Sequence record: NC_047995.1
Length of the DNA: 64,000 nt
Direction: 5' to 3' (one strand)
Of the stretch, positions 1-64,000 are shown in pieces. Made by a program: the position numbers and the translations under genes. The notes beneath the pieces are model-generated. The model searched no databases, was not told the DNA's origin, and was given only the letters and a program-made list of their open reading frames with translations. Numbering within the stretch: position 1 is the stretch's first letter; each line of letters starts with the position of its first letter.

Positions 1-2
1 GT

Positions 3-182
3 TAGGCCCATCTTCGCTTTCTTGAAGATGATGATATCGGTGGCGTCCACCTGCAATGCCTGTTCCACTTTCGACTGCACAACCTTCTGCACCGAGTCGA
101 GGCGTTGCTGGACACGTTCCGTTTCGTAAGTCTTATGGCGGTCGTAAGCATTCCGAGGGCGTCCTCGTTCAATCCAGCTCAT
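3..182 (-). CDS. Hypothetical protein, N-terminal part (runs off window start)
   Basis: ATG at 182-180 on minus strand with GAGGAG RBS (190-195); frame open to the edge (MSWIERGRPRNAY...); missing from ORF track. Confidence 0.75.
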   Translation of the reverse strand, partial: MSWIERGRPRNAYDRHKTYETERVQQRLDSVQKVVQSKVEQALQVDATDIIIFKKAKMGL

Positions 183-280
183 AATCGTTCTCCTCTGTGT
201 GGTTTAAATTAGTGTGGAGAATTTAGGACCTTGACCCTAGTAAATACTTATTTAGAGTACGTTAAAACACGGAGCCTTTT

Positions 281-829
281 ATGCGTATTCTTTCAGGCGA
301 CCCGGGCAAGGTTAACTTTGCGTTGGCTGTTCAGGAGTTCAAGGACAAACGCATTACCGTGTTAGGGACGCGGATGTTTCAACATCCTATCCAGAATCTG
401 CACCACGACATGCGACAGCCCACCAAGGAGTTCTTGGCTGAGTTAGAGCTGATGTGGAAGCTATACGGACCATTCGACGCGATGTGCTTCGAGCGCTTTC
501 AGTCGCGTGGTCTAGGTGGTAACACCATTGAAGCAATCAGTCTGATGCTTGGTGTCATATCGTTCTTTGCTCTCAAAAAGAAATGCCCGCTCGATTTGAT
601 TACGGCGAGCCAGTGGAAGAACGCGTTCAACCGTACAATGGACCTCAAGGGTTATTACGCACAACATAACCTGACGTCCAAAAAGAGTCGCAAAGCGATT
701 CACGAATTTGATGCCAGCCTTATTGGCGTCTACACCTTCTACCGCCATTCAGGAATCAAACCATTTACTGGCTTCGCTCGCATCATTGATGTGTACGTGC
801 CTAAATTCCTGGACGCACCTGTACTGTGA
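281..829 (+). CDS. RuvC-like Holliday junction resolvase (RNase H fold)
   Basis: N-terminal ILSGDPG beta1 Asp, CFERFQ Glu, late FDA Asp; size 182 aa. Confidence 0.65.
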   Translation: MRILSGDPGKVNFALAVQEFKDKRITVLGTRMFQHPIQNLHHDMRQPTKEFLAELELMWKLYGPFDAMCFERFQSRGLGGNTIEAISLMLGVISFFALKKKCPLDLITASQWKNAFNRTMDLKGYYAQHNLTSKKSRKAIHEFDASLIGVYTFYRHSGIKPFTGFARIIDVYVPKFLDAPVL

Positions 830-835
830 GGACAT

Positions 836-1201
836 ATGGAAAAGATTGAATTGTTACGCGTAGTGAAAGAGATTCTCAGCGCGTATGGCAAGGTTGAGTT
901 TCTGGATCAAGGCCAAGTTGGCGTGAATACAGAACACCGCGCAACTTATGAAACGTTAATCACTGTGGTATCGGACAGCGACACAACTTTCCCAGAAGCG
1001 GATTTCCGCGCTAAGATTGCAGCGCAGATTGACGAATACCGTGTGGTGGGATTCAAGCGCACCTACAACGAACAGACCAGAGAGTTCGTTCTGCAACTGA
1101 CCGACCCTGTGTTCACCTACCGTGACCCTTCGGTATGCGATGCAAACGGCAAAACTCTGTACTCAATTTCCGTTGGTTTCCCGTTCGTGTCCACCAATTA
1201 A
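836..1201 (+). CDS. Hypothetical protein
   Basis: GAGG RBS, 121 aa ORF directly after resolvase. Confidence 0.7.
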   Translation: MEKIELLRVVKEILSAYGKVEFLDQGQVGVNTEHRATYETLITVVSDSDTTFPEADFRAKIAAQIDEYRVVGFKRTYNEQTREFVLQLTDPVFTYRDPSVCDANGKTLYSISVGFPFVSTN

Positions 1202-1210
1202 TCTGTAAAT
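1200..1210 (+). promoter_or_regulatory. AATCTGTAAAT motif (candidate phage-sigma promoter)
   Basis: 11-mer identical to 5580-5590(-), 12454-12464 and 18703-18713; starts in the stop codon, 37 nt before next ATG. Confidence 0.55.
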
Positions 1211-1247
1211 ATCCTTACTAGGTTAATGTGCGTGTGGGATATTGAAA

Positions 1248-1928
1248 ATGGCGAAGTTAAAGAAAGAACGAGCGACCGCAGTATCGAAAAAGAAGGCTGT
1301 CGTCAAAACAAAGAAAGCGAAAGTACAAGCAATTCCTGTTCGTGTCGTGCAGGACACACGGCCGATCATCAACTGTCCTGAGATGGAAGAGAAGCCTCAA
1401 CCGTTTCGCTTTCGTGGCCAGTGCCCAATCGTTACCTGTCAGTATTGCACACGCGAAACCCCGACAGGCTGCATGGCGCTTGACCGCAAAGAGTCTGCTG
1501 ACCGTTCAATCTCTAACAAGGAGATCGCTTATTACAAACGTGGCCTCTTCCCAGAACTCAAAGAGATGGATCAAAAGCAGTTGGACAACACGATTCGACG
1601 CGCACAGAATCGTACCCGCACTGCTATCTGTCTTACTATGTTTATTGCCGGGATCGATGATTCTGATTGTGACCGCTCTTTTGCGTATGTAGAAGGACGG
1701 TCCCGCATTGTCGATCAGGTCCACAACTATTTGATTCAGACGTTCAACGACTACCGTCCGTGGATGCTTGCGTATCTTGACGACGAAGAACGATTCAATC
1801 AGATGGTTGGCAAAATAACCAATTCCGACTTTAATTTAGGTATGGCACTGCGCTTGACGCCTCGTAAGTATCAGACGTTCTGCCAGTCGCTACAAAACCT
1901 TAAAAATTCTGGAGACTCTCATGAGTAA
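1248..1928 (+). CDS. Hypothetical protein, Lys-rich N-terminus, Cys cluster
   Basis: ORF track 1242-1928; CPIVTCQYC...C motif. Confidence 0.7.
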   Translation: MAKLKKERATAVSKKKAVVKTKKAKVQAIPVRVVQDTRPIINCPEMEEKPQPFRFRGQCPIVTCQYCTRETPTGCMALDRKESADRSISNKEIAYYKRGLFPELKEMDQKQLDNTIRRAQNRTRTAICLTMFIAGIDDSDCDRSFAYVEGRSRIVDQVHNYLIQTFNDYRPWMLAYLDDEERFNQMVGKITNSDFNLGMALRLTPRKYQTFCQSLQNLKNSGDSHE

Positions 1929-3693
1929 CTTTATTACCCTCGATCAGTATCGCGCTATTCTCAAGCGCAACATTCTGAAAGAGCCTCAGATGCTTGTCAT
2001 CAACCAGACTCAACCTCTGGGTCAGATCTTCTTCCAATGCCCTGGCGATAACTTTGCGATGAAGGATATCATTGTCCCTGCATCTAAAAACGCTATCGAC
2101 CTGACTCAGCAAGCGCCTCTGGAAAATCTGCTGGCGTGTAGCCAACTGAAAGCGCTGCTGCAAACGCAACGTCTGATGCTGCTGAACCCAGAAGAAATGC
2201 CAACGCCGGGTGAAGGCATTCAGATGCCTCAGTTGAACACTCCGCCTGTTGCCGGTGCAATCTCTGTTGACGGCGTGACTATCCCGAACGCAATCGTGAT
2301 CGTTGAGCAGAACGGTAACGTGTGGACCGGCGCGTCTAACGGCAGCGGTGTGTTCACTGTGGACATGTCTGGCCTTGAAGAAGGTGTGTTCTCTATCACT
2401 GTAACTGCTGATGGTTTCGTACCTGCGCGTTACAACTTCACTGCCGGTGCACAGCCTCTGCAACCGATGCCAGTTCCTACTGTACACGCTGTCTTTAAAG
2501 AGACAACTGTATCGGGAACCACTGTTGCGAATGCTAATATCATCGTATCGGTGCAGAGCAAAGAGTTCACTGGTCAGGCTGATGATCAGGGTGCGTTTAG
2601 CATTAACGTTGACCCACTGCCGTTTGACATTATCCACCTGACGATCACTGCTGCTGGTTATCTGGATAACGTTGTCAATCACATGGTTGATTCAGTTCCT
2701 GGTCTGGCTCAGATTAACAGCGCTCCGTTCTTGACTACTGCATTGGCAGGTAAAGCAAGTCCAGAAGCTGAAATCGAAATCCTGATCACTGGTCAGTCTA
2801 ACCAGTTCGTTACCGCTGCTGCGAACGGCGACTGGTCTGCTGTTGTTGGCGCTGTTAAAGGTGAAGTCTCTATTCGTGTGCTGGAAAAAGACGGCTACGA
2901 TGAAGCGACTGCTACCATGCAGCCTACTAAACTGCCTGCACCTGTGTTGGCCGTTGATGATGCTGATAACATCGGTGAGAATCAGACAGTATTCGGTGGC
3001 GCAATCACTGGCCTGAGCGCAGAAGCAAACGACGTAGCGGTGACGCTGACTGTTCAAGCTGGTCTGTACGAAGGTACTGTTGATCTGCAATCAAGTCACT
3101 GGTCTGTGACTGGTGTTGATGCGAAAGCGGGTGTGGGTTCTGTAGGTGTTGTTAGCTTGACTTCGGCCTTCTATGAAGAGGCCTCTGTCCAGTTCAACAT
3201 TCTGGAAGAGTTCGCCCAGCCTACGCTGCAACAAGCGCAAGACGGTCAAACTGCTGTGGTAGGTGACACCGTAGCTTCTGCTACTGTTAAGATCACGATG
3301 GGTGGTGAGACTAAAACTGCTTCTTCAAATCCTCAGGGCGCGTTCAGCGTTGATGGATTTACCAACGTTGTCCCTGGCTCAATTCACATTGAACTGTCTC
3401 GCAACGGCTATCTGCCTGCCGTGTTCGATGTGACGCTGGTGGTTCAGGCGTTGGGTCAATTGGACCATGAGCTGGCTGTCGGGGAAGACACAGCGACTGG
3501 TCACGCTACACCAGGGTCTACTGTTACATTGACTCAGGGTAGCATTACTGGTGACGCTGTTGCTGACGCATCTACTGGCGAATTTATCATTAGCCTGTCC
3601 AGCCCACTCGTGGCAGACACTCAGGTAGAGCTGAAAGTAGAACACGCGAACTACGTGACGTACACTGAAACCTTAGTTGTTTCTAATCCTTAA
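1921..3693 (+). CDS. Virion surface/decoration protein with about six Ig-like repeats
   Basis: Six beta-rich repeats of form G.T...A.I.....G.A...G.F.+.....+.+...GY; N-terminal ~90 aa homologous to next gene. Confidence 0.7.
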   Translation: MSNFITLDQYRAILKRNILKEPQMLVINQTQPLGQIFFQCPGDNFAMKDIIVPASKNAIDLTQQAPLENLLACSQLKALLQTQRLMLLNPEEMPTPGEGIQMPQLNTPPVAGAISVDGVTIPNAIVIVEQNGNVWTGASNGSGVFTVDMSGLEEGVFSITVTADGFVPARYNFTAGAQPLQPMPVPTVHAVFKETTVSGTTVANANIIVSVQSKEFTGQADDQGAFSINVDPLPFDIIHLTITAAGYLDNVVNHMVDSVPGLAQINSAPFLTTALAGKASPEAEIEILITGQSNQFVTAAANGDWSAVVGAVKGEVSIRVLEKDGYDEATATMQPTKLPAPVLAVDDADNIGENQTVFGGAITGLSAEANDVAVTLTVQAGLYEGTVDLQSSHWSVTGVDAKAGVGSVGVVSLTSAFYEEASVQFNILEEFAQPTLQQAQDGQTAVVGDTVASATVKITMGGETKTASSNPQGAFSVDGFTNVVPGSIHIELSRNGYLPAVFDVTLVVQALGQLDHELAVGEDTATGHATPGSTVTLTQGSITGDAVADASTGEFIISLSSPLVADTQVELKVEHANYVTYTETLVVSNP

Positions 3694-3701
3694 TCTTACC
3701 T

Positions 3702-3722
3702 AAGGGGCTTCGGCCCCTTGTT
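3702..3722 (+). terminator. Rho-independent terminator/hairpin
   Basis: AAGGGGC-TTCG-GCCCCTT, short T tail. Confidence 0.55.
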
Positions 3723-3745
3723 GAAATACAATTCGGAGAACGACC

Positions 3746-4399
3746 ATGTCAGATAAAGCAAGCACTAAGGTTCAACCTATCACGTTGACCGCCTACAACG
3801 AAAAATACGGTAACGATGTTACTGCACCGATGTACGTCGCTAACCGCACCGAGCCTCGCGGCAACGTAATGTTCAGCGCACAGGACGATATGGGACAGCC
3901 TGTTCCAGTTCTGGTGCCAGCTACCTTCATCCCTATCGACCTGACTCAGCAAGCTACCAAAGAGAGCCTGTTGAAATCTACTCACCTGCGTCGTGCGTTG
4001 AATCGTAACCAGCTGGTAATCATCGACACTGAGAGCGCAGAGCACTACCTGCGTACCAGTGCTATGGCTAAGTCCGAGATGAAGAACCTCAACAGAATGG
4101 GCAGCGCTATTGCGGCCGATCTGGAAGAGCACACCGGCAACCTGGCTCAGATTGATCTGGGAGGCAACAGCCGCCGTCACGTTCAATTTGAAGGTGGTAC
4201 TCAGTATTCTGAAAACCAGTTCGTTAACGCATTCATCGTTCGTGCTGCGGAAGACAGCGAAGAATCTGACGACAACCTGCAACGTGAATTCCTGTCTCGC
4301 GGTATTAACCTGCCTGTGTCGGAACTGCAAATCCTGCGTCAGCACGTTAAGCGCCCTGTCATTGTTGACCTGATCGTTCAGGCACTTGACGACGCGTAA
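3746..4399 (+). CDS. Hypothetical (probable virion) protein sharing N-domain with the Ig-repeat protein
   Basis: Shared ITL..Y/N.T.P.G/VPA..IDLTQQA..E.LL; 22-bp identical DNA at 2093-2114 and 3933-3954. Confidence 0.75.
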   Translation: MSDKASTKVQPITLTAYNEKYGNDVTAPMYVANRTEPRGNVMFSAQDDMGQPVPVLVPATFIPIDLTQQATKESLLKSTHLRRALNRNQLVIIDTESAEHYLRTSAMAKSEMKNLNRMGSAIAADLEEHTGNLAQIDLGGNSRRHVQFEGGTQYSENQFVNAFIVRAAEDSEESDDNLQREFLSRGINLPVSELQILRQHVKRPVIVDLIVQALDDA

Positions 4400-4415
4400 T
4401 CCAACGGCTACAGAC

Positions 4416-4455
4416 AAAAAAAAATGGGAGGCCCCGAAAGGAGTCTCCCATTTTT
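4416..4455. terminator. Bidirectional rho-independent terminator
   Basis: A9-TGGGAG..GAAA..CTCCCA-T5 between convergent genes. Confidence 0.85.
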
Positions 4456-4456
4456 G

Positions 4457-5539
4457 TTAGCGCAGAGCTTTTTGTGTCTTAGGTATTTTAAGTTTCTTTA
4501 CCTCTACCGTCCTGTTCCAACCTAAGTCTTTCGCAGGCATGATGCACTTCTTACCGTGAAGATCTTTCAACGTTATTCGCACTTCTTTGATCAACTTCAT
4601 CGGAGCGTTGTCCGGGTCGAGCTTAATCAGTTTACCTTCGGCGTCAAACTCACGCGGTAGCTTGAAGTGTTTAACTGGCACTGGCGAGTTCTTTTCAAAC
4701 TCCGCCTTGATCTTATTGCGCAGCAACTTCCCACCACCATCGTTATCCGTCATTGTGTAGACGACACTCACACCAAGCATCTCAAGCGTTCTGCGTTTCG
4801 TTTCACCGAACTGCTCTGCACCTAATACCGCGAGAGCTGGTATGCCGTATGACAGTAACGCCAGAGCGTCACGAGGGCCTTCAACAAGGATGATGTAGCG
4901 CAACTTGTATTTCTTCAAACACTCTTTCACAAGCGTTAACGGGAACAGGCCTTTGTCCTTTGCCCAATCACCTTGCGAGTTCACATAGCTGGTGCCGTTC
5001 ATTTGCTTGCGCAGATATGCAGCGATACCACCTATGTATTTCGAACCATGCTTGCACGGGAAGAAGCACACTGGCGTACCTGTACGTTGTGCGTTCATCA
5101 ACCCACCAGCAGCGCGAACGAGAGTTCCAGGGTAACCGCGCCACTCAACATCTTCGGGCCAGTCCATGTAGCTGTTACGACCAAGCGCTTTCATCAACAA
5201 ACTAACTGATGGGTATGTGCCAATCTTATTACCGATTTGCTCATACGTTTTGAACAGCGCACTCAGGCTATTCGTGTTAGCGTCTTTGAGCGCCCAGCCT
5301 TTGATCTCTTGGAGATGTGCGTGAGCCGCTAACTTGTTCCACATTCCCTTCTCACCGCAACCAAAACAATGGAATGCGCCGAGAGGAATGTCCATGCCAA
5401 CAGAAGTGTAAATACCACAACTAGGAGTCTTGTCGCTGTGGAAAGGACAGCATACCATGATGGTATCGCCGTTGTACTTCTTATCGCCCGGCAGTTTGCC
5501 TATCTCGTCGAGAATTATCTGATGAACATCTTCTGCCAT
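4457..5539 (-). CDS. DNA primase (DnaG-type: Zn ribbon + TOPRIM)
   Basis: CPFHSDKTPS...CFGC zinc ribbon; VEGPRDALAL and DNDGGG TOPRIM motifs. Confidence 0.9.
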   Translation of the reverse strand: MAEDVHQIILDEIGKLPGDKKYNGDTIMVCCPFHSDKTPSCGIYTSVGMDIPLGAFHCFGCGEKGMWNKLAAHAHLQEIKGWALKDANTNSLSALFKTYEQIGNKIGTYPSVSLLMKALGRNSYMDWPEDVEWRGYPGTLVRAAGGLMNAQRTGTPVCFFPCKHGSKYIGGIAAYLRKQMNGTSYVNSQGDWAKDKGLFPLTLVKECLKKYKLRYIILVEGPRDALALLSYGIPALAVLGAEQFGETKRRTLEMLGVSVVYTMTDNDGGGKLLRNKIKAEFEKNSPVPVKHFKLPREFDAEGKLIKLDPDNAPMKLIKEVRITLKDLHGKKCIMPAKDLGWNRTVEVKKLKIPKTQKALR

Positions 5540-5579
5540 ACCATCCTCTATTCGTTTCGTAATTTGAGCATATAAGCAT

Positions 5580-5590
5580 ATTTACAGATT
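5580..5590 (-). promoter_or_regulatory. AATCTGTAAAT motif upstream of primase
   Basis: Reverse-strand copy 40 nt before primase ATG; orientation follows the gene. Confidence 0.6.
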
Positions 5591-5602
5591 AAGGACACTA
5601 GA

Positions 5603-5935
5603 ATGGGTAATACGCATCGCTACGTGCATACGGCAGAGCGCCGTTTCTACGGAAAACAATGGATTACTCTTTGCGACCTGATTCGTGTTGAACCTCAGAC
5701 GCTCGGTGCGTTCGACAAACAGGGCGATATGATTGGCCTGTCACTCCCACGTGATTTTGATGTGGACAGCGCTACAAAGAGCCTGCGCCAGATGTACACA
5801 ACGACCGACGAGAACGTAGAAGTACGCTGTTACCTGCTTGGTACTCGCTACTATAAATTCGTATTCTTCGAGCAAACAATTGCCGTCAGCGAGGACACCC
5901 ATGAGAACGTTAGCAAACATACCAGCGCGGGCTAA
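5603..5935 (+). CDS. Hypothetical protein
   Basis: AAGGA RBS, 110 aa. Confidence 0.7.
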   Translation: MGNTHRYVHTAERRFYGKQWITLCDLIRVEPQTLGAFDKQGDMIGLSLPRDFDVDSATKSLRQMYTTTDENVEVRCYLLGTRYYKFVFFEQTIAVSEDTHENVSKHTSAG

Positions 5936-6986
5936 TGACACGCGCAACCTGTCTCGCATCGGTAAAATGATTGACGCTGCCCTTGACGTAAAGAATCAAG
6001 AGAAGCGTTGGCCGAAGAAGCGCGTCAGCCCGTCGATGTTCCCTATCTGCCCTATTCAGGAGGCAGCCAAACTTATTTACCAGAAGCATAACAACTGCAT
6101 GACGGGAGAGTCAGGTACGTTGCTGAACATCTTTGCGAAAGCAGGGACAGGGATGCACGAATCATTGCAGAATGCTCTGGGTCACAGCGGTCAGATGGTT
6201 GGCCACTGGAAATGTACGAACGACAAATGCGTTGAGTTCCCCAAGACCAAAGGGAAGATGGTCGATGGTGAGTACGTCAAAGGCAAATACACGCGGACTC
6301 GAAGCACGAACAATCGCTGTCCATCGTGCGACAAGCCCATGGCATATGCAGAACTCAAAGTCCTGTATAAGTCATTAAAGGGATACGTCGATGGACTGAT
6401 TGATAATCTGGACGGTACGTACAGCCTGATAGATTTGAAATCGACCATGGTGACCAAAGCTGCTGACGGATCTTTCTTCGTTAAGTATCACCGCTTCCAG
6501 ATCGCTACTTACGCATACCTGCTGAAAAAGCGTTACGGCTATAACATCGTGGACTACACTCTGGTCTATGTGCCACGCGACAACCCTAAAAAGTTTGTCG
6601 AGAAGACCTTTGTCTTCGACGAGGCTGAGTCTAAGCGCGCCAAAGACTTTATGATGGAACAAATACGCGCATGGGATGCAGCGGTAAAATCGGTGCGCAC
6701 TGGTGACTTGCTGCCTGCCCTTAAGCGGAAGCCGTGCAAGAGTGCCGAGTATTATTGGGACGAGTTCCACGGATATGATGTTTGCCCTTTTGTTGACTAT
6801 TGCTTTATTCAATCACACATGATTGACTTCATGAAGAAGTTAGAGCAGCGAATCATGGCCAACCCCGAACTGACTTACATGGAAATCGTAAGCACAGGGC
6901 GGAAAACTCAACAACAAGGTCTGCTGCCGGACAAGAAGCCGAAGAATGGTCGTCCTAAGCATATCGTAAAAACATTTGAGCTATGA
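5901..6986 (+). CDS. PD-(D/E)xK Cas4/RecB-like exonuclease
   Basis: SPS...CP N-terminal Cys, G...H, GYVDGL, LIDLKS, Q...Y, C-terminal CPFVDYC; GAGGA RBS supports start at 5901. Confidence 0.8.
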   Translation: MRTLANIPARANDTRNLSRIGKMIDAALDVKNQEKRWPKKRVSPSMFPICPIQEAAKLIYQKHNNCMTGESGTLLNIFAKAGTGMHESLQNALGHSGQMVGHWKCTNDKCVEFPKTKGKMVDGEYVKGKYTRTRSTNNRCPSCDKPMAYAELKVLYKSLKGYVDGLIDNLDGTYSLIDLKSTMVTKAADGSFFVKYHRFQIATYAYLLKKRYGYNIVDYTLVYVPRDNPKKFVEKTFVFDEAESKRAKDFMMEQIRAWDAAVKSVRTGDLLPALKRKPCKSAEYYWDEFHGYDVCPFVDYCFIQSHMIDFMKKLEQRIMANPELTYMEIVSTGRKTQQQGLLPDKKPKNGRPKHIVKTFEL

Positions 6987-7393
6987 GCATACAAAAAGAC
7001 TATGAACGTTCAATGCGCCGACTTAAGGAGTCTGTCTATCGCAAAGAGCAACTCGGTTACGTTGTACCACGATGCGTTGCTGATGTTCTCGCCAAAGTAA
7101 GATCCCCGCAGCAGGTGGTGTCGAGGAAGTATTTGGTCATGCTGATGTTATTCAGTCAGACCTGTGAGGCACTCGGCTCCACGCTGGCTATGCGTGAACA
7201 GCTCGTTGTTAAGATGACTAACCTTAGTCGCAAGCATCCAACGCCAGACATTTCGCGTAAGATCAGACGCCTTGATGAACTGGTAATAAGTCAGGATAGA
7301 AACATCGAGAGCCAGCGCTTGCTTCTCGATTACAGGGGCGGCGTGTTGCTCGATATTCTCGACGGCAAAGAACCTAACTCACGATACACCTGA
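6983..7393 (+). CDS. Hypothetical protein
   Basis: ATGA overlap with upstream stop, 136 aa. Confidence 0.7.
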   Translation: MSIQKDYERSMRRLKESVYRKEQLGYVVPRCVADVLAKVRSPQQVVSRKYLVMLMLFSQTCEALGSTLAMREQLVVKMTNLSRKHPTPDISRKIRRLDELVISQDRNIESQRLLLDYRGGVLLDILDGKEPNSRYT

Positions 7394-7400
7394 GGTACTT

Positions 7401-7880
7401 ATGGAAATTTACGTTAGCTTGAGTCAAGACAGCACGGATAAGAACCGTAGCAAAGTCACAAGCCCCGAGTCAAACACAGGACGTGTTGACGTGTCAGAGT
7501 ACGCTTCCCTTGAGAAGAAACTCCGCATTACGGAAGAAGCGAAGGACAAAGAGAAGTTGGCTCAAAAGGCTGGTGGCGGTGATTCTGTAAAGGGTAAGAA
7601 AGGCGCTAAGAAAGATAGCGCAGAACCCAAGGATGACGACACTGATACGGACGAAGACCCTACATTAGATGATGAAGGTGACGCAGATGATTCAGATGAC
7701 GCTTCCGATACAGATGGAGACGACTCCGATGGAGACTCTAAAGCTAAGAAGGGTGGAAAGAAATCTGACGAGTCTGGAGCAGAGGACGACGCAGACGCAG
7801 AAGATCCTGACGCAGACGAATCCGAAGGTGATGACGGGGATGCAGATGTTGAAGGCGCTGATGACGAGGACCTCGAATAG
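7401..7880 (+). CDS. Highly acidic low-complexity protein (N-terminal MEIYVSLS)
   Basis: GAGG RBS; D/E-rich disordered C-terminal two thirds. Confidence 0.75.
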   Translation: MEIYVSLSQDSTDKNRSKVTSPESNTGRVDVSEYASLEKKLRITEEAKDKEKLAQKAGGGDSVKGKKGAKKDSAEPKDDDTDTDEDPTLDDEGDADDSDDASDTDGDDSDGDSKAKKGGKKSDESGAEDDADAEDPDADESEGDDGDADVEGADDEDLE

Positions 7881-8421
7881 CGAGCCCCTCGAAGTGCCGA
7901 AGACTCATGATGCGATGATCGAAATCCTGATCGCTATTCGCTACATGTGCACCAAGCGAATGATCTTCCCTGTTGTTGCTGCGAACATTGAACGGCGCAA
8001 TGATTATCTGGTCATGAACAAACTTACTTTCCAAATGAAGCCTGGTAAGTTCATGACTGCCGTTCAGGATAGTAACTGTGAGATAAACGTGTGTTGGCTT
8101 ATGCGAGCCTTCACACGCACTGCGCTTCACTTCGACTTGAAGCCTGTTATCGCAGAGAAGTCTGGAGAGTTCCAGCCTCTGGTTAGTCGTTTCTTCTCTC
8201 AGGAAGATTCTGACTTCGCTTACCGTCGTCATTACGACATTCGCTACATGGCCGCGCTTACCGACATTAGTAAGCCGCGCATGTACACGCTTAATGGAGT
8301 TAATTATGGCGTACAAGTCACTCGCCAAGAAACCGAAGAAGTCGAAAGCTGCGAAAGAAGCCGAGACACGGGAAAAGGCGCACAAGCAAGCTCGCCGTGG
8401 GAAGCTCGGTCAGGCTGTTAA
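7861..8421 (+). CDS. Hypothetical protein
   Basis: Track ORF 7669-8421; likely start ATG 7861 (AAGG 5 nt upstream) or 7915. Confidence 0.6.
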   Translation: MTRTSNSEPLEVPKTHDAMIEILIAIRYMCTKRMIFPVVAANIERRNDYLVMNKLTFQMKPGKFMTAVQDSNCEINVCWLMRAFTRTALHFDLKPVIAEKSGEFQPLVSRFFSQEDSDFAYRRHYDIRYMAALTDISKPRMYTLNGVNYGVQVTRQETEEVESCERSRDTGKGAQASSPWEARSGC

Positions 8422-8962
8422 GACACTTAGCAGCGCAGCCAAGAAATCCCGCCGCATGACGAAAGGTGAGAAGCGAGCAATTCAGTTGCAACCTTTCAAA
8501 CCGCAAGTCGTGCCTCAACCACCACGCACTCCGCTTATGGAGAAAGGTCTTTCATTGAACGCGTTGATCAAATCAACTCCGCGCCTGATGAAAGAGAACG
8601 CTATTGAGTGTTATGTGAATAGCGTTAAGCGTGGTAAGACAAACAAAGGTCTGCCGATCATTACTGCGAACGTCAGACACAAAGATCCACTGCGTCCTAA
8701 TAAAACAGTGCGCATTCACAAGCCGATGATTATCGGTCTGGATGACCCGTTCAAGCCTATTTCAAAACAAAAGCGTGTACTGGTCAGTTGTCCCTGCGAG
8801 AACTTCGTGTTCATGTGGGAGTATGCGAACACCGAGCACGGGTGTGCGCGAATCATTTACGGTAACGGCGAGCCGCCAGACTTCACTAACCCAGGACACG
8901 CACCTGGTCTGTGTAAGCACCTGATGGCCTTAGCCGATCAAGTCAAACGCAACGGAGACTAA
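8306..8962 (+). CDS. SWIM-type zinc finger protein
   Basis: VSCPCENF...NP...GLCKHL (CxC...CxH); GGAG RBS before 8306. Confidence 0.7.
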   Translation: MAYKSLAKKPKKSKAAKEAETREKAHKQARRGKLGQAVKTLSSAAKKSRRMTKGEKRAIQLQPFKPQVVPQPPRTPLMEKGLSLNALIKSTPRLMKENAIECYVNSVKRGKTNKGLPIITANVRHKDPLRPNKTVRIHKPMIIGLDDPFKPISKQKRVLVSCPCENFVFMWEYANTEHGCARIIYGNGEPPDFTNPGHAPGLCKHLMALADQVKRNGD

Positions 8963-8967
8963 TCCGA

Positions 8968-9249
8968 ATGTTCTTTAACAATCCTGCGCCGGGAGTAATC
9001 CCGAACTATCCGATCGTTCATTCTATTAACGAGATGCACCGTCGTGTAGCTGAACTCAATGGCGAACTGATCGCTGCTGGCTGTACCGTCGTAGAGTCTT
9101 GCGGCGAGATGCTGATTGAAGTTCCTAAGGGCGCGTCTGCGAAAGTTGACGATATCATCCAGCGCCATCAGGACATGTTCAAAGGTCCTGTAGTAAGCCA
9201 GCCTGCTTGTCTGCAAATCGGAGGTGAACATGCAGAAGCAGAAGTTTAA
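8968..9249 (+). CDS. Hypothetical protein
   Basis: GGAG RBS, 93 aa. Confidence 0.65.
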   Translation: MFFNNPAPGVIPNYPIVHSINEMHRRVAELNGELIAAGCTVVESCGEMLIEVPKGASAKVDDIIQRHQDMFKGPVVSQPACLQIGGEHAEAEV

Positions 9250-9658
9250 TCCTGAAACGCATAGCGTGTCGCTGCACTTCGGTCAGCACATCGTTCATGG
9301 TCATGCGCAGGAGAGCGTGTTCGGTGACGTGATGCAGACGCTGCTTATGCGCGAAATCGAACGCAGCACCAAAGAAGCGATGGAGCAGTTCTCTGGCATT
9401 GCTACTGCTCCGCCTACCATTGAGTGTGAAACGAAAGATACCAGTTCGATCCTGAACGCACTCAAGCAGTGGCAGGAAATCATTAACTCGCAGGAGCCAC
9501 AGAAAGAGTTCGAGCCTTGCTCAGTTCCTGACTGGATGCGCCCTAGTCTCAAAGCGAAGGGAATGACAGAGGAGGAGATCGATAAGATCTTGATCACTGG
9601 CATTGAACCTTCGTGGGAAGATAGACCTGGCGTTGTGTTCCGTACAGTCACCATCTAA
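9230..9658 (+). CDS. Hypothetical protein
   Basis: GGAGG RBS before ATG 9230. Confidence 0.7.
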   Translation: MQKQKFNPETHSVSLHFGQHIVHGHAQESVFGDVMQTLLMREIERSTKEAMEQFSGIATAPPTIECETKDTSSILNALKQWQEIINSQEPQKEFEPCSVPDWMRPSLKAKGMTEEEIDKILITGIEPSWEDRPGVVFRTVTI

Positions 9659-9873
9659 TGGGATGCGCTGGCTGTGGTCGTCGTAGCTCGCGTATTAGTT
9701 ACAACGGCAGTTCTGCTCCTCAGACAGTAATCGAAGAGGACGATACGTTAAGCGCTGCGCGTTTAACACCTCACGGCTGGGTACGCACTTGCGTCAAATG
9801 TGGCGTAGTGTCCGAGCCTTCACCTTTTGCAGAGAACATCGAAAAGACTTGTGCCTGCAAAACAGACGAGTGA
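9658..9873 (+). CDS. Small Cys-rich (Zn-ribbon-like) protein
   Basis: CAGC, CVKC, CAC motifs; TAATG coupling. Confidence 0.6.
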   Translation: MGCAGCGRRSSRISYNGSSAPQTVIEEDDTLSAARLTPHGWVRTCVKCGVVSEPSPFAENIEKTCACKTDE

Positions 9874-9875
9874 TC

Positions 9876-11087
9876 ATGATGAACAATCTCGTTGGTACGG
9901 CTGTAGCTTTAGACCAGTGTCGCTTCTACGTGGAGAACATGGTCAACATTCAATTCGGTAGTTCATTGGCGGAGGTTCCACCTGAGCCTCCTCGCAATGA
10001 GCCAATTAATAATCGTGTGCTGCACGGAATGATCAAGCAGACAGAGCTGGCGTTTGATAGCTCAATCAGCCGCACTGATCTGCAATTCCCGTATGCGCCG
10101 ATTCTATATCGCTTCCGTTCTATCTACGGTGTGTATGTAAGTCAGCATAGCGATGAACTCAATCCAGTTCGTGGTGGTCGCCCTACTGTGCTGGACACTA
10201 CTAGTGTGCCTGTTCCTGTGTGCGGAGAAAACGAACACGCTAAAGAGTTTGCTGTGCGTTTCTTACGATACACCGCGCATCAAGTTCGTGCGTTCCTGTA
10301 CATGGTGTGCCTGGACCAATACGCGCGTGAGCAAACAGACTGCTGGTTGCCTGATGCTCCTGACGCATTCGTCCTGCCTAGATCTATTTCGCTTGCTGGC
10401 AATGGTGTTGCATACACGACCGCGCATAACGAACTGATCAATCACCTGATGGAAGCGATGTTGCAGACGCATAGCGACACGCTGGACATTCATGTGTCTT
10501 TGCGTGACTACGGTCTGTCTGTGTTGTTCCCGCTGGTGGCTGAATGTCGTAACGTGATCTACGCTGCGTGGCCGATGCCTGCACGTCAGCCTCAGTCTGC
10601 ACCAAGAGGCGAGCACGTAACGTTTGACGACTTCCCTGTTGATGACGACGAGGAAGAGTTCGAGCCAATCCCGCCTATCGGTCCTATGTTTGAGAATCAG
10701 GCAGAGTGGACTACGGACGTGACTGAGATTGCGCAGTCATTCAACCTGCGAGCGTTCGTGGACGACAGCGATTCTTCCTTCACGCTCAAGCCTTCTGTCT
10801 ATCAAAGCGGCGAAGACTTCATGTACTGGTCAGAGCGTCACACGACAGGCCTGAGCGTTCTCGATATTGCAGTCAGTCCTATCAAAGGCCAAGCGTATCA
10901 GGACCTTGAAGTGATGTTGCGGAGTGTTGGTAAAACAGTCCGGGAGCTTGCGATACGCCGTGACTGCCACATCATCACTCGTTACATCGAACAAGATGAC
11001 CAATTCATTGGTGCAGTGATTCGCGTTCGCCGTAACATCGACTTCCCTAATTCACCGCAGGAACATATGTCTCACGTGGGGTTATAA
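9876..11087 (+). CDS. Hypothetical protein; C-terminal domain paralogous to next gene
   Basis: VLDI...CHI..Y.....+GA++RV.RN.DFP shared with 11087-11611. Confidence 0.7.
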   Translation: MMNNLVGTAVALDQCRFYVENMVNIQFGSSLAEVPPEPPRNEPINNRVLHGMIKQTELAFDSSISRTDLQFPYAPILYRFRSIYGVYVSQHSDELNPVRGGRPTVLDTTSVPVPVCGENEHAKEFAVRFLRYTAHQVRAFLYMVCLDQYAREQTDCWLPDAPDAFVLPRSISLAGNGVAYTTAHNELINHLMEAMLQTHSDTLDIHVSLRDYGLSVLFPLVAECRNVIYAAWPMPARQPQSAPRGEHVTFDDFPVDDDEEEFEPIPPIGPMFENQAEWTTDVTEIAQSFNLRAFVDDSDSSFTLKPSVYQSGEDFMYWSERHTTGLSVLDIAVSPIKGQAYQDLEVMLRSVGKTVRELAIRRDCHIITRYIEQDDQFIGAVIRVRRNIDFPNSPQEHMSHVGL

Positions 11088-11611
11088 TGACAGACCAAGT
11101 AAACGTATTTGAAGACCAGGGCAGTTGGGAAGACTTCGGCAGCGCTGTCTACGAAGAATTTCGTTTGAACACGATGACTGGCGCCAGCAGTGCTTCGCAG
11201 ATTCCGGAGGTCGGGCCGAACGAAGACGTTAAACACGCCATGACCTATCACACGCTGTCAGAGCAATCTGATAAGGTCGTGCTGGACATTCTGATCAACG
11301 AAGTCGCATTAGCCGAAGGTGAGTCGCGCAATTACGATGCAGCTGGACTGGACGCTGCTGTCCGCAAAGTCGTAGCGCTGTATCAAGCGCGAGCGCGTGA
11401 CCTCAACTGTCACATTACTGGTCAGTACCTGTCGGAAGAAAACAATGTTGTTGGTGCGCTGCTGCGTGTCTATCGCAACGATGACTTCCCTTGCACGGGC
11501 CACCCTGAAATGATGCACGGCAAACCAATCGGTATGTTCCACTGCGATAAGTGTCACCAGATGCAGGTCGCTGGTTCATTCCATTTACCTATGGAGAACG
11601 ACAATGGTTAA
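11087..11611 (+). CDS. Hypothetical protein with C-terminal Cys/His Zn finger
   Basis: CTGHPE...GMFHCDKC; paralog domain of upstream gene. Confidence 0.7.
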   Translation: MTDQVNVFEDQGSWEDFGSAVYEEFRLNTMTGASSASQIPEVGPNEDVKHAMTYHTLSEQSDKVVLDILINEVALAEGESRNYDAAGLDAAVRKVVALYQARARDLNCHITGQYLSEENNVVGALLRVYRNDDFPCTGHPEMMHGKPIGMFHCDKCHQMQVAGSFHLPMENDNG

Positions 11612-12071
11612 AGGTGGTCTCTGGCGTGTCTTCCCTGACTTCGATTCGGAAGAGATGCTGATGAAGCTCGGTGCTGCTATCGGCACCGAGCATGACGAAG
11701 ACGATGTGCCTGGCGAATTGCATGTCACTCTTGCCTACGACGAATCGAACCCTGACGTTACGGCGACAGTGAACGACGCAGGTGAGTTCTACGCTCTCGT
11801 CAAAGAAGCAACGTTGTTCGGTGAAGGTCAAGATAAGATTCTGGTGCTCGTACTCGAATCGCCTGACCTGTGCAAAGAGCATGAGCGCATCCACGCATGT
11901 GGTGCCGCTAAATGGTCACACGCCACGTATCACCCACACGTTACGCTGTTGAAGTCCGCCAAAGACAGTCAGGCTGAACATCTCAATCAGATCATTCAGC
12001 ACCCTGGACGTCCTCCTATCACTCTGCGTTTCATCGAAGAAGATCGCAAAGTGCTGGAAAAGCGTAACTAA
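11604..12071 (+). CDS. acb1: 2H phosphodiesterase, Acb1 (T4 gp57B)-like anti-CBASS nuclease
   Basis: Two HxT motifs (LHVTLAY, YHPHVTL); ILVLVLESPDL..EH...A.GA....Y.PHVTL closely parallels my recollection of T4 Acb1 VLVLVLDSEYL..RH...ALGA...Y.PHITL. Confidence 0.8.
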   Translation: MVKGGLWRVFPDFDSEEMLMKLGAAIGTEHDEDDVPGELHVTLAYDESNPDVTATVNDAGEFYALVKEATLFGEGQDKILVLVLESPDLCKEHERIHACGAAKWSHATYHPHVTLLKSAKDSQAEHLNQIIQHPGRPPITLRFIEEDRKVLEKRN

Positions 12072-12122
12072 ATCCTAGCGGTGGCCATGTGCTGCCGCTT
12101 TTGTCATTCTGGAGATATTTCG

Positions 12123-12452
12123 ATGGAAATGATTGTGAGCCTTAGCCACGAGATTCGTGTAGAGAAACAGGACAACGCTGCCACAGAAGCGCAGACGCAA
12201 GGTCCTACTGATGCTCAACAGGCTGCACTCGATCTGGCAGACCGTCAGCGTATCGTAGAAGAATACGGCATCGACGCGCCTAAGGAAGAGGTTGAAGAAA
12301 AAGAGAAGGACCGCATCGAGCGTGAGAAAGAGCAGGCTGACGAAAAGCGCATTACGCCACCAGCAGACCTTGGTCAGCGCAAGCCGATTGAAGACAAAGA
12401 CGTTACAGCTACCGATATTCAAAATCAGCACGATAGCCTGACGAAGATCTAG
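12123..12452 (+). CDS. Acidic/charged protein (N-terminal MEMIVSLS)
   Basis: GGAG RBS before ATG 12123. Confidence 0.7.
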   Translation: MEMIVSLSHEIRVEKQDNAATEAQTQGPTDAQQAALDLADRQRIVEEYGIDAPKEEVEEKEKDRIEREKEQADEKRITPPADLGQRKPIEDKDVTATDIQNQHDSLTKI

Positions 12453-12453
12453 G

Positions 12454-12464
12454 AATCTGTAAAT
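12454..12464 (+). promoter_or_regulatory. AATCTGTAAAT motif upstream of sigma factor gene
   Basis: Intergenic, 1 nt after upstream TAG. Confidence 0.6.
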
Positions 12465-12485
12465 AAGAGTCAAAGCAACTAACAG

Positions 12486-13535
12486 GTGTATTTGACCATG
12501 AACAATAAGTCGAATCTCACAGGCGGTCAGATAGAAAGCGTCATGGACACCATGTTGCATGACTGCCTCCGTGAGATTGTTGAGAACACGGATATCTTCG
12601 ACGTCCAGTTGACGTATCTGTTGGGCCTGGTTACGTCGAATAAGAAACGAAAGCCGTATAACGCAGAAACGCGTGACCGTGCTATCAGCCTTTTGATTCG
12701 AGCACTCTCTGTACCTCGCGATCAGAAAATGGTTTTCATCAGGGAGCTTAAAATGGAGCGCAACTTCATTTATGTCTTCCTGGAAAATGTAATTAAACGG
12801 TACTACGCGGTCTATGTCGAATTGTATCGCGCATTCATTACCACGCAAGATCCAATCAAGCGGGTGGCGTATTCGAAACGACTGGACGTGTATGTGAAAA
12901 TGTTCGGGGCAACGTCCCGTTCAAGCCTGTTCGTTGCGCTATGCCGTCTGAACGATCTCCTGCCGCAGTTCATGGAATACTTCCACTCGGTAGTTGCTGA
13001 CTTCTATCGTCTGTGCAGCAAGCAGACCAAGTTCTATGTTGATACTAATCGTGGTAAACTCTACGACAGCAAAGACGTGCGCCAGAACTTCCTGCGCAAC
13101 GTTATCATTGCGATCAACAAGTATGACTCGTCGCGTGGCGCGATAGTGAGTTATACGAAGTGGTGGATTCTTAACGCACAGACCTGTAGCAGTAGCGAGC
13201 ATGAATACGGCATCGCGTACACTATTCCCCAGACTCAACGTAAGAAACTGGCGACAGGTGAAGATACCACTTCTCTGAATTTCTCGGTAAGTCTCGATAC
13301 TCCAGCGAATGAATCTGATGAAGGTGCGGACGCGTCCCTGCATCAAAAAGTGAGTGACCATCATCACTTAGAAGATCACGTTGATAGTGAAAGACGTACC
13401 GAAAAACTGAGACTGCTTATCAAGCGTGTAGACCCTCTGGGTGTCGCTCGACTGACGATGGACGTTGGCGAGGAGTTCGATAAGTTTGAAATCGATCTCA
13501 TGCGTAAACATATGCAAGCTCAAGGGCTAGCCTAA
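12486..13535 (+). CDS. Phage RNA polymerase sigma factor (sigma70 region 2/3-like, region 4 not evident)
   Basis: DVRQNF...IAINKYDSSRGAIVSYTKWWI aligns to region 2 (DLIQEG..GL.KAV.KF...RG.KFSTYA.WWI); VSLDTP region 3. Confidence 0.8.
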   Translation: MYLTMNNKSNLTGGQIESVMDTMLHDCLREIVENTDIFDVQLTYLLGLVTSNKKRKPYNAETRDRAISLLIRALSVPRDQKMVFIRELKMERNFIYVFLENVIKRYYAVYVELYRAFITTQDPIKRVAYSKRLDVYVKMFGATSRSSLFVALCRLNDLLPQFMEYFHSVVADFYRLCSKQTKFYVDTNRGKLYDSKDVRQNFLRNVIIAINKYDSSRGAIVSYTKWWILNAQTCSSSEHEYGIAYTIPQTQRKKLATGEDTTSLNFSVSLDTPANESDEGADASLHQKVSDHHHLEDHVDSERRTEKLRLLIKRVDPLGVARLTMDVGEEFDKFEIDLMRKHMQAQGLA

Positions 13536-13537
13536 AA

Positions 13538-13545
13538 CTGTAAAC
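13538..13545 (+). promoter_or_regulatory. CTGTAAAC motif upstream of SSB gene
   Basis: Intergenic, 39 nt before ATG. Confidence 0.5.
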
Positions 13546-13584
13546 AGTGCATATCATAGCACAACTCAATATTGAGGAAATATA

Positions 13585-14859
13585 ATGGCACGTGGATTTG
13601 GTGACATTCAGGACAACAGCAAACGTGATAGTCTGCGTGAGTCCGAAATCTTTGAAATCTTCCCGCTCTCAAAGAAAGCAAACGGTAACTGGGTATCATT
13701 CCGCCTGTTAGACCTCGACCTGCTTCCAATCAAGAAGCACTGGATCAAGATCATGGGCGGCAAAGACAAAGATAAAGAAATCAAAATCCCGCGCATGTGC
13801 GTTAACTTCGACCCCGACAATCAGGGCAAGCCTCTGAACGGTATGAAGTGTCCGTACTGCGGTATCGCACACGGCAACGACGAATCTGGTGCGCCCGCGC
13901 AGTACGACTACAAGTGGTATGCGCAAGCGATCATCCGTGACGAACAGGCTGCTGCGCCACGTAAAATGCCGAAGCTCACGAAGAAAGAGCAGAAGACCGG
14001 CAAGAAAGAAATGGGCAGTGAGTCTTGGACTCCTGTGCAGTGTATTCCGCTGTCTAACTCTCTGGCGCAGAAAATCAAAGACCTGGGTGAGCGCAACATT
14101 CACACGGTCAAAGACAAAAAGTCTGGCAAGAAGTCTAAGCAAGCGTTCCAGGTCAACCATCCTAAGTACGGTTGTGATATCGAAGTCAAATACAACCCGA
14201 AAAAATCTCCTGCCGAGCGTTACACGCTTGAGCGCGGTGATCACACACCACTGACCAGCGATGAAAAAGAATATCTGACCTGGGACTTCGACAACTGGGC
14301 AGAAATCTACGACATGCTAGGACGTCTGAACGAAGAAGCTGCTATGGCTGACTTCAAGAAGATGGACGTTATCGGCGTTAACACCAATGACTCTGACGAT
14401 GGTGATGATGACGAAGACGATGATGACGGCATGGCGCTGGGCAAGAAAAAGAAAGGCGGCAAGGCGGACAAGAAAAAACGTCGTAGCAGCGATGACGACG
14501 ATGATGACGAAGATGATGAAGATGAAGATGATCGTCCTTCCAAGTCTAAAAAGTCCAAAGCGACCAAGTCCCGCAAAATGCTGGACGACGACGAGGACGA
14601 TGATGATGATGACGAAGACGATGAAGATGATCGTCCGTCTAAAAAGTCCAAGAAGTCTGCGAAGTCCAGCAAGTCTTCTAAGTATTCTAAAAAGTCCAAG
14701 AAGTCAGATGATGACGACGAAGACGAAGACGACAAGCCTAAGAAGAAGAAAAAGAAATCTTCGGACAAGGTGAAATCGTCCGATAAGAAGAAAAAGAAAA
14801 AGTCTTCGGATGACGATGACGACGACAAGCCGGCCAAGAAGAAAAAGAAGAAAAAGTAA
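13585..14859 (+). CDS. Probable single-stranded DNA-binding protein (gp32-like) with long Asp/Lys blocky tail
   Basis: Position between sigma and recA; C..CPYC Zn site; ~156-aa low-complexity tail from 14389. Confidence 0.6.
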   Translation: MARGFGDIQDNSKRDSLRESEIFEIFPLSKKANGNWVSFRLLDLDLLPIKKHWIKIMGGKDKDKEIKIPRMCVNFDPDNQGKPLNGMKCPYCGIAHGNDESGAPAQYDYKWYAQAIIRDEQAAAPRKMPKLTKKEQKTGKKEMGSESWTPVQCIPLSNSLAQKIKDLGERNIHTVKDKKSGKKSKQAFQVNHPKYGCDIEVKYNPKKSPAERYTLERGDHTPLTSDEKEYLTWDFDNWAEIYDMLGRLNEEAAMADFKKMDVIGVNTNDSDDGDDDEDDDDGMALGKKKKGGKADKKKRRSSDDDDDDEDDEDEDDRPSKSKKSKATKSRKMLDDDEDDDDDDEDDEDDRPSKKSKKSAKSSKSSKYSKKSKKSDDDDEDEDDKPKKKKKKSSDKVKSSDKKKKKKSSDDDDDDKPAKKKKKKK

Positions 14860-14869
14860 TGCGTGTAAC

Positions 14870-14896
14870 GGGGTAGCTTAGGCTGCCCCTTCTTTT
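14870..14896 (+). terminator. Rho-independent terminator
   Basis: GGGGTAGC-TTAG-GCTGCCCC then TTCTTTT. Confidence 0.8.
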
Positions 14897-14917
14897 CTCA
14901 ATCTGGACTATCCCACA

Positions 14918-17452
14918 ATGGCGAAAGCGAACAACAAGGCCGAGAAAAAGGCCGAGAAGAAAGCTAAAGTTAAAGCTAAGAAAGGCGGAGCAGAAGCAGT
15001 AGCGTCAGACGATATCGGTGGCGTTGAACTGCTTGGCTTTGACCTTGCTGGCCTGATGGACGATGTGCTTGATGCCATCGAAAAGAAAACGAAAGTAAGC
15101 TCGCAAGATGCAGCGCGACACGCACCACGTATATCAACTGGTTGCCTTGCGCTCGACATGTACCTGTCAGGCGGTATCGTACCTGGTGGTTGGTATACGT
15201 TCAGCGGCGGTGAGCAGTCCTGTAAGTCTACAATGACCATGAGTATCATGGCGAGCCTGATTCGTCTGAAATACTCTGGCATTAGCGTAGTGTTCGACTA
15301 CGAAGGTTCAACCGACGCCGAGTACGTTGCTGGTCAGTTGAAAACGTTTGGCGTTAAGGTCGACCCGAAAACTATCTTCGGTGTGCGTGACGACAAAGAC
15401 GGTAGCTGGATCGTTAAGCCTCAGATCCGCTACTACGCTCCTGACAACGGTGAGCGCTTCTTCGATTATATGTCGATGCTGCGTCGTCGTCTGCCAGACA
15501 AGATCGTTGAGAAAGACGGCTCCGCGTATTACATCTTTGAGAACAACAAAGAGAACGCGAAGAAGGTTGCAGGCAAGTACGATAAGAAATGGTTCAGCCG
15601 TAACAACCAGTTCAAAGTACCTGCGAACGACGGTCACATGCAGGCGATGGTTATCGTTGACTCCTATCCTGCGATGATGCCTGACCAGGTCGATGATGAT
15701 GACGGTTCGAAAGCAATGGCTCTGCAAGCGCGTATGTTCTCTGACGGCATCAAACGCTTCCGTGGTGGTATGCGTCGTAAGATGATGACCATCGTGGGCG
15801 TTAACCAGTTGCGCCAGAAGCCTGCTGTAATGTTCGGCAGCCCTGAGTATGAGCCTGGTGGCGATGCGTTGAAGTTCTATTGCTTCGACCGCGACACTCA
15901 GATTCGTACCGACCACGGCGTGTTGACTGCCCCGTACATCAAAGAGCTGCTGGACGCTGGCACCGAAGTCTCTGTAGAATCGTTCGACGGTTATCAGAAG
16001 ATCAACGGCGCATGGCTTGTTGAGGACGCACCGTTCCCGTTCGAGTTGAACGCTGGTGGTCATGTGTACGTCGGCTCGGCAGAACATCGCCAGTTCACGC
16101 TCATGCACGACCTGACTGCCGAAGGTACTCCTGTTCTGCGTCCTGAGTGGAACACGCTAAATCAACTGGCGCAGTACCCAGAGAAGCAAGGTCAGTACGC
16201 TGGTCTGCGTGTGCCTCCTGTCAAGGAACTGAAAGCGAATGTTCCTGATGAATTTGATCTGGCCTCACAACTGGTAAGCAGTCTGCTTGGTAACTGTGAC
16301 CCAGTAAGCAAACAACTGCCTCTGGTAACTCACGGCGAAACAACGTATGCTGCGAACTGTCTGTTCATCGACACTGTAGGTGAAGATACCGACACTGGTT
16401 CGTTCTCGTTCTGGGTAGAGAAGCTACTTGATATCGGTATCTATGCGTATGCAGACGAAACTGGTATCTGGATTCCTGGCCTGAACAAACACGAACTGGA
16501 AGCGGCTGTAGAGCAGGACGAACTCGGTGCGTTTGCTGGTATCAGTTTTGAAGCGACCTGTCGTCAACGTCAGACTCAAATGCTGACCGTGATTGTCGAT
16601 CACTTCCCTGAGCTGGTGCGTTACGTTCTGGACTATCAGTTGCAGACAGGCGATGACAAAATCTACCTGGCGCCTGAGAACGACTTCGCACAAGCGCTTG
16701 ACCTGATTCTGCATAAAGAGATCTCTGGCTATGATGACATGTACGACCTGCTGATGTTCCAGCTGGCGTATGTTGATGACTGGTACAACTTCGACTCTGC
16801 AATTCTGCCTGTGCCGTTTACGCTTCGTGCGCTTGACGAACAGCGTGAGTTCTGGGATGTGAACGTTGAAGAAACTGCGGTAGTTATTACCAACGGCTTC
16901 GTCAGTCATAACAGTGACGTGCGGGTGCGTCTGGCTTCTCGTGCAGTACCTGAAGGTTGGCCGAAGCTGAAAGATGCTCCTGGTATCGTAGGGGAGAAGT
17001 CTGTCACCGTCGAAGGTGGTACCGACCGTTATCGCTTCATCGCTGCTAAGACCATCAAGAACAAGATGGGCGGCATCCCTAACCAGCAGACGTGGTTACG
17101 TTTGTGGGAAGCTGATGGTAACGGCGAAGCGCGTGGCTTTGACCCAGTGTTCGATACGTGGCACTACCTGAAAACTCTCGGTCTGGTCAACGGTACGCGT
17201 AAAGCGTTCAAGCTGAAAGCGCCGTGTCCTCTCGCATCTGATGTTAAGATGGACTGGGATGACTTCCGTACTCTTATCAACGGCAGCAAAGAACAAGTTG
17301 TTGGCGTGTGTAAGAAACTGAAAGTCAAACCATCTGGCCTGCGCCTGTGGTGCTTCAAGTTCGTTCAGTCTGTCAAAGGTAACGACATGCTGAAAGCTGC
17401 AATCAGTAAGTCTGCCAAGAAGTCTGATGACGACGACGGCGACGACGAGTAA
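14918..17452 (+). CDS. recA: RecA/UvsX recombinase precursor containing an intein (spliced product ~500 aa)
   Basis: ISTG..LD..L.GGI..G, Walker A variant GGEQSCKST, VIVDSYPA Walker B, ALQARMFS, NQLRQK..VMFGSPE..PGG.ALKFY. Confidence 0.93.
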   Translation: MAKANNKAEKKAEKKAKVKAKKGGAEAVASDDIGGVELLGFDLAGLMDDVLDAIEKKTKVSSQDAARHAPRISTGCLALDMYLSGGIVPGGWYTFSGGEQSCKSTMTMSIMASLIRLKYSGISVVFDYEGSTDAEYVAGQLKTFGVKVDPKTIFGVRDDKDGSWIVKPQIRYYAPDNGERFFDYMSMLRRRLPDKIVEKDGSAYYIFENNKENAKKVAGKYDKKWFSRNNQFKVPANDGHMQAMVIVDSYPAMMPDQVDDDDGSKAMALQARMFSDGIKRFRGGMRRKMMTIVGVNQLRQKPAVMFGSPEYEPGGDALKFYCFDRDTQIRTDHGVLTAPYIKELLDAGTEVSVESFDGYQKINGAWLVEDAPFPFELNAGGHVYVGSAEHRQFTLMHDLTAEGTPVLRPEWNTLNQLAQYPEKQGQYAGLRVPPVKELKANVPDEFDLASQLVSSLLGNCDPVSKQLPLVTHGETTYAANCLFIDTVGEDTDTGSFSFWVEKLLDIGIYAYADETGIWIPGLNKHELEAAVEQDELGAFAGISFEATCRQRQTQMLTVIVDHFPELVRYVLDYQLQTGDDKIYLAPENDFAQALDLILHKEISGYDDMYDLLMFQLAYVDDWYNFDSAILPVPFTLRALDEQREFWDVNVEETAVVITNGFVSHNSDVRVRLASRAVPEGWPKLKDAPGIVGEKSVTVEGGTDRYRFIAAKTIKNKMGGIPNQQTWLRLWEADGNGEARGFDPVFDTWHYLKTLGLVNGTRKAFKLKAPCPLASDVKMDWDDFRTLINGSKEQVVGVCKKLKVKPSGLRLWCFKFVQSVKGNDMLKAAISKSAKKSDDDDGDDE
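15881..16912 (+). mobile_element. Intein in RecA (344 aa, Cys322-Asn665, +1 Ser)
   Basis: Interrupts ALKFY|SDVR; starts CFDRDT, block B SAEH, ends WDVNV..VITNGFVSHN followed by Ser. Confidence 0.92.
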
Positions 17453-17457
17453 TCCCT

Positions 17458-17484
17458 GAGCGGGCTTCGGCCTGCTCTCCTTTC
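17458..17484 (+). terminator. Rho-independent terminator
   Basis: GAGCGGGC-TTCG-GCCTGCTC, pyrimidine tail, right after recA stop. Confidence 0.65.
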
Positions 17485-17495
17485 TGGAGTAAGAA

Positions 17496-17924
17496 ATGCG
17501 TACTCAAATCTATACCGCTGATATCGTTAATCTGGAGACCGTTGTCGTTGATGACGAAGGTCAAGAGACACGTAGTCCGACAATCGTTCCTAATCTCGAC
17601 GGTGAGCGTGACCTGACTGTCAGCACTCTCGGTACAATCATGGCAACCGTGACTGCTGAACCAAACGCTGATGCTCGCATGATCGTTCTGGTATCACGCG
17701 CTCTGGTGCCTGCTCTCGCAGACCCTGAAGGTGACCTGTTCGATATCTTCGACCCAATCGAACGTGTTGCTGATGTTGTTGCTGGGAACGTCGGTAGCGT
17801 TCTCGGTATGCAGGTAGTAATCAACGATAAGTCCGCAGACAACGTTCTGGCTATCGCTGATGTTCTCGACAACGAAGCGGGCGTTACCATTCGCACCTTC
17901 GGCGCAGCGATCATTCGCGCGTAA
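17496..17924 (+). CDS. Hypothetical protein
   Basis: GGAG RBS, 142 aa. Confidence 0.75.
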   Translation: MRTQIYTADIVNLETVVVDDEGQETRSPTIVPNLDGERDLTVSTLGTIMATVTAEPNADARMIVLVSRALVPALADPEGDLFDIFDPIERVADVVAGNVGSVLGMQVVINDKSADNVLAIADVLDNEAGVTIRTFGAAIIRA

Positions 17925-17995
17925 TCCTAAGAGTGGGAGCAAGCCTCCCACATCTTCCTCAACTCGATAGACCTAATTAGGTCAGGAGTAATCTG

Positions 17996-18718
17996 ATGCA
18001 CAAGATGCACTTTAATCACGTACCCGGTCACGAAATGTTTGAAGGACTTATTTTTGGTTCCTACCACTCATTGAAATCACGGGAAAAACATCATCCGACA
18101 CGCAAGCATGAAATGGCAGTCGTGTATGTAGATATCACGGCCCGCGCCGCATCGGCTACCCTGTTTTCAATTCTCAAACGCCCGAATATCCCAGGTATAT
18201 TGCCCGTCTCGTATGTTGATATTCAATCCCTTCGAGGTCTGACAGCGGCGCGTGAGTTCACCGTATTCCTTTCGCCGAGCCTTGACTACATCGACAATAA
18301 ACAACTTGGCGTCGACCTACTTCGTTTCTTCACTGCAATGGAAGCAACGACACGCAGCGAAGCAGCCCGTACTAACGTCTATATGCAGACGGACACTCTG
18401 AATATGCTGGACTCTATTCGTGAAGCGTCCTATGCCTCGTATCTCGGTCCTGATTATGCGCATTCGTTCTTGGGCGATGAAACCACTAAGTCAAACATCG
18501 CATTCAAAGACGTGCTCTATTTGATCAACGACCCTGACCACATGAAGCGCCTGGCGGAAAGCCCTGCTGATTCCATTATCTTAGGCGATGACTACCTGCA
18601 TCTTAATATGCGCAGCCTCGACAAACTCGTAAGCGCATGTAAGGCAACAAGTAAGAAACTCATACTGAGTCCTAAACTTCATCGTGAATACTTCTTCAAG
18701 GTAATCTGTAAATACTGA
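17996..18718 (+). CDS. Hypothetical protein
   Basis: AGGAG RBS, 240 aa. Confidence 0.7.
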   Translation: MHKMHFNHVPGHEMFEGLIFGSYHSLKSREKHHPTRKHEMAVVYVDITARAASATLFSILKRPNIPGILPVSYVDIQSLRGLTAAREFTVFLSPSLDYIDNKQLGVDLLRFFTAMEATTRSEAARTNVYMQTDTLNMLDSIREASYASYLGPDYAHSFLGDETTKSNIAFKDVLYLINDPDHMKRLAESPADSIILGDDYLHLNMRSLDKLVSACKATSKKLILSPKLHREYFFKVICKY

Positions 18719-18798
18719 TCACCAACCGAACACATTGCTGTGTGTAGTCTAGCCCGACTTGGGCAGGGGAGAGCCGGATGGCCTCCCCATTTTTTTTT
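18714..18798 (+). ncRNA. Candidate ~80-nt small RNA (motif + three hairpins + T9)
   Basis: AATCTGTAAAT at 18703-18713; hairpins 18730-18743, 18752-18764, 18766-18788; T9 at 18790-18798. Confidence 0.35.
18766..18798 (+). terminator. Rho-independent terminator
   Basis: GGGGAG(A)GCC-GGAT-GGCCTCCCC followed by A and T9. Confidence 0.8.
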
Positions 18799-18821
18799 GT
18801 CTACGGCAGCAGGAGAACAGC

Positions 18822-19811
18822 ATGTCCAAATCAACTCCTCAAATCTTCCTTGACCTGTTTCTCAAGGACGTCAGAATCTTTCTGCCTAAGTTCGACAAAG
18901 GACTTGAGGCGTATTTTCAGAAGTGCAAAGGCAAGCCTGGTATGTCTGGTGTGTCGCTTCATCAATACATGAAGTGGCTCAACCCACTAGCCAAGTGCCC
19001 AGCAGGCCCGAGTGAAATCTCCATCATAACGTCAGGCTATCTGCATTACTTCTGGCAGTTCTCAAAGCCGAACTTTGTCTTTGACCCTACGATTGTGAGT
19101 CACTTGGTTGATTCAGTATTGCCTGACGAATTACCTGCCGAAGTGCTGCATCGACTGCCTTACTGGAGTCAGTGGATAACGATGCCTGTCAGTCTGCAAA
19201 GCAAAGACAACAGTATGCAACTGGACTTCGATGGTGCGTTCGTAGGTTACACGAACATCAACGGCCGACCAGCACTGGCACTCGCAGCACCTTTTGTTTC
19301 TGATGACCCAAGCATACGCTCGAACGACTTCACACCGTTCGTCACCTCATACGTTTATCTGGACCAGCCTGTTAGGACTGAGTTGCTTGTCACGAACAGT
19401 CACCTGCTCAACGTGTCGGACGAGGTGAGTCGCGATCAATTTGCATCACTGATAATCAACGTCCATCACTACCTGACGAAGATTGTTTGCTGTGTGCTGT
19501 ACATCTGCTCCGAGCAACAGGCGCTGCATACAGAAGGGCACTCGCAGCCTAGACCTCAACGCTTAGGCAAAAGCTATCGCATCACTCCGCCGAAGGATGA
19601 TCGTGTGATCACGCTAGGCACGGAGATGGCGCAACTACTTAAAGACTTCGAGGCAGAAGTCGAAACGTGTACTCGCGCTTTCAATGGACGCAGACCGCAT
19701 CTGAGGAGAGCGCACTACCATCACTTCTGGACAGGACCTAAAGTAGGCGAACAGGTTCTGATCTGCAAGTGGTTGCCACCGAGAGTTGTTAGAGGAACCA
19801 TCCCGCAATAA
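18822..19811 (+). CDS. Conserved phage hypothetical protein (PH.RRAH..HFW.G motif)
   Basis: AGGAG RBS before 18822; C-terminal RPHLRRAHYHHFWTG. Confidence 0.7.
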   Translation: MSKSTPQIFLDLFLKDVRIFLPKFDKGLEAYFQKCKGKPGMSGVSLHQYMKWLNPLAKCPAGPSEISIITSGYLHYFWQFSKPNFVFDPTIVSHLVDSVLPDELPAEVLHRLPYWSQWITMPVSLQSKDNSMQLDFDGAFVGYTNINGRPALALAAPFVSDDPSIRSNDFTPFVTSYVYLDQPVRTELLVTNSHLLNVSDEVSRDQFASLIINVHHYLTKIVCCVLYICSEQQALHTEGHSQPRPQRLGKSYRITPPKDDRVITLGTEMAQLLKDFEAEVETCTRAFNGRRPHLRRAHYHHFWTGPKVGEQVLICKWLPPRVVRGTIPQ

Positions 19812-19857
19812 CTCGTTATCAATACTCCACGTATGGGCGTTAGGCCCGGAGGCTATT

Positions 19858-20625
19858 ATGAAATCTCGTGTACAACATGCGTATATTCCTGATATGGAAT
19901 CGTTTGACCCTTACGTCCGTTCTCTGTGCCATATGGCGCGAGCATTGGACACCTCAAATTCTAACTATGGTAAGTTGAAACGTGTCGTGATCATCGGTAC
20001 GTCGAAGCGTGTGGTTGAAGCCTACGTTAAGCAGTTACTAAATGCGAACAATCTACCTCACACTCTCGTCTGCTTTGGTGTAGACGAACCTCCTATCAGC
20101 CACAGAGATTATTCCTACGCAGGTGCCCACGTTGTGCTTATGCACGATCTGACTTATGTTGATAGCAGCACTATGGGAAAAGTTGCTACGCGTGTCCTAG
20201 AAATCATCGACAGCCTAAAACAGAAAGAAGGCGATACTGAACTCAAAAACAGTGAGTTGTCTTTGGTATATTCGAATCCGCACCTGTGGAACTCTATCCT
20301 TGACTACGGCGCCGCGACGAGCCTGAAAATTACTGGCAATAACATCGAATACCGTAGCGGCTTGGTTTCATCTGTAGGTCTTGATGCGTTGATGAAAAGC
20401 GAAAGCAATCAGCAGTACCACGAGCTTCGTGCAGAGACGATTACAATTGGCCTGGAGTTCTTCTGCGTACACACTGACTACCTGCTATCCAAAGTACATA
20501 ACCTGTTGTGGTCGCTTGCGTGTGATGACTGCCAGTTCAAAAAGAGTCATCGCATCATCTTCCATGAAGACTTCCGTCGCTTGTTCTTTGAAGAATACAT
20601 CCTCAGGGACTTCAAGGGCTTTTAA
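19858..20625 (+). CDS. Hypothetical protein
   Basis: GGAGG RBS before ATG 19858. Confidence 0.7.
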   Translation: MKSRVQHAYIPDMESFDPYVRSLCHMARALDTSNSNYGKLKRVVIIGTSKRVVEAYVKQLLNANNLPHTLVCFGVDEPPISHRDYSYAGAHVVLMHDLTYVDSSTMGKVATRVLEIIDSLKQKEGDTELKNSELSLVYSNPHLWNSILDYGAATSLKITGNNIEYRSGLVSSVGLDALMKSESNQQYHELRAETITIGLEFFCVHTDYLLSKVHNLLWSLACDDCQFKKSHRIIFHEDFRRLFFEEYILRDFKGF

Positions 20626-20700
20626 GAATATTCTTAGCCTGCTCTCTAATTTCAATATGTTGGCAAGTAGTGCTGACGTATCGTTATTGGAGAAATAACA

Positions 20701-20961
20701 ATGTGCGAACGTAGCCATCTGCGGTTGAAGTACCTCGCACGGTCATCTGGCTGGTGCAATAATAAAGTAAACGCTTGTAGTGAGCGGAAGGCGACAAACG
20801 TACAGTGCGAACAATTTTTGGAAGCAACCAAGAATTGCCGCAGCGAACAGAAGTCGTCCAGTGTAGTTTCTTTCTTCAAAGGTCATGAGCTTGTTGGTCA
20901 GGCTATATGGCATGAGATTGAAGGAGACAGCACACTTCAATTCCGGTTGCTACTTGCTTAA
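20701..20961 (+). CDS. Hypothetical Cys-containing protein
   Basis: GGAG RBS, 86 aa. Confidence 0.55.
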   Translation: MCERSHLRLKYLARSSGWCNNKVNACSERKATNVQCEQFLEATKNCRSEQKSSSVVSFFKGHELVGQAIWHEIEGDSTLQFRLLLA

Positions 20962-20967
20962 TGACAG

Positions 20968-21008
20968 AGGGCCTTTCAGATTAACATCTGGTGGGCCCTT
21001 TCTTCTTT
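20968..21008 (+). terminator. Rho-independent terminator
   Basis: AGGGCC..CAGAT-TAAC-ATCTG..GGGCCCT then TTCTTCTTT. Confidence 0.6.
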
Positions 21009-21060
21009 ATATGCTAATTTTTATCGTCATTAACACACAATCCTACTTCGGGGTAACACT

Positions 21061-23160
21061 ATGTCTTTGATTAATCCCAAAGGCGTCCAGTCATTGTCTG
21101 CGCCTACAAAAGCCCAGAAGGACGCCGCTGTTTATATGTTTGGCTCTAAGGGCCACTCCATCGTTGCCGTACTCGACAAGTTCAGCCGTGCAAAAGAAGT
21201 TCGCACCGCACACATCGACGGTCTGCTCAAGCTGATGAAAGAAGGTGACGATGAAGAAATCATCAAGTTCACTGCCTCGGCTGCTGGTAAGAAGTCTCTG
21301 GCTGCTGCGAAACAATTCGCTGTCGCTAAAACTTTGGCTGCAAGCATCAAAGCACTGAAACTGGTTCGCGTTCCTTTGAAGTGGATCGCAGGTCACTCCG
21401 ATGCGGCTGCTGCGCGTATCACCGAGACCAAAGAAATCCGTGCTCGTAAGACTGCTGGCAACAAGCCTGAGAAGCCTATCAAGCTCGATAATCCACATGC
21501 ACCAGAAGCTGTGGACATGAGTCCTGCCGCTCTGTACGATGCCGCACACCGCGCGAAAAATACTGCACCGTTCGAAGCTGTACACAAAGCGGTGGCCGCT
21601 TCTCTGAAACAGTTTGGCCTGAAAACTGAACTGGCGATGAACAAGATCGGTGATACCTTGATTCTCGTTAAAGCTGGCAAGAGTGTTGAAGGTCGTATCT
21701 CATTCCCTTCCAGCAAACGTAAACTTGGTTGGGACAATGATGATCCGAACGCGTTCTTCCTAGGTGCGCAAAACGCCGAAGAACGTGACCTGGTCATGGA
21801 CTACGTGACGACTACCTTCAAAAATGCACCAGCTACAGTTGCTAAGGCGTATGAGAAGCTGTGGGAAAAAGCTGCGGCCGGTGAGTTCGGTGATATCCCT
21901 GTACGCCGAGTGCCTGGTGCAAAAAAGCCTAAACCTGCTGGGGCAAAACCTGTGCCAGAAGCCAAGCCCGCGGCTAAGTACACGCCGTCAGGTAAATCTG
22001 ACGTGACGCTGGTGGACGAACTGGCAGAAGTCACCGCACGTAAGATCTCTGCAAAGCCGATGCAGGCGCGTGAAGAATATTTCAATGCGCTGCGTAACGT
22101 ATTGCAGAAAAATCTGCCGAAGACCGTCGTCGCTGTTGTATCGAATGGCGTTACTGTTGTAGGCAAACGCGATTACGTTATCAACCTTAACGACAACGCG
22201 TGGACGATCAAAACTGGCGTAACAGGTAAACCGAAACGTATCGGCGCAACGTTTGATATCGTTGACCTGTTGGGTATGCTGGACAAGAGCATTCTGCGCC
22301 CAAAGCCTGATGCGGCTAAGCCTGCTCCTGCAGCAGCGCCCGCAGCCGCAAAACCAGTTAAGCCTGCTCCAGCCAAGCCAGCGCCAGTGAAGAAGACTGA
22401 GGCACAAGCGTGGTCTGATCGCGGCCTGTCGTCTAAGATTGCTCGTTTGATTCCGAATCAGGCGCGCAAGCGAGACTCTTTCTATCTGGCTTTGTCTAAC
22501 ATTGCGTACTCTCTGCCAAACTTCGATATGTCACGCGTCAATATCTATGACCCGGGCGAAATGCTTTCTATCACTACACAGTTCGGTGACTGGCGATTGA
22601 TACGCGGCGAAGATGGCTGGCCGGAGTTGCAACTGTCTGGGCGTCATGAATCTCCAACCGTGGCATTCACTACGTGGGACCTTGCCAAGACTCGATACGT
22701 CAATATGTTTGAGGCAATCGAAGACGGCACCTACGCCACGAAGGAGAGACTGGTGAACAGGCTTGAAGGTATGGTTACCTCGCAGACTCATTATCCTAAT
22801 GCGAAGCGACCGTACCGTGTGAACTACGATCCTGCCGACCAGAACAATTACGACTTCACGCTGATCAACATGACGCCTGAAGGTCTTCGTAAGGCCGACT
22901 TCAAGACAGTTCGTGATTTTGCCTATAACTATATTCAACACACCATTCAATATAGAATCGGCCACGAGAACTGGATTGAGTTCGACGACACTGGCGGTAA
23001 GCCTACGTGGAAGATTGAGTACGAAGGTAAGAAGTTCTTGCTCGAAGCTCATGGCTCCAAAGCGTGGGAACTGGTTCGCACCGACAACGGAACGAATGCA
23101 CCTATCGACTTAGGCGCAACCATCGATCCGTACAAGGTATCTAAACTGGTTATGCAGTAA
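21061..23160 (+). CDS. Large Ala/Lys/Pro-rich multidomain protein, unknown function
   Basis: 699 aa, PAK-type linkers (KPAPAAAPAAAKPVKPAPAKPAP); flanked by terminators on both sides. Confidence 0.8.
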   Translation: MSLINPKGVQSLSAPTKAQKDAAVYMFGSKGHSIVAVLDKFSRAKEVRTAHIDGLLKLMKEGDDEEIIKFTASAAGKKSLAAAKQFAVAKTLAASIKALKLVRVPLKWIAGHSDAAAARITETKEIRARKTAGNKPEKPIKLDNPHAPEAVDMSPAALYDAAHRAKNTAPFEAVHKAVAASLKQFGLKTELAMNKIGDTLILVKAGKSVEGRISFPSSKRKLGWDNDDPNAFFLGAQNAEERDLVMDYVTTTFKNAPATVAKAYEKLWEKAAAGEFGDIPVRRVPGAKKPKPAGAKPVPEAKPAAKYTPSGKSDVTLVDELAEVTARKISAKPMQAREEYFNALRNVLQKNLPKTVVAVVSNGVTVVGKRDYVINLNDNAWTIKTGVTGKPKRIGATFDIVDLLGMLDKSILRPKPDAAKPAPAAAPAAAKPVKPAPAKPAPVKKTEAQAWSDRGLSSKIARLIPNQARKRDSFYLALSNIAYSLPNFDMSRVNIYDPGEMLSITTQFGDWRLIRGEDGWPELQLSGRHESPTVAFTTWDLAKTRYVNMFEAIEDGTYATKERLVNRLEGMVTSQTHYPNAKRPYRVNYDPADQNNYDFTLINMTPEGLRKADFKTVRDFAYNYIQHTIQYRIGHENWIEFDDTGGKPTWKIEYEGKKFLLEAHGSKAWELVRTDNGTNAPIDLGATIDPYKVSKLVMQ

Positions 23161-23165
23161 AACAT

Positions 23166-23192
23166 AGGGTGGCCTCAGGGTCGCCCTTTTTT
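23166..23192 (+). terminator. Rho-independent terminator ending the core module
   Basis: AGGGTGGCC-TCAG-GGTCGCCC-T6. Confidence 0.85.
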
Positions 23193-23271
23193 ACGTCTGA
23201 ACGACCTCAAATCTGCTATGTGACTTAACTCAAACTGAGACAGACGCGTTACCTGCGATGTGCTCAAGTCT

Positions 23272-23324
23272 GCATAAATCTGGCTAAAATAGCTATATAC
23301 ACGACCATGCGCCCATGATACTAT
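23272..23324 (+). promoter_or_regulatory. Early promoter class A, copy 1
   Basis: GCATAAATCTGGCTAAAAT-5-TATACA-17-TACTAT. Confidence 0.75.
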
Positions 23325-23378
23325 ATAGATGTTGCGCAATGATGCGTAGCACATACAACTACTGCCAAGGGGCATACA

Positions 23379-24089
23379 GTGAAAGCAGCAAACTTTGATA
23401 AAGCATTCAACGCGAAAGACGAAGCAACTTTGAACGCATACGCAGCGCAAATCACCTCAGCACTTAATGCTCTGGGACGCTACGACCTGAAATTCGAAAT
23501 CATCTTCGGCACTGACCCTTACGGCGAGCGCCCTGATTTTGTGAACGACCCTAACGGCTTCTGTGTGTATCAGAATGGCATTGACGTTTTCGATATCTAC
23601 ACCCCGACTGAAAAACAGATGGAAGGCGATGCGTCTGATGCCTTCATCTACAGTCGCCTCGTAGGCGCAACGCAAGATGTGTTGTGGGGCAAAGTTGTTT
23701 CTGACAATGACGTTGCAGAAATCGCCGAGCACCTGAACGACTCGCTCCCACGTGTGGGGCGTATCTTCAACGAATCAGATCGCACCATGCTTCAACAAAT
23801 CGCCGACGACCTGAACGCGCAGTTAGTTCGTGGCGATGCAAAAGTGATTGTGACTGAGATCGATACGAACGAGCGCCGCCTGATGTTCGTAGGCTGGGAC
23901 CTTGAGGCAGATGAATGTACAGACGAGTATGGCTACTTCATCGATCTGCCATACACTGATGTGACAGGCGAAGATGCAAACTACAGCATCACATACGCAG
24001 GCTACCCGCACCCTGAACACGATTATTCATTCAGCTCCGCAGACCTTGCAGCACTTGCGCCTGAACTTGAACAACTTGACGTAGCATAA
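23379..24089 (+). CDS. Acidic hypothetical early protein
   Basis: GTG start after AAGGGG RBS, first gene after class A promoter. Confidence 0.75.
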   Translation: MKAANFDKAFNAKDEATLNAYAAQITSALNALGRYDLKFEIIFGTDPYGERPDFVNDPNGFCVYQNGIDVFDIYTPTEKQMEGDASDAFIYSRLVGATQDVLWGKVVSDNDVAEIAEHLNDSLPRVGRIFNESDRTMLQQIADDLNAQLVRGDAKVIVTEIDTNERRLMFVGWDLEADECTDEYGYFIDLPYTDVTGEDANYSITYAGYPHPEHDYSFSSADLAALAPELEQLDVA

Positions 24090-24104
24090 CAAACAACACT
24101 GACT

Positions 24105-24128
24105 GCGGGGTTACGGCCCCGCTTATTT
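24105..24128 (+). terminator. Terminator-like hairpin (UACG loop)
   Basis: GCGGGGT-TACG-GCCCCGC-TTATTT. Confidence 0.6.
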
Positions 24129-24155
24129 CAAATACAAACTGCCAAGGGGCATACA

Positions 24156-24524
24156 ATGAAAATCGAAACTATCGTAAAAGCATTCGCAGAAAACAACATG
24201 GGGCCAATCAGCGCATTCGCTGAGTCAATTATGTCTCGCCTGATTGACTGCCCTGATACAATCTCCCTCGTACCGTGCAACGTTGACGAGTACCGCGGCC
24301 TGAACCTGATGTACAAAGACCTTGAGATTCTGCTGATTCTCTTCCCTGCCTCACATGGCGATACACCTGAGTATAATATGGGCAGTGACTGGCTTGAGGT
24401 TGTCGCTTCATGTGACGCAGGCTATGAGACAGACGCTGATGATATCGCGCATATCATTCAGAGCAAGATTCTCGCAGACTTATCGCACCACACAGCGTTA
24501 CTTGATAAGTATGTAGACAAATAA
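24156..24524 (+). CDS. Acidic hypothetical early protein
   Basis: Same 18-bp RBS leader as 23379 gene. Confidence 0.75.
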   Translation: MKIETIVKAFAENNMGPISAFAESIMSRLIDCPDTISLVPCNVDEYRGLNLMYKDLEILLILFPASHGDTPEYNMGSDWLEVVASCDAGYETDADDIAHIIQSKILADLSHHTALLDKYVDK

Positions 24525-24569
24525 TAGGCTGAAAGCGCCATAGCAATGTGGCGCACAATATCGTACTAT
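24517..24569 (+). promoter_or_regulatory. Early promoter class A, copy 2
   Basis: ACAAATAATAGGCTGAAAG-5-TAGCAA-17-TACTAT. Confidence 0.65.
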
Positions 24570-24617
24570 GTAATCTCTAGCGCAATGACGCGCTCAACAC
24601 TGAAAGAGGCAACAACA

Positions 24618-24863
24618 ATGTCAGAGAAACAAATCACCATCGACGTAATCGCAGACGTAACATCGCCAACAGAAGTTGTGTTTGAAGATGGCGAGACTTC
24701 TACTCAATGGCTCGCGCCGTTCGATCTGCGCCTGACTGTATCACTGAACTGCGGCCCTGCTGGCGTGCCAGAAGTGAACATCATCGGCGATGAAGATGAA
24801 CTGAAACGCTTCTTAGCCGCGAACGATCAATTCGTAGACGCTGAAATCGTAGACGTTATCTAA
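24618..24863 (+). CDS. Small acidic hypothetical protein
   Basis: GAGG RBS before ATG 24618. Confidence 0.7.
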   Translation: MSEKQITIDVIADVTSPTEVVFEDGETSTQWLAPFDLRLTVSLNCGPAGVPEVNIIGDEDELKRFLAANDQFVDAEIVDVI

Positions 24864-24872
24864 CAACACATT

Positions 24873-24902
24873 AAGCGGCGCTTCGGCGCTGCTTTTCTAT
24901 TT
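24873..24902 (+). terminator. Rho-independent terminator
   Basis: AAGCGGCGC-TTCG-GCGCTGCTT-TT. Confidence 0.75.
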
Positions 24903-24918
24903 CTGACCTAGAGCCGCT

Positions 24919-25425
24919 ATGAAAAATCAATATCTCATTCTTCGCATGAACGCCTCTGACCTGTATGACCGCACGTTTCTGATGCGTGGCCTTAACATGA
25001 AGCGCCTTGAAAGCGCTATCGGCGTTATCGCCGTAGTAGGCACAGGTCTGTTAACGCCTAACTCTAAAATGTATCATCTGTCTCGCGTTCGACTCGACCT
25101 GCTTGCGTCTGACACGCAACAAAGCTGGGGACGACTGAGCTGGTCAGGCGTAGACGATCATCTCATTGATTCAGGTATGAGTCGCCTGCCGCCTGAGTTG
25201 TTCAAACGAATCGTGGCGATGCGCACTAATCGTATCTACCACGAAGTCGATACGACGATCCCCGAAGCGTTTCGTGATCGCCACACAGAGCTGGTGTACA
25301 CGCAGAGCGCCGTGCGCAAAGTGATCAATCGTGAGAAGACAGGCCGACTCGAAGACTTCTCTGTAGAAGAACTCGTAGAGCACCTGAAAGACAGACTCGG
25401 CGCTACTGTCACAATCAAGCTGTAA
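24919..25425 (+). CDS. Hypothetical protein
   Basis: 168 aa ORF. Confidence 0.7.
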   Translation: MKNQYLILRMNASDLYDRTFLMRGLNMKRLESAIGVIAVVGTGLLTPNSKMYHLSRVRLDLLASDTQQSWGRLSWSGVDDHLIDSGMSRLPPELFKRIVAMRTNRIYHEVDTTIPEAFRDRHTELVYTQSAVRKVINREKTGRLEDFSVEELVEHLKDRLGATVTIKL

Positions 25426-25488
25426 CAACTGACTAACGTGTGGCGTTACGGCGCCACATCATCACAACTTAATAGAGAGAATCACATC

Positions 25489-26097
25489 ATGTCTATCGTA
25501 ACCTTCTTCGCAAAACGTTCTTACGCCTCACTTGGTGCAGGCAACTTCACTATCGCTGCATCGCAGGTGCAAGAGTTGGCTGAGGCTGAATGCTTCGTTG
25601 TGTACACCAACACAGGCTTAGGCAACACGTTCGCAGTGAAGAACATCACAATCACACCTGTTGACGAAAACAACGTGCGTGTGTCGTTCGACCCTCTGAC
25701 CGACGTTCATGCGCTGCCGTCTTCGATTCTCCCTAAAGAGCTTTTGGACGAATCTGCCGAACGTGTCGTAATGCCTGACGAAGATATGCGTGAGGTGCCA
25801 CGCTTCTGCATCGCCAACGATGCTTCTGGCAACAACCCCAATCTGCTGCAACTTAACCTCAACTGCCGTGAACGTTTCGTGCAGTATCATGGTGGCATGT
25901 GTACGCTGACCGAGTTGGTGCTGGCTCTGTTCGAGACAGGCATTCACATCTCTGACATTCACCACGGCGTGAAACAGAAAAGCAACCACGCTGCCGTGCT
26001 CGCACAATATCCCCGCACCGTGTTTGAGCTGAACAAAGACAACGGCGTGACGCAAGACGATTTGCCTGTACTTGCTCGCATGACCGTGTTAATGTAA
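25489..26097 (+). CDS. Hypothetical protein, paralog of next gene
   Basis: Shares C.+VYT..G, +T+T.VD...V++.F and E+PRF.I..D with 26158-26742. Confidence 0.7.
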   Translation: MSIVTFFAKRSYASLGAGNFTIAASQVQELAEAECFVVYTNTGLGNTFAVKNITITPVDENNVRVSFDPLTDVHALPSSILPKELLDESAERVVMPDEDMREVPRFCIANDASGNNPNLLQLNLNCRERFVQYHGGMCTLTELVLALFETGIHISDIHHGVKQKSNHAAVLAQYPRTVFELNKDNGVTQDDLPVLARMTVLM

Positions 26098-26157
26098 TAC
26101 CTGACTGCGGCGTTACGGCGTCGCACACAAACAACTTCAATTGAGAGAGACACTATC

Positions 26158-26742
26158 ATGGCAATGACCGTCACCGCATTCATCAAGACAAACGAGAAGA
26201 CTCTGGCTACTGGCGAGATTCTGATTAAGCGCCCACACTTCGAAGCGTTCTGTGAGTGTCAGGTCTGCATCGTCTACACGACAGGCAAAGAGCAAGGTAG
26301 CGCCAAAGCCTACGTGCTGTCTGACCTCACGCTGACCATCGTTGATAAAGAGCATGTGAAGATGACCTTCAACGACAAGCAGCCTATCGACTCTGCGACC
26401 ATTCGTGAGTATCAGTATGACGAACGCGAAGGTGTGGAGGTTGCTGCGGAGAATCCTGAGGCAGTTGCTGAGATGCCTCGCTTCTCTATCTCGTCTGACC
26501 TGAGCGCTGAAACTCGCGTGTCGCTGCCTTACGCTGTGCGCATGTTGATTGCTGAATACAAGTGTGGCTTATTCAACACCGCGACGTTCAAGCGCCGCAT
26601 GACGTGCCAGAAATTCAAAGTAGTCTCTCTTACTACTCGCGCTCGCCATGAGCCTGGTAGTCCCTACACAATCTTCCGTCACCGCCTGAGCCAGCTCGCT
26701 CTTATCTCTGACGGCAAGAACAATATCAACGTCTATCTGTAA
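26158..26742 (+). CDS. Hypothetical protein, paralog of previous gene
   Basis: As above. Confidence 0.7.
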   Translation: MAMTVTAFIKTNEKTLATGEILIKRPHFEAFCECQVCIVYTTGKEQGSAKAYVLSDLTLTIVDKEHVKMTFNDKQPIDSATIREYQYDEREGVEVAAENPEAVAEMPRFSISSDLSAETRVSLPYAVRMLIAEYKCGLFNTATFKRRMTCQKFKVVSLTTRARHEPGSPYTIFRHRLSQLALISDGKNNINVYL

Positions 26743-26751
26743 ACGAACATC

Positions 26752-26774
26752 GCCTCGCATTGTGCGGGGCTTTT
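26752..26774 (+). terminator. Rho-independent terminator
   Basis: GCCTCGCA-TTG-TGCGGGGC-TTTT. Confidence 0.65.
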
Positions 26775-26790
26775 CTATTTGGAGAATGCT

Positions 26791-27051
26791 ATGCACCACT
26801 ACACCCGCGAAGAACTGGAAGCTATGAACTGCATCGAGCTGGACCAGATTGCAAACGAACGCGAACTGCTGGAAGACAAAGATGAAGACGACGATCTCCC
26901 AGACGAGTTGCTTATCGGTATGATTCTCGACGACCAGAACGAACAGCAACTGGCGGACGAAGAAGCCGAAGATAAGCAACGCGCCGAAGACGACCGCGAT
27001 CCACGCATCAATCGCCGTGACGGTCAAGACGGTTCGGACGACTACTGCTAA
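26791..27051 (+). CDS. Small acidic protein with Rho_N/HeH-like helical motif
   Basis: YTREELEAM...EL..IA.E..+......L..ELLI.MIL pattern. Confidence 0.55.
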   Translation: MHHYTREELEAMNCIELDQIANERELLEDKDEDDDLPDELLIGMILDDQNEQQLADEEAEDKQRAEDDRDPRINRRDGQDGSDDYC

Positions 27052-27054
27052 AAC

Positions 27055-27085
27055 AAAAGGGCTGCCATTGCTGGTGGCCCTTTTT
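27055..27085. terminator. Bidirectional-type terminator
   Basis: AAAAGGGCTGCCA-TTGC-TGGTGGCCCTTTTT. Confidence 0.75.
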
Positions 27086-27090
27086 CATTT

Positions 27091-27098
27091 CTGTAAAT
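27091..27098 (+). promoter_or_regulatory. CTGTAAAT motif directly after terminator
   Basis: 31 nt before ATG 27130. Confidence 0.45.
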
Positions 27099-27129
27099 GC
27101 CTCGTACATTCAACAACGCGAGACATTCA

Positions 27130-27501
27130 ATGCGCCGCTTCCTCACTGTATTCAACGTCACTCAACAAGAGTTCGACGACCGCCGCTTCTATCAACACAA
27201 GCTGAACATCGTTACAACCATGCGTCGCACACACGGCGTACTGCTGGTTGTGCGTGAGACAGGCAAAGTGTTCGTAGCCACAACCGCGTCGTACCAACAA
27301 GCAGAAGAATACGACCTGCGTCGTGTGGACTTCTCCGCTCCTAGTGAAGTCACCGTAGAGTTGGGTGAGCGCTTCACTGAATTGAAACAGGCAATCGCAA
27401 ACAACCTGCAGGACAAAAGCATCCGCTACTTCGGCCGCACTTTGAATCTCAACGAAGTGCAACACGCTCTCTACCACACGCAACTGGAGATCATTACGTG
27501 A
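27130..27501 (+). CDS. Hypothetical protein
   Basis: Track ORF 27097-27501; ATG 27130 preferred. Confidence 0.65.
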   Translation: MRRFLTVFNVTQQEFDDRRFYQHKLNIVTTMRRTHGVLLVVRETGKVFVATTASYQQAEEYDLRRVDFSAPSEVTVELGERFTELKQAIANNLQDKSIRYFGRTLNLNEVQHALYHTQLEIIT

Positions 27502-27743
27502 AAGACATTGCAGCATCACTGGGCGCTCGCTTCGCTGTTACTTCGGCCGAACGTTGCTCCTCTCGTAAGAAAGCGCAGCCTCGCAACAAGACGCTCTCGG
27601 CAGCAACGACCGCAGACATTCATAACGCAGTCGAGCGCTTGTCTATTAAACTGAACCTCACGCGCTCTAATACAATCGAGTTGGCGATCAAGGAGCTGTG
27701 TGAGAAACACGGCATTGCAATAGGTAACACTGATGGTATCTGA
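27498..27743 (+). CDS. Ribbon-helix-helix (CopG/Arc-like) DNA-binding protein
   Basis: TLSAATTADIHNAVERLSIKLNLTRSNTIELAI pattern. Confidence 0.6.
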   Translation: MKDIAASLGARFAVTSAERCSSRKKAQPRNKTLSAATTADIHNAVERLSIKLNLTRSNTIELAIKELCEKHGIAIGNTDGI

Positions 27744-28098
27744 CACGATCTATTGCCGACTGTACGGCGTCACCTATCGTTTGAAGGTGACAGGCATCGA
27801 CTTCTCTAAGACGCCGACAGCGTATATGGTAGAGCCTTGTGATCTACTGGTCATGCTGCCTCACTTTAAGCCCGGCGCTGCCTACGACACGTACCCTCTG
27901 TTTCGCATACTCAAAGCGGGCCGTGCCGACTTCAAGATTAAACTGATTGAGAAGGTAAGTTCCGACGAGTGGCGTTACTCATTCGTTGATTACGCAGGCA
28001 GACCGTTCAGCACTATTCTTAAACGGAGGAAGTATGACCATTGGTTTGATCAAAGTCCTAAGCCTAAAGGACAAGGCCCCAAAAGGGTTCGACCTTGA
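27733..28098 (+). CDS. Hypothetical protein
   Basis: 121 aa coupled ORF. Confidence 0.6.
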   Translation: MVSDTIYCRLYGVTYRLKVTGIDFSKTPTAYMVEPCDLLVMLPHFKPGAAYDTYPLFRILKAGRADFKIKLIEKVSSDEWRYSFVDYAGRPFSTILKRRKYDHWFDQSPKPKGQGPKRVRP

Positions 28099-28666
28099 TA
28101 TCACGCCTGTATCACGCGACGACGATTGGTGGTCGCTGAGTCCATTCTATCTGGGTCCGTGTCGTACACCTGACGGTATGATGTTCCTGAACATGGAGAA
28201 CATGTGGCAGTACAGCAAGGTGTACGAAGAACATCTGGTCAACTCGAACGACCTGTTCCACGGTGAGATATCCCGTGAGTGGTGGGAGTGGCATTTGAAA
28301 GGCAGTACAACCGAGCAGGCGCATCGCTATCCGGCGGGGAAAGGTCGAAAGGCCTTGTTCTCGAAATGGGGCGACTTGCGCCTTTCGTACATTCCCGCAC
28401 GAAAACAAATCTACGTGCCTGAGTATGCGCAGCTGGTGGTACATAAACCGAAGTTCAAACGCCTGCTCAAGGACTACAAGAAAGGCGCCAAGATTATCCT
28501 GCGTGACTATGACACCTACGATATTCAAAAGGCCTATCCTGATTCGCGTAGTCCCTGGCTGACCGCCATTCAAAACGAGAATGCAAAGTTCGGCCATGCG
28601 TTCGTCATTGCGCTGGCCCTGATGTTTCACGAACGACCACTATGGTATAATCAATGGGTGATCTAA
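28034..28666 (+). CDS. NADAR-like (DUF6939-type) protein
   Basis: LSPFY, MENMWQYSKVY, Y..AR..IY.P.Y, GHA motifs; GGAGG RBS before 28034. Confidence 0.5.
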   Translation: MTIGLIKVLSLKDKAPKGFDLDITPVSRDDDWWSLSPFYLGPCRTPDGMMFLNMENMWQYSKVYEEHLVNSNDLFHGEISREWWEWHLKGSTTEQAHRYPAGKGRKALFSKWGDLRLSYIPARKQIYVPEYAQLVVHKPKFKRLLKDYKKGAKIILRDYDTYDIQKAYPDSRSPWLTAIQNENAKFGHAFVIALALMFHERPLWYNQWVI

Positions 28667-28971
28667 ACGGTAACTACTGGCGATACGATATAGACAAACG
28701 TGCAGGTAACCTGACGCTGCCTCATCTGCCGAAAGAGTTCACTGCTACCATCAAAGACAACCTGACGTTGATGCACACGCCAGTTAAGATTGATGGCACG
28801 ACCATTGTGACCTCACAAGGCAAGACATGTGGTAGCCTGCAATTTCTCACAGGCGCCAACATTCTTATCTGGTCATCGTTTGAGTCCTACAGGTTCACGC
28901 TGATTGTCGATGAAGTGACTCGTATCAGACTCAAAGCAACCGACCGTCAATCTGCTGAACTCTGCAAATAA
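28654..28971 (+). CDS. Hypothetical protein
   Basis: 105 aa coupled ORF. Confidence 0.65.
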   Translation: MGDLNGNYWRYDIDKRAGNLTLPHLPKEFTATIKDNLTLMHTPVKIDGTTIVTSQGKTCGSLQFLTGANILIWSSFESYRFTLIVDEVTRIRLKATDRQSAELCK

Positions 28972-29016
28972 CTGGCTGAAATAGCCATTTAGTCTGATAC
29001 GCTCCTATGATATACT
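28964..29016 (+). promoter_or_regulatory. Early promoter class A, copy 3
   Basis: GCAAATAACTGGCTGAAAT-5-TTTAGT-17-TATACT. Confidence 0.75.
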
Positions 29017-29061
29017 ATATGTGAGCGCTATGCTCATACAACCAACGCTGAGGAGCGTATC

Positions 29062-29511
29062 ATGACTACTTTATCTATCGCTGATTTGAAAACCCCTGCT
29101 GCTTTCACTACGAACCTGACTTTCGGTCACATGGAAGAATTGAGGGCCAACCTTGAACGTGCCCTGAATCGTCCTGACCTTGAAGTGTACGTCGATTGTG
29201 ACGCAGGTTATACCCTTGAAGAAGCAAACACCGACGGTCCTGACCAGCTGGTGGGCGACCATGAATGTATTAACGTTCACGTTCGCTATGCAGGTATGTC
29301 GTTCGATGAATCGACGGCGAAAGGCGTGTGGGATATTTTACTGCAAACCCCGCACGAAGATAACAGCATGTCCGAGTGGTCTAACTCATACATCATGTAT
29401 GTGACCGATGAAAACCTCGACGCACTGGAAGAAGTGACGGTGGAAAACGGAAATCCACGTATGTACGAAACATTCGTTGATCGCATTAACTACTGGCTAC
29501 CTAAGCTGTAA
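29062..29511 (+). CDS. Acidic hypothetical early protein
   Basis: GAGGAG RBS, 149 aa. Confidence 0.75.
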   Translation: MTTLSIADLKTPAAFTTNLTFGHMEELRANLERALNRPDLEVYVDCDAGYTLEEANTDGPDQLVGDHECINVHVRYAGMSFDESTAKGVWDILLQTPHEDNSMSEWSNSYIMYVTDENLDALEEVTVENGNPRMYETFVDRINYWLPKL

Positions 29512-29512
29512 G

Positions 29513-29581
29513 AGATTTGTGAAGGGTCTTCTGTGAGGGCCCTTTGAAAATCCTAAACCCTAAGCTGAGGAGCTTAACATG
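29513..29581 (+). repeat. 69-bp intergenic hairpin+RBS cassette, copy 1
   Basis: 62/69 identical to 29896-29963. Confidence 0.9.
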
Positions 29582-29896
29582 TCATCTTCTACTACTCTGA
29601 CTTTCATCTTCCCAGAACTGACCACTCTGGAAGTTACCATCGGTAACGGCGTTGTTCCTGCTCGCCTTGAAGTAGCAGAGAACAAAAGCAAAACGTTCAG
29701 CGATATTGAAGCGCTGCGCCTGATGCAAGATTCAAACGTTAACGGCGTAATGTCTGGCTTCGACCTGTCGCTGTTGAATCTGCTTATCGACCGACACAAC
29801 AATCGTGAGCATTTCCACTGTCAGGAATGCGTAATGTCTGGCGCAACGTACTTCCCATCGACGGGTCTGTACCTGCGAGTGTCGCATCACCGCTAA
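29579..29896 (+). CDS. Hypothetical protein flanked by direct repeats
   Basis: GAGGAG RBS, 105 aa. Confidence 0.7.
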   Translation: MSSSTTLTFIFPELTTLEVTIGNGVVPARLEVAENKSKTFSDIEALRLMQDSNVNGVMSGFDLSLLNLLIDRHNNREHFHCQECVMSGATYFPSTGLYLRVSHHR

Positions 29897-29963
29897 GATT
29901 TGTGAAGGGCCTTCGACGAGGGTCCTTTGAAAATCCAAACCCTAAGCTAAGGAGCTTAACATG
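29896..29963 (+). repeat. Intergenic hairpin+RBS cassette, copy 2
   Basis: Direct repeat of 29513-29581. Confidence 0.9.
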
Positions 29964-30233
29964 AGTAAATTTTCAGAAACAACTCCAGACGTGCGTGTGA
30001 GTCTGCTGGCCACAGCTTTTATCAGCATTTTGCCTGCCGCCATGCGTGGTATGACTCCTAACCAAAAGCAAAGTTACCTCGAATTTGTTCTTGGTCAAAT
30101 TGGCACAACTGAGCAGGAGTTCATGGCCCTGCTCGACCAGAACACAAATATGAATGCCACGCTCGCTGCGGCTATCGTTGACGAATGCGAAGCTGCATTC
30201 AAGAAAGGCAAACACACCAACACACGTCATTGA
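29961..30233 (+). CDS. Small helical protein, paralog of 58090-58461
   Basis: KF.+.....+V.L+A+AF and LE..L..+G.T.+EF.AL+ shared. Confidence 0.7.
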   Translation: MSKFSETTPDVRVSLLATAFISILPAAMRGMTPNQKQSYLEFVLGQIGTTEQEFMALLDQNTNMNATLAAAIVDECEAAFKKGKHTNTRH

Positions 30234-30249
30234 TCTGGAGGAGCTTAAC

Positions 30250-30660
30250 ATGAAACAATATCCACTGCGCGGCCGTGTGTACACGTTGAAAGAAATCGAG
30301 AATGATCTCGAACTGCGTGACAGCCCGTTCTTGCGTTTCGTGTCGCAGAAAGTTCGTTACGAACACGAGGCATGTGCAGGCATTCAGGTCATTCAGACCT
30401 CGTCGCTTGCTAATCTGTCTGACATTGAAGGTTGGGCAGATACTCAGTGGTCCTATGTACGCGAGACCGAAGAGTGGATTCCGCTGTTCCGTGCTGTAGA
30501 TGACGACGCGATTGAAGCGCTCTGCGTTATCGAAGCGTCCACTTCGGCCAGCGCCCGTGACGATGACCACATGCACGTCTATCCGAAAGGCACCGAGTGC
30601 AGTCAATACGAACCGTATGACAAAGCACTGCATGGCGATCTGCTGGTGGCAGTAAAATAA
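30250..30660 (+). CDS. Hypothetical protein
   Basis: GGAGGAGCTTAACATG leader, same tail as the repeat cassette. Confidence 0.7.
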   Translation: MKQYPLRGRVYTLKEIENDLELRDSPFLRFVSQKVRYEHEACAGIQVIQTSSLANLSDIEGWADTQWSYVRETEEWIPLFRAVDDDAIEALCVIEASTSASARDDDHMHVYPKGTECSQYEPYDKALHGDLLVAVK

Positions 30661-30717
30661 CAAAACAGGGATGCTCACAACCGTGCGCGTCCCATTTCTC
30701 ATTTAAGGACAAATCTC

Positions 30718-31227
30718 ATGATTCCCGAACTCACTCACATTTTCAACGTAATGATGACCAGCCTGAAAGATATCCGCAGCGTTGACCGTCTGCATCTTAT
30801 CAACAAGGGTGCCGTGCGTTTCCACCTGAAAGGCAAACAGTTTGACGTGCGTGGTACATTCCCTATGTTCTCCGTTCACGAAGTTGACAGCGCCTGCCTG
30901 CTGTATTCGAAAGCTGCCAAAGAGATTGAGACGCAACTCAATGGCGAACCTATCGAAGAACTGGAAGAGGTTGTGAACGACGAAGTGTTTAACGATACGC
31001 TGATCGCACATGTTGACAGCATGGACGAACAACACGTCCGCGCATACAACGAAGAATGCGGCGGTCCTGACTTAGACCCGATCAACGGTCAGCGCACCTG
31101 GCTCAAGACGCATTTCCTTCACATCGGTCACAACACGCCAGACCTGTTAGAGACAGTCCTGATGATGGAGGGTAAAGAACGACGTGACGCTTTGGCAGAA
31201 GCCATTAAGGGGACGCTATGCTTCTAG
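30718..31227 (+). CDS. Hypothetical protein
   Basis: AAGGA RBS, 169 aa. Confidence 0.7.
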   Translation: MIPELTHIFNVMMTSLKDIRSVDRLHLINKGAVRFHLKGKQFDVRGTFPMFSVHEVDSACLLYSKAAKEIETQLNGEPIEELEEVVNDEVFNDTLIAHVDSMDEQHVRAYNEECGGPDLDPINGQRTWLKTHFLHIGHNTPDLLETVLMMEGKERRDALAEAIKGTLCF

Positions 31228-31505
31228 CTTGGGTTCTCAACCTGCCATGTAGGTATCGCGCATACCGTGATCGTTTCAAGTTAGAGATGGTTGATGCGTT
31301 CATCGCATTGCCTGCGCAAGACCAGCAATTGTTGTGCAAGGCCCTAGACGTGTCGAACACGCCTGAAGGTCTGGAGAAGTTCTTCGATACCTCTCGTAAG
31401 GACTTGGCTAAGAAGTGTGGCATTTACTACGTGCATTTAACACGCGACAGCAAACTGCTGTATGTTTTCCAACGCGTCATCCATAACATTCGTACAAGGA
31501 AATAA
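31218..31505 (+). CDS. Hypothetical protein
   Basis: 95 aa coupled ORF. Confidence 0.55.
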   Translation: MLLAWVLNLPCRYRAYRDRFKLEMVDAFIALPAQDQQLLCKALDVSNTPEGLEKFFDTSRKDLAKKCGIYYVHLTRDSKLLYVFQRVIHNIRTRK

Positions 31506-31508
31506 AAC

Positions 31509-31949
31509 ATGAACGAAATAGATATTCTGATCCGTGAGTTCGACCGGGCGTATCTGAGAGCAGAAGCAGCGCCTTTCGGTAACGTCGCATATCACGTACA
31601 AGACCAAACAGACGGCCTGAAAAACATTGCACTCTATCTGCGTTTTCGTTCTGGCCCACAAGCTCTTTGGCAGCGCCCTTGTTTAGTGCTCTCCACCGTT
31701 GATGTTCGTGACTCAGGCAAAGGTACATTCAGTGAGTTGCTTCGCCGCACGAAAGACCTGTGCCGTGAACGCGACTGGATTCTTCAAATTGAAAACGTCC
31801 TGACTCCGCAGTTCAGGAAGTTCCTACAGCGCGGTGGATTCAAACCATTCGGCATTGATAAAGATGTGCCGTACGGAAGTCTCTACTGGTTCCATGACGA
31901 GACAATCCCTCAGCAATGCGCGATGTACCCAGAGAGGCCACACCCATGA
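31509..31949 (+). CDS. GNAT-like acetyltransferase
   Basis: V.V...GKGTF..LL (acetyl-CoA loop-like) and F..FLQR.GF. Confidence 0.5.
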   Translation: MNEIDILIREFDRAYLRAEAAPFGNVAYHVQDQTDGLKNIALYLRFRSGPQALWQRPCLVLSTVDVRDSGKGTFSELLRRTKDLCRERDWILQIENVLTPQFRKFLQRGGFKPFGIDKDVPYGSLYWFHDETIPQQCAMYPERPHP

Positions 31950-32392
31950 ACATTCCTTGGTATGTGATGTTCGCTGTGGGTATGCTGCCTCTGTCCACTT
32001 GCTACGTTGTCTTCCCGTGGTTTCGTGCTGCTGTCAATCGCAGGCTGACGTTCAAGCCTCTTGACTATGACGCACTGGACGAGATACTGACGAACGGTAT
32101 GCCTGAGAAAGTGACTATCACTTGTCTACAGGCTGCCTATCGTGCGAACGTCCCAACACACTCTCATGTGGATATCTATCCGCACAAAGACAACGTTGCT
32201 GTGATTCGTATGCTGGTGGACGACAACTTCCCTATTGCTCGAATCTTTCACAACGTTCTGATCGATAACTACAACGCATTCGCCGTGAAGTCGAACAGGG
32301 CGCCTCTGGTTACAATCAACCAGTGCATCTACCCTGTCGTTGAATATGAGTACGACGATACGTACCTGCTGATCTACGTTAAGCACCAGTAA
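31946..32392 (+). CDS. Hypothetical protein with N-terminal hydrophobic helix
   Basis: GAGG RBS before ATG 31946. Confidence 0.65.
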   Translation: MNIPWYVMFAVGMLPLSTCYVVFPWFRAAVNRRLTFKPLDYDALDEILTNGMPEKVTITCLQAAYRANVPTHSHVDIYPHKDNVAVIRMLVDDNFPIARIFHNVLIDNYNAFAVKSNRAPLVTINQCIYPVVEYEYDDTYLLIYVKHQ

Positions 32393-32401
32393 GGAAACAT
32401 C

Positions 32402-32701
32402 ATGGTCACCCAACAACAACTGAATGAGTTTACCTCAATGCCTGTGTTGCACCGTAAAGTGTTTCTACGCAGTATGCAGGTTGAGATGTTGGGTGCCCTG
32501 CCTGAGCTTACCGACATTGTGCGTGAGATGTTGTATCGCGCGATTGTCGTGGATGTGGCTCAAGCAGAAATGGCACTCCTTGCTGCACGTCAGATGTGTG
32601 ACAACAAAGACGTCCGTAGAAGTATTGACGATCTGCTGCAATTCGTTGCTCGTCTTCATGACGTGGCAACTGATAAACTTATTACTGGAGATATACAATG
32701 A
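32402..32701 (+). CDS. Hypothetical protein
   Basis: AAGGA RBS, 99 aa. Confidence 0.7.
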   Translation: MVTQQQLNEFTSMPVLHRKVFLRSMQVEMLGALPELTDIVREMLYRAIVVDVAQAEMALLAARQMCDNKDVRRSIDDLLQFVARLHDVATDKLITGDIQ

Positions 32702-33762
32702 ACAAGACCATTGGCCTCATGATTGACGAAGACGTAATGAACTGGCTGGACATGCTTATGCCGCAAGAACTTCGCCGCGTTATCGACGCACTGAATAACA
32801 TTGTGTACTCTCGCCGACAGGAATTGACGGTCGAACGTCTGACCGAAGATGAAGACGTAGGCGCTCTGTCTCACAAAGAGCTGGAGATCATTCTACGCCA
32901 CGCTTCTCCTAAGCATGAGTATGACACGTCCGTTCTGTCTAACGAGCAATTGCTCCGCTTGGCGATGGACGCGCAGTTCATCATCCAGTACACGCTGCCG
33001 TGCCACTGTTCTCCTATCATGGTCAAACGCGCTTTCGCTAACGGCCTTACGTGCTCGCTGCTGGGTGGCTTCTCGAATCGTGCTGATATCATCATGGCTG
33101 TTCATCATTGGGAGTACGGCCTGTCTAACATCTCACTTGATGCCGTTACCGATAGCGATGTACGCCCAGACGATCAAGGTCTGTACCTGTGCTACGACGA
33201 ACACAAACAAATTCGCTATGGTCGTCTGTTCAAGAACGCGAACGAAGGCTGGACGTTCCACGAATCGTATTCGAACGGAGGTTCGACTTCCTGGCTGGAA
33301 GCAGGCGAAGGTAAAACCCTCGACGCAGATGACTTGCCAATCTGCCTGCTGTCTCACTGGGTATTCGTAGCGCCCGACCGGTCGCCGTCAATCATTCGCA
33401 AAGAGACAGACATTAAACGCCTGTCTGACACACAACGCATCTTCCTGTATCTGCGTAGCCTGAGTCCTCACGTTAAAGCTGAAATCGTTACTCACTTTGA
33501 CGGCGTACTGGACAATCGCAAGTTCACGTCTGTTGATCAGATTGGTCGCCTGACAGAAACGGACTGGCGCAATGCTGCTATCGCTATCGGTGAAGAAGAA
33601 CGTGGGCAGGAAGGTAAACACTTCTGGGATGACCAGGGTGCTTGGGCTTGTTTCGTTGCTGTGCTCAACTCTCTGTGCTATGACATGGAGACACGCGACT
33701 TCCAACCTCAATACGAATATCAAGCTAACGACGACACTCTGGACGAAGACAACAATGGCTAA
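32698..33762 (+). CDS. Hypothetical protein
   Basis: GGAG RBS, 354 aa. Confidence 0.75.
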   Translation: MNKTIGLMIDEDVMNWLDMLMPQELRRVIDALNNIVYSRRQELTVERLTEDEDVGALSHKELEIILRHASPKHEYDTSVLSNEQLLRLAMDAQFIIQYTLPCHCSPIMVKRAFANGLTCSLLGGFSNRADIIMAVHHWEYGLSNISLDAVTDSDVRPDDQGLYLCYDEHKQIRYGRLFKNANEGWTFHESYSNGGSTSWLEAGEGKTLDADDLPICLLSHWVFVAPDRSPSIIRKETDIKRLSDTQRIFLYLRSLSPHVKAEIVTHFDGVLDNRKFTSVDQIGRLTETDWRNAAIAIGEEERGQEGKHFWDDQGAWACFVAVLNSLCYDMETRDFQPQYEYQANDDTLDEDNNG

Positions 33763-34288
33763 ATCACTCGGCGTATACATGACTTACATTCTGCGACACA
33801 AGCCGCAGGATATCGGGATCGCAATGGACACTCAGGGCTGGGTGTCTGTTCTGGACTTTCTCCAGAAAGCGAAGTACGTTAAACAGGTCACTCTCGAAAT
33901 GCTGATTGCCGAAGTTGAGGCAGACGAGAAAGGCCGCTTCGAGTTCAACTCCAATCGCTCGCGCATTCGCTGCGTTCAAGGTCACTCGGTTGAGAATGTC
34001 ATTTTGAACCTCGAGCCGTTCACGGAACTTGGGCCTCTGTATCACGGCACGGCAGAAAAGAACGTTGCGTCGATCATGCACGAAGGGATTACGAAACGCC
34101 GACGCAAACATGTTCACATTAGTCGGGAGCAAGAAACTGCCGAGAACGTTGGACGCCGTCACGGTCTACCTGTTGTGTTCGAGATTGATACGCAGGCAAT
34201 GATCACTCACGGCTACAAGTTCTACCGCGCAGAGAATGGTGTGATCTTAACGGACCATGTACCTTCTCGCTATATCAAGTTGGTGTGA
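33755..34288 (+). CDS. kptA: RNA 2'-phosphotransferase, Tpt1/KptA family
   Basis: ILRH, GWV, RIRCVQGHS, LYHGT, RKHVHIS, NGV.LTDHVP. Confidence 0.92.
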   Translation: MAKSLGVYMTYILRHKPQDIGIAMDTQGWVSVLDFLQKAKYVKQVTLEMLIAEVEADEKGRFEFNSNRSRIRCVQGHSVENVILNLEPFTELGPLYHGTAEKNVASIMHEGITKRRRKHVHISREQETAENVGRRHGLPVVFEIDTQAMITHGYKFYRAENGVILTDHVPSRYIKLV

Positions 34289-34289
34289 T

Positions 34290-34691
34290 ATGGAAAAGAC
34301 GTACATGACGCATTGGGGATCGCGCTATGTGCGGTCCTCTTCCGGAAAGTGGTATTCAGTTCATGGACGTGAAGGTACGTGGGTAACTAATCGCTACGGT
34401 ACTTCATTCTACCGCAGCGGCTCCGAAGTATGGCGTGATATAACTCTGGCCGATCGTGAGTCGTTGGAACGCGAACTTATCAAACGCACCAGTGAAGATT
34501 ACAACGAGCAAAAGCGTAGGTATGACTACTGGGGAAGATTGGTACGAGCGATTGCCCGCTGTTCAGAAGAGGAAAAGAATGAGCATACGGCAGAACTTGC
34601 CGAGATGATTGAAGCGCTTAGACAGCAATTCTATGGACAGAAAGTACAGCAACTGAGCACAATTCTGGACGAAATCGCCGTTAAAGAATAG
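34290..34691 (+). CDS. Hypothetical protein
   Basis: ATG 1 nt after kptA stop. Confidence 0.7.
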   Translation: MEKTYMTHWGSRYVRSSSGKWYSVHGREGTWVTNRYGTSFYRSGSEVWRDITLADRESLERELIKRTSEDYNEQKRRYDYWGRLVRAIARCSEEEKNEHTAELAEMIEALRQQFYGQKVQQLSTILDEIAVKE

Positions 34692-34709
34692 GCTCGTTCG
34701 TGCTATAAT
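34657..34709 (+). promoter_or_regulatory. Early promoter class A, copy 4 (box inside upstream CDS)
   Basis: GCACAATTCTGGACGAAAT-5-TTAAAG-17-TATAAT with TG extension; 8-bp hairpin 34720-34739. Confidence 0.75.
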
Positions 34710-34760
34710 AAAGATGAACGCTGTACAATCCTGTACAGCTACTTACATGAGGACATGTAT

Positions 34761-36356
34761 ATGAAAAATATTAAACACACTTTCCGTCTGACCGACCTTG
34801 TACGCATCTCCAAAACTCTGCCTACCGGCATGAAGCACTTTAGCGGCGCAGGAACTGAGGCAATTGTTGTTGGTCGTAATGACTCTACTGACGAATACTC
34901 TCTGCATATCAAACATGGCGGTCAGCATTCGTGGTACCCTGCTGAGTGCCTGACGTTGATCAGCCATAACAATGGCGAACTGCTTGATCAGTGGGAAGCA
35001 GGCTACTACGGCCGTGACAAGAAAAAGAAACGCAAGATCCCAAAAGAACTGCGTAACTTCACTGCTATCCTGCCTGTGACCTGCAACGCCGATTGTTCGT
35101 TCTGCCCTGAGAAAGAGATGGAACAGAAAGCCAATCAAAAAGAATGGCAAGACGGGTTGATCGACCAGATCAAACGCATGTACAAGAAAACTAAGTTCGA
35201 CCACGTATCAATCTCTGGTGGCGAGCCGACGTTGCGTTCGAAGTTCCTGTTTGAGACTATCGACCGCATTCAGAAAGAAACGCCAATCAAGAAAGTAGGT
35301 CTGACTTCTAATGGCTTCTTCCTTGAAAAGCAAAACAGCACGTTCGACTTCTTAGACCGTAACACTACGCCTGAGATGACCAGCAAGCTGTCGCATCTGA
35401 ATATCAGTATGCACTCATTCAACCGCGATGCTGCGAACAAGATCATGGGCGTGAACTACAAACAGACGTTGGAAGATTTGGTTCGCTTCCGTCGCCAGTT
35501 GGGCCGTGACGTTAGCTTCCACATCAACTTTGTAATCAACGACAAGACGGGTTCGATTACGGAAGAGTTCAAACGTGCTGCGAACTTCATGCGCGCCAAC
35601 CCGTTCATCGACGTTGTGTTCCGCGTCGATTACAACGATGTTGAACTGTCGAAAGCGTTGCGTGACTACGCTGTGGAATATGAAGCGTGGCAGGAAGCAA
35701 GTCGCATCGCAGTGGCCACGCGTAAGAAGTGCAAAGTGAAAGAGCCGCGCGCACCGCACATCGTTCAGAAGTTTGATCGCTTCTTCGGTGGCCAGAACCT
35801 TGCAGATGTTGAAAGCGCTTGGACTACAGGCTGTCCGTCATGTTTCACCCATGCGTCGAACCCTGTCAATAACAGTCGCGCATATTTGAAAGCGTCTTCC
35901 TACGAACCGAACGAAGACGAAGAAGAATACACTGAGCTGGTGTATCACATGGACGGCGCTCTGTACTGGGACTGGACTCGCAATGATCCTGTGCCTCTGC
36001 CTCGTAGTAAACGTTTTGACTTCGACATGAAAGACGAAGACACGCAGCCTGAGAGCAAGAGCAAAGGCAAGAACAAAAAGTCTGAGCAAGACAAGGCGTG
36101 GGAGCATGGTTCCGTAGCCGAAGCGATTAACGCCAATCGTTGTTCGTTCGGACCTGCTGCTCCGCATCATTGCTCTTATGATTCTACTGGCACCACTGCT
36201 GCGCCACAAACAGTCAAGCCGCAGCCTAAGGCCGTTAAAGCGAAATCAGTTAAGCCCGCTAAGAAAGCTAAGAAAGCAGAAGGCGGTAAAGTTTCAACTA
36301 CACCGGGTGGTGCTCCTGGTGTTTGTGGCTACGGCCATAGTCGTTGTGGCTACTAA
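34761..36356 (+). CDS. Radical SAM enzyme with N-terminal SH3-like domain and Cys-motif tail
   Basis: CNADCSFC (CxxxCxxC), ISGGEP, LTSNG, ISMH; GAGG RBS supports 34761. Confidence 0.88.
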   Translation: MKNIKHTFRLTDLVRISKTLPTGMKHFSGAGTEAIVVGRNDSTDEYSLHIKHGGQHSWYPAECLTLISHNNGELLDQWEAGYYGRDKKKKRKIPKELRNFTAILPVTCNADCSFCPEKEMEQKANQKEWQDGLIDQIKRMYKKTKFDHVSISGGEPTLRSKFLFETIDRIQKETPIKKVGLTSNGFFLEKQNSTFDFLDRNTTPEMTSKLSHLNISMHSFNRDAANKIMGVNYKQTLEDLVRFRRQLGRDVSFHINFVINDKTGSITEEFKRAANFMRANPFIDVVFRVDYNDVELSKALRDYAVEYEAWQEASRIAVATRKKCKVKEPRAPHIVQKFDRFFGGQNLADVESAWTTGCPSCFTHASNPVNNSRAYLKASSYEPNEDEEEYTELVYHMDGALYWDWTRNDPVPLPRSKRFDFDMKDEDTQPESKSKGKNKKSEQDKAWEHGSVAEAINANRCSFGPAAPHHCSYDSTGTTAAPQTVKPQPKAVKAKSVKPAKKAKKAEGGKVSTTPGGAPGVCGYGHSRCGY

Positions 36357-36368
36357 GAGGAAAAGATC

Positions 36369-36602
36369 ATGCTTAAAAAAGTAAAAGAAGATGTATCGGC
36401 GAAAGACCTTGATGAACTCTATTCTGTTGTTATGGAGTATACAGGCAGCGAGCGTTATCGTCTGTATTCGATGTTGACTGTTCGTAAGCTGCAAGCCATT
36501 CACTACGGGCATAAGATTCCTAAGAGCGTTCAGTCGTTGACGCACGGAAGCAACGAATACGATTTGCAGGAAGCTATTGCCTTGCTGGGGAAAATGAAAT
36601 GA
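36369..36602 (+). CDS. Hypothetical protein
   Basis: GAGG RBS, 77 aa. Confidence 0.65.
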   Translation: MLKKVKEDVSAKDLDELYSVVMEYTGSERYRLYSMLTVRKLQAIHYGHKIPKSVQSLTHGSNEYDLQEAIALLGKMK

Positions 36603-36961
36603 GAGAACGTCGTAACTATTACTATGACAGCCCGTTCTACTACGGACTGATTACTTGGCGTAAACGTCTTGCTATCGTCGGTGCCATGCTAATCGGCATT
36701 CTGATTTATCACGGCCGTTCTGCTCCTGCTGTTGATGATATGTGGTTCTGGACAGGAATCATCTTCGGCATAGTTGGTGGTGTATGCTACATTCGCATGT
36801 GGTCCTATGAGTGCTACCTACTCGCTGCTATGGGTCCTCTGGACAACAACACTGTTATTGGTAGTCTGTCGTTCGACAAACTTGAGCGTCGTCATGAACT
36901 CTGGTACGAGAAGAAGTTCGGGCACAAACCTCCTAAGACTAACACATGGAGCATCGACTAA
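36599..36961 (+). CDS. Membrane protein (2 TM)
   Basis: Two hydrophobic segments. Confidence 0.65.
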   Translation: MRERRNYYYDSPFYYGLITWRKRLAIVGAMLIGILIYHGRSAPAVDDMWFWTGIIFGIVGGVCYIRMWSYECYLLAAMGPLDNNTVIGSLSFDKLERRHELWYEKKFGHKPPKTNTWSID

Positions 36962-37338
36962 TGGCACTCATGTTTACTGAGAAGCATCGCAAACAATTCG
37001 GACGTGACAGCAAAGACCCGCAGTACCATGGCGATGCGTGTGAAGCAGTCTACAATCACGGTATGGAGTTGTTGCGTGAGCACAAGCGCCTGACGTTGCT
37101 TATCGGTGCGAAGCGTAGAACGCGACTAGACAAAGGTGCTCCTCTGACCAAGTGCTTTCGCAAGCATTGGATTGAAGACAAGAAGCTGGCGAACGAAGAC
37201 ACGCGCCCTATCGCCATGTTGATCGCTCGATTCAAAGAAGTATCAGTGCTGTTGAAGCTGGCGCGTATGAACTACACCGACCTGCATAAACGGCGTCACG
37301 GCTTCACACGCCCAAGTTATTTTCACTGGAGAGACTAA
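36961..37338 (+). CDS. Basic hypothetical protein
   Basis: TAATG coupling, GGAG RBS. Confidence 0.65.
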   Translation: MALMFTEKHRKQFGRDSKDPQYHGDACEAVYNHGMELLREHKRLTLLIGAKRRTRLDKGAPLTKCFRKHWIEDKKLANEDTRPIAMLIARFKEVSVLLKLARMNYTDLHKRRHGFTRPSYFHWRD

Positions 37339-37339
37339 C

Positions 37340-37741
37340 ATGGCCAAGCATCATACCTTTCGCCTGAATGACATGTGCGCCATATTGTCGAAGCGTGGCG
37401 TGTTCGGTCCACAGCAAGGCGAGCACGTTATCGTCGTGGGCCGTCATCCTGGACTGAATGAGTACACGGTGCACTACGTCAACGGTCTGTACGGTTGGTT
37501 CAAGGCAGAAGACCTTGTGCTGGTCAAACACGACGCCCACGAACAACTTGAGTTGTGGGAAGACGCATATAACGCTCGATGTGCCGTAGCAGACTTCTTT
37601 GATGAAGCGGCTGAGATTGAAGCAATCGACAAAAAGCTCGACCGTGTAGAAGACGGCTGCTGCTCTGAGTGTGGTATAAAACTCGACCCAGATATTGACG
37701 GGCCGTTCATGTGCTTGGCCTGTGAAGACGAAGAGGAATAA
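37340..37741 (+). CDS. SH3-like domain (shared with radical SAM N-terminus) + Zn ribbon
   Basis: HTFRL.D..IVVGR..EY..H..W...E.L.L..H..E.L..WE..Y; CSECG...CLAC. Confidence 0.7.
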   Translation: MAKHHTFRLNDMCAILSKRGVFGPQQGEHVIVVGRHPGLNEYTVHYVNGLYGWFKAEDLVLVKHDAHEQLELWEDAYNARCAVADFFDEAAEIEAIDKKLDRVEDGCCSECGIKLDPDIDGPFMCLACEDEEE

Positions 37742-37744
37742 AAA

Positions 37745-38008
37745 ATGGCTGTAGGCTTCGTAAAAGATGATGGCGTTAACGATACCATCGAAGCTAACTT
37801 GAATAACGAGATTGACCGCGCTCGCTCTGAATTGATGGGCAAAGGTACAACTCATTGCGTCAACCCTGACTGTGGTGCGGAGATTCCTCTCATGCGCCGT
37901 GTAGCGATGCCGAATGCTCGCTACTGCTTACCTTGCCAGTCAGGTCATGATGGTTCTGCTATCAGTCATTACAATCGTCGTGGCTCAAAAGATTCTCAAC
38001 TGAGGTAG
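37745..38008 (+). CDS. TraR/DksA C4 zinc-finger protein
   Basis: N-terminal DDGVND, C...CG.EIP..RR.A.P.A.YC..CQ. Confidence 0.88.
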   Translation: MAVGFVKDDGVNDTIEANLNNEIDRARSELMGKGTTHCVNPDCGAEIPLMRRVAMPNARYCLPCQSGHDGSAISHYNRRGSKDSQLR

Positions 38009-38013
38009 AAACA

Positions 38014-38196
38014 ATGATGCTCGCTGGAGTTATAGTCTTGGGCATTATCGGTGCGCTCCTGATTATCATATGCGCCGTGCGTTCGGTCAAAAGCAATAAA
38101 CACGAACGCCCTATGTACCAGTTCATGCTTTTCGTTTTGATCATGTTTTCTGTGGTCTACGTTATCGTACTTGTGGAGGCAATCAATGCTGCATAA
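38014..38196 (+). CDS. Small membrane protein (2 TM)
   Basis: Two hydrophobic helices, 60 aa. Confidence 0.65.
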   Translation: MMLAGVIVLGIIGALLIIICAVRSVKSNKHERPMYQFMLFVLIMFSVVYVIVLVEAINAA

Positions 38197-38503
38197 ACTT
38201 TGGGTAGCTATGGGACTACAGTTCCCTACAGTTGAGGATGCAATGCGTAGTCGCCAGAAGTGTACACGCATTGGGTATCGTAACTACTGCGTGAAGACTA
38301 AGGGCGCTTTTGCCGAAGCATTCACAGACCATCTGCACCAGCATCGCTATGATACGCTCGCGCTGTCTCATAAAGAAGACTTGCATGAGGAAGTGCTGCG
38401 TAAGGCAGAACGCATAGACTATCCGTGCGTTGTTTTCTTCAATGAAAAGTCATTCAGCACGATTGTCGTTGACGACCCTAACATGGAGTACCCTGTACAA
38501 TGA
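38186..38503 (+). CDS. Hypothetical protein
   Basis: GGAGG RBS before ATG 38186. Confidence 0.65.
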   Translation: MLHKLWVAMGLQFPTVEDAMRSRQKCTRIGYRNYCVKTKGAFAEAFTDHLHQHRYDTLALSHKEDLHEEVLRKAERIDYPCVVFFNEKSFSTIVVDDPNMEYPVQ

Positions 38504-39066
38504 AGCCGAACAAATGGAAAGTGAAGTTCACGCAGATCGACAAGCCCACTAACACGTTCACTGCGACGTATACCAGCAAGGCTGAATTTGAAAAGTGGGC
38601 GAAGCTGCATAGCGATAACGGTTTCACCGTAGAAATCGTGGCCTCGGTTGTTGTTGAGATCCCCGTTGCGTCGTGGACGTACCCAGCGCAGCCTGATCTC
38701 AAAGAAGCTCCGAAGCTCTTCCACGTCAAGCATTACTCGTCCGACGAATGGCCGTCACTTATTGGCGTTGGTCAATACTTCCACGTTGAAGCTGATCGTG
38801 ATGAAGTTGAAGACTTCGCGGAGTTGCTTAACAGAACCATTCATGCAGCGCGCCTGTATGTTGACCCTGATGTGACGTACACCGTCGAAGGCTTCATCTC
38901 CACTCGCGGTGATTGGGTGCCTATAAAGTCTTGCATGACGTGCGAGCATGAAGTGGACGAACTGCTTAAACAGTTGCGCATACCACCTAAAGGGTTACCT
39001 AACCCTGCTACTTCATTCCGTGTTGTACGTGTGACACGCGAGCCTGGTCCTGAATTAGGAGTGTGA
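38500..39066 (+). CDS. Hypothetical protein
   Basis: ATGA overlap, 188 aa. Confidence 0.7.
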   Translation: MKPNKWKVKFTQIDKPTNTFTATYTSKAEFEKWAKLHSDNGFTVEIVASVVVEIPVASWTYPAQPDLKEAPKLFHVKHYSSDEWPSLIGVGQYFHVEADRDEVEDFAELLNRTIHAARLYVDPDVTYTVEGFISTRGDWVPIKSCMTCEHEVDELLKQLRIPPKGLPNPATSFRVVRVTREPGPELGV

Positions 39067-39305
39067 CTATGACTGATGAAGAATATCAACGCTTCCTCCA
39101 ACGTATCGCTGAACGTGGTGCAGCGCGTATGACACCAGAAGAGATGGAGAGTCTGCGCTTCAAGGCACGGGTCAATCAGCCGCAACGTCCACTGCCTGAT
39201 TCGCACACGATGCCTGACCCGAAGTACGATACGCACAAGATTGACCCGAGCACTGATATGATTGTCGGGGATATCAAACACCACTTTCCACCGAAAGGTA
39301 ATTGA
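39063..39305 (+). CDS. Hypothetical protein
   Basis: AGGAG RBS, 80 aa. Confidence 0.65.
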   Translation: MTMTDEEYQRFLQRIAERGAARMTPEEMESLRFKARVNQPQRPLPDSHTMPDPKYDTHKIDPSTDMIVGDIKHHFPPKGN

Positions 39306-39306
39306 A

Positions 39307-39435
39307 ATGTCAGAACCGTATTCTAAATGTGAAGACTGTCGTACACCTCTGAAAGAAGATGAAGTGTACGGCGAAACGGTAGACCTGTGCGAGAACTGCT
39401 GTGCTGATCGTGAAGACGAAGGGGAGTCAACGTGA
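39307..39435 (+). CDS. Small Zn-ribbon protein (42 aa; not in ORF track)
   Basis: MSEPYSKCEDCRTPLKEDEVYGETVDLCENCCADREDEGEST; AAGG RBS; stop overlaps next GTG. Confidence 0.6.
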   Translation: MSEPYSKCEDCRTPLKEDEVYGETVDLCENCCADREDEGEST

Positions 39436-39761
39436 AGAAAGTAACAAATGCAGTAAATGCAGTACATGGTAAGAGTGTCATCCCAATCTTCTTCGGTGAA
39501 GACGAAACGCCGTACATCGGCAAAGCATTCTGGGATAGCCTATGCTTGCGTGATGATCTGTTCATTGAACCTGAAACACAACAGGTGCTGCATGAAGACG
39601 AGCGCGTAAATAGAACTGAGTTCATCCGCGTGTCTACATTCCCTGATGTGATTAAGGCCCTGCACCGTTGCCGTACCTACATCCGTTACTTTGAGTATAT
39701 CAGTGACGAAGACATTGACGACCTGAGTGAAGCTCTTAGCCACTGGGTAAAAGGAGAGTGA
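39432..39761 (+). CDS. Hypothetical protein
   Basis: GGGGAG RBS, GTG start. Confidence 0.65.
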   Translation: MKKVTNAVNAVHGKSVIPIFFGEDETPYIGKAFWDSLCLRDDLFIEPETQQVLHEDERVNRTEFIRVSTFPDVIKALHRCRTYIRYFEYISDEDIDDLSEALSHWVKGE

Positions 39762-39762
39762 G

Positions 39763-40431
39763 ATGAACTCTATCATAAAATTCCTCATGGACGAGGACGA
39801 GGTGCAAGACGCACTGACCGCATATCGCACTGACCCTACCGATGAAAACAAACGTCGTGTGATTGAAACTCTCTTACGCGAAGGCAATCATGCCCAAGCC
39901 ACTATGCAACTCACGGACGGTCTGGTTGAAGCGCCTGCTAAACAACCTCATCGTTTTGTTTTGATACCTAGCGTTGATTCGCTTAAAAGCCTTGTGGCGG
40001 TACCTGCAGGCAAAAGAAGTTATGGCTGGGAACCTCGTCCTGACGATATGATGTTAGCTGTTGCGAAACAGGCCTCAGCCGTAGCCGATCATGTGCATAA
40101 GCTAGGTGGCTCCGCTGCATATGTCCGCTTCACGGCCACTGAATGGCACACCGCGTTAGGCGACACGGGCCTTAATCGTTTGCTCCGTGAAATGAAAATC
40201 GTCTTGCTGGAAACTGAAAGTCTGGACGCTATTGCTGACTCAATGGCAAAACTGATTCGTATCGTCGGCAACATGACTGACATGGCTTACTCAATCCGAC
40301 TGATTCGCCAGATGTATGCAGTCGCCGAGAACAGACATGACGCCACCGTAACCAAAGCATTGATTGCAATGGTAGACACAACCATGACGCAGAACATGCC
40401 TATCGTCGATAAGGAGAATGCGGATGATTGA
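39763..40431 (+). CDS. Hypothetical protein
   Basis: AGGAG RBS, 222 aa. Confidence 0.7.
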   Translation: MNSIIKFLMDEDEVQDALTAYRTDPTDENKRRVIETLLREGNHAQATMQLTDGLVEAPAKQPHRFVLIPSVDSLKSLVAVPAGKRSYGWEPRPDDMMLAVAKQASAVADHVHKLGGSAAYVRFTATEWHTALGDTGLNRLLREMKIVLLETESLDAIADSMAKLIRIVGNMTDMAYSIRLIRQMYAVAENRHDATVTKALIAMVDTTMTQNMPIVDKENADD

Positions 40432-40834
40432 GTTACGTCTGGAATTAGATGCAGCCTTGATTAGAGATTTGTTGGACTATGCAGATCTCAATGGACTCAG
40501 CCCGACAGATGCGGTTTTGCATATGATGCGCCAGAGTTTGGTTAAGTCTGACTCGACCAAAACCCTTTCCGAAGAGACACGCGATTCTTATATAGGAAAG
40601 ATGCTTGCCTATACCCCTAGTCTTAGACAAGAATTGCAGTGCTCTGCAATCTTTCAACGGGCTACAGGAATCGAGTGGAAAGATTTGAATGCGAATGACC
40701 GCAAGTCACTTGGTCGCCAGTTTCGAAAAGCAGTGCTTGGCGGTAGTGCGGCCTGGTCGCCTATTACCGGCCGCACTCAAAATGGTCATGCCCTGTATGA
40801 GCATAGGAAGACAAATACAGACCTTCCTTCTTAA
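40418..40834 (+). CDS. RHH-like N-terminus + DUF1413-like domain protein
   Basis: IELRLELD..L...L..YA...GLS....V; F....G.EW..L....RKSLGRQFRKAV. Confidence 0.5.
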   Translation: MRMIELRLELDAALIRDLLDYADLNGLSPTDAVLHMMRQSLVKSDSTKTLSEETRDSYIGKMLAYTPSLRQELQCSAIFQRATGIEWKDLNANDRKSLGRQFRKAVLGGSAAWSPITGRTQNGHALYEHRKTNTDLPS

Positions 40835-40842
40835 CTGTAAAC
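40835..40842 (+). promoter_or_regulatory. CTGTAAAC motif
   Basis: Immediately after stop, 30 nt before ATG 40873. Confidence 0.4.
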
Positions 40843-40872
40843 TAACAGAAGACAAGAACTAGGACGAATAAA

Positions 40873-41235
40873 ATGATCCGACAAATTCCTAAGCAGCATA
40901 TCGACAAGCAGCCTGAGCCAAACATCGAAAGTTACGCGGCTGTGTGTAACCTTGAAAACTACACGGCCGTAGTTCGTGGTAAGTGGAAGTTGGTTCGTGG
41001 TACAGACGCGAGTGGTAACTTCACCGTAGTCCTCGTAGGGCCACACGCTGTCACGTCGAACCTTGTAGGCATCCAGATTCTAATGGCCGCTGGCTTCTCT
41101 GACGTAGACGCGATGTTTGCGTTGGGCGTTAATCATATCGAATATAAAGGTTGGCTCAAACAACAACGCAACCGCAACAAGACAGCCAAAGCACAACCAC
41201 GCATGGGCAACACCTGCGCCCTCGACGATCTTTAA
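40873..41235 (+). CDS. Hypothetical protein
   Basis: AGGA RBS, 120 aa. Confidence 0.7.
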   Translation: MIRQIPKQHIDKQPEPNIESYAAVCNLENYTAVVRGKWKLVRGTDASGNFTVVLVGPHAVTSNLVGIQILMAAGFSDVDAMFALGVNHIEYKGWLKQQRNRNKTAKAQPRMGNTCALDDL

Positions 41236-41244
41236 GGAACAGCA

Positions 41245-41754
41245 ATGAAACAGTTATTCGTAGGTAGTCACCCAAACACCGTGAAGTTCTCTGACCTCGA
41301 CGGTCGTGATCGCGTCTGTGAGATTCGTGTTATGATTGCATCGGCGTATACAACTCTGCGTGATGCTATCGGTGAGCAGGCAAAAGATGAAGCGAACGTC
41401 TTCCACGGGCCGTGGCTTGTGTTCCGCAATCTCATGAACGAACACCCTGCTGCCTGTCTGGAGGAGTACCGTCACGCAGCAATCTACTTTGACGCAGACA
41501 CCGATGAAAAGATCACTGAGATCTGTGAACTGATTGAACAGCACATCGAACTGACTCGCCAGTCGATCAATCTGAAAGGCGCACATCCGCATCAGGCTGA
41601 TGCTATGGTCGGGATCGCAAGCACTGCTGGTAAAATGGAAACGACTGTTATGCAGGGAGCGGGCAAGACGCGCGGTTCTGACCCGAGCCAGAACTTCGAT
41701 TTTGATATCGGCGACGACCAGGCGGCTGGCGATGAAAACTTTGCGTTTCGTTAA
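41245..41754 (+). CDS. Hypothetical protein
   Basis: AAGGA RBS, 169 aa. Confidence 0.7.
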   Translation: MKQLFVGSHPNTVKFSDLDGRDRVCEIRVMIASAYTTLRDAIGEQAKDEANVFHGPWLVFRNLMNEHPAACLEEYRHAAIYFDADTDEKITEICELIEQHIELTRQSINLKGAHPHQADAMVGIASTAGKMETTVMQGAGKTRGSDPSQNFDFDIGDDQAAGDENFAFR

Positions 41755-41935
41755 ACTCTACTGGCGCGAAGTGATGATACTGGTTGTATTGATTGTCATC
41801 GCTATCGCTCTGCCTTTTCTTGAAGTACGCAACCCGACGTTGGTGATGCTTGTCGCTGTTATCGTTGCCGCGTACTTCCTTGCTACTTGGGCGTGTAAGC
41901 CTGTATATGGATCTGATGATGACAAAGAAGAATGA
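41732..41935 (+). CDS. Small membrane protein (2 TM)
   Basis: Two hydrophobic helices and acidic tail; start uncertain. Confidence 0.55.
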   Translation: MKTLRFVKLYWREVMILVVLIVIAIALPFLEVRNPTLVMLVAVIVAAYFLATWACKPVYGSDDDKEE

Positions 41936-42473
41936 AATCAAACTAAGCGATGCCGATATTTCGACTGGTATCGTCTGCATCAACGAAGCGCTGGCGAAAC
42001 ATGGTCTGTCGTGTGCGTTAGGCGACGTTGGTTACGAAACTGTGTACACTGACGAAAGCGGTGAGACACAAGGCGGCTGGTACGCTGAGTTCGATAAGAA
42101 GTCCCGTGAGAAGCTGCGCGAATCTAAGCAGGTGCACTGGCGCAATACGGGAATGCTTGGGGGTGATACGATTGACGAGATTCTCAAAACAATCGCGGGC
42201 CTCAAGTTCCGTAACCACGACAAAGAGCCAACGCCGTTGCAGTTGAAGAAAGCAGAGACTGCCCTAAGCAAAGAAGAAGCGACTAAGAAAGCGCTGGGTG
42301 TCTATAACTCGGCACTGCCTCTGTCTGACGCTGACCTCAAGCTGTGTATCGATCACTTCCGTACGCTGGAGAAGATGATTCGAATCGACCCGATGTTGAA
42401 GCTCGCGCAGCCTTACGTTGTGAACAATCTTTATCAACTCGAAAACTATTTACACGCACGTAAGTGTAAGTAA
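41919..42473 (+). CDS. Hypothetical protein
   Basis: Track ORF 41850-42473; start refined. Confidence 0.65.
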   Translation: MTKKNEIKLSDADISTGIVCINEALAKHGLSCALGDVGYETVYTDESGETQGGWYAEFDKKSREKLRESKQVHWRNTGMLGGDTIDEILKTIAGLKFRNHDKEPTPLQLKKAETALSKEEATKKALGVYNSALPLSDADLKLCIDHFRTLEKMIRIDPMLKLAQPYVVNNLYQLENYLHARKCK

Positions 42474-42528
42474 TCAACATGGGAGGTCCTTAGCGGGATC
42501 TCCCTCTGTCATTTCTGGAGCAAATTTC

Positions 42529-43509
42529 ATGCGATTCGGTTTCGCCTGCAAGCTGATTAACCAACAAGGTAAACAGCCATACCCAAACAAGAGTCTAAGC
42601 TACTCACACTTTGCAAAGCTCGACCGTGACGCACAACGCCAGAAACTTCGTGAAGTGGTGACTGTTAATCTGACTTCGCTGTATGACATGATCGCACACG
42701 TAGGTCAGTTGCGTACCGACATGCGCATGTTCCGTATCACAAGCGAATTGCTTCCACTGTATACTCACCCACTCGTCATGCCGCTGTATAACGAACCCGA
42801 CCTGTGTAAGTTTGTCGAACACTGGCTGTGGAAATGCGGTGGAATTGCTCGTGGTGCTGGCGTGAGACTTTCATTTCACCCAGGGCAATTCACGGTGCTC
42901 GCGTCCGATCGACCTGACGTTGTGCTCAACTCAATCCACGAACTTGAGTACCATGCGTACTGTGCCTATCACATGGGATATGGTCGACGCTTCCAAGACT
43001 TCAAGATCAACATTCACCTGAGCGGTAGACTTGGTGCTGCGGGATTCAGACAGGCATTCGGAAAACTTTCTGAGCCTTGCCGAAAGATGTTGACCGTAGA
43101 GAATGACGAAATCACTTCGAGCATTGAGGACGTCCTGACTCTTTCAGACCTGTGTCCGATAGTGCTGGATATTCATCATCACTGGGTAATGACTAACGAG
43201 TACATACAGCCGACCGATGATCGTGTGCAGCAAGTCATAGAGTCGTGGCGCGGCGTAACACCCGTCGCGCATTACTCTGTGTCCCGTCCTGAGTTCGTAC
43301 CGTCACGCGGGCTGCCTGATCAAAACAAGCTGTCTGCTAATCGTATGCAGTTACGTGCCCATGCTGAATACTATCACAATGAAGACGTAAACGAGTGGGC
43401 GCTTTCGTTCGCTGATTTTGACCTAATGTGCGAGTCAAAAGCGAAGAATCTAGCGAGACTGAAATTGGCGTGTTTTAGCCGCAACTCTGCAAATAAATGG
43501 ACAAAATGA
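42529..43509 (+). CDS. uvsE: UV damage endonuclease (UvdE/UvsE)
   Basis: MRFGFAC, MFRITSELLP, RLSFHPGQF.VL.S, INIH, LTVEND, P.VLDIHHH, H.S, R.HA.Y, DLMCESKAKN. Confidence 0.92.
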   Translation: MRFGFACKLINQQGKQPYPNKSLSYSHFAKLDRDAQRQKLREVVTVNLTSLYDMIAHVGQLRTDMRMFRITSELLPLYTHPLVMPLYNEPDLCKFVEHWLWKCGGIARGAGVRLSFHPGQFTVLASDRPDVVLNSIHELEYHAYCAYHMGYGRRFQDFKINIHLSGRLGAAGFRQAFGKLSEPCRKMLTVENDEITSSIEDVLTLSDLCPIVLDIHHHWVMTNEYIQPTDDRVQQVIESWRGVTPVAHYSVSRPEFVPSRGLPDQNKLSANRMQLRAHAEYYHNEDVNEWALSFADFDLMCESKAKNLARLKLACFSRNSANKWTK

Positions 43510-43542
43510 GGCTTGTTTCTGTTGGTTACCCTGTGATACACT
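43489..43542 (+). promoter_or_regulatory. Early promoter class A, copy 5 (box inside uvsE 3' end)
   Basis: GCAAATAAATGGACAAAAT-5-TTGTTT-18-TACACT. Confidence 0.75.
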
Positions 43543-43593
43543 GTTTATGAGCGCTTTAGCTCGTTTTATGACTAGACAGAAGGAAATAAGACA

Positions 43594-43896
43594 ATGTTCA
43601 CAACTACAACCATCGCTAAGAAAGCAAGCTCCATTCAGTCCGCCAACCGTGCGTTCGGCATTAGTGGTGTCACGCCGAGCAATCGTATCTCTTGTATCTG
43701 GCCAGGCGCTCTGGATATTCCTGCTGATATTAAACGTTGGTGCCGTGCAAACGAAATCACCAACGACCTTGACGCTTACATGCGTGTTCGTTTCAAGGGT
43801 CGCCGTGCAGACATTCTGAATTTGGTTGCTCGTCACCTTGCACCAAACAATCCTGACATGGCGGTTCGTATTCTTGCAACTATCACTGAGGCCTAA
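43594..43896 (+). CDS. Hypothetical early protein
   Basis: AAGGA RBS, 100 aa. Confidence 0.7.
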   Translation: MFTTTTIAKKASSIQSANRAFGISGVTPSNRISCIWPGALDIPADIKRWCRANEITNDLDAYMRVRFKGRRADILNLVARHLAPNNPDMAVRILATITEA

Positions 43897-43897
43897 A

Positions 43898-44161
43898 ATG
43901 AAAGTCCAATCTATGGAAGCTGTATATGGTGCTCAATACACCAACACTCCGAATACGGAGAAACGCGGCTTTCGTTCTATCGAATCGCAGTACGTCGATG
44001 GAACGGAGGTTAGATTACAACGTCTAGCACATGATGTACATGAACGTGTGGTTGTGGGTTATGACCGTTTTGGTCGTCCTGTGTACGGAACACGCGTACC
44101 GCAATCAACGTTCGAAGTGCGTGACAGCAAGGAAAGCGAACCGAATAAGACGGCGCCCTAG
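43898..44161 (+). CDS. Hypothetical protein
   Basis: GAGG RBS before ATG 43898. Confidence 0.6.
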   Translation: MKVQSMEAVYGAQYTNTPNTEKRGFRSIESQYVDGTEVRLQRLAHDVHERVVVGYDRFGRPVYGTRVPQSTFEVRDSKESEPNKTAP

Positions 44162-44236
44162 CAAGCTCACAACCAGAAGCCATAGAATAACAAACAATAA
44201 ATTCATGCGCTGACCTAATCGTGGGGTGTCTTAAAA

Positions 44237-44614
44237 ATGATCGTTATATGTAATAGCTCAAAAGAATTTTCAGCCGATCGCTTGGCTCATGGTGACGCAT
44301 TTGTTTTTGGGAAGACTCGCATGTTGTTACGTGCGGACTTCATCGTCCTGACCGACAAAAACAGTGTGATCACTGTAGTACGCAAATCTGATGTTGTCTG
44401 GGCTCCCGAGCTTACGGGCGCAACGCATGTGATTAAAATCCGGGCGTTCGCCCAGATTAAGCCTTTTGAACTCAACGCAGCATGTCCGCAGTTTAACAGT
44501 CGTGTGTTTGGAACAATCGCGTTCCGTAACCCGCACTTCGAGCACCGTCTTGGTAGCTTGAAATATGTAGAGACAATCTTCGGAGGTTTACATGGCACGG
44601 TATCATGTGTTTAG
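44237..44614 (+). CDS. Hypothetical protein
   Basis: GGGG RBS, 125 aa. Confidence 0.6.
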   Translation: MIVICNSSKEFSADRLAHGDAFVFGKTRMLLRADFIVLTDKNSVITVVRKSDVVWAPELTGATHVIKIRAFAQIKPFELNAACPQFNSRVFGTIAFRNPHFEHRLGSLKYVETIFGGLHGTVSCV

Positions 44615-44843
44615 TGCGACTCATAAATACTTTGGCGAAGCGTATGAAGGTACGTGGCTGAAAGAGATCACTCTCAACGGCCATCAAGTCCTCAGCGCCG
44701 AGTTCCCCAACTTCGAGGCAGCGAAAGAATGCGCCGACAAGTTGCATGATGTTTGCGATATAGGGTGGATCGTATATAACGCTTTCTCCGAACGCGCTAT
44801 GTATGACACCCGTACTGAACAAGGCGAGTCTGTAAACAACTAA
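44592..44843 (+). CDS. Hypothetical protein
   Basis: GGAGG RBS, 83 aa. Confidence 0.7.
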   Translation: MARYHVFSATHKYFGEAYEGTWLKEITLNGHQVLSAEFPNFEAAKECADKLHDVCDIGWIVYNAFSERAMYDTRTEQGESVNN

Positions 44844-44852
44844 CAGGCCCGC

Positions 44853-44860
44853 CTGTAAAT
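44853..44860 (+). promoter_or_regulatory. CTGTAAAT motif (second copy CTGTAAAC at 44830-44837)
   Basis: Intergenic, 54 nt before secreted-protein gene. Confidence 0.4.
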
Positions 44861-44914
44861 CCCTAATCGTGATGCTTACGGGCTTCACACAAATCCATAA
44901 TACGAGGCTTCAAA

Positions 44915-45424
44915 ATGAAATTCACTGCAATCGCTATCGCTCTGGTTATGTCTGCTTCCGCTTCTGCTGCCAACTTCGTGGCTCCTGCCCCTACTGCTGG
45001 CATGAAGTCTTCTGGCATGACTATCAGCGACAAGCTGGACGATAGCTGCAAGCAGAAACTCAATCAGGCGATTGACTTGCGTCACTCTGTGATTGACTTC
45101 GCTGTGTCGAAAGATGCTATCGACACTGTGGCTGCTTGGCCTCTGGTGTGTTCTCCTACAGTTGAGTCTGCGTCTGTCACTGTTGAGCGCATTGGTGCGG
45201 ATATCACAATCACCTACGTCAACAAAGACAAGTCACTGGCCAACCTGAGCCTCGTATTGCAGCGCGTAGAGTCCACTACTGAGGACGATGCACCTGCGTA
45301 TCAGGTTGTTCAGATCGGTGACCTGAATGCTATGGGTTACTCTGAACAAAACGTTGTGAAAGAGTGGCTGCTCGATTGCTATGCGGCCACTGTGCAAGAC
45401 AACATGGCGATGGCTAAGAACTAA
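44915..45424 (+). CDS. Secreted/periplasmic protein with Sec signal peptide
   Basis: MKFTAIAIALVMSASASA-A signal with AxA cleavage site. Confidence 0.7.
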   Translation: MKFTAIAIALVMSASASAANFVAPAPTAGMKSSGMTISDKLDDSCKQKLNQAIDLRHSVIDFAVSKDAIDTVAAWPLVCSPTVESASVTVERIGADITITYVNKDKSLANLSLVLQRVESTTEDDAPAYQVVQIGDLNAMGYSEQNVVKEWLLDCYAATVQDNMAMAKN

Positions 45425-45726
45425 TGACGCAAAAGAAACTTGCTGTCTTCCACTCGAAGAACAAGATGTTTAAGGCCATGTCCCAGAATGAAGATTGGCA
45501 AGTCTTCAAGGACATGCTGCTTAACTTGCGTCTGGCCGTTGCTGTTGACCCACGTCCTGATACTGCTGTGCGTCACTTGGCGCGTACTTGGTTTGACGAG
45601 GGTAAGTATCGCAACCCTACCTGTGATTCAGTGCTGATCAAGTTATCGGCATTGAAGAAAGCTAACCGCACTCTGGAAGAATTGATTGCGCTTTATATTG
45701 ACATTGAGGAAGGAACTGAGAAATGA
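45424..45726 (+). CDS. Hypothetical protein
   Basis: TAATG coupling, 100 aa. Confidence 0.65.
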   Translation: MTQKKLAVFHSKNKMFKAMSQNEDWQVFKDMLLNLRLAVAVDPRPDTAVRHLARTWFDEGKYRNPTCDSVLIKLSALKKANRTLEELIALYIDIEEGTEK

Positions 45727-46937
45727 CCGAAGCTGAATTGAGTATCGACTACACCGTGAACGCAGCAAAAACTATCTTTGCCAACGGCACTGTGGAACAA
45801 CGTGATGCGTTACGCACCATCGCCAACACTGTGCTGTCCGGCAAGGCTGCATTCGAATACGAAGAATGTGCGCTCGACACGGAAGCAACGTACCGTGTTC
45901 TGGAAGAAATCCAATTCTCTGGTGATGGCAGGCAGATGCTACCGTCAGATGAAATCGTATCTCTCGATAGCATTCTGCATAAGAAGTGGCGCGAAGCCTT
46001 CTTCGTTGCAGTTAAGAACATGGCACTGACCATGCACTGCACGGACCCAGCTACTGCTGGTCAAGGCTACTGGCCGAAAGACCATCACAAGTGCGGTCTG
46101 CTTGTGCATCGCGCTTTCCTGTGGATGGTTTCATCGCACGGTCTCCTCAGTCTGCTGTCAGAGAAGGCCGCGCATAAAGTAAGTCACACGCGTCTGCCTC
46201 AATTCATCGTAGCGTTTCAGGTAGCAGGCAAAGACGAAGGTCACGCTCGTCATTACACGATGTACCATCCAGAAGAAGATGCTGGTACTATCAATGTAAG
46301 CAACATTCTGCCTGACAGCTACAAAGAGCAACTGATTGCTGAGTCTCGGGCGAACCGTCCTGAGGAGTATTATTCCGTACCGCACCTGTCGTTCGACGAT
46401 TTGATTGAACTGTGTGAACGTCTGAACGTCATTGGACCTAACTCCGCATCAACCTCCAAATGCAATTGTGAGATTGACGACGATTGTGATTGCGACGAAG
46501 ACGACGATGAAGTTATGACCCGCGCCGACTTCGACCCTGACGAGATTGGCGATCTGCGTGATCACTTCTGGCAGAAGTTCGGCTACCCTGACGATGAACC
46601 TGATATGCCTGACGAAGATATCTGGATTCCGGGCGTGTCCCAAATGGAAGTGCAAGTCGATCTGCCTACCGTGCGTCTGGAAACGCAAAATCAAATCGCA
46701 CCTCGTTCAGGCGGGAAGATGAAGTCCCGTGCCCAGAGACCTATGAGCAAGCGCCAGATGATTCTGCTATCTCCTGCTCAACAAATCTGGCATGAGCTGG
46801 ACAATGAGAAAGAGTTCGGTGATCGTAGCTTCGCTATCACTCTCGTTTCTCGCTCGACCTGTGGCGTTAGTCGCGCAGTCGCTACTACCCGTGAAGCGCT
46901 CGCAATTGCTACCGCACTGATGGACGTAAGCAAATAA
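45723..46937 (+). CDS. Hypothetical protein with acidic Cys-rich patch
   Basis: 404 aa; KCNCEIDDDCDCDEDDD segment. Confidence 0.75.
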   Translation: MTEAELSIDYTVNAAKTIFANGTVEQRDALRTIANTVLSGKAAFEYEECALDTEATYRVLEEIQFSGDGRQMLPSDEIVSLDSILHKKWREAFFVAVKNMALTMHCTDPATAGQGYWPKDHHKCGLLVHRAFLWMVSSHGLLSLLSEKAAHKVSHTRLPQFIVAFQVAGKDEGHARHYTMYHPEEDAGTINVSNILPDSYKEQLIAESRANRPEEYYSVPHLSFDDLIELCERLNVIGPNSASTSKCNCEIDDDCDCDEDDDEVMTRADFDPDEIGDLRDHFWQKFGYPDDEPDMPDEDIWIPGVSQMEVQVDLPTVRLETQNQIAPRSGGKMKSRAQRPMSKRQMILLSPAQQIWHELDNEKEFGDRSFAITLVSRSTCGVSRAVATTREALAIATALMDVSK

Positions 46938-46982
46938 CTGGTCAGAATAGCGCTTCTTCGTGAGGCGCTTCTATGATATAAT
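46930..46982 (+). promoter_or_regulatory. Early promoter class A, copy 6
   Basis: GCAAATAACTGGTCAGAAT-5-TTCTTC-17-TATAAT. Confidence 0.75.
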
Positions 46983-47050
46983 CATAGATAGAGCAATGTC
47001 GCTCTCAACGTTGTATCAACCATACGTTTAAACACGGGAACTGTCATAAT

Positions 47051-47353
47051 ATGTCACGCACTATTTCACGCAAGAAAGCACTCGACCTGATGGCCAAAAC
47101 TTACAACGCCAAGCATCCTGAATATCTGCCGCGTCTGATGGCCGAAGATATGGATTCAACGAACCTGTTTGAGTTCCGCGAAATGGTTGTTGAAAAGATT
47201 CGTGCTGGCGAAGACCCAGCGAAGGTAGTTGACGATATGATCGACACTGCTATTCGTGTGACTCTGGTTCGCCGTCGCACCAGTAACGATTACAACCCGA
47301 AAATCTCTGATGTACTGACCAATGAAATGCGTGACCTGCTTCGTAACCTATAA
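47051..47353 (+). CDS. Hypothetical early protein
   Basis: 100 aa, first gene after promoter. Confidence 0.7.
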   Translation: MSRTISRKKALDLMAKTYNAKHPEYLPRLMAEDMDSTNLFEFREMVVEKIRAGEDPAKVVDDMIDTAIRVTLVRRRTSNDYNPKISDVLTNEMRDLLRNL

Positions 47354-47361
47354 GGAATAAA

Positions 47362-47913
47362 ATGAAAAGCTACGGTTACTTCTACATGATGAACCACATC
47401 GCAATGGCCGTAGACGCACCCAACAAGGACGTTGGGTTTAAAGCTCTGGTCGAACTGGACATGTTCAACCGCGCGTCTATCTTCACTCGCCCTGATGCCG
47501 AGCCTCGTGCTGCTCAACTCGTCAAAGACCTGACGGCATCGCTCTACCCTGTCGGTGATTCGCACCCGACCATCGAACAACGCATGATGCTTGTTCAAGC
47601 TCTGCATGACCAAGAGCTGGAAAAGATTGTAGGTACGATTCGTTTCTTCGTGCCGTTCGCATACACGAAAGAAGTGTTGTGCGACACGTTCGGCTTTTTC
47701 GACAACGGCGATACGTTAAGCATTCCGTATTTCCTGCGTCACCACTTCATGGAAGACCAAGCCGTCTTCTGCGAAGGCAAACTGACCAGCTTCGCGTATT
47801 CATGCTCGCATGGCGAAGTGTCGCAGACTGCTCGACAGTACGGTCTGTTCCCTGCATACGCTTACGGTAAGAATGACATACCTGAGCAATTCAAGCATCT
47901 GCCTCTGTTTTAG
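47362..47913 (+). CDS. Hypothetical protein
   Basis: AAGGA RBS, 183 aa. Confidence 0.7.
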   Translation: MKSYGYFYMMNHIAMAVDAPNKDVGFKALVELDMFNRASIFTRPDAEPRAAQLVKDLTASLYPVGDSHPTIEQRMMLVQALHDQELEKIVGTIRFFVPFAYTKEVLCDTFGFFDNGDTLSIPYFLRHHFMEDQAVFCEGKLTSFAYSCSHGEVSQTARQYGLFPAYAYGKNDIPEQFKHLPLF

Positions 47914-47922
47914 GAGCTTCTC

Positions 47923-48384
47923 ATGGGAGTAGTTAAAGGCATAACCGCTACCACGTTCCCTTCGAGGGGACGTGACGAGGGCCAGAAGATTGCTCTCAAA
48001 ACTCGCTGGGGTATCTTCCCAGCAACTATCGTGCGTCAAGACAACGATCATCCCTTCAATGAAGTCTGGAAGATTGACGCAAAGAATCTTCCTCGTCGTT
48101 ACTTCGCCTCGACTGATGACCTGTACGTGTCTCGTCAGTATGTGGACGACTTTCAGAAGCGCTCTCCTATCTGCGCTAAAGGCGAAGACGAAGGTCAGTT
48201 CGTTGATGTTGTGTTCGACCACGACACGCAGAATAAATGCGAAGGCGTTGTTATGACGCATCGTGACTTGCTCGTGGTGATTCTGCTAACGACAGGCCCT
48301 CATGAAGGACGCTACGTTACCAGCACTGAATGTCAGTACGCTACGAAGCCGCGTAAGGTTAAGGAGCTGATTGATGAAGACTGA
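47923..48384 (+). CDS. Hypothetical protein
   Basis: AGGAG RBS, 153 aa. Confidence 0.7.
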   Translation: MGVVKGITATTFPSRGRDEGQKIALKTRWGIFPATIVRQDNDHPFNEVWKIDAKNLPRRYFASTDDLYVSRQYVDDFQKRSPICAKGEDEGQFVDVVFDHDTQNKCEGVVMTHRDLLVVILLTTGPHEGRYVTSTECQYATKPRKVKELIDED

Positions 48385-48655
48385 TAAAGGTAATTTCCTT
48401 GAGCGCTTGAAGTCAGGCGAAACTTTTTACATGAACGTTAGTGGTAAGAAGAAAGGCCAACCGCGTCAAGGTGTTTCGCTTGGTCATGACGCTCACTACA
48501 AAGACCTGATGATGGCTGTCGGTGGCGTTGCGTTCACGCACGGTTATAAGAACGTTCAGGTATCATTCAGCCGCAACATCATGGCAGACGCTGACGGTGT
48601 TGTGGTATTTCGTGTTAAACAATCAATCACTGTTAAAGAAGAAAGGACGTACTAA
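48374..48655 (+). CDS. Hypothetical protein
   Basis: AAGGAG RBS, 93 aa. Confidence 0.7.
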   Translation: MKTDKGNFLERLKSGETFYMNVSGKKKGQPRQGVSLGHDAHYKDLMMAVGGVAFTHGYKNVQVSFSRNIMADADGVVVFRVKQSITVKEERTY

Positions 48656-49191
48656 TGCAATTCTTAATCAAGCCAGAAGATCGTTTCCCTAACTTCATTC
48701 CTCCAGCTCGCGCTACTGCGAAAGCTGCTGGCTTCGACCTGTTCGCTCAGGAAGATATGATCATCACGGGCGACACTGTGCTGTTCGATCTGGGCTTCCG
48801 CACCAAAGTGCCGAAAGACCACGTTGCTATCATCTTCCCTCGTAGCGGTCTGGGTGCTAAGTTCCAGGCGCAGTTGTCGAATACAAACGGCATCATCGAC
48901 GAAGACTACACGGGCATCTGGATGGCTGCTCTGCATCTCGGCGGTAAAGGCACTCAGGTGCAGCAACTCGATTGGTTGAGCGCTGCCTACGAGCAATCAA
49001 GCCACAAAGAAATTCCTGACATTGATGACGATGAAGATCAGAAAGCGTTGTTGATCAAACGTGGCGAAGCGTTCGCACAAGTGCTGTTCTTCCCTGTGCC
49101 TGACGTTGAAGTCGTTATCACGCACGAAGAACTGCCTGAAACTGAACGCGGCGAGGGTGGCTTCGGTCATACCACACCGACACGTGGCTAA
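48655..49191 (+). CDS. dut: Trimeric dUTPase with ~30-aa insertion
   Basis: AAGFDL, PRSG, GIIDEDYTG, RGEAFAQ, RGEGGFGHT. Confidence 0.93.
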   Translation: MQFLIKPEDRFPNFIPPARATAKAAGFDLFAQEDMIITGDTVLFDLGFRTKVPKDHVAIIFPRSGLGAKFQAQLSNTNGIIDEDYTGIWMAALHLGGKGTQVQQLDWLSAAYEQSSHKEIPDIDDDEDQKALLIKRGEAFAQVLFFPVPDVEVVITHEELPETERGEGGFGHTTPTRG

Positions 49192-49402
49192 CGTCTTCCT
49201 CATTCTGTTCTGCGCCTACTACGCTGTAGGCGTAATCGTCCTCATCCGTGACCTGAACAACTTCTCCGAAGATTCGGAAATGGTTAAGCGGTTCACGGAG
49301 GAACTCAAGTGCAAGTCTGATATAGCGCTTGCATGGGACGCACTCAAGGCATCACTGTTCTTGGTATTCATTCACATTCCGTGCTGGATACTCCGCGTAT
49401 AG
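49184..49402 (+). CDS. Small membrane protein
   Basis: Probable GTG start; hydrophobic termini. Confidence 0.5.
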   Translation: MANVFLILFCAYYAVGVIVLIRDLNNFSEDSEMVKRFTEELKCKSDIALAWDALKASLFLVFIHIPCWILRV

Positions 49403-49460
49403 TGATATCGTTCACACGAGGGGCCTTACGTGGGCTCCTCATTATCGTAATATAAATGCT

Positions 49461-49775
49461 ATGGGAAAGAAAACTTATCTGCTACCAAGCGAACGCCCTA
49501 GCCCTCTGCCGAACTTACGTGCCTACCTCGCGTATCTCGCCCGGAAGCCTAATGCTAACCGCGACGTGCTAGAAACGTACTGCAATCAGAGTTTGGCTCA
49601 GATGCGCCGCGAACGGTTCTTTGTCGGTAAGCTCTTTGCCTATAAAGTGTATACGAAAACGAACAAGCTCGCATACACGGTTGTCTGGATTGACCCTTAC
49701 AACTATGACTGCCTTGTTCTCAACCACCAAAGGAGATGTGTAGAGTTTAAAAACTTATACGGCCTGCTATTATAG
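49461..49775 (+). CDS. Basic hypothetical protein
   Basis: Track ORF 49329-49775; start refined. Confidence 0.5.
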   Translation: MGKKTYLLPSERPSPLPNLRAYLAYLARKPNANRDVLETYCNQSLAQMRRERFFVGKLFAYKVYTKTNKLAYTVVWIDPYNYDCLVLNHQRRCVEFKNLYGLLL

Positions 49776-49849
49776 TTGGGTCCTAGCGCCTTCACACTAG
49801 GGGAATTATTCCGATGATAACTGTTATTAACAATCGTACCGACGAGGTA

Positions 49850-50494
49850 ATGAAACGCCTGAACGTAGCTGTATGGGTTTGTGTTGCTCTTGCTTTCGCT
49901 GTCTTAATAGCGCTACGCATTACGCCTGCAATCGCCAGTATGTCTACAGGCCCTGACAACGCCATTGATGTATCTTCCGCCGTGTCACTCGATCCCTCCA
50001 ATCGCGTGGCAAACAAATACAAGGAGATAGAAAAGGCAGTAGCAGTCAAAGAAGAACGAAGGCAAAAACGCTCGGTAACCAAAGAGCGCCTCCGACAACT
50101 CTATGCGCACTTGCCTCACCCGACAGACTTAGGCAAGCAGATTGATTTGGCCGCAGAGAAGTATAGTGTAGACGCGAAATTGCTTCTCTCTATCTGCGTC
50201 TCCGAGTCGCATCTTCGTGCAAAGGTTAGGAACAAGTCTGGAGCTACAGGTCTGTGTCAAATCATGCCTGATATGCACGGACGTTCTGTGCGGGAACTTA
50301 TGGACTACCGAGTCAATCTTGATCAGGCAGCCCAGATTGTTGCGTTACTAAACAAGCAGTGTAAGGGACGACGCGCCTGCGTCATTCAAAGTTACAACAC
50401 TGGTTGGGGAGCATATTTGAAGGGGGTACGTGCCCCGCAATATTTAGCGAAAGTTCAGACAGAGTATCGCCGCAAGCATACTCCTTCTTCCTAA
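49850..50494 (+). CDS. Lytic transglycosylase (SLT domain) with N-terminal TM/signal segment
   Basis: LL.SI..SES catalytic Glu, SGATGLCQIMP, YNTG. Confidence 0.85.
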   Translation: MKRLNVAVWVCVALAFAVLIALRITPAIASMSTGPDNAIDVSSAVSLDPSNRVANKYKEIEKAVAVKEERRQKRSVTKERLRQLYAHLPHPTDLGKQIDLAAEKYSVDAKLLLSICVSESHLRAKVRNKSGATGLCQIMPDMHGRSVRELMDYRVNLDQAAQIVALLNKQCKGRRACVIQSYNTGWGAYLKGVRAPQYLAKVQTEYRRKHTPSS

Positions 50495-50508
50495 TAGAGG
50501 ATATAATA

Positions 50509-51192
50509 ATGAGCATCAATATCACCACACTGTACAAAATGCAATTCCAGTTGTTGAAGCCACTGTCTCCGCGTCAGGAGTATGCGCTCGTCGTGCTATT
50601 CAAAGATGACCTGTGTGATGGTGACGTTGCAGCACTGGCAGAACTGATCGTCCGCGACTATCCGCATGTGGCTCGTCTGTATGACGCGTTCGCTGCGGCC
50701 AATCAATACGAAAACGCTGTACCGTTCATCGTACCTGTGCTGAACTCAGAAGAAGTGACCGAAGAGATCTTCTGCCTGATTGACCACGCACTCGTCGTTG
50801 CTCCTGAACTGCGCCAGCTTCTGAATCAGGCTCTGCATAATGTGATTATTATGCGTGAGACTCCTGAAGAATTGCTTTTCCGTGAAGGCGCCGAGCTTCT
50901 TCTGTGTGAAGATGCAATGTCCCACCTTCTCGGACAGTTTGTTGACTGTATGCTCGACGCATATAACTGCGGTGTGTTACCGATGGTCGTGCGTCCTACG
51001 AAAGAACAGCAAGCTATGCGTAATGAACGCCTGCTGTCATTCGAGATGTTACGTGACGGCAACATGTTCTCTGGGAATCTGGACTTCGCTAATGCCCTAC
51101 AGCCAAGTGAACGCGCTCGAATCATTGCTCAACAGTTGTTGATTCGCATTCGCCACAACGCGGCTAAAGGCTTCAATGCAGTAGCACAATAA
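50509..51192 (+). CDS. Hypothetical protein
   Basis: GAGGA RBS before ATG 50509. Confidence 0.7.
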   Translation: MSINITTLYKMQFQLLKPLSPRQEYALVVLFKDDLCDGDVAALAELIVRDYPHVARLYDAFAAANQYENAVPFIVPVLNSEEVTEEIFCLIDHALVVAPELRQLLNQALHNVIIMRETPEELLFREGAELLLCEDAMSHLLGQFVDCMLDAYNCGVLPMVVRPTKEQQAMRNERLLSFEMLRDGNMFSGNLDFANALQPSERARIIAQQLLIRIRHNAAKGFNAVAQ

Positions 51193-51197
51193 AACTC

Positions 51198-51228
51198 AAC
51201 GGGAGACCTTAACTGGTTTCCCGTTTTT
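51198..51228 (+). terminator. Rho-independent terminator
   Basis: AACGGGAGACC-TTAACT-GGTTTCCCGTT-TTT. Confidence 0.8.
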
Positions 51229-51259
51229 CATTTCTGCGCAAATTTTAAGGACTACACAA

Positions 51260-52201
51260 ATGACTAAAATGGTTGCACTGCCTTTCGCTTCTTCTGAACA
51301 ACGCAATCGCTTCTTCGATCAACGCGTAGGTGACCTCAAACTTAACGCCGTCTGGAACTACGTTGTATCAAACAACAATCCGAACTGGAAAGGCGATCCT
51401 CTGCTGCACCACATGCACTACCATTCGACCGAGCATATGAAGCAGGTAACTGCTCTGGCTCTCTGGTTGCTGGATAAAGAAGCACAACAGCCGTGGCAAT
51501 ACGATACTGGAGCCTTGCCTCTTGCTGTGGCCTGTATGTTCCACGACATGGACCACTCACTTGGTCGCCTCAACGATGAAAGTAATATTCGTCTGGCGCA
51601 AGAGGCTTTCAAGAAGTATCTGACCGTGTGTGAAGATGAACGTATTAAAGATCACGAAGCAATCATCCTAGACCTGATTGACATTACGCGCTTCCCGTAC
51701 ATGAAGAACCGTCAGCCGAAGAATCTGATTGAGCGTTGCATTCGTGATGCGGACATTCTCTACGGCATGCAGGATGATGCACTGGACGTAGTGTTGTTCT
51801 CGTTGCGCCGCGAAGTAAATCGTAGTGTAAATGAAAACGTGTATTTCCAGGCAGACCAGTGGGCACAAGGCCGTGTTGACTTCATTCGCAGTGTTGAAAT
51901 TTACTGCCCGTCTGCTGACGCACTGATGGAATGGCTACTGGCGGAAGACAACGACCACAACCATCAAGATAAGATTGACGACTGGATGCGTCACGAAGTC
52001 AGTTTCCGAGACACGTCCGCGCATAAACTCAAAGCCAATGACGTGCTGTTCATCGACACGCAGGAAGACAGCACACCGAAGCGCCGTCTGATTGAACGTG
52101 TCGAAACAGTTCACCCGTATCTCAATATCTACTTTGATGGCGGTGAAGCTATCTCGCTACGTGATGGTGAGAGTTGTGTGGTTGTGGAACGTCGCAAATA
52201 A
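51260..52201 (+). CDS. HD-domain phosphohydrolase (class I PDE-like) with small C-terminal beta domain
   Basis: YHSTEH...V, ACMFHDMDH, IRDADI. Confidence 0.8.
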   Translation: MTKMVALPFASSEQRNRFFDQRVGDLKLNAVWNYVVSNNNPNWKGDPLLHHMHYHSTEHMKQVTALALWLLDKEAQQPWQYDTGALPLAVACMFHDMDHSLGRLNDESNIRLAQEAFKKYLTVCEDERIKDHEAIILDLIDITRFPYMKNRQPKNLIERCIRDADILYGMQDDALDVVLFSLRREVNRSVNENVYFQADQWAQGRVDFIRSVEIYCPSADALMEWLLAEDNDHNHQDKIDDWMRHEVSFRDTSAHKLKANDVLFIDTQEDSTPKRRLIERVETVHPYLNIYFDGGEAISLRDGESCVVVERRK

Positions 52202-52245
52202 TAGGCTGAAATAGGCATGTACTGACTAGGTGCCTGTGATATACT
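52194..52245 (+). promoter_or_regulatory. Early promoter class A, copy 7
   Basis: GCAAATAATAGGCTGAAAT-5-TGTACT-16-TATACT. Confidence 0.7.
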
Positions 52246-52277
52246 ACGCATAGGCACACATACTAGAGAGAACTCGA

Positions 52278-52970
52278 ATGATACACGTAAAGCGTCTGCC
52301 CCTGAGCGCCGACACCAATTTCTTTGCGATTAACGGAATCGTAATACCGATGGCATTCTACTACATGGACGTTACCATACACTCGGCAGAGCGTGGTGAC
52401 CGTGAGATAAAAATTGGTGTGCGTATGAATCCACATGTTGCCCGCGAGTCTTACCTGCGTGGGGTAGACTACAGAACGTATATCCCAGTGCTCGCTTGTC
52501 ATCCAGAGTCCGACGTTGAGTTTTATACGGAGCTGGGCTACATTGATGTTAACAGCCGATTCCTTGACATGCACCACCAGAAGCGTTCGCACTTGGCGTA
52601 TCTTGGTGTGCTGCCAGATGTTGCCGAGTCGGATGTGCGGGACTTACGGTATGTAACACCTATTGAGGTATATCAAAAGCAACTGCCTGTACGTTCGGCG
52701 CCTTTTGCCAAAGTCTATGGTGCTGTAATACGTACGGACTACCTGCGCACTTCCGCACTCAATAAAATTGATGATGAAATGTGGGAAGCGTTGCGTACCG
52801 TAGATTATCCTAAAGGTATCTCGTGGTCCCGTTTCTTAGATGAAGCAACGTCAGGCCGCTTCACGCCGCACTATGACCTGTCTAACTGCTTGGAGGCATT
52901 CGACCAAGAGTACATGCCTGAGCATATCTTTAAACGCATTCGTCTGGCCCAGCTCGACAAACGAGGTTAA
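52278..52970 (+). CDS. Hypothetical early protein
   Basis: 230 aa, first gene after promoter. Confidence 0.65.
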   Translation: MIHVKRLPLSADTNFFAINGIVIPMAFYYMDVTIHSAERGDREIKIGVRMNPHVARESYLRGVDYRTYIPVLACHPESDVEFYTELGYIDVNSRFLDMHHQKRSHLAYLGVLPDVAESDVRDLRYVTPIEVYQKQLPVRSAPFAKVYGAVIRTDYLRTSALNKIDDEMWEALRTVDYPKGISWSRFLDEATSGRFTPHYDLSNCLEAFDQEYMPEHIFKRIRLAQLDKRG

Positions 52971-52972
52971 TC

Positions 52973-53203
52973 ATGCTGCACGAAATGTATAAGGTAAGTG
53001 CTATCCTGTTCTACACGCTAGGCGCTATGGCTTTCCTTGCACATATCGTAGGCTTCATGAAGAACTGGATGAAAATTCAGGAGATGCGCCAGAAGGCAAA
53101 AGCGAAAGCCGCTAAGGTGCGCTCTCCTGTGCAGGACATTAAACGCCGTCTGCGTAAAGCAGAAGAACGCGCACGGCACCGCCCACGTAAATTGAGAGAC
53201 TAA
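52973..53203 (+). CDS. Small membrane-anchored basic protein
   Basis: GAGG RBS, one TM then Lys/Arg-rich tail. Confidence 0.65.
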   Translation: MLHEMYKVSAILFYTLGAMAFLAHIVGFMKNWMKIQEMRQKAKAKAAKVRSPVQDIKRRLRKAEERARHRPRKLRD

Positions 53204-53205
53204 TC

Positions 53206-53514
53206 ATGGCTGAATTAACACACGACGCTAAACTGGCAAACAAAGTACAACGTGCTTTGGAAATCTGCTGGGAAGAAACAACGAAGCGCAATGAAGGCGA
53301 ACATACCTATGCGTTCCTCGCGTCAGAGTTCGCTGCTAACGGTAAGAACCTGTTCGAAGGCGAACTGAAAATGCTGAACGTCATGCTGCGTGACGCCGTT
53401 AACATCAACATGTACGGCCGTTACGTTGCAACCATGTACACAGGTAACAAGGGCATCATGGTTGCGTTCCAGCCTGTTGCTGATCTGGAAGATATCATCG
53501 AAATGAGGTTCTAG
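53206..53514 (+). CDS. Hypothetical protein
   Basis: 102 aa. Confidence 0.7.
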   Translation: MAELTHDAKLANKVQRALEICWEETTKRNEGEHTYAFLASEFAANGKNLFEGELKMLNVMLRDAVNINMYGRYVATMYTGNKGIMVAFQPVADLEDIIEMRF

Positions 53515-53515
53515 C

Positions 53516-54094
53516 ATGAACCAGATTGATATGTTTGAAACGTATGGCGCTCATGAGATCTCTGACTACACTCAACTTGAGTATGAGCGTCTGTCAGGTG
53601 AGTACATAGCGAAATGTGACCGCAGAGTACATGCGGCCTTCGGTGACCCAATTCTTACGGCAGAGTTTCTGGAGAAATACCCGATGCTTGTGCCCGGCAA
53701 ATTGAAGTTTCGCAAGAAGCTGGTTATGGTCCAGGAGTTTGTGCTCGTTACACACGACAAGCTCAAGGCGAGCCTGCTCAAGAAACAGGGCAACGTTCGA
53801 CAGACGGGCAATATAGACCCGCAGTACCTGATCAACTTGTACAACCATACAGAGAAGGTAGCGTTGTTCGTCAGTGACTTCCGCGAGTTCATGGAGCAAC
53901 ACTTCATGAATGCCTTGCACCTGTTCACTGTCGCTACTGTGTATGATGGTCGCCTGTTGGTCTTCGCCGAAGATGGAGCACCTCTTGTTACTGCCGAAGA
54001 AACGCTTGCGATGCTGACTGAGATCGAGCACTTCATAAACAAGAGCAAGGTCTACCGCGTACTGGCAAGCAATCCTATCTATCGCACAATCTAA
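53516..54094 (+). CDS. Hypothetical protein
   Basis: GAGG RBS, 192 aa. Confidence 0.7.
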   Translation: MNQIDMFETYGAHEISDYTQLEYERLSGEYIAKCDRRVHAAFGDPILTAEFLEKYPMLVPGKLKFRKKLVMVQEFVLVTHDKLKASLLKKQGNVRQTGNIDPQYLINLYNHTEKVALFVSDFREFMEQHFMNALHLFTVATVYDGRLLVFAEDGAPLVTAEETLAMLTEIEHFINKSKVYRVLASNPIYRTI

Positions 54095-54135
54095 CTAAAC
54101 CTGAGCGCTTACGGGCGCTCTACTGGAGAAACATT

Positions 54136-55752
54136 ATGTCATTCGATCTTCGTCAAAACTTACTGCTTGTTCGTGACGCTTCCCTGACAGGCAAACCGCT
54201 GTTCTACTTCTACACTGCAATGGGCCGCGTCATGGTCCTGACTGGTGACGTGCTGCGTGAAATCCTTGAGCGTCAGAAAGAGGGTACACTCTGCACCAAC
54301 ACTTACTGGGGATTCGTATCAGACCCTACGTTGGAAGTTTGGTCGTTCGATGATAACAATGACCTAATGCTTCACCACCGCATCGGCAAGTCCTGCAAAA
54401 CGTTTCTGCCTTACGAAATGATTGCGAGTGCGCATGACGGGTTCAAGCCAATCAATGGCATGTTCATTGAAGACAGCTTGCACCGCATCATCAAGATTCA
54501 TCTCAAGGCAACTTGTCGTGAAGAACAAAAGATTACGTGGTTCGCCGATCTGCCTGAGCCTGAGATGCGTAGCATGTTGTTGTCACTGGGTCTGGGCCCG
54601 CTGCGCGTAGAGCGTGAAGACAAAGAGGGTCTGGTCAAGCTGCATGATCAGTGGCTGGAAGACTTCGATGACAAATACAAATACACGCATAACACACTCG
54701 GCCTCGATGAAGACGAAAAGATTCCTGCTGATTATCGCCCTGAACGTATTCGTGACATTACGAAACGTATGATGGCTGGCACCAAGACACAAGAGATGAT
54801 GGACCAGACTCTGAGTGACTTGCTGGGCCAGTGTCGTATCAGAGGCGATGTGCCTATGCCTAACAGCAAGTTCAATCGCAGTCAGTTGACCTGCTACTAC
54901 GCAACGCATTTGATCTTTGCGCATGACGCAGACGAAAAGCTGCGTAGCTTGATTGATAATCCGCAGTTCCTCGTTAACTTCATCTACGGCTGGTACCCTG
55001 ATTATACGTGGATTACGATCAACGAAGAAACGTTCGACTATCAACAGTCACTGGTACGCGCTGCGCTGATCTCCCTCAAGAGCCATGTGCAGAATGAAAT
55101 CGGTACGTACAAACTTGTACACGGCATGGTTACGTTCACTGAGGACTTTGATCCACACGCGAAAGACAGGCCAGAAGAAGTAGAGGACGAGGAAGAGTAC
55201 GACGAGGAAGAAGATGACGACGCAGAGCAGGACGTTATCGACTACCTGCGCACTCGTAGTGAAGACGAACTACGCGCCGTTGCAATCAAGAGAAAAATGA
55301 TTACCTCGCGTAAAGCAAAAACGCTGGACAAGGAAGAGCTTGTCGAAGTGTGCGCTGACTACTACGGCTCGGAGCTGCCTGAAGACTTCGACGAAGCAGA
55401 AGAAAAGGAACAGGAGCGCGTTCCTACGCCTCGTAAATTCCCTGCGCTGTCTAACGCGTCCAGTATTAAATACGATATCATCCGCAGCATTCTGAGCACT
55501 GCGCGTCGGTATAAGACGCAACCTGTACGCATTAAGAAGACTGATCGTAATGCCCGCAAAGAGGCAGAAGTCAACGAGCGTAAGAGAGTGATCGACACTC
55601 TCCGCGATGCTGTCAACGATAACTGGTTGGAGTCTCTGCCTGCAAATACGTTAACGGCGCTTGCGTACTCTCTTACTAAGATGAAAGACAATGATCGCTA
55701 CCCACGTGACTGTGCTTTCCTGAAAGAACTAATTAAACACGCGGTCAAGTGA
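54136..55752 (+). CDS. Large hypothetical protein with acidic tract and HeH/Rho_N-like motif
   Basis: 538 aa; SEDELR...ITSRKA..LDKEEL after EEEYDEEEDDD. Confidence 0.75.
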   Translation: MSFDLRQNLLLVRDASLTGKPLFYFYTAMGRVMVLTGDVLREILERQKEGTLCTNTYWGFVSDPTLEVWSFDDNNDLMLHHRIGKSCKTFLPYEMIASAHDGFKPINGMFIEDSLHRIIKIHLKATCREEQKITWFADLPEPEMRSMLLSLGLGPLRVEREDKEGLVKLHDQWLEDFDDKYKYTHNTLGLDEDEKIPADYRPERIRDITKRMMAGTKTQEMMDQTLSDLLGQCRIRGDVPMPNSKFNRSQLTCYYATHLIFAHDADEKLRSLIDNPQFLVNFIYGWYPDYTWITINEETFDYQQSLVRAALISLKSHVQNEIGTYKLVHGMVTFTEDFDPHAKDRPEEVEDEEEYDEEEDDDAEQDVIDYLRTRSEDELRAVAIKRKMITSRKAKTLDKEELVEVCADYYGSELPEDFDEAEEKEQERVPTPRKFPALSNASSIKYDIIRSILSTARRYKTQPVRIKKTDRNARKEAEVNERKRVIDTLRDAVNDNWLESLPANTLTALAYSLTKMKDNDRYPRDCAFLKELIKHAVK

Positions 55753-55787
55753 ACCGTAAACAATACCTATTATTGAAGGGAAACAAA

Positions 55788-56207
55788 ATGAAAAAGAAAA
55801 CCGTACTTGTCCTGAACCGCATAGCACTTATCATGAACGACGACATGGTGCAGAAGTTTGGCGAACTCGCTAACGAGAATCGTGAACGTGCCTCCGACCT
55901 GAACATCATCATGCTGTCCAAGATGCAACAGGCTGTGAACTTGGCTCTGGCTAATGAGAATCCAGAAGCGTGTTGTCGTGCTGATATCGCGTGGACTGAA
56001 TGTGGCCTTATCTCAACGTCTGGCTTCTTTGTGATTGCAACTACGGCAGACGATGAAGTGACGAACCACTTCGAAGACCACGACTACCTGAACCATTTGC
56101 GTTCGATTGAACGTATTGCACTGGAGAGCGGGTTCAAGTTGCAAGTCGAGCCTATTCGTGCGTTGTCTCCGTTCGATAAAACCGAAATCCCTGCATCAAT
56201 GAAATGA
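55788..56207 (+). CDS. Hypothetical protein
   Basis: AAGGG RBS before ATG 55788. Confidence 0.65.
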   Translation: MKKKTVLVLNRIALIMNDDMVQKFGELANENRERASDLNIIMLSKMQQAVNLALANENPEACCRADIAWTECGLISTSGFFVIATTADDEVTNHFEDHDYLNHLRSIERIALESGFKLQVEPIRALSPFDKTEIPASMK

Positions 56208-56215
56208 GGTGACCC

Positions 56216-56515
56216 ATGACACGCAAACAAATCCTGATGAATGATGTTGCTATCGTCCTGACAATGAGTGAGCGCCGTGCGTTCCTCGGTCCGAAAGCTG
56301 ACGGTTTTGTGTATCTACCCTCGAAAGAGGCCCTCACGAAGTTTGAGGCGCATATCAAGAAGTACGGCAGTCGTGATGACTATGCGTTTATTGAGCACCG
56401 TGAGCTACACTCTCTGAACTCTGCTGGCATTGTCGCTATTGCTCATGCTGTCGAATCTGACTCTGAGCGCCCTTGGCTGTGGACGAAAGAAGACTTCCGC
56501 GTTAAGCTCTGGTAA
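56216..56515 (+). CDS. Hypothetical protein
   Basis: GAGG RBS, 99 aa. Confidence 0.7.
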   Translation: MTRKQILMNDVAIVLTMSERRAFLGPKADGFVYLPSKEALTKFEAHIKKYGSRDDYAFIEHRELHSLNSAGIVAIAHAVESDSERPWLWTKEDFRVKLW

Positions 56516-56568
56516 GCATAAAACTGGCTAAAATCGTGGTATCAATCCGAACCGTCCTATGATATACT
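56516..56568 (+). promoter_or_regulatory. Early promoter class A, copy 8
   Basis: GCATAAAACTGGCTAAAAT-5-TATCAA-17-TATACT. Confidence 0.78.
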
Positions 56569-56620
56569 AGAAGCGTAGCTTGTGCTGCGCTTTTATAACA
56601 TATGTCTGAGGAGACAACAA

Positions 56621-57088
56621 ATGCTTGAAGAAATCAAACCAACCTTATCCGATATGGAATTGCAGGACACGATCATGGAAGCAGGCGTTGCCAAGATCAT
56701 CGAACACAAACCTGAGTGGATTGATGTGGCGACCGCAGGTGCTCGTATGTATCTGGTGGTAGTCAGCCAGCTCGGGGGTCCGATTCCTGAAATCCGTTTC
56801 GTTCACAACCAGAAGCCGTGCAAGATTCAATTCAAGTTGCGCGAATCCGAAGGCACCGACGAGTTCGTTGCGAACGATATCGACCACAAAACTCAAATGG
56901 CAATCCTTGACGAAATGTTGACGACCGCCGAAGCGAGTCCGAATGGTCACACGCTGCTGGACCTTGCCGTGTGCTCCGCCCGTCTATTCATGATTGGTTA
57001 CGACGGCCTTGCAGGTACTGTCGAAGTTATTCGCTTCCGTCATGACCAGAAGAACTATTCCATGAACCTGATTGAAGAAGGTAAATAA
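56621..57088 (+). CDS. Hypothetical early protein
   Basis: GAGGAG RBS before ATG 56621. Confidence 0.7.
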   Translation: MLEEIKPTLSDMELQDTIMEAGVAKIIEHKPEWIDVATAGARMYLVVVSQLGGPIPEIRFVHNQKPCKIQFKLRESEGTDEFVANDIDHKTQMAILDEMLTTAEASPNGHTLLDLAVCSARLFMIGYDGLAGTVEVIRFRHDQKNYSMNLIEEGK

Positions 57089-57089
57089 C

Positions 57090-57755
57090 ATGAAACCAGA
57101 TTACACTCTGCTCAAACGTAGCAAGGTTGATGTTAACCGCTTCGCTTTCGTGTACGACGGCGACCTGCTTGCCAACTTTACCGCCTCCCAGTTGTATCGG
57201 ACGCTGGAGAAACTCAATAGCCCGAACGTGATTAAAGATGTTGATGTGCTCTGGCGTGACGGTACGCGCACCGTTGAAGAATTGCGTGTGACCGAGCATC
57301 GCCACTTTGTTCGTTTCGATACGTGCGAATATGACCACGCTATCTGCCTGATGATGCGAGCACAAGGTCTGCCTATTGAACTGTCTGTCCCTGTAGACGT
57401 GCGTAGGCTATTCGACGCGCATGGATCACTTATCTCTGAGATTCGTGTACCGTCTGAATTTGTCGCAGACCTCAAGCCTGCTCTTGAGCGCTTCATTCCT
57501 GGCGACGAAGATGACTGGGACGAAGATGCGGATGATGACTTCGACGATGAAGATGAAAGCGACTTCGACGAGGAGGAGTTTGGATTCCGTCCAGAAGACT
57601 TGCGTCCGCAACTAAGCGACTTCGGATATCGTGCGGCCGACTGGGTTGTCACTCTGACTGATGAACAAATCAGCGAAGTACACACTCTTGAAGTGGGTAT
57701 TGACCCAGACATTGAACTGCCTCGTGCGGCTGATGCGAAGGAAGAATTTTTCTAA
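57090..57755 (+). CDS. Hypothetical protein with acidic tract
   Basis: AAGG RBS before ATG 57090. Confidence 0.7.
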   Translation: MKPDYTLLKRSKVDVNRFAFVYDGDLLANFTASQLYRTLEKLNSPNVIKDVDVLWRDGTRTVEELRVTEHRHFVRFDTCEYDHAICLMMRAQGLPIELSVPVDVRRLFDAHGSLISEIRVPSEFVADLKPALERFIPGDEDDWDEDADDDFDDEDESDFDEEEFGFRPEDLRPQLSDFGYRAADWVVTLTDEQISEVHTLEVGIDPDIELPRAADAKEEFF

Positions 57756-57946
57756 TGAAAACTATTAACGAACAGGTCAAGGAATTGAAACAGCACGGCG
57801 TGCTTATCGTTGAAGAACACCAGAAACACACGCTGCCTGATTTGACCTTCACGCTTGATTGCCTGTGTATGCCACACACTAAGCGGGAAGTAGAGACAAC
57901 CACGCGCGGCCGTGTTGTTAAGATTCGCCTGACAAACATCCACTAA
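57755..57946 (+). CDS. Small hypothetical protein
   Basis: TAATG coupling, 63 aa. Confidence 0.6.
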   Translation: MKTINEQVKELKQHGVLIVEEHQKHTLPDLTFTLDCLCMPHTKREVETTTRGRVVKIRLTNIH

Positions 57947-57958
57947 CTTTGTGGTCTT

Positions 57959-58033
57959 GGCCCGCCCATCCAGAAATGCTCACCCCCAATGAGGTGTCTC
58001 GCGCAGAGGCCTGATGGTCACCGGGTCCTTTTT
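57959..58033 (+). ncRNA. Candidate structured RNA element (nested stems with two internal hairpins, T5 tail)
   Basis: GGCCCG/CGGGTC outer stem, CCATC(C)AG/CTGATGG, CTCA/TGAG and GTCTC/GAGGC hairpins. Confidence 0.3.
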
Positions 58034-58089
58034 AGAGCGCACTACCGAGTACGCTGTACAAAGTAAATCACAATCAACAGGAGGCTGTT

Positions 58090-58461
58090 ATGAAGTTTAA
58101 CGATGTATCTCACAAAGCGCAGGTGGTTCTCATGGCGAGTGCGTTTGGCGGTGTGATGGAAGTTCTGTCCCGTAGCATGGACGATGAAGGTCGCAAGTTC
58201 CTGGAAGTTGCGCTACGCCGTGTCGGTCTGACAGTTGAGGAGTTCCAAGCTCTTATCAACGATCTCGACGAACCTACAGGTAAAGAAATCATTGCTGTTA
58301 TGGAAACAGCGCAAGCCGAAGAGTCTGCGTGTGAGGCAGAAGACGAAGACGAAGAAGAATCTGCTGACGACGACTCTGATACGGACGCTGACGGTTGGCA
58401 AGATCTGCAAGAAGATCGCATCTGTCTCGTATGCAACCACGAATACTGCGTCTGTCACTAG
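58090..58461 (+). CDS. Helical protein with acidic tail and C-terminal Cys cluster, paralog of 29961-30233
   Basis: AGGAGG RBS; shared N-terminal domain; ends CLVCNHEYCVCH. Confidence 0.7.
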   Translation: MKFNDVSHKAQVVLMASAFGGVMEVLSRSMDDEGRKFLEVALRRVGLTVEEFQALINDLDEPTGKEIIAVMETAQAEESACEAEDEDEEESADDDSDTDADGWQDLQEDRICLVCNHEYCVCH

Positions 58462-58464
58462 TCT

Positions 58465-58517
58465 GCATAAATCTGGACAAAATGAGGCTTGTCTCAAATA
58501 GCTGCCTGAACTATACT
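58465..58517 (+). promoter_or_regulatory. Early promoter class A, copy 9
   Basis: GCATAAATCTGGACAAAAT-5-TTGTCT-17-TATACT. Confidence 0.8.
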
Positions 58518-58523
58518 ATATAG

Positions 58524-58718
58524 ACAGCGAGACAAGTGCTCTCTGTGTGCCTTTGTACTGCTTGACCATGTGTTTCCGATTTTCCCGGCACATGGTCCTT
58601 TTTAAAGTCGGCTTCCAACGAGGCTGCTTTAAAAAGGGTTCGATACCCTTTGAGCGCGTCGGGCTTTACGCGGTTTCCGCCTGCCGTGCTCTCATGCTAA
58701 ACCGCAAAGGAAATTGAA
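58524..58718 (+). ncRNA. Candidate ~195-nt structured leader/ncRNA with T-loop-like hairpin
   Basis: Perfect 9-bp and 10-bp abutting stems, AAGGG-TTCGATA-CCCTT, alternative pairing next to the RBS. Confidence 0.45.
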
Positions 58719-59447
58719 ATGCCTACTACTTCACGTCCTAAGACAGAAGACAAGTTCTCCCGTGTTCGTGCCTCTAAGAACTCTCCTGAGCGTCAGGCAG
58801 CGGTCGCTAAGAAAACTCCACGAGGCCCGAAAGGTTCCACGAACACCGGAGGCTTCAAAAGGGATGAAGTTGTGATGTTAATCAGCTCGCCAAAGATTCG
58901 TGATGAAGAACGTGTGTACAATCTCGTACATGCAATTCTGAGCGCGTGGAAAGCAGATGTTGGTCATGCCGAACATACAGCTGCCTCTGCCGGCATCATC
59001 AAAGTGTCACGTCGTAAGATTGAAGGCGCCCTGCGTGACCTCAAGAATACGCGCTTCACTAAAATCCCGACACTCATTAATGATATCCTGACAGGCTCTG
59101 ATATCTGCGCTGAGTTTGGAATGTGGGTGTATGTCGAGCACGACAGTCCTGATTGGATTTTCGTCCGTCTGCCTGATGACAGTACACCTGTGATTCGTGC
59201 TGATATCAGTTGTGACAAGACAGGCGAAACGTCTGCGTCTATCACAACGTCCAGTGAAGCTCTGCTGGAAACGTTCAGCGAAAGCGATGATGAGATCGAG
59301 ATACTTGAATGTAACGATCAAGATATCGAAGACCTCGAAACGAAGGCGATGCGCAAACAGCTAATCGACAAGGGCATCATTAAGCCCGAAGCTGCCGACA
59401 AGCTGCATCGCCCTGACTTGATGAAGCTGTTAGCGTACTACGCATAA
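58719..59447 (+). CDS. Hypothetical protein, basic N-terminus and C-terminal HeH-like motif
   Basis: AAAGGA RBS; ends DIEDL...R..LID.GI...A.KL...L.KLL. Confidence 0.75.
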   Translation: MPTTSRPKTEDKFSRVRASKNSPERQAAVAKKTPRGPKGSTNTGGFKRDEVVMLISSPKIRDEERVYNLVHAILSAWKADVGHAEHTAASAGIIKVSRRKIEGALRDLKNTRFTKIPTLINDILTGSDICAEFGMWVYVEHDSPDWIFVRLPDDSTPVIRADISCDKTGETSASITTSSEALLETFSESDDEIEILECNDQDIEDLETKAMRKQLIDKGIIKPEAADKLHRPDLMKLLAYYA

Positions 59448-59495
59448 GCAATAACGAGCAGGCAGTGTAGTAGCTGCCTGCTATCTGCGAAGTAT

Positions 59496-59549
59496 GCAGA
59501 AAACTGGACAAAATCGTGGTTGTTATCTGACGGCCACCAATGCTATACT
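59496..59549 (+). promoter_or_regulatory. Early promoter class A, copy 10
   Basis: GCAGAAAACTGGACAAAAT-5-TTGTTA-18-TATACT. Confidence 0.78.
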
Positions 59550-59605
59550 TAATGCAGACGCAATAGTGCGTCGCAAACAAAACCCAATACTGAGGAGTAT
59601 TAATC

Positions 59606-61183
59606 ATGGCACGTATCGAAACTAACACTAACCTGGTTGGCAAAACTATCGTCCTGCTGAACGGCACCAAAGCTAAAATCGAAGATGCGATTGCATCAGG
59701 TTATAAAGTGAAAGGCCAGAGCAAGCGTATCGCCACTCGTTGTGTTGTGAAAGAAGGCGCTCACTTCCGCGAAATCGAACGCATGAACATGAGCCTGCTG
59801 GAAGACACTGGCGAAGGCTATGTAAAGTTGAAAGACGCGAAAGCTGCGAAAGCAAAACCGGCCGCCGATAAGAAACCAGCAGGCAAGAAAGACCCGAAAG
59901 CTACTGGCAAGAAACCTGCCAAGCCTGCGAAAGAAAAAGAACCTAAGGTTCGTCGCAAAACCTCCGAAGAGAAATCCGACGAGTATCAAGATCTGGCACA
60001 CGCTATCATCAAAGGTGGCAAGCGCGCCAAGCCAGTAGAAATCGCTGAGATCGACGCTGACCTGACTGACACCGTAGCGCAACGTCTGGTAGACGTGCTG
60101 AACAACTCTGAGATCGCCAAGCTGTGCGCTGACAACAAAACGCCGATTGCGAACGCTCTGGAAGTTGCATACGGCGCCGAGTTCGCTCCTGAAACAAACG
60201 TCATGCAGATCACGCTGAGCCTGCAATACGCGAAGCCTGTTGCCGTGCTGTCTCGTCCGACTCTGGAAAACGCCGAAGCCATTGCGTTACGTGCTCAAAA
60301 AATGGCGGCGCCTAAGCTGTCCATGAAGCTCAAGAAAGCGATTCGTGAAGCGTTCAACCTCGAAGACGCCAACGAGCTGGAGCTGGGCACCGTGCTTATC
60401 TCTGGCGACGAAGAATTTGTGTTCTTCGGTGAGTCTGCCAAGCACGTCGGCAAAGCGCTGCTGTATGTCGTAGCGACCGACAAATTCAAATCTGTGCTGG
60501 GCTCAACTCTGGGTGATTATGAAATCCCAGAACTTGAGGAAGAAGAAGAAGACGCCGCCGAAGAGGAAGAAGAAGAAGAGGAAGAAGACGGCGAAGAAGA
60601 GGACGGTGAAGAAGAGGACGGCGAAGAAGAAGATACCGCCGAATACGAATACGTTGCCGTGAACAAAGACCAGCTCGATATGGTCAATAAGAAAGTGACC
60701 GCTAAGTATCACGCTGCGTTGGCTGAACGCTTCAATACAACCGAAGAAGTTCTGATCCCGGGTCTGGTGCTGACCGATGGTGAAACGACCTTCGCTTACC
60801 TGGGCTGTGATAGCAAAGGCGGTCTGCTGGTCATCGACTGCGGTGACGACGGCGAAGGCGAAGACGTGATGCTGTATAGCAAAGCTGATATCAAAGAGCT
60901 GGAAGACTTCAATCCTGTGCTGGGCGCTGCTGGTTCTGATGCCGATGAAGAAGACGGCGACGACGATGCGGAAGAAGACGGCGACGATGAAGAAGATGGC
61001 GATGACGAAGACGAAGACGGTGAAGATGACGACTTCGACTTTGACGATGTACCAGAAACTGATATCGAAGATCTGACCGACGACGAACTGCGTGACCGTG
61101 TAGTTGAAGCAGGCCTGACCACTGTACGCAAAGCCGATCAGATGGACGCCGCTAAACTGCGCAAGCTGCTGAAAAGCGCATAA
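59606..61183 (+). CDS. Multidomain protein with Lys-rich linker, two internal repeats, acidic tracts and C-terminal HeH-like motif
   Basis: GAGGAG RBS; 525 aa; N-domain and repeat shared with 61266-62522. Confidence 0.8.
   Translation: MARIETNTNLVGKTIVLLNGTKAKIEDAIASGYKVKGQSKRIATRCVVKEGAHFREIERMNMSLLEDTGEGYVKLKDAKAAKAKPAADKKPAGKKDPKATGKKPAKPAKEKEPKVRRKTSEEKSDEYQDLAHAIIKGGKRAKPVEIAEIDADLTDTVAQRLVDVLNNSEIAKLCADNKTPIANALEVAYGAEFAPETNVMQITLSLQYAKPVAVLSRPTLENAEAIALRAQKMAAPKLSMKLKKAIREAFNLEDANELELGTVLISGDEEFVFFGESAKHVGKALLYVVATDKFKSVLGSTLGDYEIPELEEEEEDAAEEEEEEEEEDGEEEDGEEEDGEEEDTAEYEYVAVNKDQLDMVNKKVTAKYHAALAERFNTTEEVLIPGLVLTDGETTFAYLGCDSKGGLLVIDCGDDGEGEDVMLYSKADIKELEDFNPVLGAAGSDADEEDGDDDAEEDGDDEEDGDDEDEDGEDDDFDFDDVPETDIEDLTDDELRDRVVEAGLTTVRKADQMDAAKLRKLLKSA
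60578..60634 (+). repeat. 15-bp tandem repeat encoding (EEEDG)n
   Basis: GAGGAAGAAGACGGC/GAAGAAGAGGACGGT/GAAGAAGAGGACGGC/GAAGAAGAAGAT. Confidence 0.8.
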
Positions 61184-61265
61184 CGAACTACCGTAACAAC
61201 TGAACAAGATGCGGCTCTCACCGGGCCGCATATCTGACAAATAAAGCTGATTGAGGAATCACACT

Positions 61266-62522
61266 ATGTCAAACGCAAACAAAATTCTGCTTAACGCTCG
61301 TGTACGCCGCTTAGATGGTACCATCACTTACATCAATAAAATAAACGCTAACGGTTATAGCACCGATGCGAAAGGCCCGCAGATTCCTGTGAAGCGTATT
61401 GTGTTCGCAGGCAAATCTCTGAAAGAAATCGAACAGCCGTTCGAAAAAGGCGAGTTCGTGATTGTGCAGGGCGTTGCTGTTAAGCTAAACAAACGCCAGC
61501 AACGTGAACTGGCTGAGGGCACCCTCGACGAGAAAGCGCTGCGTCCTGAGTTCGGCCGTCTGGCGTTCATCGACCGCGACGACGGTAAAGCAACTGACGG
61601 CAAGAAAGTGAAGCCGAAAGCCGTGAAGAAAGACTCTGGCCTGAAAGCTACTCGTAAGCAGAACGGTGACACGCGCACCAAGAAAGAACGCAAGGCAGAA
61701 GCTGCCGCTGCCGATGATTCGCTCGACATGATCAAGTCCACGCCGATTGATCGTAAAGCTGAACTGGCTAACGTCATCGACGCGACAATCGAAGACGCGA
61801 CGACCAAAGAGCGCCGCAAGCTGCTGTCTGAATCGTTCGACATGGACTGGAAAGACGTGAAGAAGCATGGCGGTAAAGGTGTCGTCAAACACATGGGCCG
61901 TAAAGCTGCGCAAGCTGCTGTGAACAAACTGTCTGCGACTGTGACGCAAGACGCATTCATCAAACAGATGCCTGCTGCGTTGAAGCGCCTCATTCAGGAC
62001 GGCACGTTGACGCTCAACAAGGCCCAGATTGAACGTGTGTTGAGTGCGCTCGACCTCGACGTTCGATTCTACAGCATTGCAATGCAGACGCTGCTGGGTA
62101 ACCTCAAGCTGTCTCTCGAACGTGCTGCTGATGAACCGAAAGCGGTCAAGAAAGTGAAGAAGCAAAAAGTACGTCAGGGCAAACCGACGTATGCGTCTGA
62201 GAAAGACCAGAAGCGCCGCATCAAGAAAATGAGTTGCGCTCTGCTGGCACCTTCGAAGAAAGATTTGAAGGAACTGAAAAGTAAAATCAAAGCGGCGAAA
62301 GCAACGATTGCCAAGAAGCTCGGACTCAAGGACGATGAAGTGAAGCGCGGCCTGATCGTGTACCGTCCTAACGGTGTTGAGTTGATGTTCGTAGCGTGTG
62401 ACCTGGTCGGGCCTGTGTTCATCGAGAAAGACGGTGACCGTGTGCAGTTCAACTATGCGCACGTCGGCAGCACCTTCGACCTGCGTCTGACTGAACCTTC
62501 TGAACTGGATGCTACTGTATGA
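61266..62522 (+). CDS. Lys-rich multidomain protein, partial paralog of 59606-61183
   Basis: GAGGA RBS before ATG 61266; shared N-domain L+..+..L.GT...I...A.GY....I...+V..G...+EIE. Confidence 0.8.
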   Translation: MSNANKILLNARVRRLDGTITYINKINANGYSTDAKGPQIPVKRIVFAGKSLKEIEQPFEKGEFVIVQGVAVKLNKRQQRELAEGTLDEKALRPEFGRLAFIDRDDGKATDGKKVKPKAVKKDSGLKATRKQNGDTRTKKERKAEAAAADDSLDMIKSTPIDRKAELANVIDATIEDATTKERRKLLSESFDMDWKDVKKHGGKGVVKHMGRKAAQAAVNKLSATVTQDAFIKQMPAALKRLIQDGTLTLNKAQIERVLSALDLDVRFYSIAMQTLLGNLKLSLERAADEPKAVKKVKKQKVRQGKPTYASEKDQKRRIKKMSCALLAPSKKDLKELKSKIKAAKATIAKKLGLKDDEVKRGLIVYRPNGVELMFVACDLVGPVFIEKDGDRVQFNYAHVGSTFDLRLTEPSELDATV

Positions 62523-62902
62523 CGAACAATGAGATCATCCTGACTGGTGTTTTCGCTCAACTGTACGCGCGGCTAGTGATGGCCGCTGTACAGCGCGTCC
62601 ATGTGTACTACTCTGATCTCGCTCCTGTTGTGTTTGGTGTTCAGTTCACGCGTGTGGGAAAGGCGCAGTACAAGGCACTCGAATCGCTCATTGCCCAGAC
62701 GATGCGCCTTGATATTGAAAACGGCAGGCCACCGCTCGCGGCCTTATATGTGTCACGCGCAAACGACTCTAAGAAACCCACCCAGTCATTCTTCAATGAG
62801 TACACGAAGCTGACTGGGACCCATCTTACTGACGGTGATTGGCAGACGCTCGTTGAACATGTGTGGAAACAGTATGCACCAGACTTTCGGGAGCCATCAT
62901 GA
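62519..62902 (+). CDS. Hypothetical protein, possible winged-helix
   Basis: GRPPLAALYV....KP..SFF motif. Confidence 0.5.
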   Translation: MTNNEIILTGVFAQLYARLVMAAVQRVHVYYSDLAPVVFGVQFTRVGKAQYKALESLIAQTMRLDIENGRPPLAALYVSRANDSKKPTQSFFNEYTKLTGTHLTDGDWQTLVEHVWKQYAPDFREPS

Positions 62903-63360
62903 AAAAGTCAAAAGTTGTAATTAGCCGCGGAGGGTATCGTCCGTCCTCGCATGAAGAAGCACAAAAGCTGGTTGCTGAGTTTATTCTCGGCACCATCGGA
63001 GTTGACCCTACTGTTATCAGCCAGCAGATGCTGTTGAACATTGCGAACTACAATTACCTGACCTCTATTGCAGACACGGGTAAGGCAAACGTAGCGAACC
63101 AGAACGCTCTGCATAAAACTGTAAAAGAACTTAATGCGTTCTGTCGAATGCACAAGATCTCGTTGGGCTTGCTAATTATGCCCCATACATCGGCTAGTGA
63201 TTATTCCGGTGACGAGGTTGTAGCGATTCCATGGGAACATGTGCGCAAGAACCCATTAAGCCAGTCTGCTATCAACTCCCTGTTCCAAACAGTCGAAGCT
63301 GATGGCTATCCGCAGTTTGTGACTGATGCGAAAACAGTAGAGGGATACAATGTTTTATGA
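62899..63360 (+). CDS. Hypothetical protein
   Basis: GGGAG RBS before ATG 62899. Confidence 0.7.
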   Translation: MKKSKVVISRGGYRPSSHEEAQKLVAEFILGTIGVDPTVISQQMLLNIANYNYLTSIADTGKANVANQNALHKTVKELNAFCRMHKISLGLLIMPHTSASDYSGDEVVAIPWEHVRKNPLSQSAINSLFQTVEADGYPQFVTDAKTVEGYNVL

Positions 63361-64000
63361 TCACGTATTCAACCACGACGAGAAGCAATTGCTCCTGTCA
63401 GTGGCTGAGTCTAAATATCTGGTGCGTCTTGATTGCCCCGACTATTTGAAGAAGTCAAAACACTCGATTGAAATTCGTCACACGGTAACCAATCGCGGCG
63501 AGCAACGTCGAAGCGGTGTTGTGAATACAACGTTCGTTCCGCGTATTCATACCTCAACTGTGCAGCGTCTGGTTCGTGAAATCCGCGACTCGGCGGGTGT
63601 AGCTGCTTCCACAAGTTTGGCCGCGTTGTTTGAACTCGGGCTCGGTGTGCCGAAGCAACGTGATATTGCAACGTACCTGCGTGACTACTCGCGTGAGAAC
63701 GATAAGAAGGGTGTGGGCATCAAGTATATCCGCAAACTGATTAACGAGTATCATCGCAAGCACCGTCACAGTTTCGCTGGTAGTCGCTGGCTGATGCCTG
63801 CTGTCTACACGGCGAACATGCTGAACATGCAGTCCTTCATTCATCTGAAAGAAGACGGCTACAGCAAGAAGGTCAAAGTGCCTGACGGTCTGCCTGTCGT
63901 TCTGATCTACCAGAACACCAACCATGCGAAAGCAGAGTTCACCTTGTGTGACGCATTCATGATAAGCCCGCTAGGTTATCCGATGCCGTTCGCGCAGATT
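63350..64000 (+). CDS. Hypothetical protein, N-terminal part (runs off window end; not in ORF track)
   Basis: AGAGGGA RBS, ATG 63350, 217 open codons (MFYDHVFNHDEKQLLL...). Confidence 0.75.
   Translation, partial: MFYDHVFNHDEKQLLLSVAESKYLVRLDCPDYLKKSKHSIEIRHTVTNRGEQRRSGVVNTTFVPRIHTSTVQRLVREIRDSAGVAASTSLAALFELGLGVPKQRDIATYLRDYSRENDKKGVGIKYIRKLINEYHRKHRHSFAGSRWLMPAVYTANMLNMQSFIHLKEDGYSKKVKVPDGLPVVLIYQNTNHAKAEFTLCDAFMISPLGYPMPFAQI

Follow-up and report, generated by a model that had tools for sequence, protein, structure and literature searches.

Which factor reads a short sequence that recurs in front of replication genes is the question raised by a stretch of 64,000 nucleotides, referred to as the window, which comprises record positions 186001-250000 of the Erwinia jumbo phage vB_EamM_Alexandra. 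According to a 2026 review, jumbo phages without an RNA polymerase of their own 'likely' use sigma homologues on phage-specific promoters (PMC13282480), and in the literature that we found, no tested pairing of a sigma factor with a promoter is reported for such phages. No gene for a phage RNA polymerase is listed in the annotation of the Alexandra record, and the polymerase of the host must therefore be used. A preliminary description of the window had assigned the recurring element, which we call M1, to the sigma factor encoded in its vicinity. For counts on the scale of the genome, we used the public record of Alexandra (266,532 bp), which is identical to the window in the shared stretch.

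M1 follows the consensus (A/G)AA(T/A)CTGTAAA(T/C)A with the short form (A)AATCTGTAAATA. Its 11-mer AATCTGTAAAT is found at each of the four sites named in the preliminary description (1200, 12454 and 18703 on the plus and 5580 on the minus strand), compared to 0.04 expected matches, and no shuffled sequence reached four. The core CTGTAAAY occurs in the window at exactly the ten positions reported before, with 3.55 +/- 1.7 copies expected and none of 100 shuffles reaching ten. All ten are oriented with the downstream gene; seven are intergenic, two are located in the final 15 nt of a gene (18706 and 44830) and one lies over a stop codon (26737), an overlap that had been noted for some copies. 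The genome-wide count by strand and location, which had been proposed as a check, yielded 41 copies, every one in sense orientation (p = 5e-13, assuming equal strands), of which 22 are intergenic and three touch a gene edge. Intergenic DNA accounts for 5.5% of the genome, and the 25 copies within or bordering on it correspond to a roughly tenfold enrichment (p = 2e-17 and 2e-21). The 9-mer CTGTAAATA is present 22 times in the genome, always in sense orientation, where about 0.6-1 copies would be expected on the sense strand.

Genome-wide, a median of 38 nt separates CTGTAAAY from the start codon. The distance of 20-55 nt claimed for the window holds for nine of the ten copies, with gaps of 30-54 nt to the starts annotated in RefSeq, and fails for the copy at 44830 (77 nt). 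The box always precedes the Shine-Dalgarno sequence, with spacings like those of promoters. Its positions 1-7 are invariant, and in the 40 nt flanking the compared sites on either side we find no other conservation and no partner at -35. The smallest gaps to a start codon, of 18-19 nt, have space for nothing but a -10-type element, and to judge from its sequence context M1 behaves as the single-box promoter that had been proposed. The strand-specific location within 5' leaders would also be expected of a signal for RNA processing or stability, if M1 were such a signal, or a site in the DNA serving some other process, rather than a promoter, and a structured leader and terminator (18718-18806) are indeed found 3' of the box at 18703, thus between the copy at 18706 and the next gene. 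However, intrinsic terminators directly precede several copies genome-wide, including the one at 27091, and little RNA would arrive at such places; no transcript reaches the divergent primase gene from upstream that might serve as a substrate for processing, and the spacing relative to the Shine-Dalgarno sequence is that of promoters. A role of M1 outside of transcription initiation is thus very improbable.

The genes behind M1 encode a primase, SSB, clamp loader, ligase, polymerase, methyltransferase and the sigma factor gp244, and the box also stands before the operon of gp344, a second sigma factor. The primase gene gp230 stands isolated on the minus strand; in Alexandra, Yoloswag and JA29 the primase gene is preceded by exactly one M1 that shares its orientation, and in GR7B the sequence TGTAAAGTA is found at this place. 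Based on these features, M1 is in all probability a phage-specific -10-type promoter without a -35 element that marks the middle set of replication and recombination genes in Alexandra and in a broad clade of jumbo phages, distant relatives included, and that is, as part of the same assignment, used by the host core RNA polymerase carrying a phage-encoded sigma factor. Its distinction as a class from the host-type early promoters is supported.

Probable promoter boxes and sigma genes. Positions refer to the window unless stated otherwise.
Feature	Position	Strand	Remark
M2 box CTAATTT	206..212	-	late-type single box; 23 nt before gp224
M1 box AATCTGTAAATA	1200..1211	+	37 nt before gp227; kept in Yoloswag, JA29
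M2 variant GTAATTT	5559..5565	+	37 nt before gp231
M1 box AATCTGTAAATA	5579..5590	-	40 nt before primase gene gp230 (4457-5539)
M1 box AATCTGTAAATA	12454..12465	+	33 nt before sigma gene; kept in Yoloswag, JA29
gp244	12498..13535	+	sigma70-family factor, RpoD-like; 345 aa
M1 box AAAACTGTAAACA	13534..13546	+	between sigma gene and SSB gene gp245 (13585-14859)
M1 box AATCTGTAAATA	18703..18714	+	within 3' end of gp248
M2 box CTAATTT	21014..21020	+	40 nt before gp252; further copy at 20646
M1 variant CTGTAAAC	26737..26744	+	overlaps gp258 stop; terminator-like hairpin between box and gp259
M1 variant CTGTAAATG	27091..27098	+	right behind terminator; 31 nt before gp260
Host-type early promoter (example)	29008..29016	+	extended -10 TGATATACT
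Further host-type early promoters	34701, 43534, 46974, 52237, 56560, 59541		
M1 variant CTGTAAAC	40835..40842	+	30 nt before gp291
Two M1 variants	44830..44860	+	CTGTAAACA at 44830, CTGTAAATC at 44853; before gp300
gp344	record 264993-266135 (outside window)		ECF-like sigma (predicted), sigma2 and complete sigma4

In Yoloswag and JA29, the box is retained at the orthologous positions and is the top intergenic word, as it is in Vibrio phage GR7B; in Peetri, it ranks among the enriched words. The site between the sigma and SSB genes is also occupied in Yoloswag, JA29, Lu11 (as annotated promoter), GR7B, PhiXhv-12 and Peetri, and M1 adjoins this gene pair throughout the compared phages of Erwinia, Vibrio, Xanthomonas and Pseudomonas. 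In Pseudomonas phage Lu11, the core of M1 is annotated as 'putative middle/late promoter' (GenBank JQ768459.1), and M1 conforms to the Lu11-type box CTGTAAAT, which is found in sense orientation upstream of genes in the Lu11/PaBG/Alexandra clade. Lu11 and Alexandra, both members of this clade, share the core aaaaCTGTAAAT(A/G) and its placement including the sigma-SSB site, and the sigma factor of Lu11 is 37% identical to gp244. Unlike the present analysis, the Lu11 promoter features are a bioinformatic annotation only, in which no reader protein is assigned and the nTAATTT class is not set apart, and which is not accompanied by a clade-wide analysis. The genome of this phage was reportedly announced by Adriaenssens and colleagues in 2012.

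Among known promoters, M1 resembles the late promoter of T4, TATAAATA, which is a single -10-type box read by gp55 together with gp33 and the gp45 clamp. Both boxes stand without a -35 element, TGTAAATA matches in 7/8 bases, and the reader in T4 is, as proposed for M1, a phage sigma factor without a -35-reading domain. Unlike in T4, a G is invariant at the second base of M1, and the box precedes replication genes instead of late genes. A second likeness concerns extended -10 promoters (TGnTATAAT), in which a TG just 5' of a TA-initial hexamer permits initiation independent of -35, as predicted for M1, whereas in M1 the TG touches the hexamer and the spacer base is missing. We rejected M1 as a canonical extended -10 promoter of sigma70, as its TAAATA carries a T at the equivalent of -7 in just 1/32 sites. 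The middle promoters of T4, where MotA and AsiA appropriate the sigma factor of the host, provide precedent for a mechanism without any phage sigma, in which an early phage protein would re-target the host sigma70 holoenzyme to M1. Such a mechanism would agree with the requirement for host RNA polymerase, but there is no sigma70-type -10 element downstream of M1, the 18-19 nt that separate some copies from their start codons rule out a box at -30, and the identical box is found in Vibrio, Xanthomonas, Pseudomonas and Erwinia phages alongside two conserved phage sigma factors, which renders it improbable.

M1 is accompanied by a second single-box class, M2, with the sequence nTAATTT (tAcgCTAATTT, core TAATTT), which stands before portal, head, baseplate, tail-fibre, PAAR and endolysin/lysis genes and does not show a conserved element near -35 among the sites compared. 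Its core retains T-12, A-11 and T-7 of the sigma70 -10 element. The host-type early promoters exhibit the canonical extended -10 form TGnTAyAmT, and a conserved A-rich block lies about 40-60 nt ahead of the one at 29008.

The sigma gene of the window is real, although it starts at 12498 in RefSeq and not at the GTG at 12486 from which it had been read. Its product gp244 comprises region 1.2, an NCR-like insert, regions 2.1-2.4 and a short 3.0 helix, together with the 3.2 finger and region 4.1. The 'clear region 2/3 motifs' ascribed to it were overstated with respect to plain profile searches, where Pfam Sigma70_r2 reaches only E = 0.064, but are confirmed by the family profile, which matches RpoD region 1.2-2.4 among solved structures (E = 1.8e-5), and by a fold comparison (VIA), in which model residues 4-234 superpose on sigma70 residues 111-446 with Z 12-15.4. 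By hhalign, region 2 is aligned to residues 375-450 of E. coli RpoD. In an alignment of nine sequences of the family, K418, G424, Y430, W433 and A438 (sigma70 numbering) form invariant columns, and R423, W434 and T440 are retained in gp244 itself. Sequence and fold comparison thus argue for a region 2 serving core binding, -10 recognition and melting. A three-helix sigma3 domain is not found in gp244, which instead contains a single short helix after region 2.4; a gap of 25 residues relative to sigma70 regions 3.0-3.1 is observed, and a 3.2-like acidic finger segment is retained.

The absence of region 4 claimed for this protein applies to the recognition helix of 4.2, whose helix-turn-helix has no match in Pfam, NCBIfam or hhalign and is missing from the family alignment, where the C-terminus aligns with region 4.1 and then ends. 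The homologues of GR7B and Peetri terminate right after 4.1. Since 4.1 is retained, gp244 is not without all of region 4, and the language-model neighbours of residues 236-345, which are r3/r4 clusters (score 0.86), provide a lead that is consistent with a remnant of 4.1. The analogy drawn to T4 gp55 could not be upheld: the family profile of the RpoD-like gp244 and gp55 share no detectable relation (hhalign probability 0.4%), and gp55 is a late sigma factor, whereas M1 precedes replication and not virion genes; we thus rejected gp244 as a late sigma of the gp55 type.

For gp344, sequence profiles alone gave no match. Its language-model (Atlas) neighbours carry Sigma70_r2, and the top matches in Foldseek are ECF sigma factors with weak scores (E = 0.1). 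In VIA, SigH residues 21-194 are matched by model residues 147-380 (Z about 10) and sigma2 of RpoE by residues 149-244 (rmsd 2.6 A, Z 9.5); among the 50 best structural matches, almost every one is a sigma factor or a chain derived from one. The predicted model displays the two-domain architecture of sigma2 and sigma4 found in ECF (group 4) sigma factors. The two boxes (-35 and -10) expected in the promoter of such a factor are not seen in either class, with neither M1 nor M2 conserving an element near -35.

With a second class, nTAATTT, and a second sigma factor, gp344, at hand, M1 is not established as the cognate box of gp244 in the way it had been stated. Both boxes and both sigma factors are present together in every relative examined, and presence or absence can thus not separate their pairings. 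M1 stands at the head of the gp244-type gene in Alexandra, Yoloswag, JA29, Lu11, GR7B and Peetri, and the gp344-type gene is found 2-3 kb behind a host-type promoter, identified by consensus match only, in Alexandra, JA29, PaBG, GR7B and Peetri. A scan of the gp244-bearing replication clusters of Alexandra and GR7B revealed no host-type promoter. Because M1 heads gp244 and gp344 lies behind a host-type promoter, gp244 is better described as a product of the M1 regulon than as the reader of M1. We tentatively consider a cascade leading from host sigma70 via gp344 and M1 to gp244 and M2 as best fit. In this cascade, host sigma70 would fire the early promoters, and gp344 would be made from one early operon and direct transcription from M1, with the M1 box ahead of its own operon providing positive feedback. 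M1 would turn on primase, SSB, clamp loader, ligase, polymerase and gp244, which would in turn read M2 in front of the virion and lysis genes despite lacking a -35-reading helix. The order is in line with the division of replication genes and virion and lysis genes between M1 and M2, and with gp244 keeping K418, R423, Y430, W433, W434 and T440 of sigma70 where the core of M2 is sigma70-like.

Several observations stand against this cascade. The complete sigma4 of gp344 would normally imply a -35 element, which M1 does not have, the invariant TG of M1 just 5' of its TA-initial hexamer amounts to an extended -10 of the kind that is usable without 4.2, and this, together with the 3.0-like helix kept in gp244, favours a pairing of gp244 with M1. 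Moreover, the M2 variant GTAATTT is located ahead of gp231, which heads the plus-strand run leading to the sigma gene gp244, and the assignment of M1 as middle and M2 as late is therefore imperfect.

Alternatively, gp244 could recognize in M1 a single box resembling an extended -10 and boost its own gene, with M2 left to gp344 or another factor. The protein combines the lack of the -35-reading helix with a sigma2 domain and a 3.0-like helix, the invariant CTG of M1 abuts TAAATA without a -35 element, and box and sigma factor co-occur from Erwinia to Vibrio, Xanthomonas and Pseudomonas phages, with the box beside the sigma-SSB pair. In keeping region 2 and the 3.0-like helix, gp244 resembles a sigma70 devoid of region 4.2, which in E. 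coli is said to still initiate at extended -10 promoters (a finding attributed to Kumar and colleagues in 1993). However, the sigma gene itself is found behind M1 in six phages, and since host-type promoters were not found in the clusters of Alexandra and GR7B, autoregulation would need a separate trigger. The early-expressed gp344 would be left to read late promoters, and replication genes follow M1, unlike the late promoters of the region-4-less gp55. We regard this assignment as somewhat less probable than the cascade.

As a further possibility, gp244 would read both boxes with co-factors setting the timing, and gp344 may act as co-factor or flap-binding partner as T4 gp33 does with gp55. 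M1 (ctg-TAAAT-a) and M2 (cgc-TAATT-t) can be aligned on a common core TAAWT, both are found in tandem ahead of some GR7B genes, and a full sigma4 is contained in gp344 and no 4.2 in gp244. Yet, the boxes differ at invariant positions, with the constant T of M2 almost never found in M1, and gp344 possesses a sigma2 domain of its own, which makes a single reader hardly probable.

Returning to the cascade, it might, with somewhat greater reserve, be generalized to a conserved two-sigma relay on the host core polymerase in a large clade of jumbo phages without RNA polymerase that infect Erwinia, Dickeya, Yersinia, Pseudomonas, Vibrio and Xanthomonas. An early gp344-type sigma would fire CTGTAAATA and thereby turn on the replication genes and a gp244-type sigma, which would fire nTAATTT. 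If so, gp244 would be the natural counterpart of the laboratory sigma70 with deleted region 4.2, and gp344 an ECF-type sigma acting without -35. The parts of the locus, three promoter classes with sharp consensus and two unusually built sigma factors, are conserved in phages whose hosts are bacteria of plants, fish and soil, and an assignment of readers would reveal the temporal order of gene expression in this group of phages, supply short orthogonal pairs of promoter and sigma factor and show an RpoD-type sigma at work without the helix that reads -35. As in the cascades of SPO1 (gp28 then gp33/34) and T4, promoter classes would follow in succession, with a sigma gene transcribed from the preceding class as proposed here, whereas here one factor would be ECF-like and the other RpoD-like and truncated after 4.1, and both phage-specific classes are single boxes.

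The box CTGTAAAY, hereafter termed M1, is a real and strong feature of the genome of Erwinia phage vB_EamM_Alexandra (hereafter Alexandra), a jumbo phage of 266,532 bp from the genus Alexandravirus, whose record matches the window sequence exactly at positions 186001-250000. The coordinates listed for the motif in the preliminary description were all correct on recheck: the window contains ten copies against an expectation of 3.55, a number reached by no shuffle, and four occurrences of the longer 11-mer repeat where 0.04 are expected, with every M1 copy pointing along its downstream gene. The distance to the start codon, described as 20-55 nt, applies to nine copies (30-54 nt), whereas one is located 77 nt ahead of its RefSeq start. 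A genome-wide count by strand and by intergenic or coding location, suggested as a check in that description, reveals 41 copies, all in sense orientation (41/41), of which 22 are intergenic and three contact a gene edge (p = 2e-17 and 2e-21), in a genome with an intergenic share of 5.5% by our own gene calls (340 genes vs 345 annotated). For nine of the 16 intragenic copies, the next start is at most 110 nt away. The depletion of antisense boxes is modest against a Markov background.

The same motif emerges when the words of intergenic and coding sequence are compared without bias, CTGTAAA ranking first among 7-mers and TCTGTAAA among 8-mers. The exact 9-mer CTGTAAATA is present in 22 copies, each of them sense (22/22), where about 0.6-1 sense copies would be expected. 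As judged from one-mismatch variants, positions 1-7 are invariant, position 8 tolerates a C and position 9 is mostly an A, and aligned sites define the consensus (a/g)AA(t/a)CTGTAAA(T/c)A, with no further conserved element within 40 nt on either side. Genes following M1 encode primase, SSB, the clamp loader, NAD-ligase, polymerase, a methyltransferase and the sigma factor gp244.

These properties make it very probable, from sequence, that M1 defines a class of promoters. Several copies throughout the genome, including the one at window position 27091, are directly preceded by intrinsic terminators. The genome is made up of two plus-strand arms, the left one spanning 1-43 kb, with a long minus-strand block at 43-186 kb between them. 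A lone minus-strand primase gene amid a plus-strand region carries a single M1, in the same orientation and 40 nt upstream, and this arrangement is equally found in the phages Yoloswag and JA29 despite a diverged surrounding spacer. Since the shortest gaps between M1 and a start codon measure 18-19 nt, a distance that accommodates a start site and a Shine-Dalgarno sequence in no other way, the box would act as a -10-proximal element. Behind the copy at window position 18703 lies a structured leader of 80 nt that ends in a strong terminator, a GC-rich hairpin with a U9 run (z = -2.85), ahead of a likely ATG at 18822; with the TTG at 18759 that RefSeq uses as start, the terminator would fall within the gene. 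This leader may act as a small RNA or as an attenuator. The RefSeq start of gp052 (record 33475, outside the window) puts a terminator and an M1 box within the gene, and a start at record 33538, equipped with an AGGAGG Shine-Dalgarno sequence, is more likely.

The box is widespread among relatives. In Yoloswag and JA29, where it is the top intergenic 7-mer, it is kept at orthologous sites before the sigma, SSB, primase and gp227 genes. In the GenBank record of Pseudomonas phage Lu11, aaaaCTGTAAATAcatAGTA and close variants are listed as 'putative middle/late promoter', one of them situated between the sigma gene and the SSB gene, close behind the former; M1 had therefore already been annotated in this clade and is in itself not new. 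In the literature searched, CTGTAAAT and TGTAAATA appeared only as primers or unrelated sites. In the Vibrio phage GR7B, TGTAAATA is the top intergenic 8-mer (18 intergenic vs 7 coding) and clusters in the primase-sigma-SSB-RecA region. M1 precedes the gene at the SSB position, dnaA and one further gene in the Xanthomonas phage PhiXhv-12 and the SSB gene in the Pseudomonas putida phage Peetri, and it occurs in degenerate forms in PaBG. Peetri (PP496444.1) has, next to CTGTAAATA, a frequent variant of the box, GGTAAATGA, with 12 intergenic copies vs 1 coding, which may reflect a split of the M1 class into two sub-classes. The leader of the SSB gene harbors a palindrome running into the Shine-Dalgarno sequence, which is kept in Alexandra and JA29 and, apart from a single change, in Yoloswag. 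Its folding as RNA is weak (-3.1 kcal/mol, not above shuffles), and it might serve as an operator bound by protein in the autoregulation of SSB.

The preliminary description had assigned M1 to gp244 as a sigma factor that seemed to lack region 4 and was likened to T4 gp55. Recognition of gp244 as a sigma factor required a family profile and a fold comparison, as its Pfam match to Sigma70_r2 is weak (E = 0.064), and searches of NCBIfam and single-sequence searches of solved structures gave no significant match. For ten neighbouring genes, Pfam was uninformative. The profile of the family, which comprises at least 235 proteins of about 340-400 residues, several of which are encoded on contigs as large as jumbo-phage genomes (200-310 kb), matches regions 1.2-2.4 of RpoD (E = 1.8e-5). 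In the AlphaFold model of gp244 (pLDDT 81.5), residues 4-234 align with residues 111-446 of E. coli sigma70 (Z 12-15), a span that takes in regions 1.2 and 2 together with a non-conserved insert in shortened form. In the alignment with sigma70, regions 3.0-3.1 are mostly deleted, the 3.2 finger is retained and the C-terminus ends after an alignable region 4.1, as do the homologues of GR7B and Peetri, which indicates that the family is devoid of the 4.2 recognition helix. Region 4 is thus truncated after 4.1 and not absent altogether. The views of M1 as a promoter class and of gp244 as a sigma factor without a -35 reader stand, whereas the analogy to gp55 is not supported by gene classes or locus architecture, and hhalign detects no relation of the gp244 family to T4 gp55. 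Sequence identity to gp244 amounts to 76% in Yoloswag, 70% in JA29, 37% in Lu11 and 27% in GR7B, and a profile search of the Alexandra proteome detected no paralogue.

A possible second sigma factor has been described as gene 112 of PaBG (PMC7412058), whose Alexandra homologue is gp344 (25% identity, E = 6e-28). Although its sequence profiles retrieved nothing significant from solved structures or the gp244 family, residues 147-380 of its model, following a 145-residue N-terminal extension, align with complete ECF sigma factors, sigma factors and chains derived from them make up nearly all of its best 50 structural matches, and its language-model neighbours bear Sigma70_r2. The protein is kept in Lu11, PaBG, GR7B (E = 6e-11) and Peetri (E = 1.8e-7), always with topoisomerase or helicase genes nearby.

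Coordinates and sequences of promoter elements, genes and further loci.
Feature	Position	Strand	Sequence	Description
M2 box	window 206-212	-		
M2 box	window 5559-5565	+		
M2 box	window 20646-20652	+		
M2 box	window 21014-21020	+		
Early class, TG of extended -10	window 29008, 34701, 43534, 46974, 52237, 56560, 59541		TGATATACT or TGCTATAAT	
Host-type promoter of gp344, Alexandra	record 262060		TGTTACAAT	
Host-type promoter of gp344-type gene, JA29			TGATATGCT	
Host-type promoter of gp344-type gene, PaBG			TTGACT-N17-TGCTACAAT	
Host-type promoter of gp344-type gene, GR7B			TTGACA-N15-TGTATAAT	
Host-type promoter of gp344-type gene, Peetri			TTGACA-N17-CATAAT	
gp344	record 264993-266135 (outside window)			annotated hypothetical; ECF-like sigma fold, sigma2 and sigma4
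M1 copy with leader and terminator	window 18703-18806			
SSB leader palindrome	window ~13560-13580		CTCAATATTGAG	
UvsX/RecA-like gene	window 14918-17452			
Stretch without annotated gene	record 83383-84725 (outside window)	-		1.3 kb; M1 at head, M2 at tail

The word statistics that yielded M1 also brought up a second phage-specific single box, CTAATTT, with 23 copies in Alexandra that are all sense (23/23) and mostly intergenic (18/23). Its first base is variable, resulting in 27 intergenic nTAATTT sites genome-wide (M2) with the consensus tAcgCTAATTT and no -35 element. M2 is located 23-48 nt ahead of the portal operon, the head gene cluster, PAAR, the tail-fibre operons and endolysin, which marks its genes as late, compared to the replication-type genes behind M1. 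It is also found in Yoloswag, GR7B and PaBG, and as CTAATT[AC] in Peetri. A third, host-type early class precedes small right-arm genes and topoisomerase II and became visible solely through its extended -10; its members have no good -35. A generic sigma70 scan of window positions 20001-40000 did not exceed shuffles. About 40-60 nt upstream of the extended -10 lies a conserved A-rich block, GCAAATAACTGGaC.AAAT, with its CTGG starting 36 nt before the TG, which resembles an UP element or the binding site of a factor; three of these blocks read CTGCAAATAA, the M1 box with one mismatch.

Which sigma factor reads which box cannot be separated by presence and absence, because both factors and both boxes co-occur in every relative examined, including GR7B and Peetri. 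Gene arrangement is informative: in five phages, a putative host-type promoter is found 2-3 kb upstream of the gp344-type gene, often together with M1 copies, whereas none was found in the replication clusters of Alexandra and GR7B; M1 in turn heads the gp244-type gene in six phages. The simplest reading would be a relay, in which host sigma70 would give rise to gp344, gp344 would direct M1 and with it the replication genes and gp244, and gp244 would then direct late genes from M2. In T4 and SPO1, a sigma gene sits in the class preceding the one it directs, and the T4 sigma factor without region 4 is a late factor; the relay conforms to both. Moreover, the M2 core TAATTT shares T-12, A-11 and T-7 with the sigma70 -10 element, and gp244 retains the matching sigma70 residues. 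Recognition of M1 by gp244, as originally proposed, is backed by neither gene classes nor locus architecture, yet the invariant TG of M1 adjoins a TA-initial hexamer, a type of site usable by a sigma factor without 4.2. Since this feature, the full sigma4 of gp344, which would have no -35 to read, and a GTAATTT box at the head of the genes running up to the sigma gene all weigh against the relay, we regard it as tentative and somewhat short of an even chance, and the pairing of gp244 with M1 as somewhat less likely. The two-sigma hypothesis is testable and of moderate interest.

Two further loci attracted our attention. On its transcribed strand, the stretch without annotated gene contains no ORF above 94 residues and has no Rfam match; it is 75-85% identical across the Alexandra-like phages that carry most of it, and could represent a non-coding transcript or the remains of a decayed gene. 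The UvsX/RecA-like protein comprises 844 residues in Alexandra and Yoloswag compared to about 500 in JA29, Lu11 and PaBG, and its Pfam RecA match is split over two separate stretches, which together suggest that an element has been inserted, perhaps an intein or an additional domain.

Follow-up and report, generated by a model that had tools for sequence, protein, structure and literature searches.

A sharply conserved upstream box at candidate early promoters of Erwinia phage vB_EamM_Alexandra, possibly a lineage-specific UP-type element

Boxed promoters in the window

The window analysed here (64,000 nt, record positions 186001-250000) belongs to the Erwinia phage vB_EamM_Alexandra, a jumbo phage with a genome of 266,532 bp. 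All ten copies of a 19-bp box reported by the initial annotation were found in it, with the coordinates and sequences given there, and each shows the layout described: the box, 5 nt, a hexamer, 16-18 nt and a -10 of the form TATACT, TATAAT, TACTAT or TACACT. Also upheld were the GCA that opens nine of the ten (the tenth, at 24517, starts ACA and ends AAAG), the first T of the hexamer, invariant across the window copies, the frequent TG extension of the -10 (eight of ten; the copies at 24517 and 58465 lack it) and the location of the boxes at 34657 and 43489 within annotated coding 3' ends (gp276 and gp295). The strict pattern GCAN6WGGNNRRAAK matches nine times in the window, always on the + strand, against a chance expectation of 0.47 on average and 3 at most in dinucleotide shuffles of the window. 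The whole genome holds 12 copies (11 strong, one weak), all on the + strand and between 209 and 262 kb; the two outside the window lie at record positions 257931 and 262017. The promoters in the window, numbered as putative early promoters, and their predicted hairpins are as follows (window coordinates).

23266-23324, + strand: promoter 1, first box downstream of the strong terminator at 23166-23187; flank from 23266; box 23272-23290, GCATAAATCTGGCTAAAAT; hexamer TATACA 23296-23301; TG-extended TACTAT 23319-23324
23330-23351, + strand: 5' hairpin of the presumed promoter 1 transcript, TGTTGCGC-AATGA-TGCGTAGCA, beginning 6 nt past the -10
24511-24569, + strand: promoter 2, the weakest copy; box 24517-24535, ACAAATAATAGGCTGAAAG, containing the gp254 stop codon; hexamer TAGCAA; -10 TACTAT without TG; spacer hairpin GCGCCA-TAGCAATG-TGGCGC (z = -4.2), preserved in orthologs by compensatory changes
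28958-29016, + strand: promoter 3; box 28964-28982, GCAAATAACTGGCTGAAAT, its TAA being the gp264 stop; hexamer TTTAGT; TG-extended TATACT 29011-29016
29020-29038, + strand: 5' hairpin after promoter 3, TGTGAGC-GCTAT-GCTCATA, beginning 4 nt past the -10
34651-34709, + strand: promoter 4, in the gp276 3' end; box 34657-34675, GCACAATTCTGGACGAAAT; hexamer TTAAAG; TG-extended TATAAT 34704-34709; 8-bp 5' hairpin downstream, 34720-34739
43483-43542, + strand: promoter 5, in the 3' end of gp295, a UvdE-type endonuclease gene; box 43489-43507, GCAAATAAATGGACAAAAT; hexamer TTGTTT; TG-extended TACACT 43537-43542; spacing 29
46924-46982, + strand: promoter 6; box 46930-46948, GCAAATAACTGGTCAGAAT; hexamer TTCTTC; TG-extended TATAAT 46977-46982; spacer hairpin AGCGCTTC-TTCGT-GAGGCGCT (z = -3.1); 5' hairpin 46990-47005
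52188-52245, + strand: promoter 7; box 52194-52212, GCAAATAATAGGCTGAAAT, with the gp312 stop codon within it; hexamer TGTACT; TG-extended TATACT 52240-52245; spacing 27; spacer hairpin AGGCA..TGCCT (z = -3.6)
56510-56568, + strand: promoter 8; box 56516-56534, GCATAAAACTGGCTAAAAT; hexamer TATCAA; TG-extended TATACT 56563-56568; 5' hairpin 56572-56591, AGCGTAGC-TTGT-GCTGCGCT, then TTTTAT
58459-58517, + strand: promoter 9; box 58465-58483, GCATAAATCTGGACAAAAT; hexamer TTGTCT; -10 TATACT 58512-58517 without TG
59490-59549, + strand: promoter 10, upstream of gp325, a clade-conserved gene; box 59496-59514, GCAGAAAACTGGACAAAAT; hexamer TTGTTA; TG-extended TATACT 59544-59549; spacing 29; spacer hairpin GTGGTTGTT..GACGGCCAC (z = -3.0); 5' hairpin 59553-59575

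Besides the two boxes in coding 3' ends, four others (24517, 28964, 46930 and 52194) overlap the final codons of the preceding gene, whose stop codon is the TAA at box positions 6-8; in all, six of the ten run into the end of the gene before them. The 5' hairpins begin 4-8 nt past the -10 in 10 of the 12 copies, and spacer hairpins occur in a subset, with a modest excess over permuted controls (p about 0.02).

Conservation of the element and class of the promoters

Orthologous promoters of five related lineages (Alexandravirus, Yoloswagvirus, Rivsvirus, Salmondvirus and Yersinia phage fHe-Yen9-02) retain the element. The distance from box end to -10 hexamer is 27-29 nt with a mode of 28 (83 promoters, 8 genomes), the same spacing being seen in JA29, fHe-Yen9-02 and SNUABM_5. 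The box itself lies at -59..-41, the UP-element position originally assigned to it, and at -65..-41 with its flank; conservation sets in abruptly at -65 (AAsTcT flank), which puts the element's length at about 25 bp, and the element resembles two tandem 12-bp units, AACTnn(G/A)CAAA(A)T. Among 40 paralogous promoters drawn from the five lineages, G-49 and C-58 are present in 40/40 (and unchanged in >100 promoters of these lineages), A-57, A-55, W-54, A-43 and A-42 are likewise invariant, G-48 and G-59 nearly so, and C-46 occurs in 28/40. The core is sigma70-type, its -10 reading TGnTAtAaT. In the set of 40, the statement that the hexamer is conserved only at its first T stands for that T (T-35, 38/40) but misses G-33, which is also kept (29/40). 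The box carries about 27 bits (12 paralogs), far above the -35 and more than is required to specify 12 sites. From -65 to -15, A/T and G/C content alternate with a period of 10.5-11 bp.

The centre of the box varies by lineage, as TGG(A/T)C, CGGCT or TGTCC, with G-49 its sole position invariant across all lineages and with the intermediates GTGCCTGAAAT in JA29 and CGTCC in fHe-Yen9-02. Alexandravirus AD1 has TGG(A/T)C whereas Salmondvirus JA29 has TGTCC, and both infect the same Dickeya solani strain; JA29 has weak -10 elements without TG, yet its promoters are conserved most strongly in the box. By 30-mer BLAST the box is confined to this phage clade and absent from unrelated Erwinia, Dickeya and Yersinia phages. 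The spacers adjoining it have diverged to saturation, both between paralogs and between orthologs. In SNUABM_1, four copies share the 19-mer GCAAATAACTGGACAAAAT and two of them also the following 8 nt, agctcttt; the variant AATAGGCTGAAAT is found at non-orthologous promoters of different genomes. The genes between the first promoters vary among genomes, SNUABM_39 and SNUABM_35 having one additional cassette plus gene.

The promoters, whose -35 had been described as degenerate, are sigma70-type with a weak -35, and a generic -35/-10 scan recovers just two of the ten. Of the 12 matches to TGNTATAMT on the + strand, seven follow a box, and the genome has no second sigma70-like class. Two further motif classes, neither sigma70-like (about 45 copies of CTGTAAATA and about 20 of GCTAATTT), serve replication, sigma and structural genes. 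Since replication and structural genes are served by these, the box class would be the first tier. The phage sigma factor gene gp244 (12498-13535, + strand; PHROG 17569, E = 7e-159) has a CTGTAAATA-class motif upstream and no box, which assigns it to a later tier. A survey of annotations across the whole genome found this sigma factor only and no RNA polymerase subunit, and jumbo phages without an RNA polymerase are taken to rely on that of the host (PMC13282480; PMC7412058). The early timing originally proposed is thus supported only by elimination, from a sole sigma70-like class in a polymerase-less genome whose two other classes serve other genes; in the literature searched, no mapped start sites, expression timing or footprints were found for this phage or its relatives.

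Possible readers of the box

UP elements are usually just A/T-rich, and the selected E. coli consensus of Estrem and Gourse is reportedly nnAAAWWTWTTTTnnAAAAnnn at -59..-38. The AAAWW at -57..-53 and the AAAA at -45..-42 of the box are in register with it, each tract preceded by a C, whereas the distal subsite has (A)CTGG(A) where the consensus has its T-tract, which speaks against a UP reading. The initial objection that UP elements do not require GCA or TGG therefore holds in part: G/C positions are conserved beyond what a UP element needs, and about two thirds of the box looks like a full UP element. The box occupies the docking place of the host polymerase alpha subunits and, on that ground, most likely represents a UP element of unusually high sequence specificity. 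Our best explanation, which we would put at about an even chance, is that it is a lineage-specific bipartite UP-type element for the host alpha-CTD, within 'über' early promoters that form PeSL-like cassettes including a 5' hairpin. The suggestion that the box substitutes for -35 contacts was not borne out: the -35 retains its two most important bases, T-35 and G-33, so no substitute is needed.

From these features we infer that the alpha-CTD binds, that the class is early, where transcription starts and that bending plays a role. Lacking its own RNA polymerase, Alexandra would have to capture the host sigma70 holoenzyme at once when its DNA is injected, and may do so with four promoter parts: a usually TG-extended -10, a minimal -35 (T-35, G-33), a G/C clamp at -39..-36 and the bipartite UP-type element at -65..-41. 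The two A-tracts (-57..-52 and -45..-41), one helical turn apart and each preceded by C, would form two minor-groove docking sites, one per alpha-CTD, the proximal alpha-CTD probably adjoining region 4 of sigma directly. At -50..-46 and at -60..-58, the pyrimidine-purine step and G/C are predicted to share one helix face, major groove inward, and may allow the upstream DNA to bend onto the polymerase. Box, weak -35, TGn -10 and 5' hairpin, in a subset with a terminator-like spacer hairpin, would make up a cassette repeated in the hyperplastic early-gene region, as PeSL cassettes are in T4-type phages.

The invariant G-49 and C-58, the surplus information and the TGG/TGT difference are unexplained by UP function, so a phage-encoded reader is possible, although we consider it the less probable account. 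The box or its non-A/T positions (C-58, T-50, G-49, G-48 and the AAsTcT flank) would then be the site of a dedicated phage DNA-binding protein beside or over the alpha-CTD sites, either a virion-delivered activator giving phage promoters priority at time zero or an early gene product switching the class off when the next tier begins; alternatively, an injected enzyme might modify the alpha-CTD so that the altered subunit prefers the box, for which T4 Alt, an injected factor tuning early promoters via alpha, is the precedent (PMC2988021). The sharp onset at -65, the roughly 27 bits, the tandem 12-bp units, the restriction to one clade and the strength of the JA29 box beside a weak, TG-less -10 all favour such a reader, as does the maintenance of lineage-own centres across diverged genomes, uncultivated relatives included; that these centres differ between AD1 and JA29 in one host strain is not what a single shared host reader predicts. 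Against this, a Pfam scan of 77 proteins encoded in the window gave no helix-turn-helix domain, no other candidate DNA-binding protein and no ADP-ribosyltransferase, the A-tracts and spacing are explicable without an extra factor, and use in the first tier demands that the reader be packaged. Moreover, with only G-49 invariant in the centre and intermediates in JA29 and fHe-Yen9-02, drift combined with homogenisation of the cassettes could account for the differences between lineages. Homogenisation might even account for the non-A/T positions with no reader at all, if copies of one cassette had spread by recombination in PeSL-like concerted evolution and only the A-tracts and core were functional. 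The identical 19-mers of SNUABM_1, the recurrence of AATAGGCTGAAAT at non-orthologous promoters, the differing neighbour genes and the recombination of PeSL cassettes in T4-type phages (PMC4122927) fit this, yet it seems improbable, given that the adjoining spacers are saturated while G-49 and C-58 stay constant in >100 promoters of five lineages, and that conversion tracts of 19-25 bp are unlikely.

Activation of the promoters by a host protein bound to the box, either DNA-bending or regulatory (Fis, IHF, CRP, MarA/SoxS-type or DnaA), is suggested by an element centred near -50 on one helix face with a pyrimidine-purine step, and by its asymmetric, loosely marbox-like two-part shape, but the different centres of same-host phages and the restriction to one clade make this very unlikely. 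Compared by eye with the consensus sequences, the box and its reverse complement fit none of CRP, Fis and IHF, in line with the earlier remark that the spacing suits neither CRP nor FIS: the TGTGA pair of CRP is absent, the G...C pair of Fis stands 13 apart instead of 14, and the IHF WATCAA-N4-TTR is missing. A DnaA box, judged in the same way, matches at 6/8 positions, and the recognition elements of a MarA/SoxS marbox, also by eye, would be 2 bp too far apart. Least credible of all is that the box acts in RNA, as a processing or termination signal of read-through transcripts. Its overlap with upstream gene ends and the hairpin and T-rich run that follow it in a subset could be so read, but the fixed 28-nt distance to the -10 and the conserved T-35 and G-33 are promoter features, no conserved pairing includes the box, the spacer hairpin excess is modest, and the element has no Rfam match.

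Relation to known promoter systems

The Mor/C promoters of Mu and the Ogr promoters of P2 (TGT-N12-ACA at -55), which have a poor -35 and depend on an activator, share with the Alexandra promoters an asymmetric or bipartite site near -50, a weak -35, a good -10 and (here presumed) alpha-CTD involvement. They are, however, middle or late promoters requiring an earlier-made phage protein, whereas the Alexandra class appears to be first-tier, and their sites are dyads rather than a direct repeat. UP half-elements, each consisting of a G/C and then a run of A/T and set about 11 bp apart, have been described as able to replace the -35, and sigma38 promoters have been proposed to use two of them in its place (preprint 10.1101/2020.02.05.936344). 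Two such half-sites 5' of the -10 and little -35 information recall Alexandra; that model differs in its sigma factor, its variable rather than fixed spacing and its low information per half-site.

The PeSL (promoter-early stem-loop) cassettes of T4-type phages (Arbiol 2010; Comeau 2014, PMC4122927) are likewise repeated composites of an A/T-rich upstream part, a sigma70-like promoter and stem-loops, interspersed among the small ORFs of a hyperplastic early region, and the gene content beside them varies among relatives. In PeSL the terminator stem-loop stands immediately 5' of the promoter, whereas the Alexandra hairpin follows the predicted start site, with a second, in a subset only, between box and -10; the Alexandra cassettes probably recombine.

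The E. coli UP element, as in rrnB P1 where two alpha-CTDs bind it, has the same position (-59..-41, directly beside the -35), A-tracts whose register matches in both the distal 5' half and the proximal subsite, the C before the proximal AAAA seen in the best selected UP sequences, and an association with very strong promoters. The box departs from it in the conserved (A)CTGG(A) in place of the central T-tract (-52..-47), in the invariant G-49 and C-58 and conserved flank to -65, and in information far above that of natural UP elements, the alpha-CTD contact here being a prediction. Finally, the early promoters of T4, which are 'über' promoters (UP/-35/TGn/-10) carrying further regions of consensus (PMC2988021), are a precedent that tempers the initial view of a possibly undescribed system. 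T4 differs in its good -35 (GTTTAC or TTGAC-like, against only T-35/G-33 in Alexandra) and in its injected Alt, which ADP-ribosylates alpha R265 and of which the scan of 77 window proteins identified no homolog; the extra consensus of Alexandra contains G/C and is much sharper. Both appear to be the first tier of a large myovirus without its own RNA polymerase and to compete with host promoters, and both combine a sigma70-type TGn promoter and an A-rich upstream element with surplus conserved positions to which no function is assigned.

A conserved box at a fixed distance from the -10 element

The window is 100% identical to record positions 186001–250000 of Erwinia phage vB_EamM_Alexandra (NC_047995.1/MH248138.1), a jumbo myovirus of 266,532 bp in the genus Alexandravirus. 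The 19-bp box that the initial annotation had described upstream of ten promoters is found with exactly the sequences given there, each copy being followed by 5 nt, the reported hexamer, 16–18 nt and a -10 hexamer.

Boxes in the window (start positions)
23272, 24517, 28964, 34657, 43489, 46930, 52194, 56516, 58465, 59496 (+ strand): conserved 19-bp element

The strict pattern GCAN6WGGNNRRAAK gives nine matches in the window, exclusively on the + strand; shuffled sequences average 0.47 matches and contain at most 3. Two boxes are located within annotated 3′ coding ends, as had been noted, and a further four run into the last codons of the gene upstream, whose stop codon is the TAA of the box. 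A weight-matrix scan of the whole Alexandra genome, reassembled from seven pieces, recovered 12 copies, 11 of them strong and one weak, which all lie at 209–262 kb on the + strand; the two outside the window precede topoisomerase genes. Real copies score 19–27, while the top non-promoter match scores 17 and has no downstream -10. Of the 12 + strand occurrences of TGNTATAMT, seven are preceded by a box; over-representation of 9-mers across the whole genome yielded nothing useful.

Boxes are also present at orthologous promoters in SNUABM_39, _35, _1, _3 and _33 and in Dickeya phage AD1 (all Alexandravirus), among which the sequence between box and -10 has diverged almost completely. The same architecture occurs in Yoloswag, Rivsvirus SNUABM_5, Yersinia phage fHe-Yen9-02 and Salmondvirus JA29 and, in several copies each, in uncultivated jumbo-phage contigs (IMG/VR); in BLAST searches with a 30-mer consensus, multi-copy matches were confined to this phage clade. 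Across 83 promoters from eight genomes, the distance from the end of the box to the -10 hexamer is 28 nt (range 27–29), except for two Yoloswag outliers at 26 and 31. Assuming a start 7 nt past the -10 hexamer, the box falls at -59 to -41. In 10 of 12 copies a hairpin at the predicted 5′ end begins 4–8 nt past the -10 hexamer, which fits this placement.

Positional conservation was assessed in 40 paralogs from five lineages, each represented by one genome. C-58, A-57, A-55, W-54, G-49, A-43 and A-42 are invariant, and A-56, A-44, T-35 (38/40), T-62, W-65, A-64, T-50 and G-33 (29/40) are nearly so. Conservation sets in abruptly at -65, and the stretch from -65 to -41 holds about 27 bits in the 12 Alexandra paralogs alone, far above the -35 region. 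The centre of the box varies with the lineage: Alexandravirus has TGG(A/T)C, TGGCT or AGGCT, Yoloswagvirus and Rivsvirus share TGGTC, the Yersinia phage has CGGCT, and Salmondvirus and its metagenomic relatives have TGTCC. Intermediate centres occur, and G-49 alone is universal within the centre.

Promoter type and candidate readers of the box

In the set of 83 promoters the box lies where an UP element is found, directly upstream of the -35 at about -40 to -60, so that the position proposed for it stands. The E. coli UP consensus (Estrem/Gourse) is nnAAAWWTWTTTTnnAAAAnnn, and AAAWW at -57 to -53 and AAAA at -45 to -42, both invariant or nearly so, are in register with it. The position of the distal T-tract (-52 to -47) is occupied by (A)CTGG(A), including the invariant G-49, and a C directly precedes each A-tract. 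Taken with its flank, the element can be read as a tandem pair of AACTnn(G/A)CAAA(A)T units; A/T and G/C blocks alternate with a period of 10.5–11 bp from -65 to -15, a pattern that would be expected of DNA read or bent on one face. Bending by a host protein is an unlikely account of the box, and by inspection neither its consensus nor the reverse complement contains a CRP (TGTGA-N6-TCACA), Fis (G-N13-C with an A/T core) or IHF (WATCAA-N4-TTR) pattern.

The core elements are of the sigma70 type. TGn before TAnnnT marks an extended -10, and the TG, earlier said to occur often, is present in eight of the ten window copies and absent from the other two; among 82 promoters, A-11 and T-7 are conserved in 100% and T-12 in 99%. 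The claim of a weak -35 holds, since a generic -35/-10 scan detects just two of the ten promoters and its total is no higher than in shuffles, yet at 17-bp spacing T-35 (38/40) and G-33 (29/40) are retained, and the -35 consequently appears not to be replaced, contrary to the suggestion that contacts at the box substitute for it. Two other readings of the core were rejected: a sigma54 promoter (GG-N10-GC), which would need a conserved GC and a different spacing, and TGGACA within the box as the true -35, which lies 31–33 bp from the -10 and has no alternative -10 17 bp downstream of it.

We regard UP-type reading by the alpha-CTD as the best-supported interpretation, with the host alpha-CTD as the default reader of the box. 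A bipartite element of this type would dock two alpha-CTDs, and the docking site would adjoin a minimal -35 in TGn/-10 promoters. UP half-elements have been described in a preprint as a G/C with an A/T run behind it; they are spaced by about 11 bp and can replace a -35.

The principal alternative is that the box is read by a phage-encoded factor, which could be an activator that is injected, a repressor for early shut-off or an enzyme modifying alpha. The initial annotation had favoured a dedicated activator or a modified alpha-CTD, and the bases that, according to it, UP elements do not require are real, G-49 and C-58 being invariant in 40/40; G-49, G-48, G-59, C-58 and the flank are conserved without an obvious UP role. 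Invariant G/C positions, information in excess of need, lineage-specific centres and, in JA29, weak -10 elements beside very well-kept boxes all speak for such a reader, and AD1 and JA29 have unlike centres in spite of sharing one Dickeya solani strain as host. However, the centres provide soft evidence, a phage protein is not needed to account for most of the box, and no candidate emerged from a Pfam scan of 77 window proteins, which revealed neither a DNA-binding protein nor an ADP-ribosyltransferase. We treat a phage-encoded reader as the serious alternative, although a less likely one. In its most specific form, which we consider slightly less probable again, a clade-specific protein would read the 25-bp element (-65 to -41) as two tandem 12-bp units on one DNA face, with or instead of the alpha-CTD, and would be either co-injected, giving priority to the first promoters, or made early, turning the class off; TGG, CGG and TGT would then be co-evolved protein–site 'dialects' of the genera. 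On balance, the interpretation offered in the initial annotation is partly supported.

A polymerase carried by the phage is a separate matter. None of the annotations of all 345 Alexandra genes names an RNA polymerase subunit, and the sole annotated sigma factor is gp244 (window 12498–13535; PHROG 17569, E = 7e-159). Alexandra belongs to the RNAP-less phages around Lu11 and PaBG, which carry a sigma70-like gene (PMC7412058), and phages of such kind are assumed to depend on host RNAP (PMC13282480). Given the lack of annotated RNAP genes and this placement, we rejected the idea that a phiKZ-like virion RNA polymerase reads the sites; with sigma70-type core elements and no annotated subunit, the promoters differ from the virion- or phage-RNAP type of phiKZ and N4.

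Hairpins and promoter cassettes

Three kinds of hairpin accompany the promoters or the genes behind them.

Hairpins in the predicted early region (window positions)
24536–24563, 46949–46976, 52213–52239, 59515–59543: spacer hairpins between box and -10, covering the -35 position
23330–23351, 29020–29038, 34720–34739, 46990–47005, 56572–56591, 59553–59575: 5′ hairpins just after the -10
23363, 24140, 29046, 29563, 29945, 56604, 58077, 59588, 61249: hairpins with the Shine–Dalgarno sequence in the tetraloop

Spacer hairpins are strong (z < -2.7) at 4 of the 12 Alexandra promoters, where z is below -3, and at about 40–50% of those in two relatives; across 40 promoters they are modestly in excess of permuted arms (p about 0.02). 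Orthologs of the 24517 promoter show compensatory stem changes (GCGCCA/TGGCGC, GCGCCG/CGGCGC, GCGCTATA/TATAGCGC). The spacer hairpin is thus confined to a subset of the promoters, in which it is probably a built-in terminator for the gene upstream. The idea of an N4-like promoter hairpin common to all copies was rejected, as strong copies make up only a third to a half and the excess across the set is small, and pairing of the box with downstream sequence (TGGCT-GAAAT-AGCCA; TGTCC with GGACA) was discarded because no more than a few copies show it. The predicted early transcripts would start with a stem-loop at about +1 (10 of 12 promoters, mean z = -2.2), which shows compensatory changes in orthologs and may act as a 5′ stabilizer or nut-like site. 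Its loop contains CAAT in 10 of 40 cases against a background of about 10% (p = 0.004), an enrichment that is not general. An RNA-level role as the explanation of the box itself is unlikely.

Additionally, GAGG or AAGG Shine–Dalgarno sequences form the tetraloop of a 4–5 bp hairpin 5–9 nt upstream of ATG in 10 cases on the + strand, against 1.5 expected, with varied stems (TGCC/GGCA, CGCT/AGCG, AGCT/AGCT, GTCT/AGAC, TACT/AGTA). These hairpins may serve translational control or be targets of a RegB-like nuclease. No Rfam match was found within the window. Several canonical terminators lie within the predicted early operons, at window 24105, 24873, 26752, 27055, 42481 and 51198.

A block of roughly 75 small genes holds the 12 copies, which are repeated among small ORFs and next to indels as in PeSL promoter cassettes. 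Each genome compared has a different gene content after the first cassette, and an extra cassette is present in SNUABM_39 and in SNUABM_35. One box variant recurs at non-orthologous promoters. In SNUABM_1 the identical 19-mer GCAAATAACTGGACAAAAT is found at four non-orthologous promoters (2371, 7843, 21870 and 30309), and two of these copies also share the following 8 nt, agctcttt. The shared 19-mer and flank look like a sign of gene conversion between cassettes, and the promoter units appear to behave as cassettes; concerted evolution pure and simple is an unlikely explanation of the box. As for the genes themselves, gp255 (window 24546–24863) has its annotated start at 24546, upstream of the predicted -10 (24564–24569). 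Its orthologs measure 240–246 nt and start past the promoter, and the true start is probably the ATG near 24618, with the ribosome-binding site aaagagg. Elsewhere in the window, gp232 (5901–6986) is a Cas4-like nuclease annotated as 'CRISPR/Cas system associated', gp242 (11604–12071) is an RNA ligase and gp275 (33755–34288) a Tpt1 RNA 2′-phosphotransferase; the latter two suggest an RNA-repair module, possibly for counter-defence against tRNA nucleases.

Temporal class and relation to known systems

Since a greedy ORF caller proved noisy, motif classes were taken instead from oriented upstream regions, in which genes outside the box class carry CTGTAAATA or GCTAATTT motifs.

Other putative promoter motifs
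(a)aTCTGTAAA(t/c)A, examples: window 1203 (record 187203), 12457, 13538, 18706; record 144013(-), 177815(-), 254523, 255166, 262001
(a/c)GCTAATTT: record 63472(-), 76624(-), 83413(-), 101997(-), 116823(-), 158266(-), 162249(-), 169508(-), 170450(-); window 21013 (record 207013, +)

The former has about 45 copies, oriented as the genes are, before replication and recombination genes and the sigma gene gp244, and these are probably middle promoters; in sequence they are similar to the T4 late TATAAATA motif. The latter, with about 20 copies preceding structural genes and a -10-like TAATTT with a GC prefix, probably represents late promoters read by the phage sigma gp244. Because neither class is sigma70-like, the box class should be the only one that unmodified host holoenzyme reads, and we infer by elimination that it is the first tier. 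We found in the literature no transcriptome of the clade and no papers on promoters of Alexandravirus, Yoloswagvirus or Salmondvirus. The predicted early region also encodes a DksA/TraR-type zinc-finger protein, gp282 (window 37745–38008; Pfam PF01258, PHROG 54), conserved in Yoloswag, JA29, AD1 and fHe-Yen9-02. DksA/TraR-type proteins bind the RNAP secondary channel, and gp282 may inhibit host rRNA promoters, from which phage promoters with A/T-rich discriminators may escape.

Host transcription takeover by RNAP-less jumbo phages is almost unstudied, and this clade provides a clean three-tier set of promoter motifs, the first tier with a very sharp upstream element at a fixed position. If the host alpha-CTD alone reads it, the element would be a natural, high-information, sequence-specific UP element. 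It would then aid work on the alpha-CTD and on recognition of DNA shape, and would be of use as a compact strong promoter part. With a phage protein as the reader, it would represent a new system of early-transcription control, of an interest comparable to T4 Alt or MotA/AsiA. Either way, the motif permits annotation of early genes and correction of start codons in about 45 related genomes, and it marks the cassette boundaries where early genes are shuffled.

Finally, T4 early promoters are the nearest precedent for the box promoters. They are of an 'über' UP/-35/TGn/-10 type and carry further regions of consensus, and their use is tuned further by injected Alt acting on R265 of alpha (PMC2988021). 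The Alexandra units are further reminiscent of the PeSL promoter–terminator cassettes of T4-type phages (PMC4122927), in which a stem-loop terminating upstream transcription is combined with a strong sigma70-like promoter; the Alexandra analogue of that stem-loop would be the spacer hairpin, strong in 4 of the 12 promoters.
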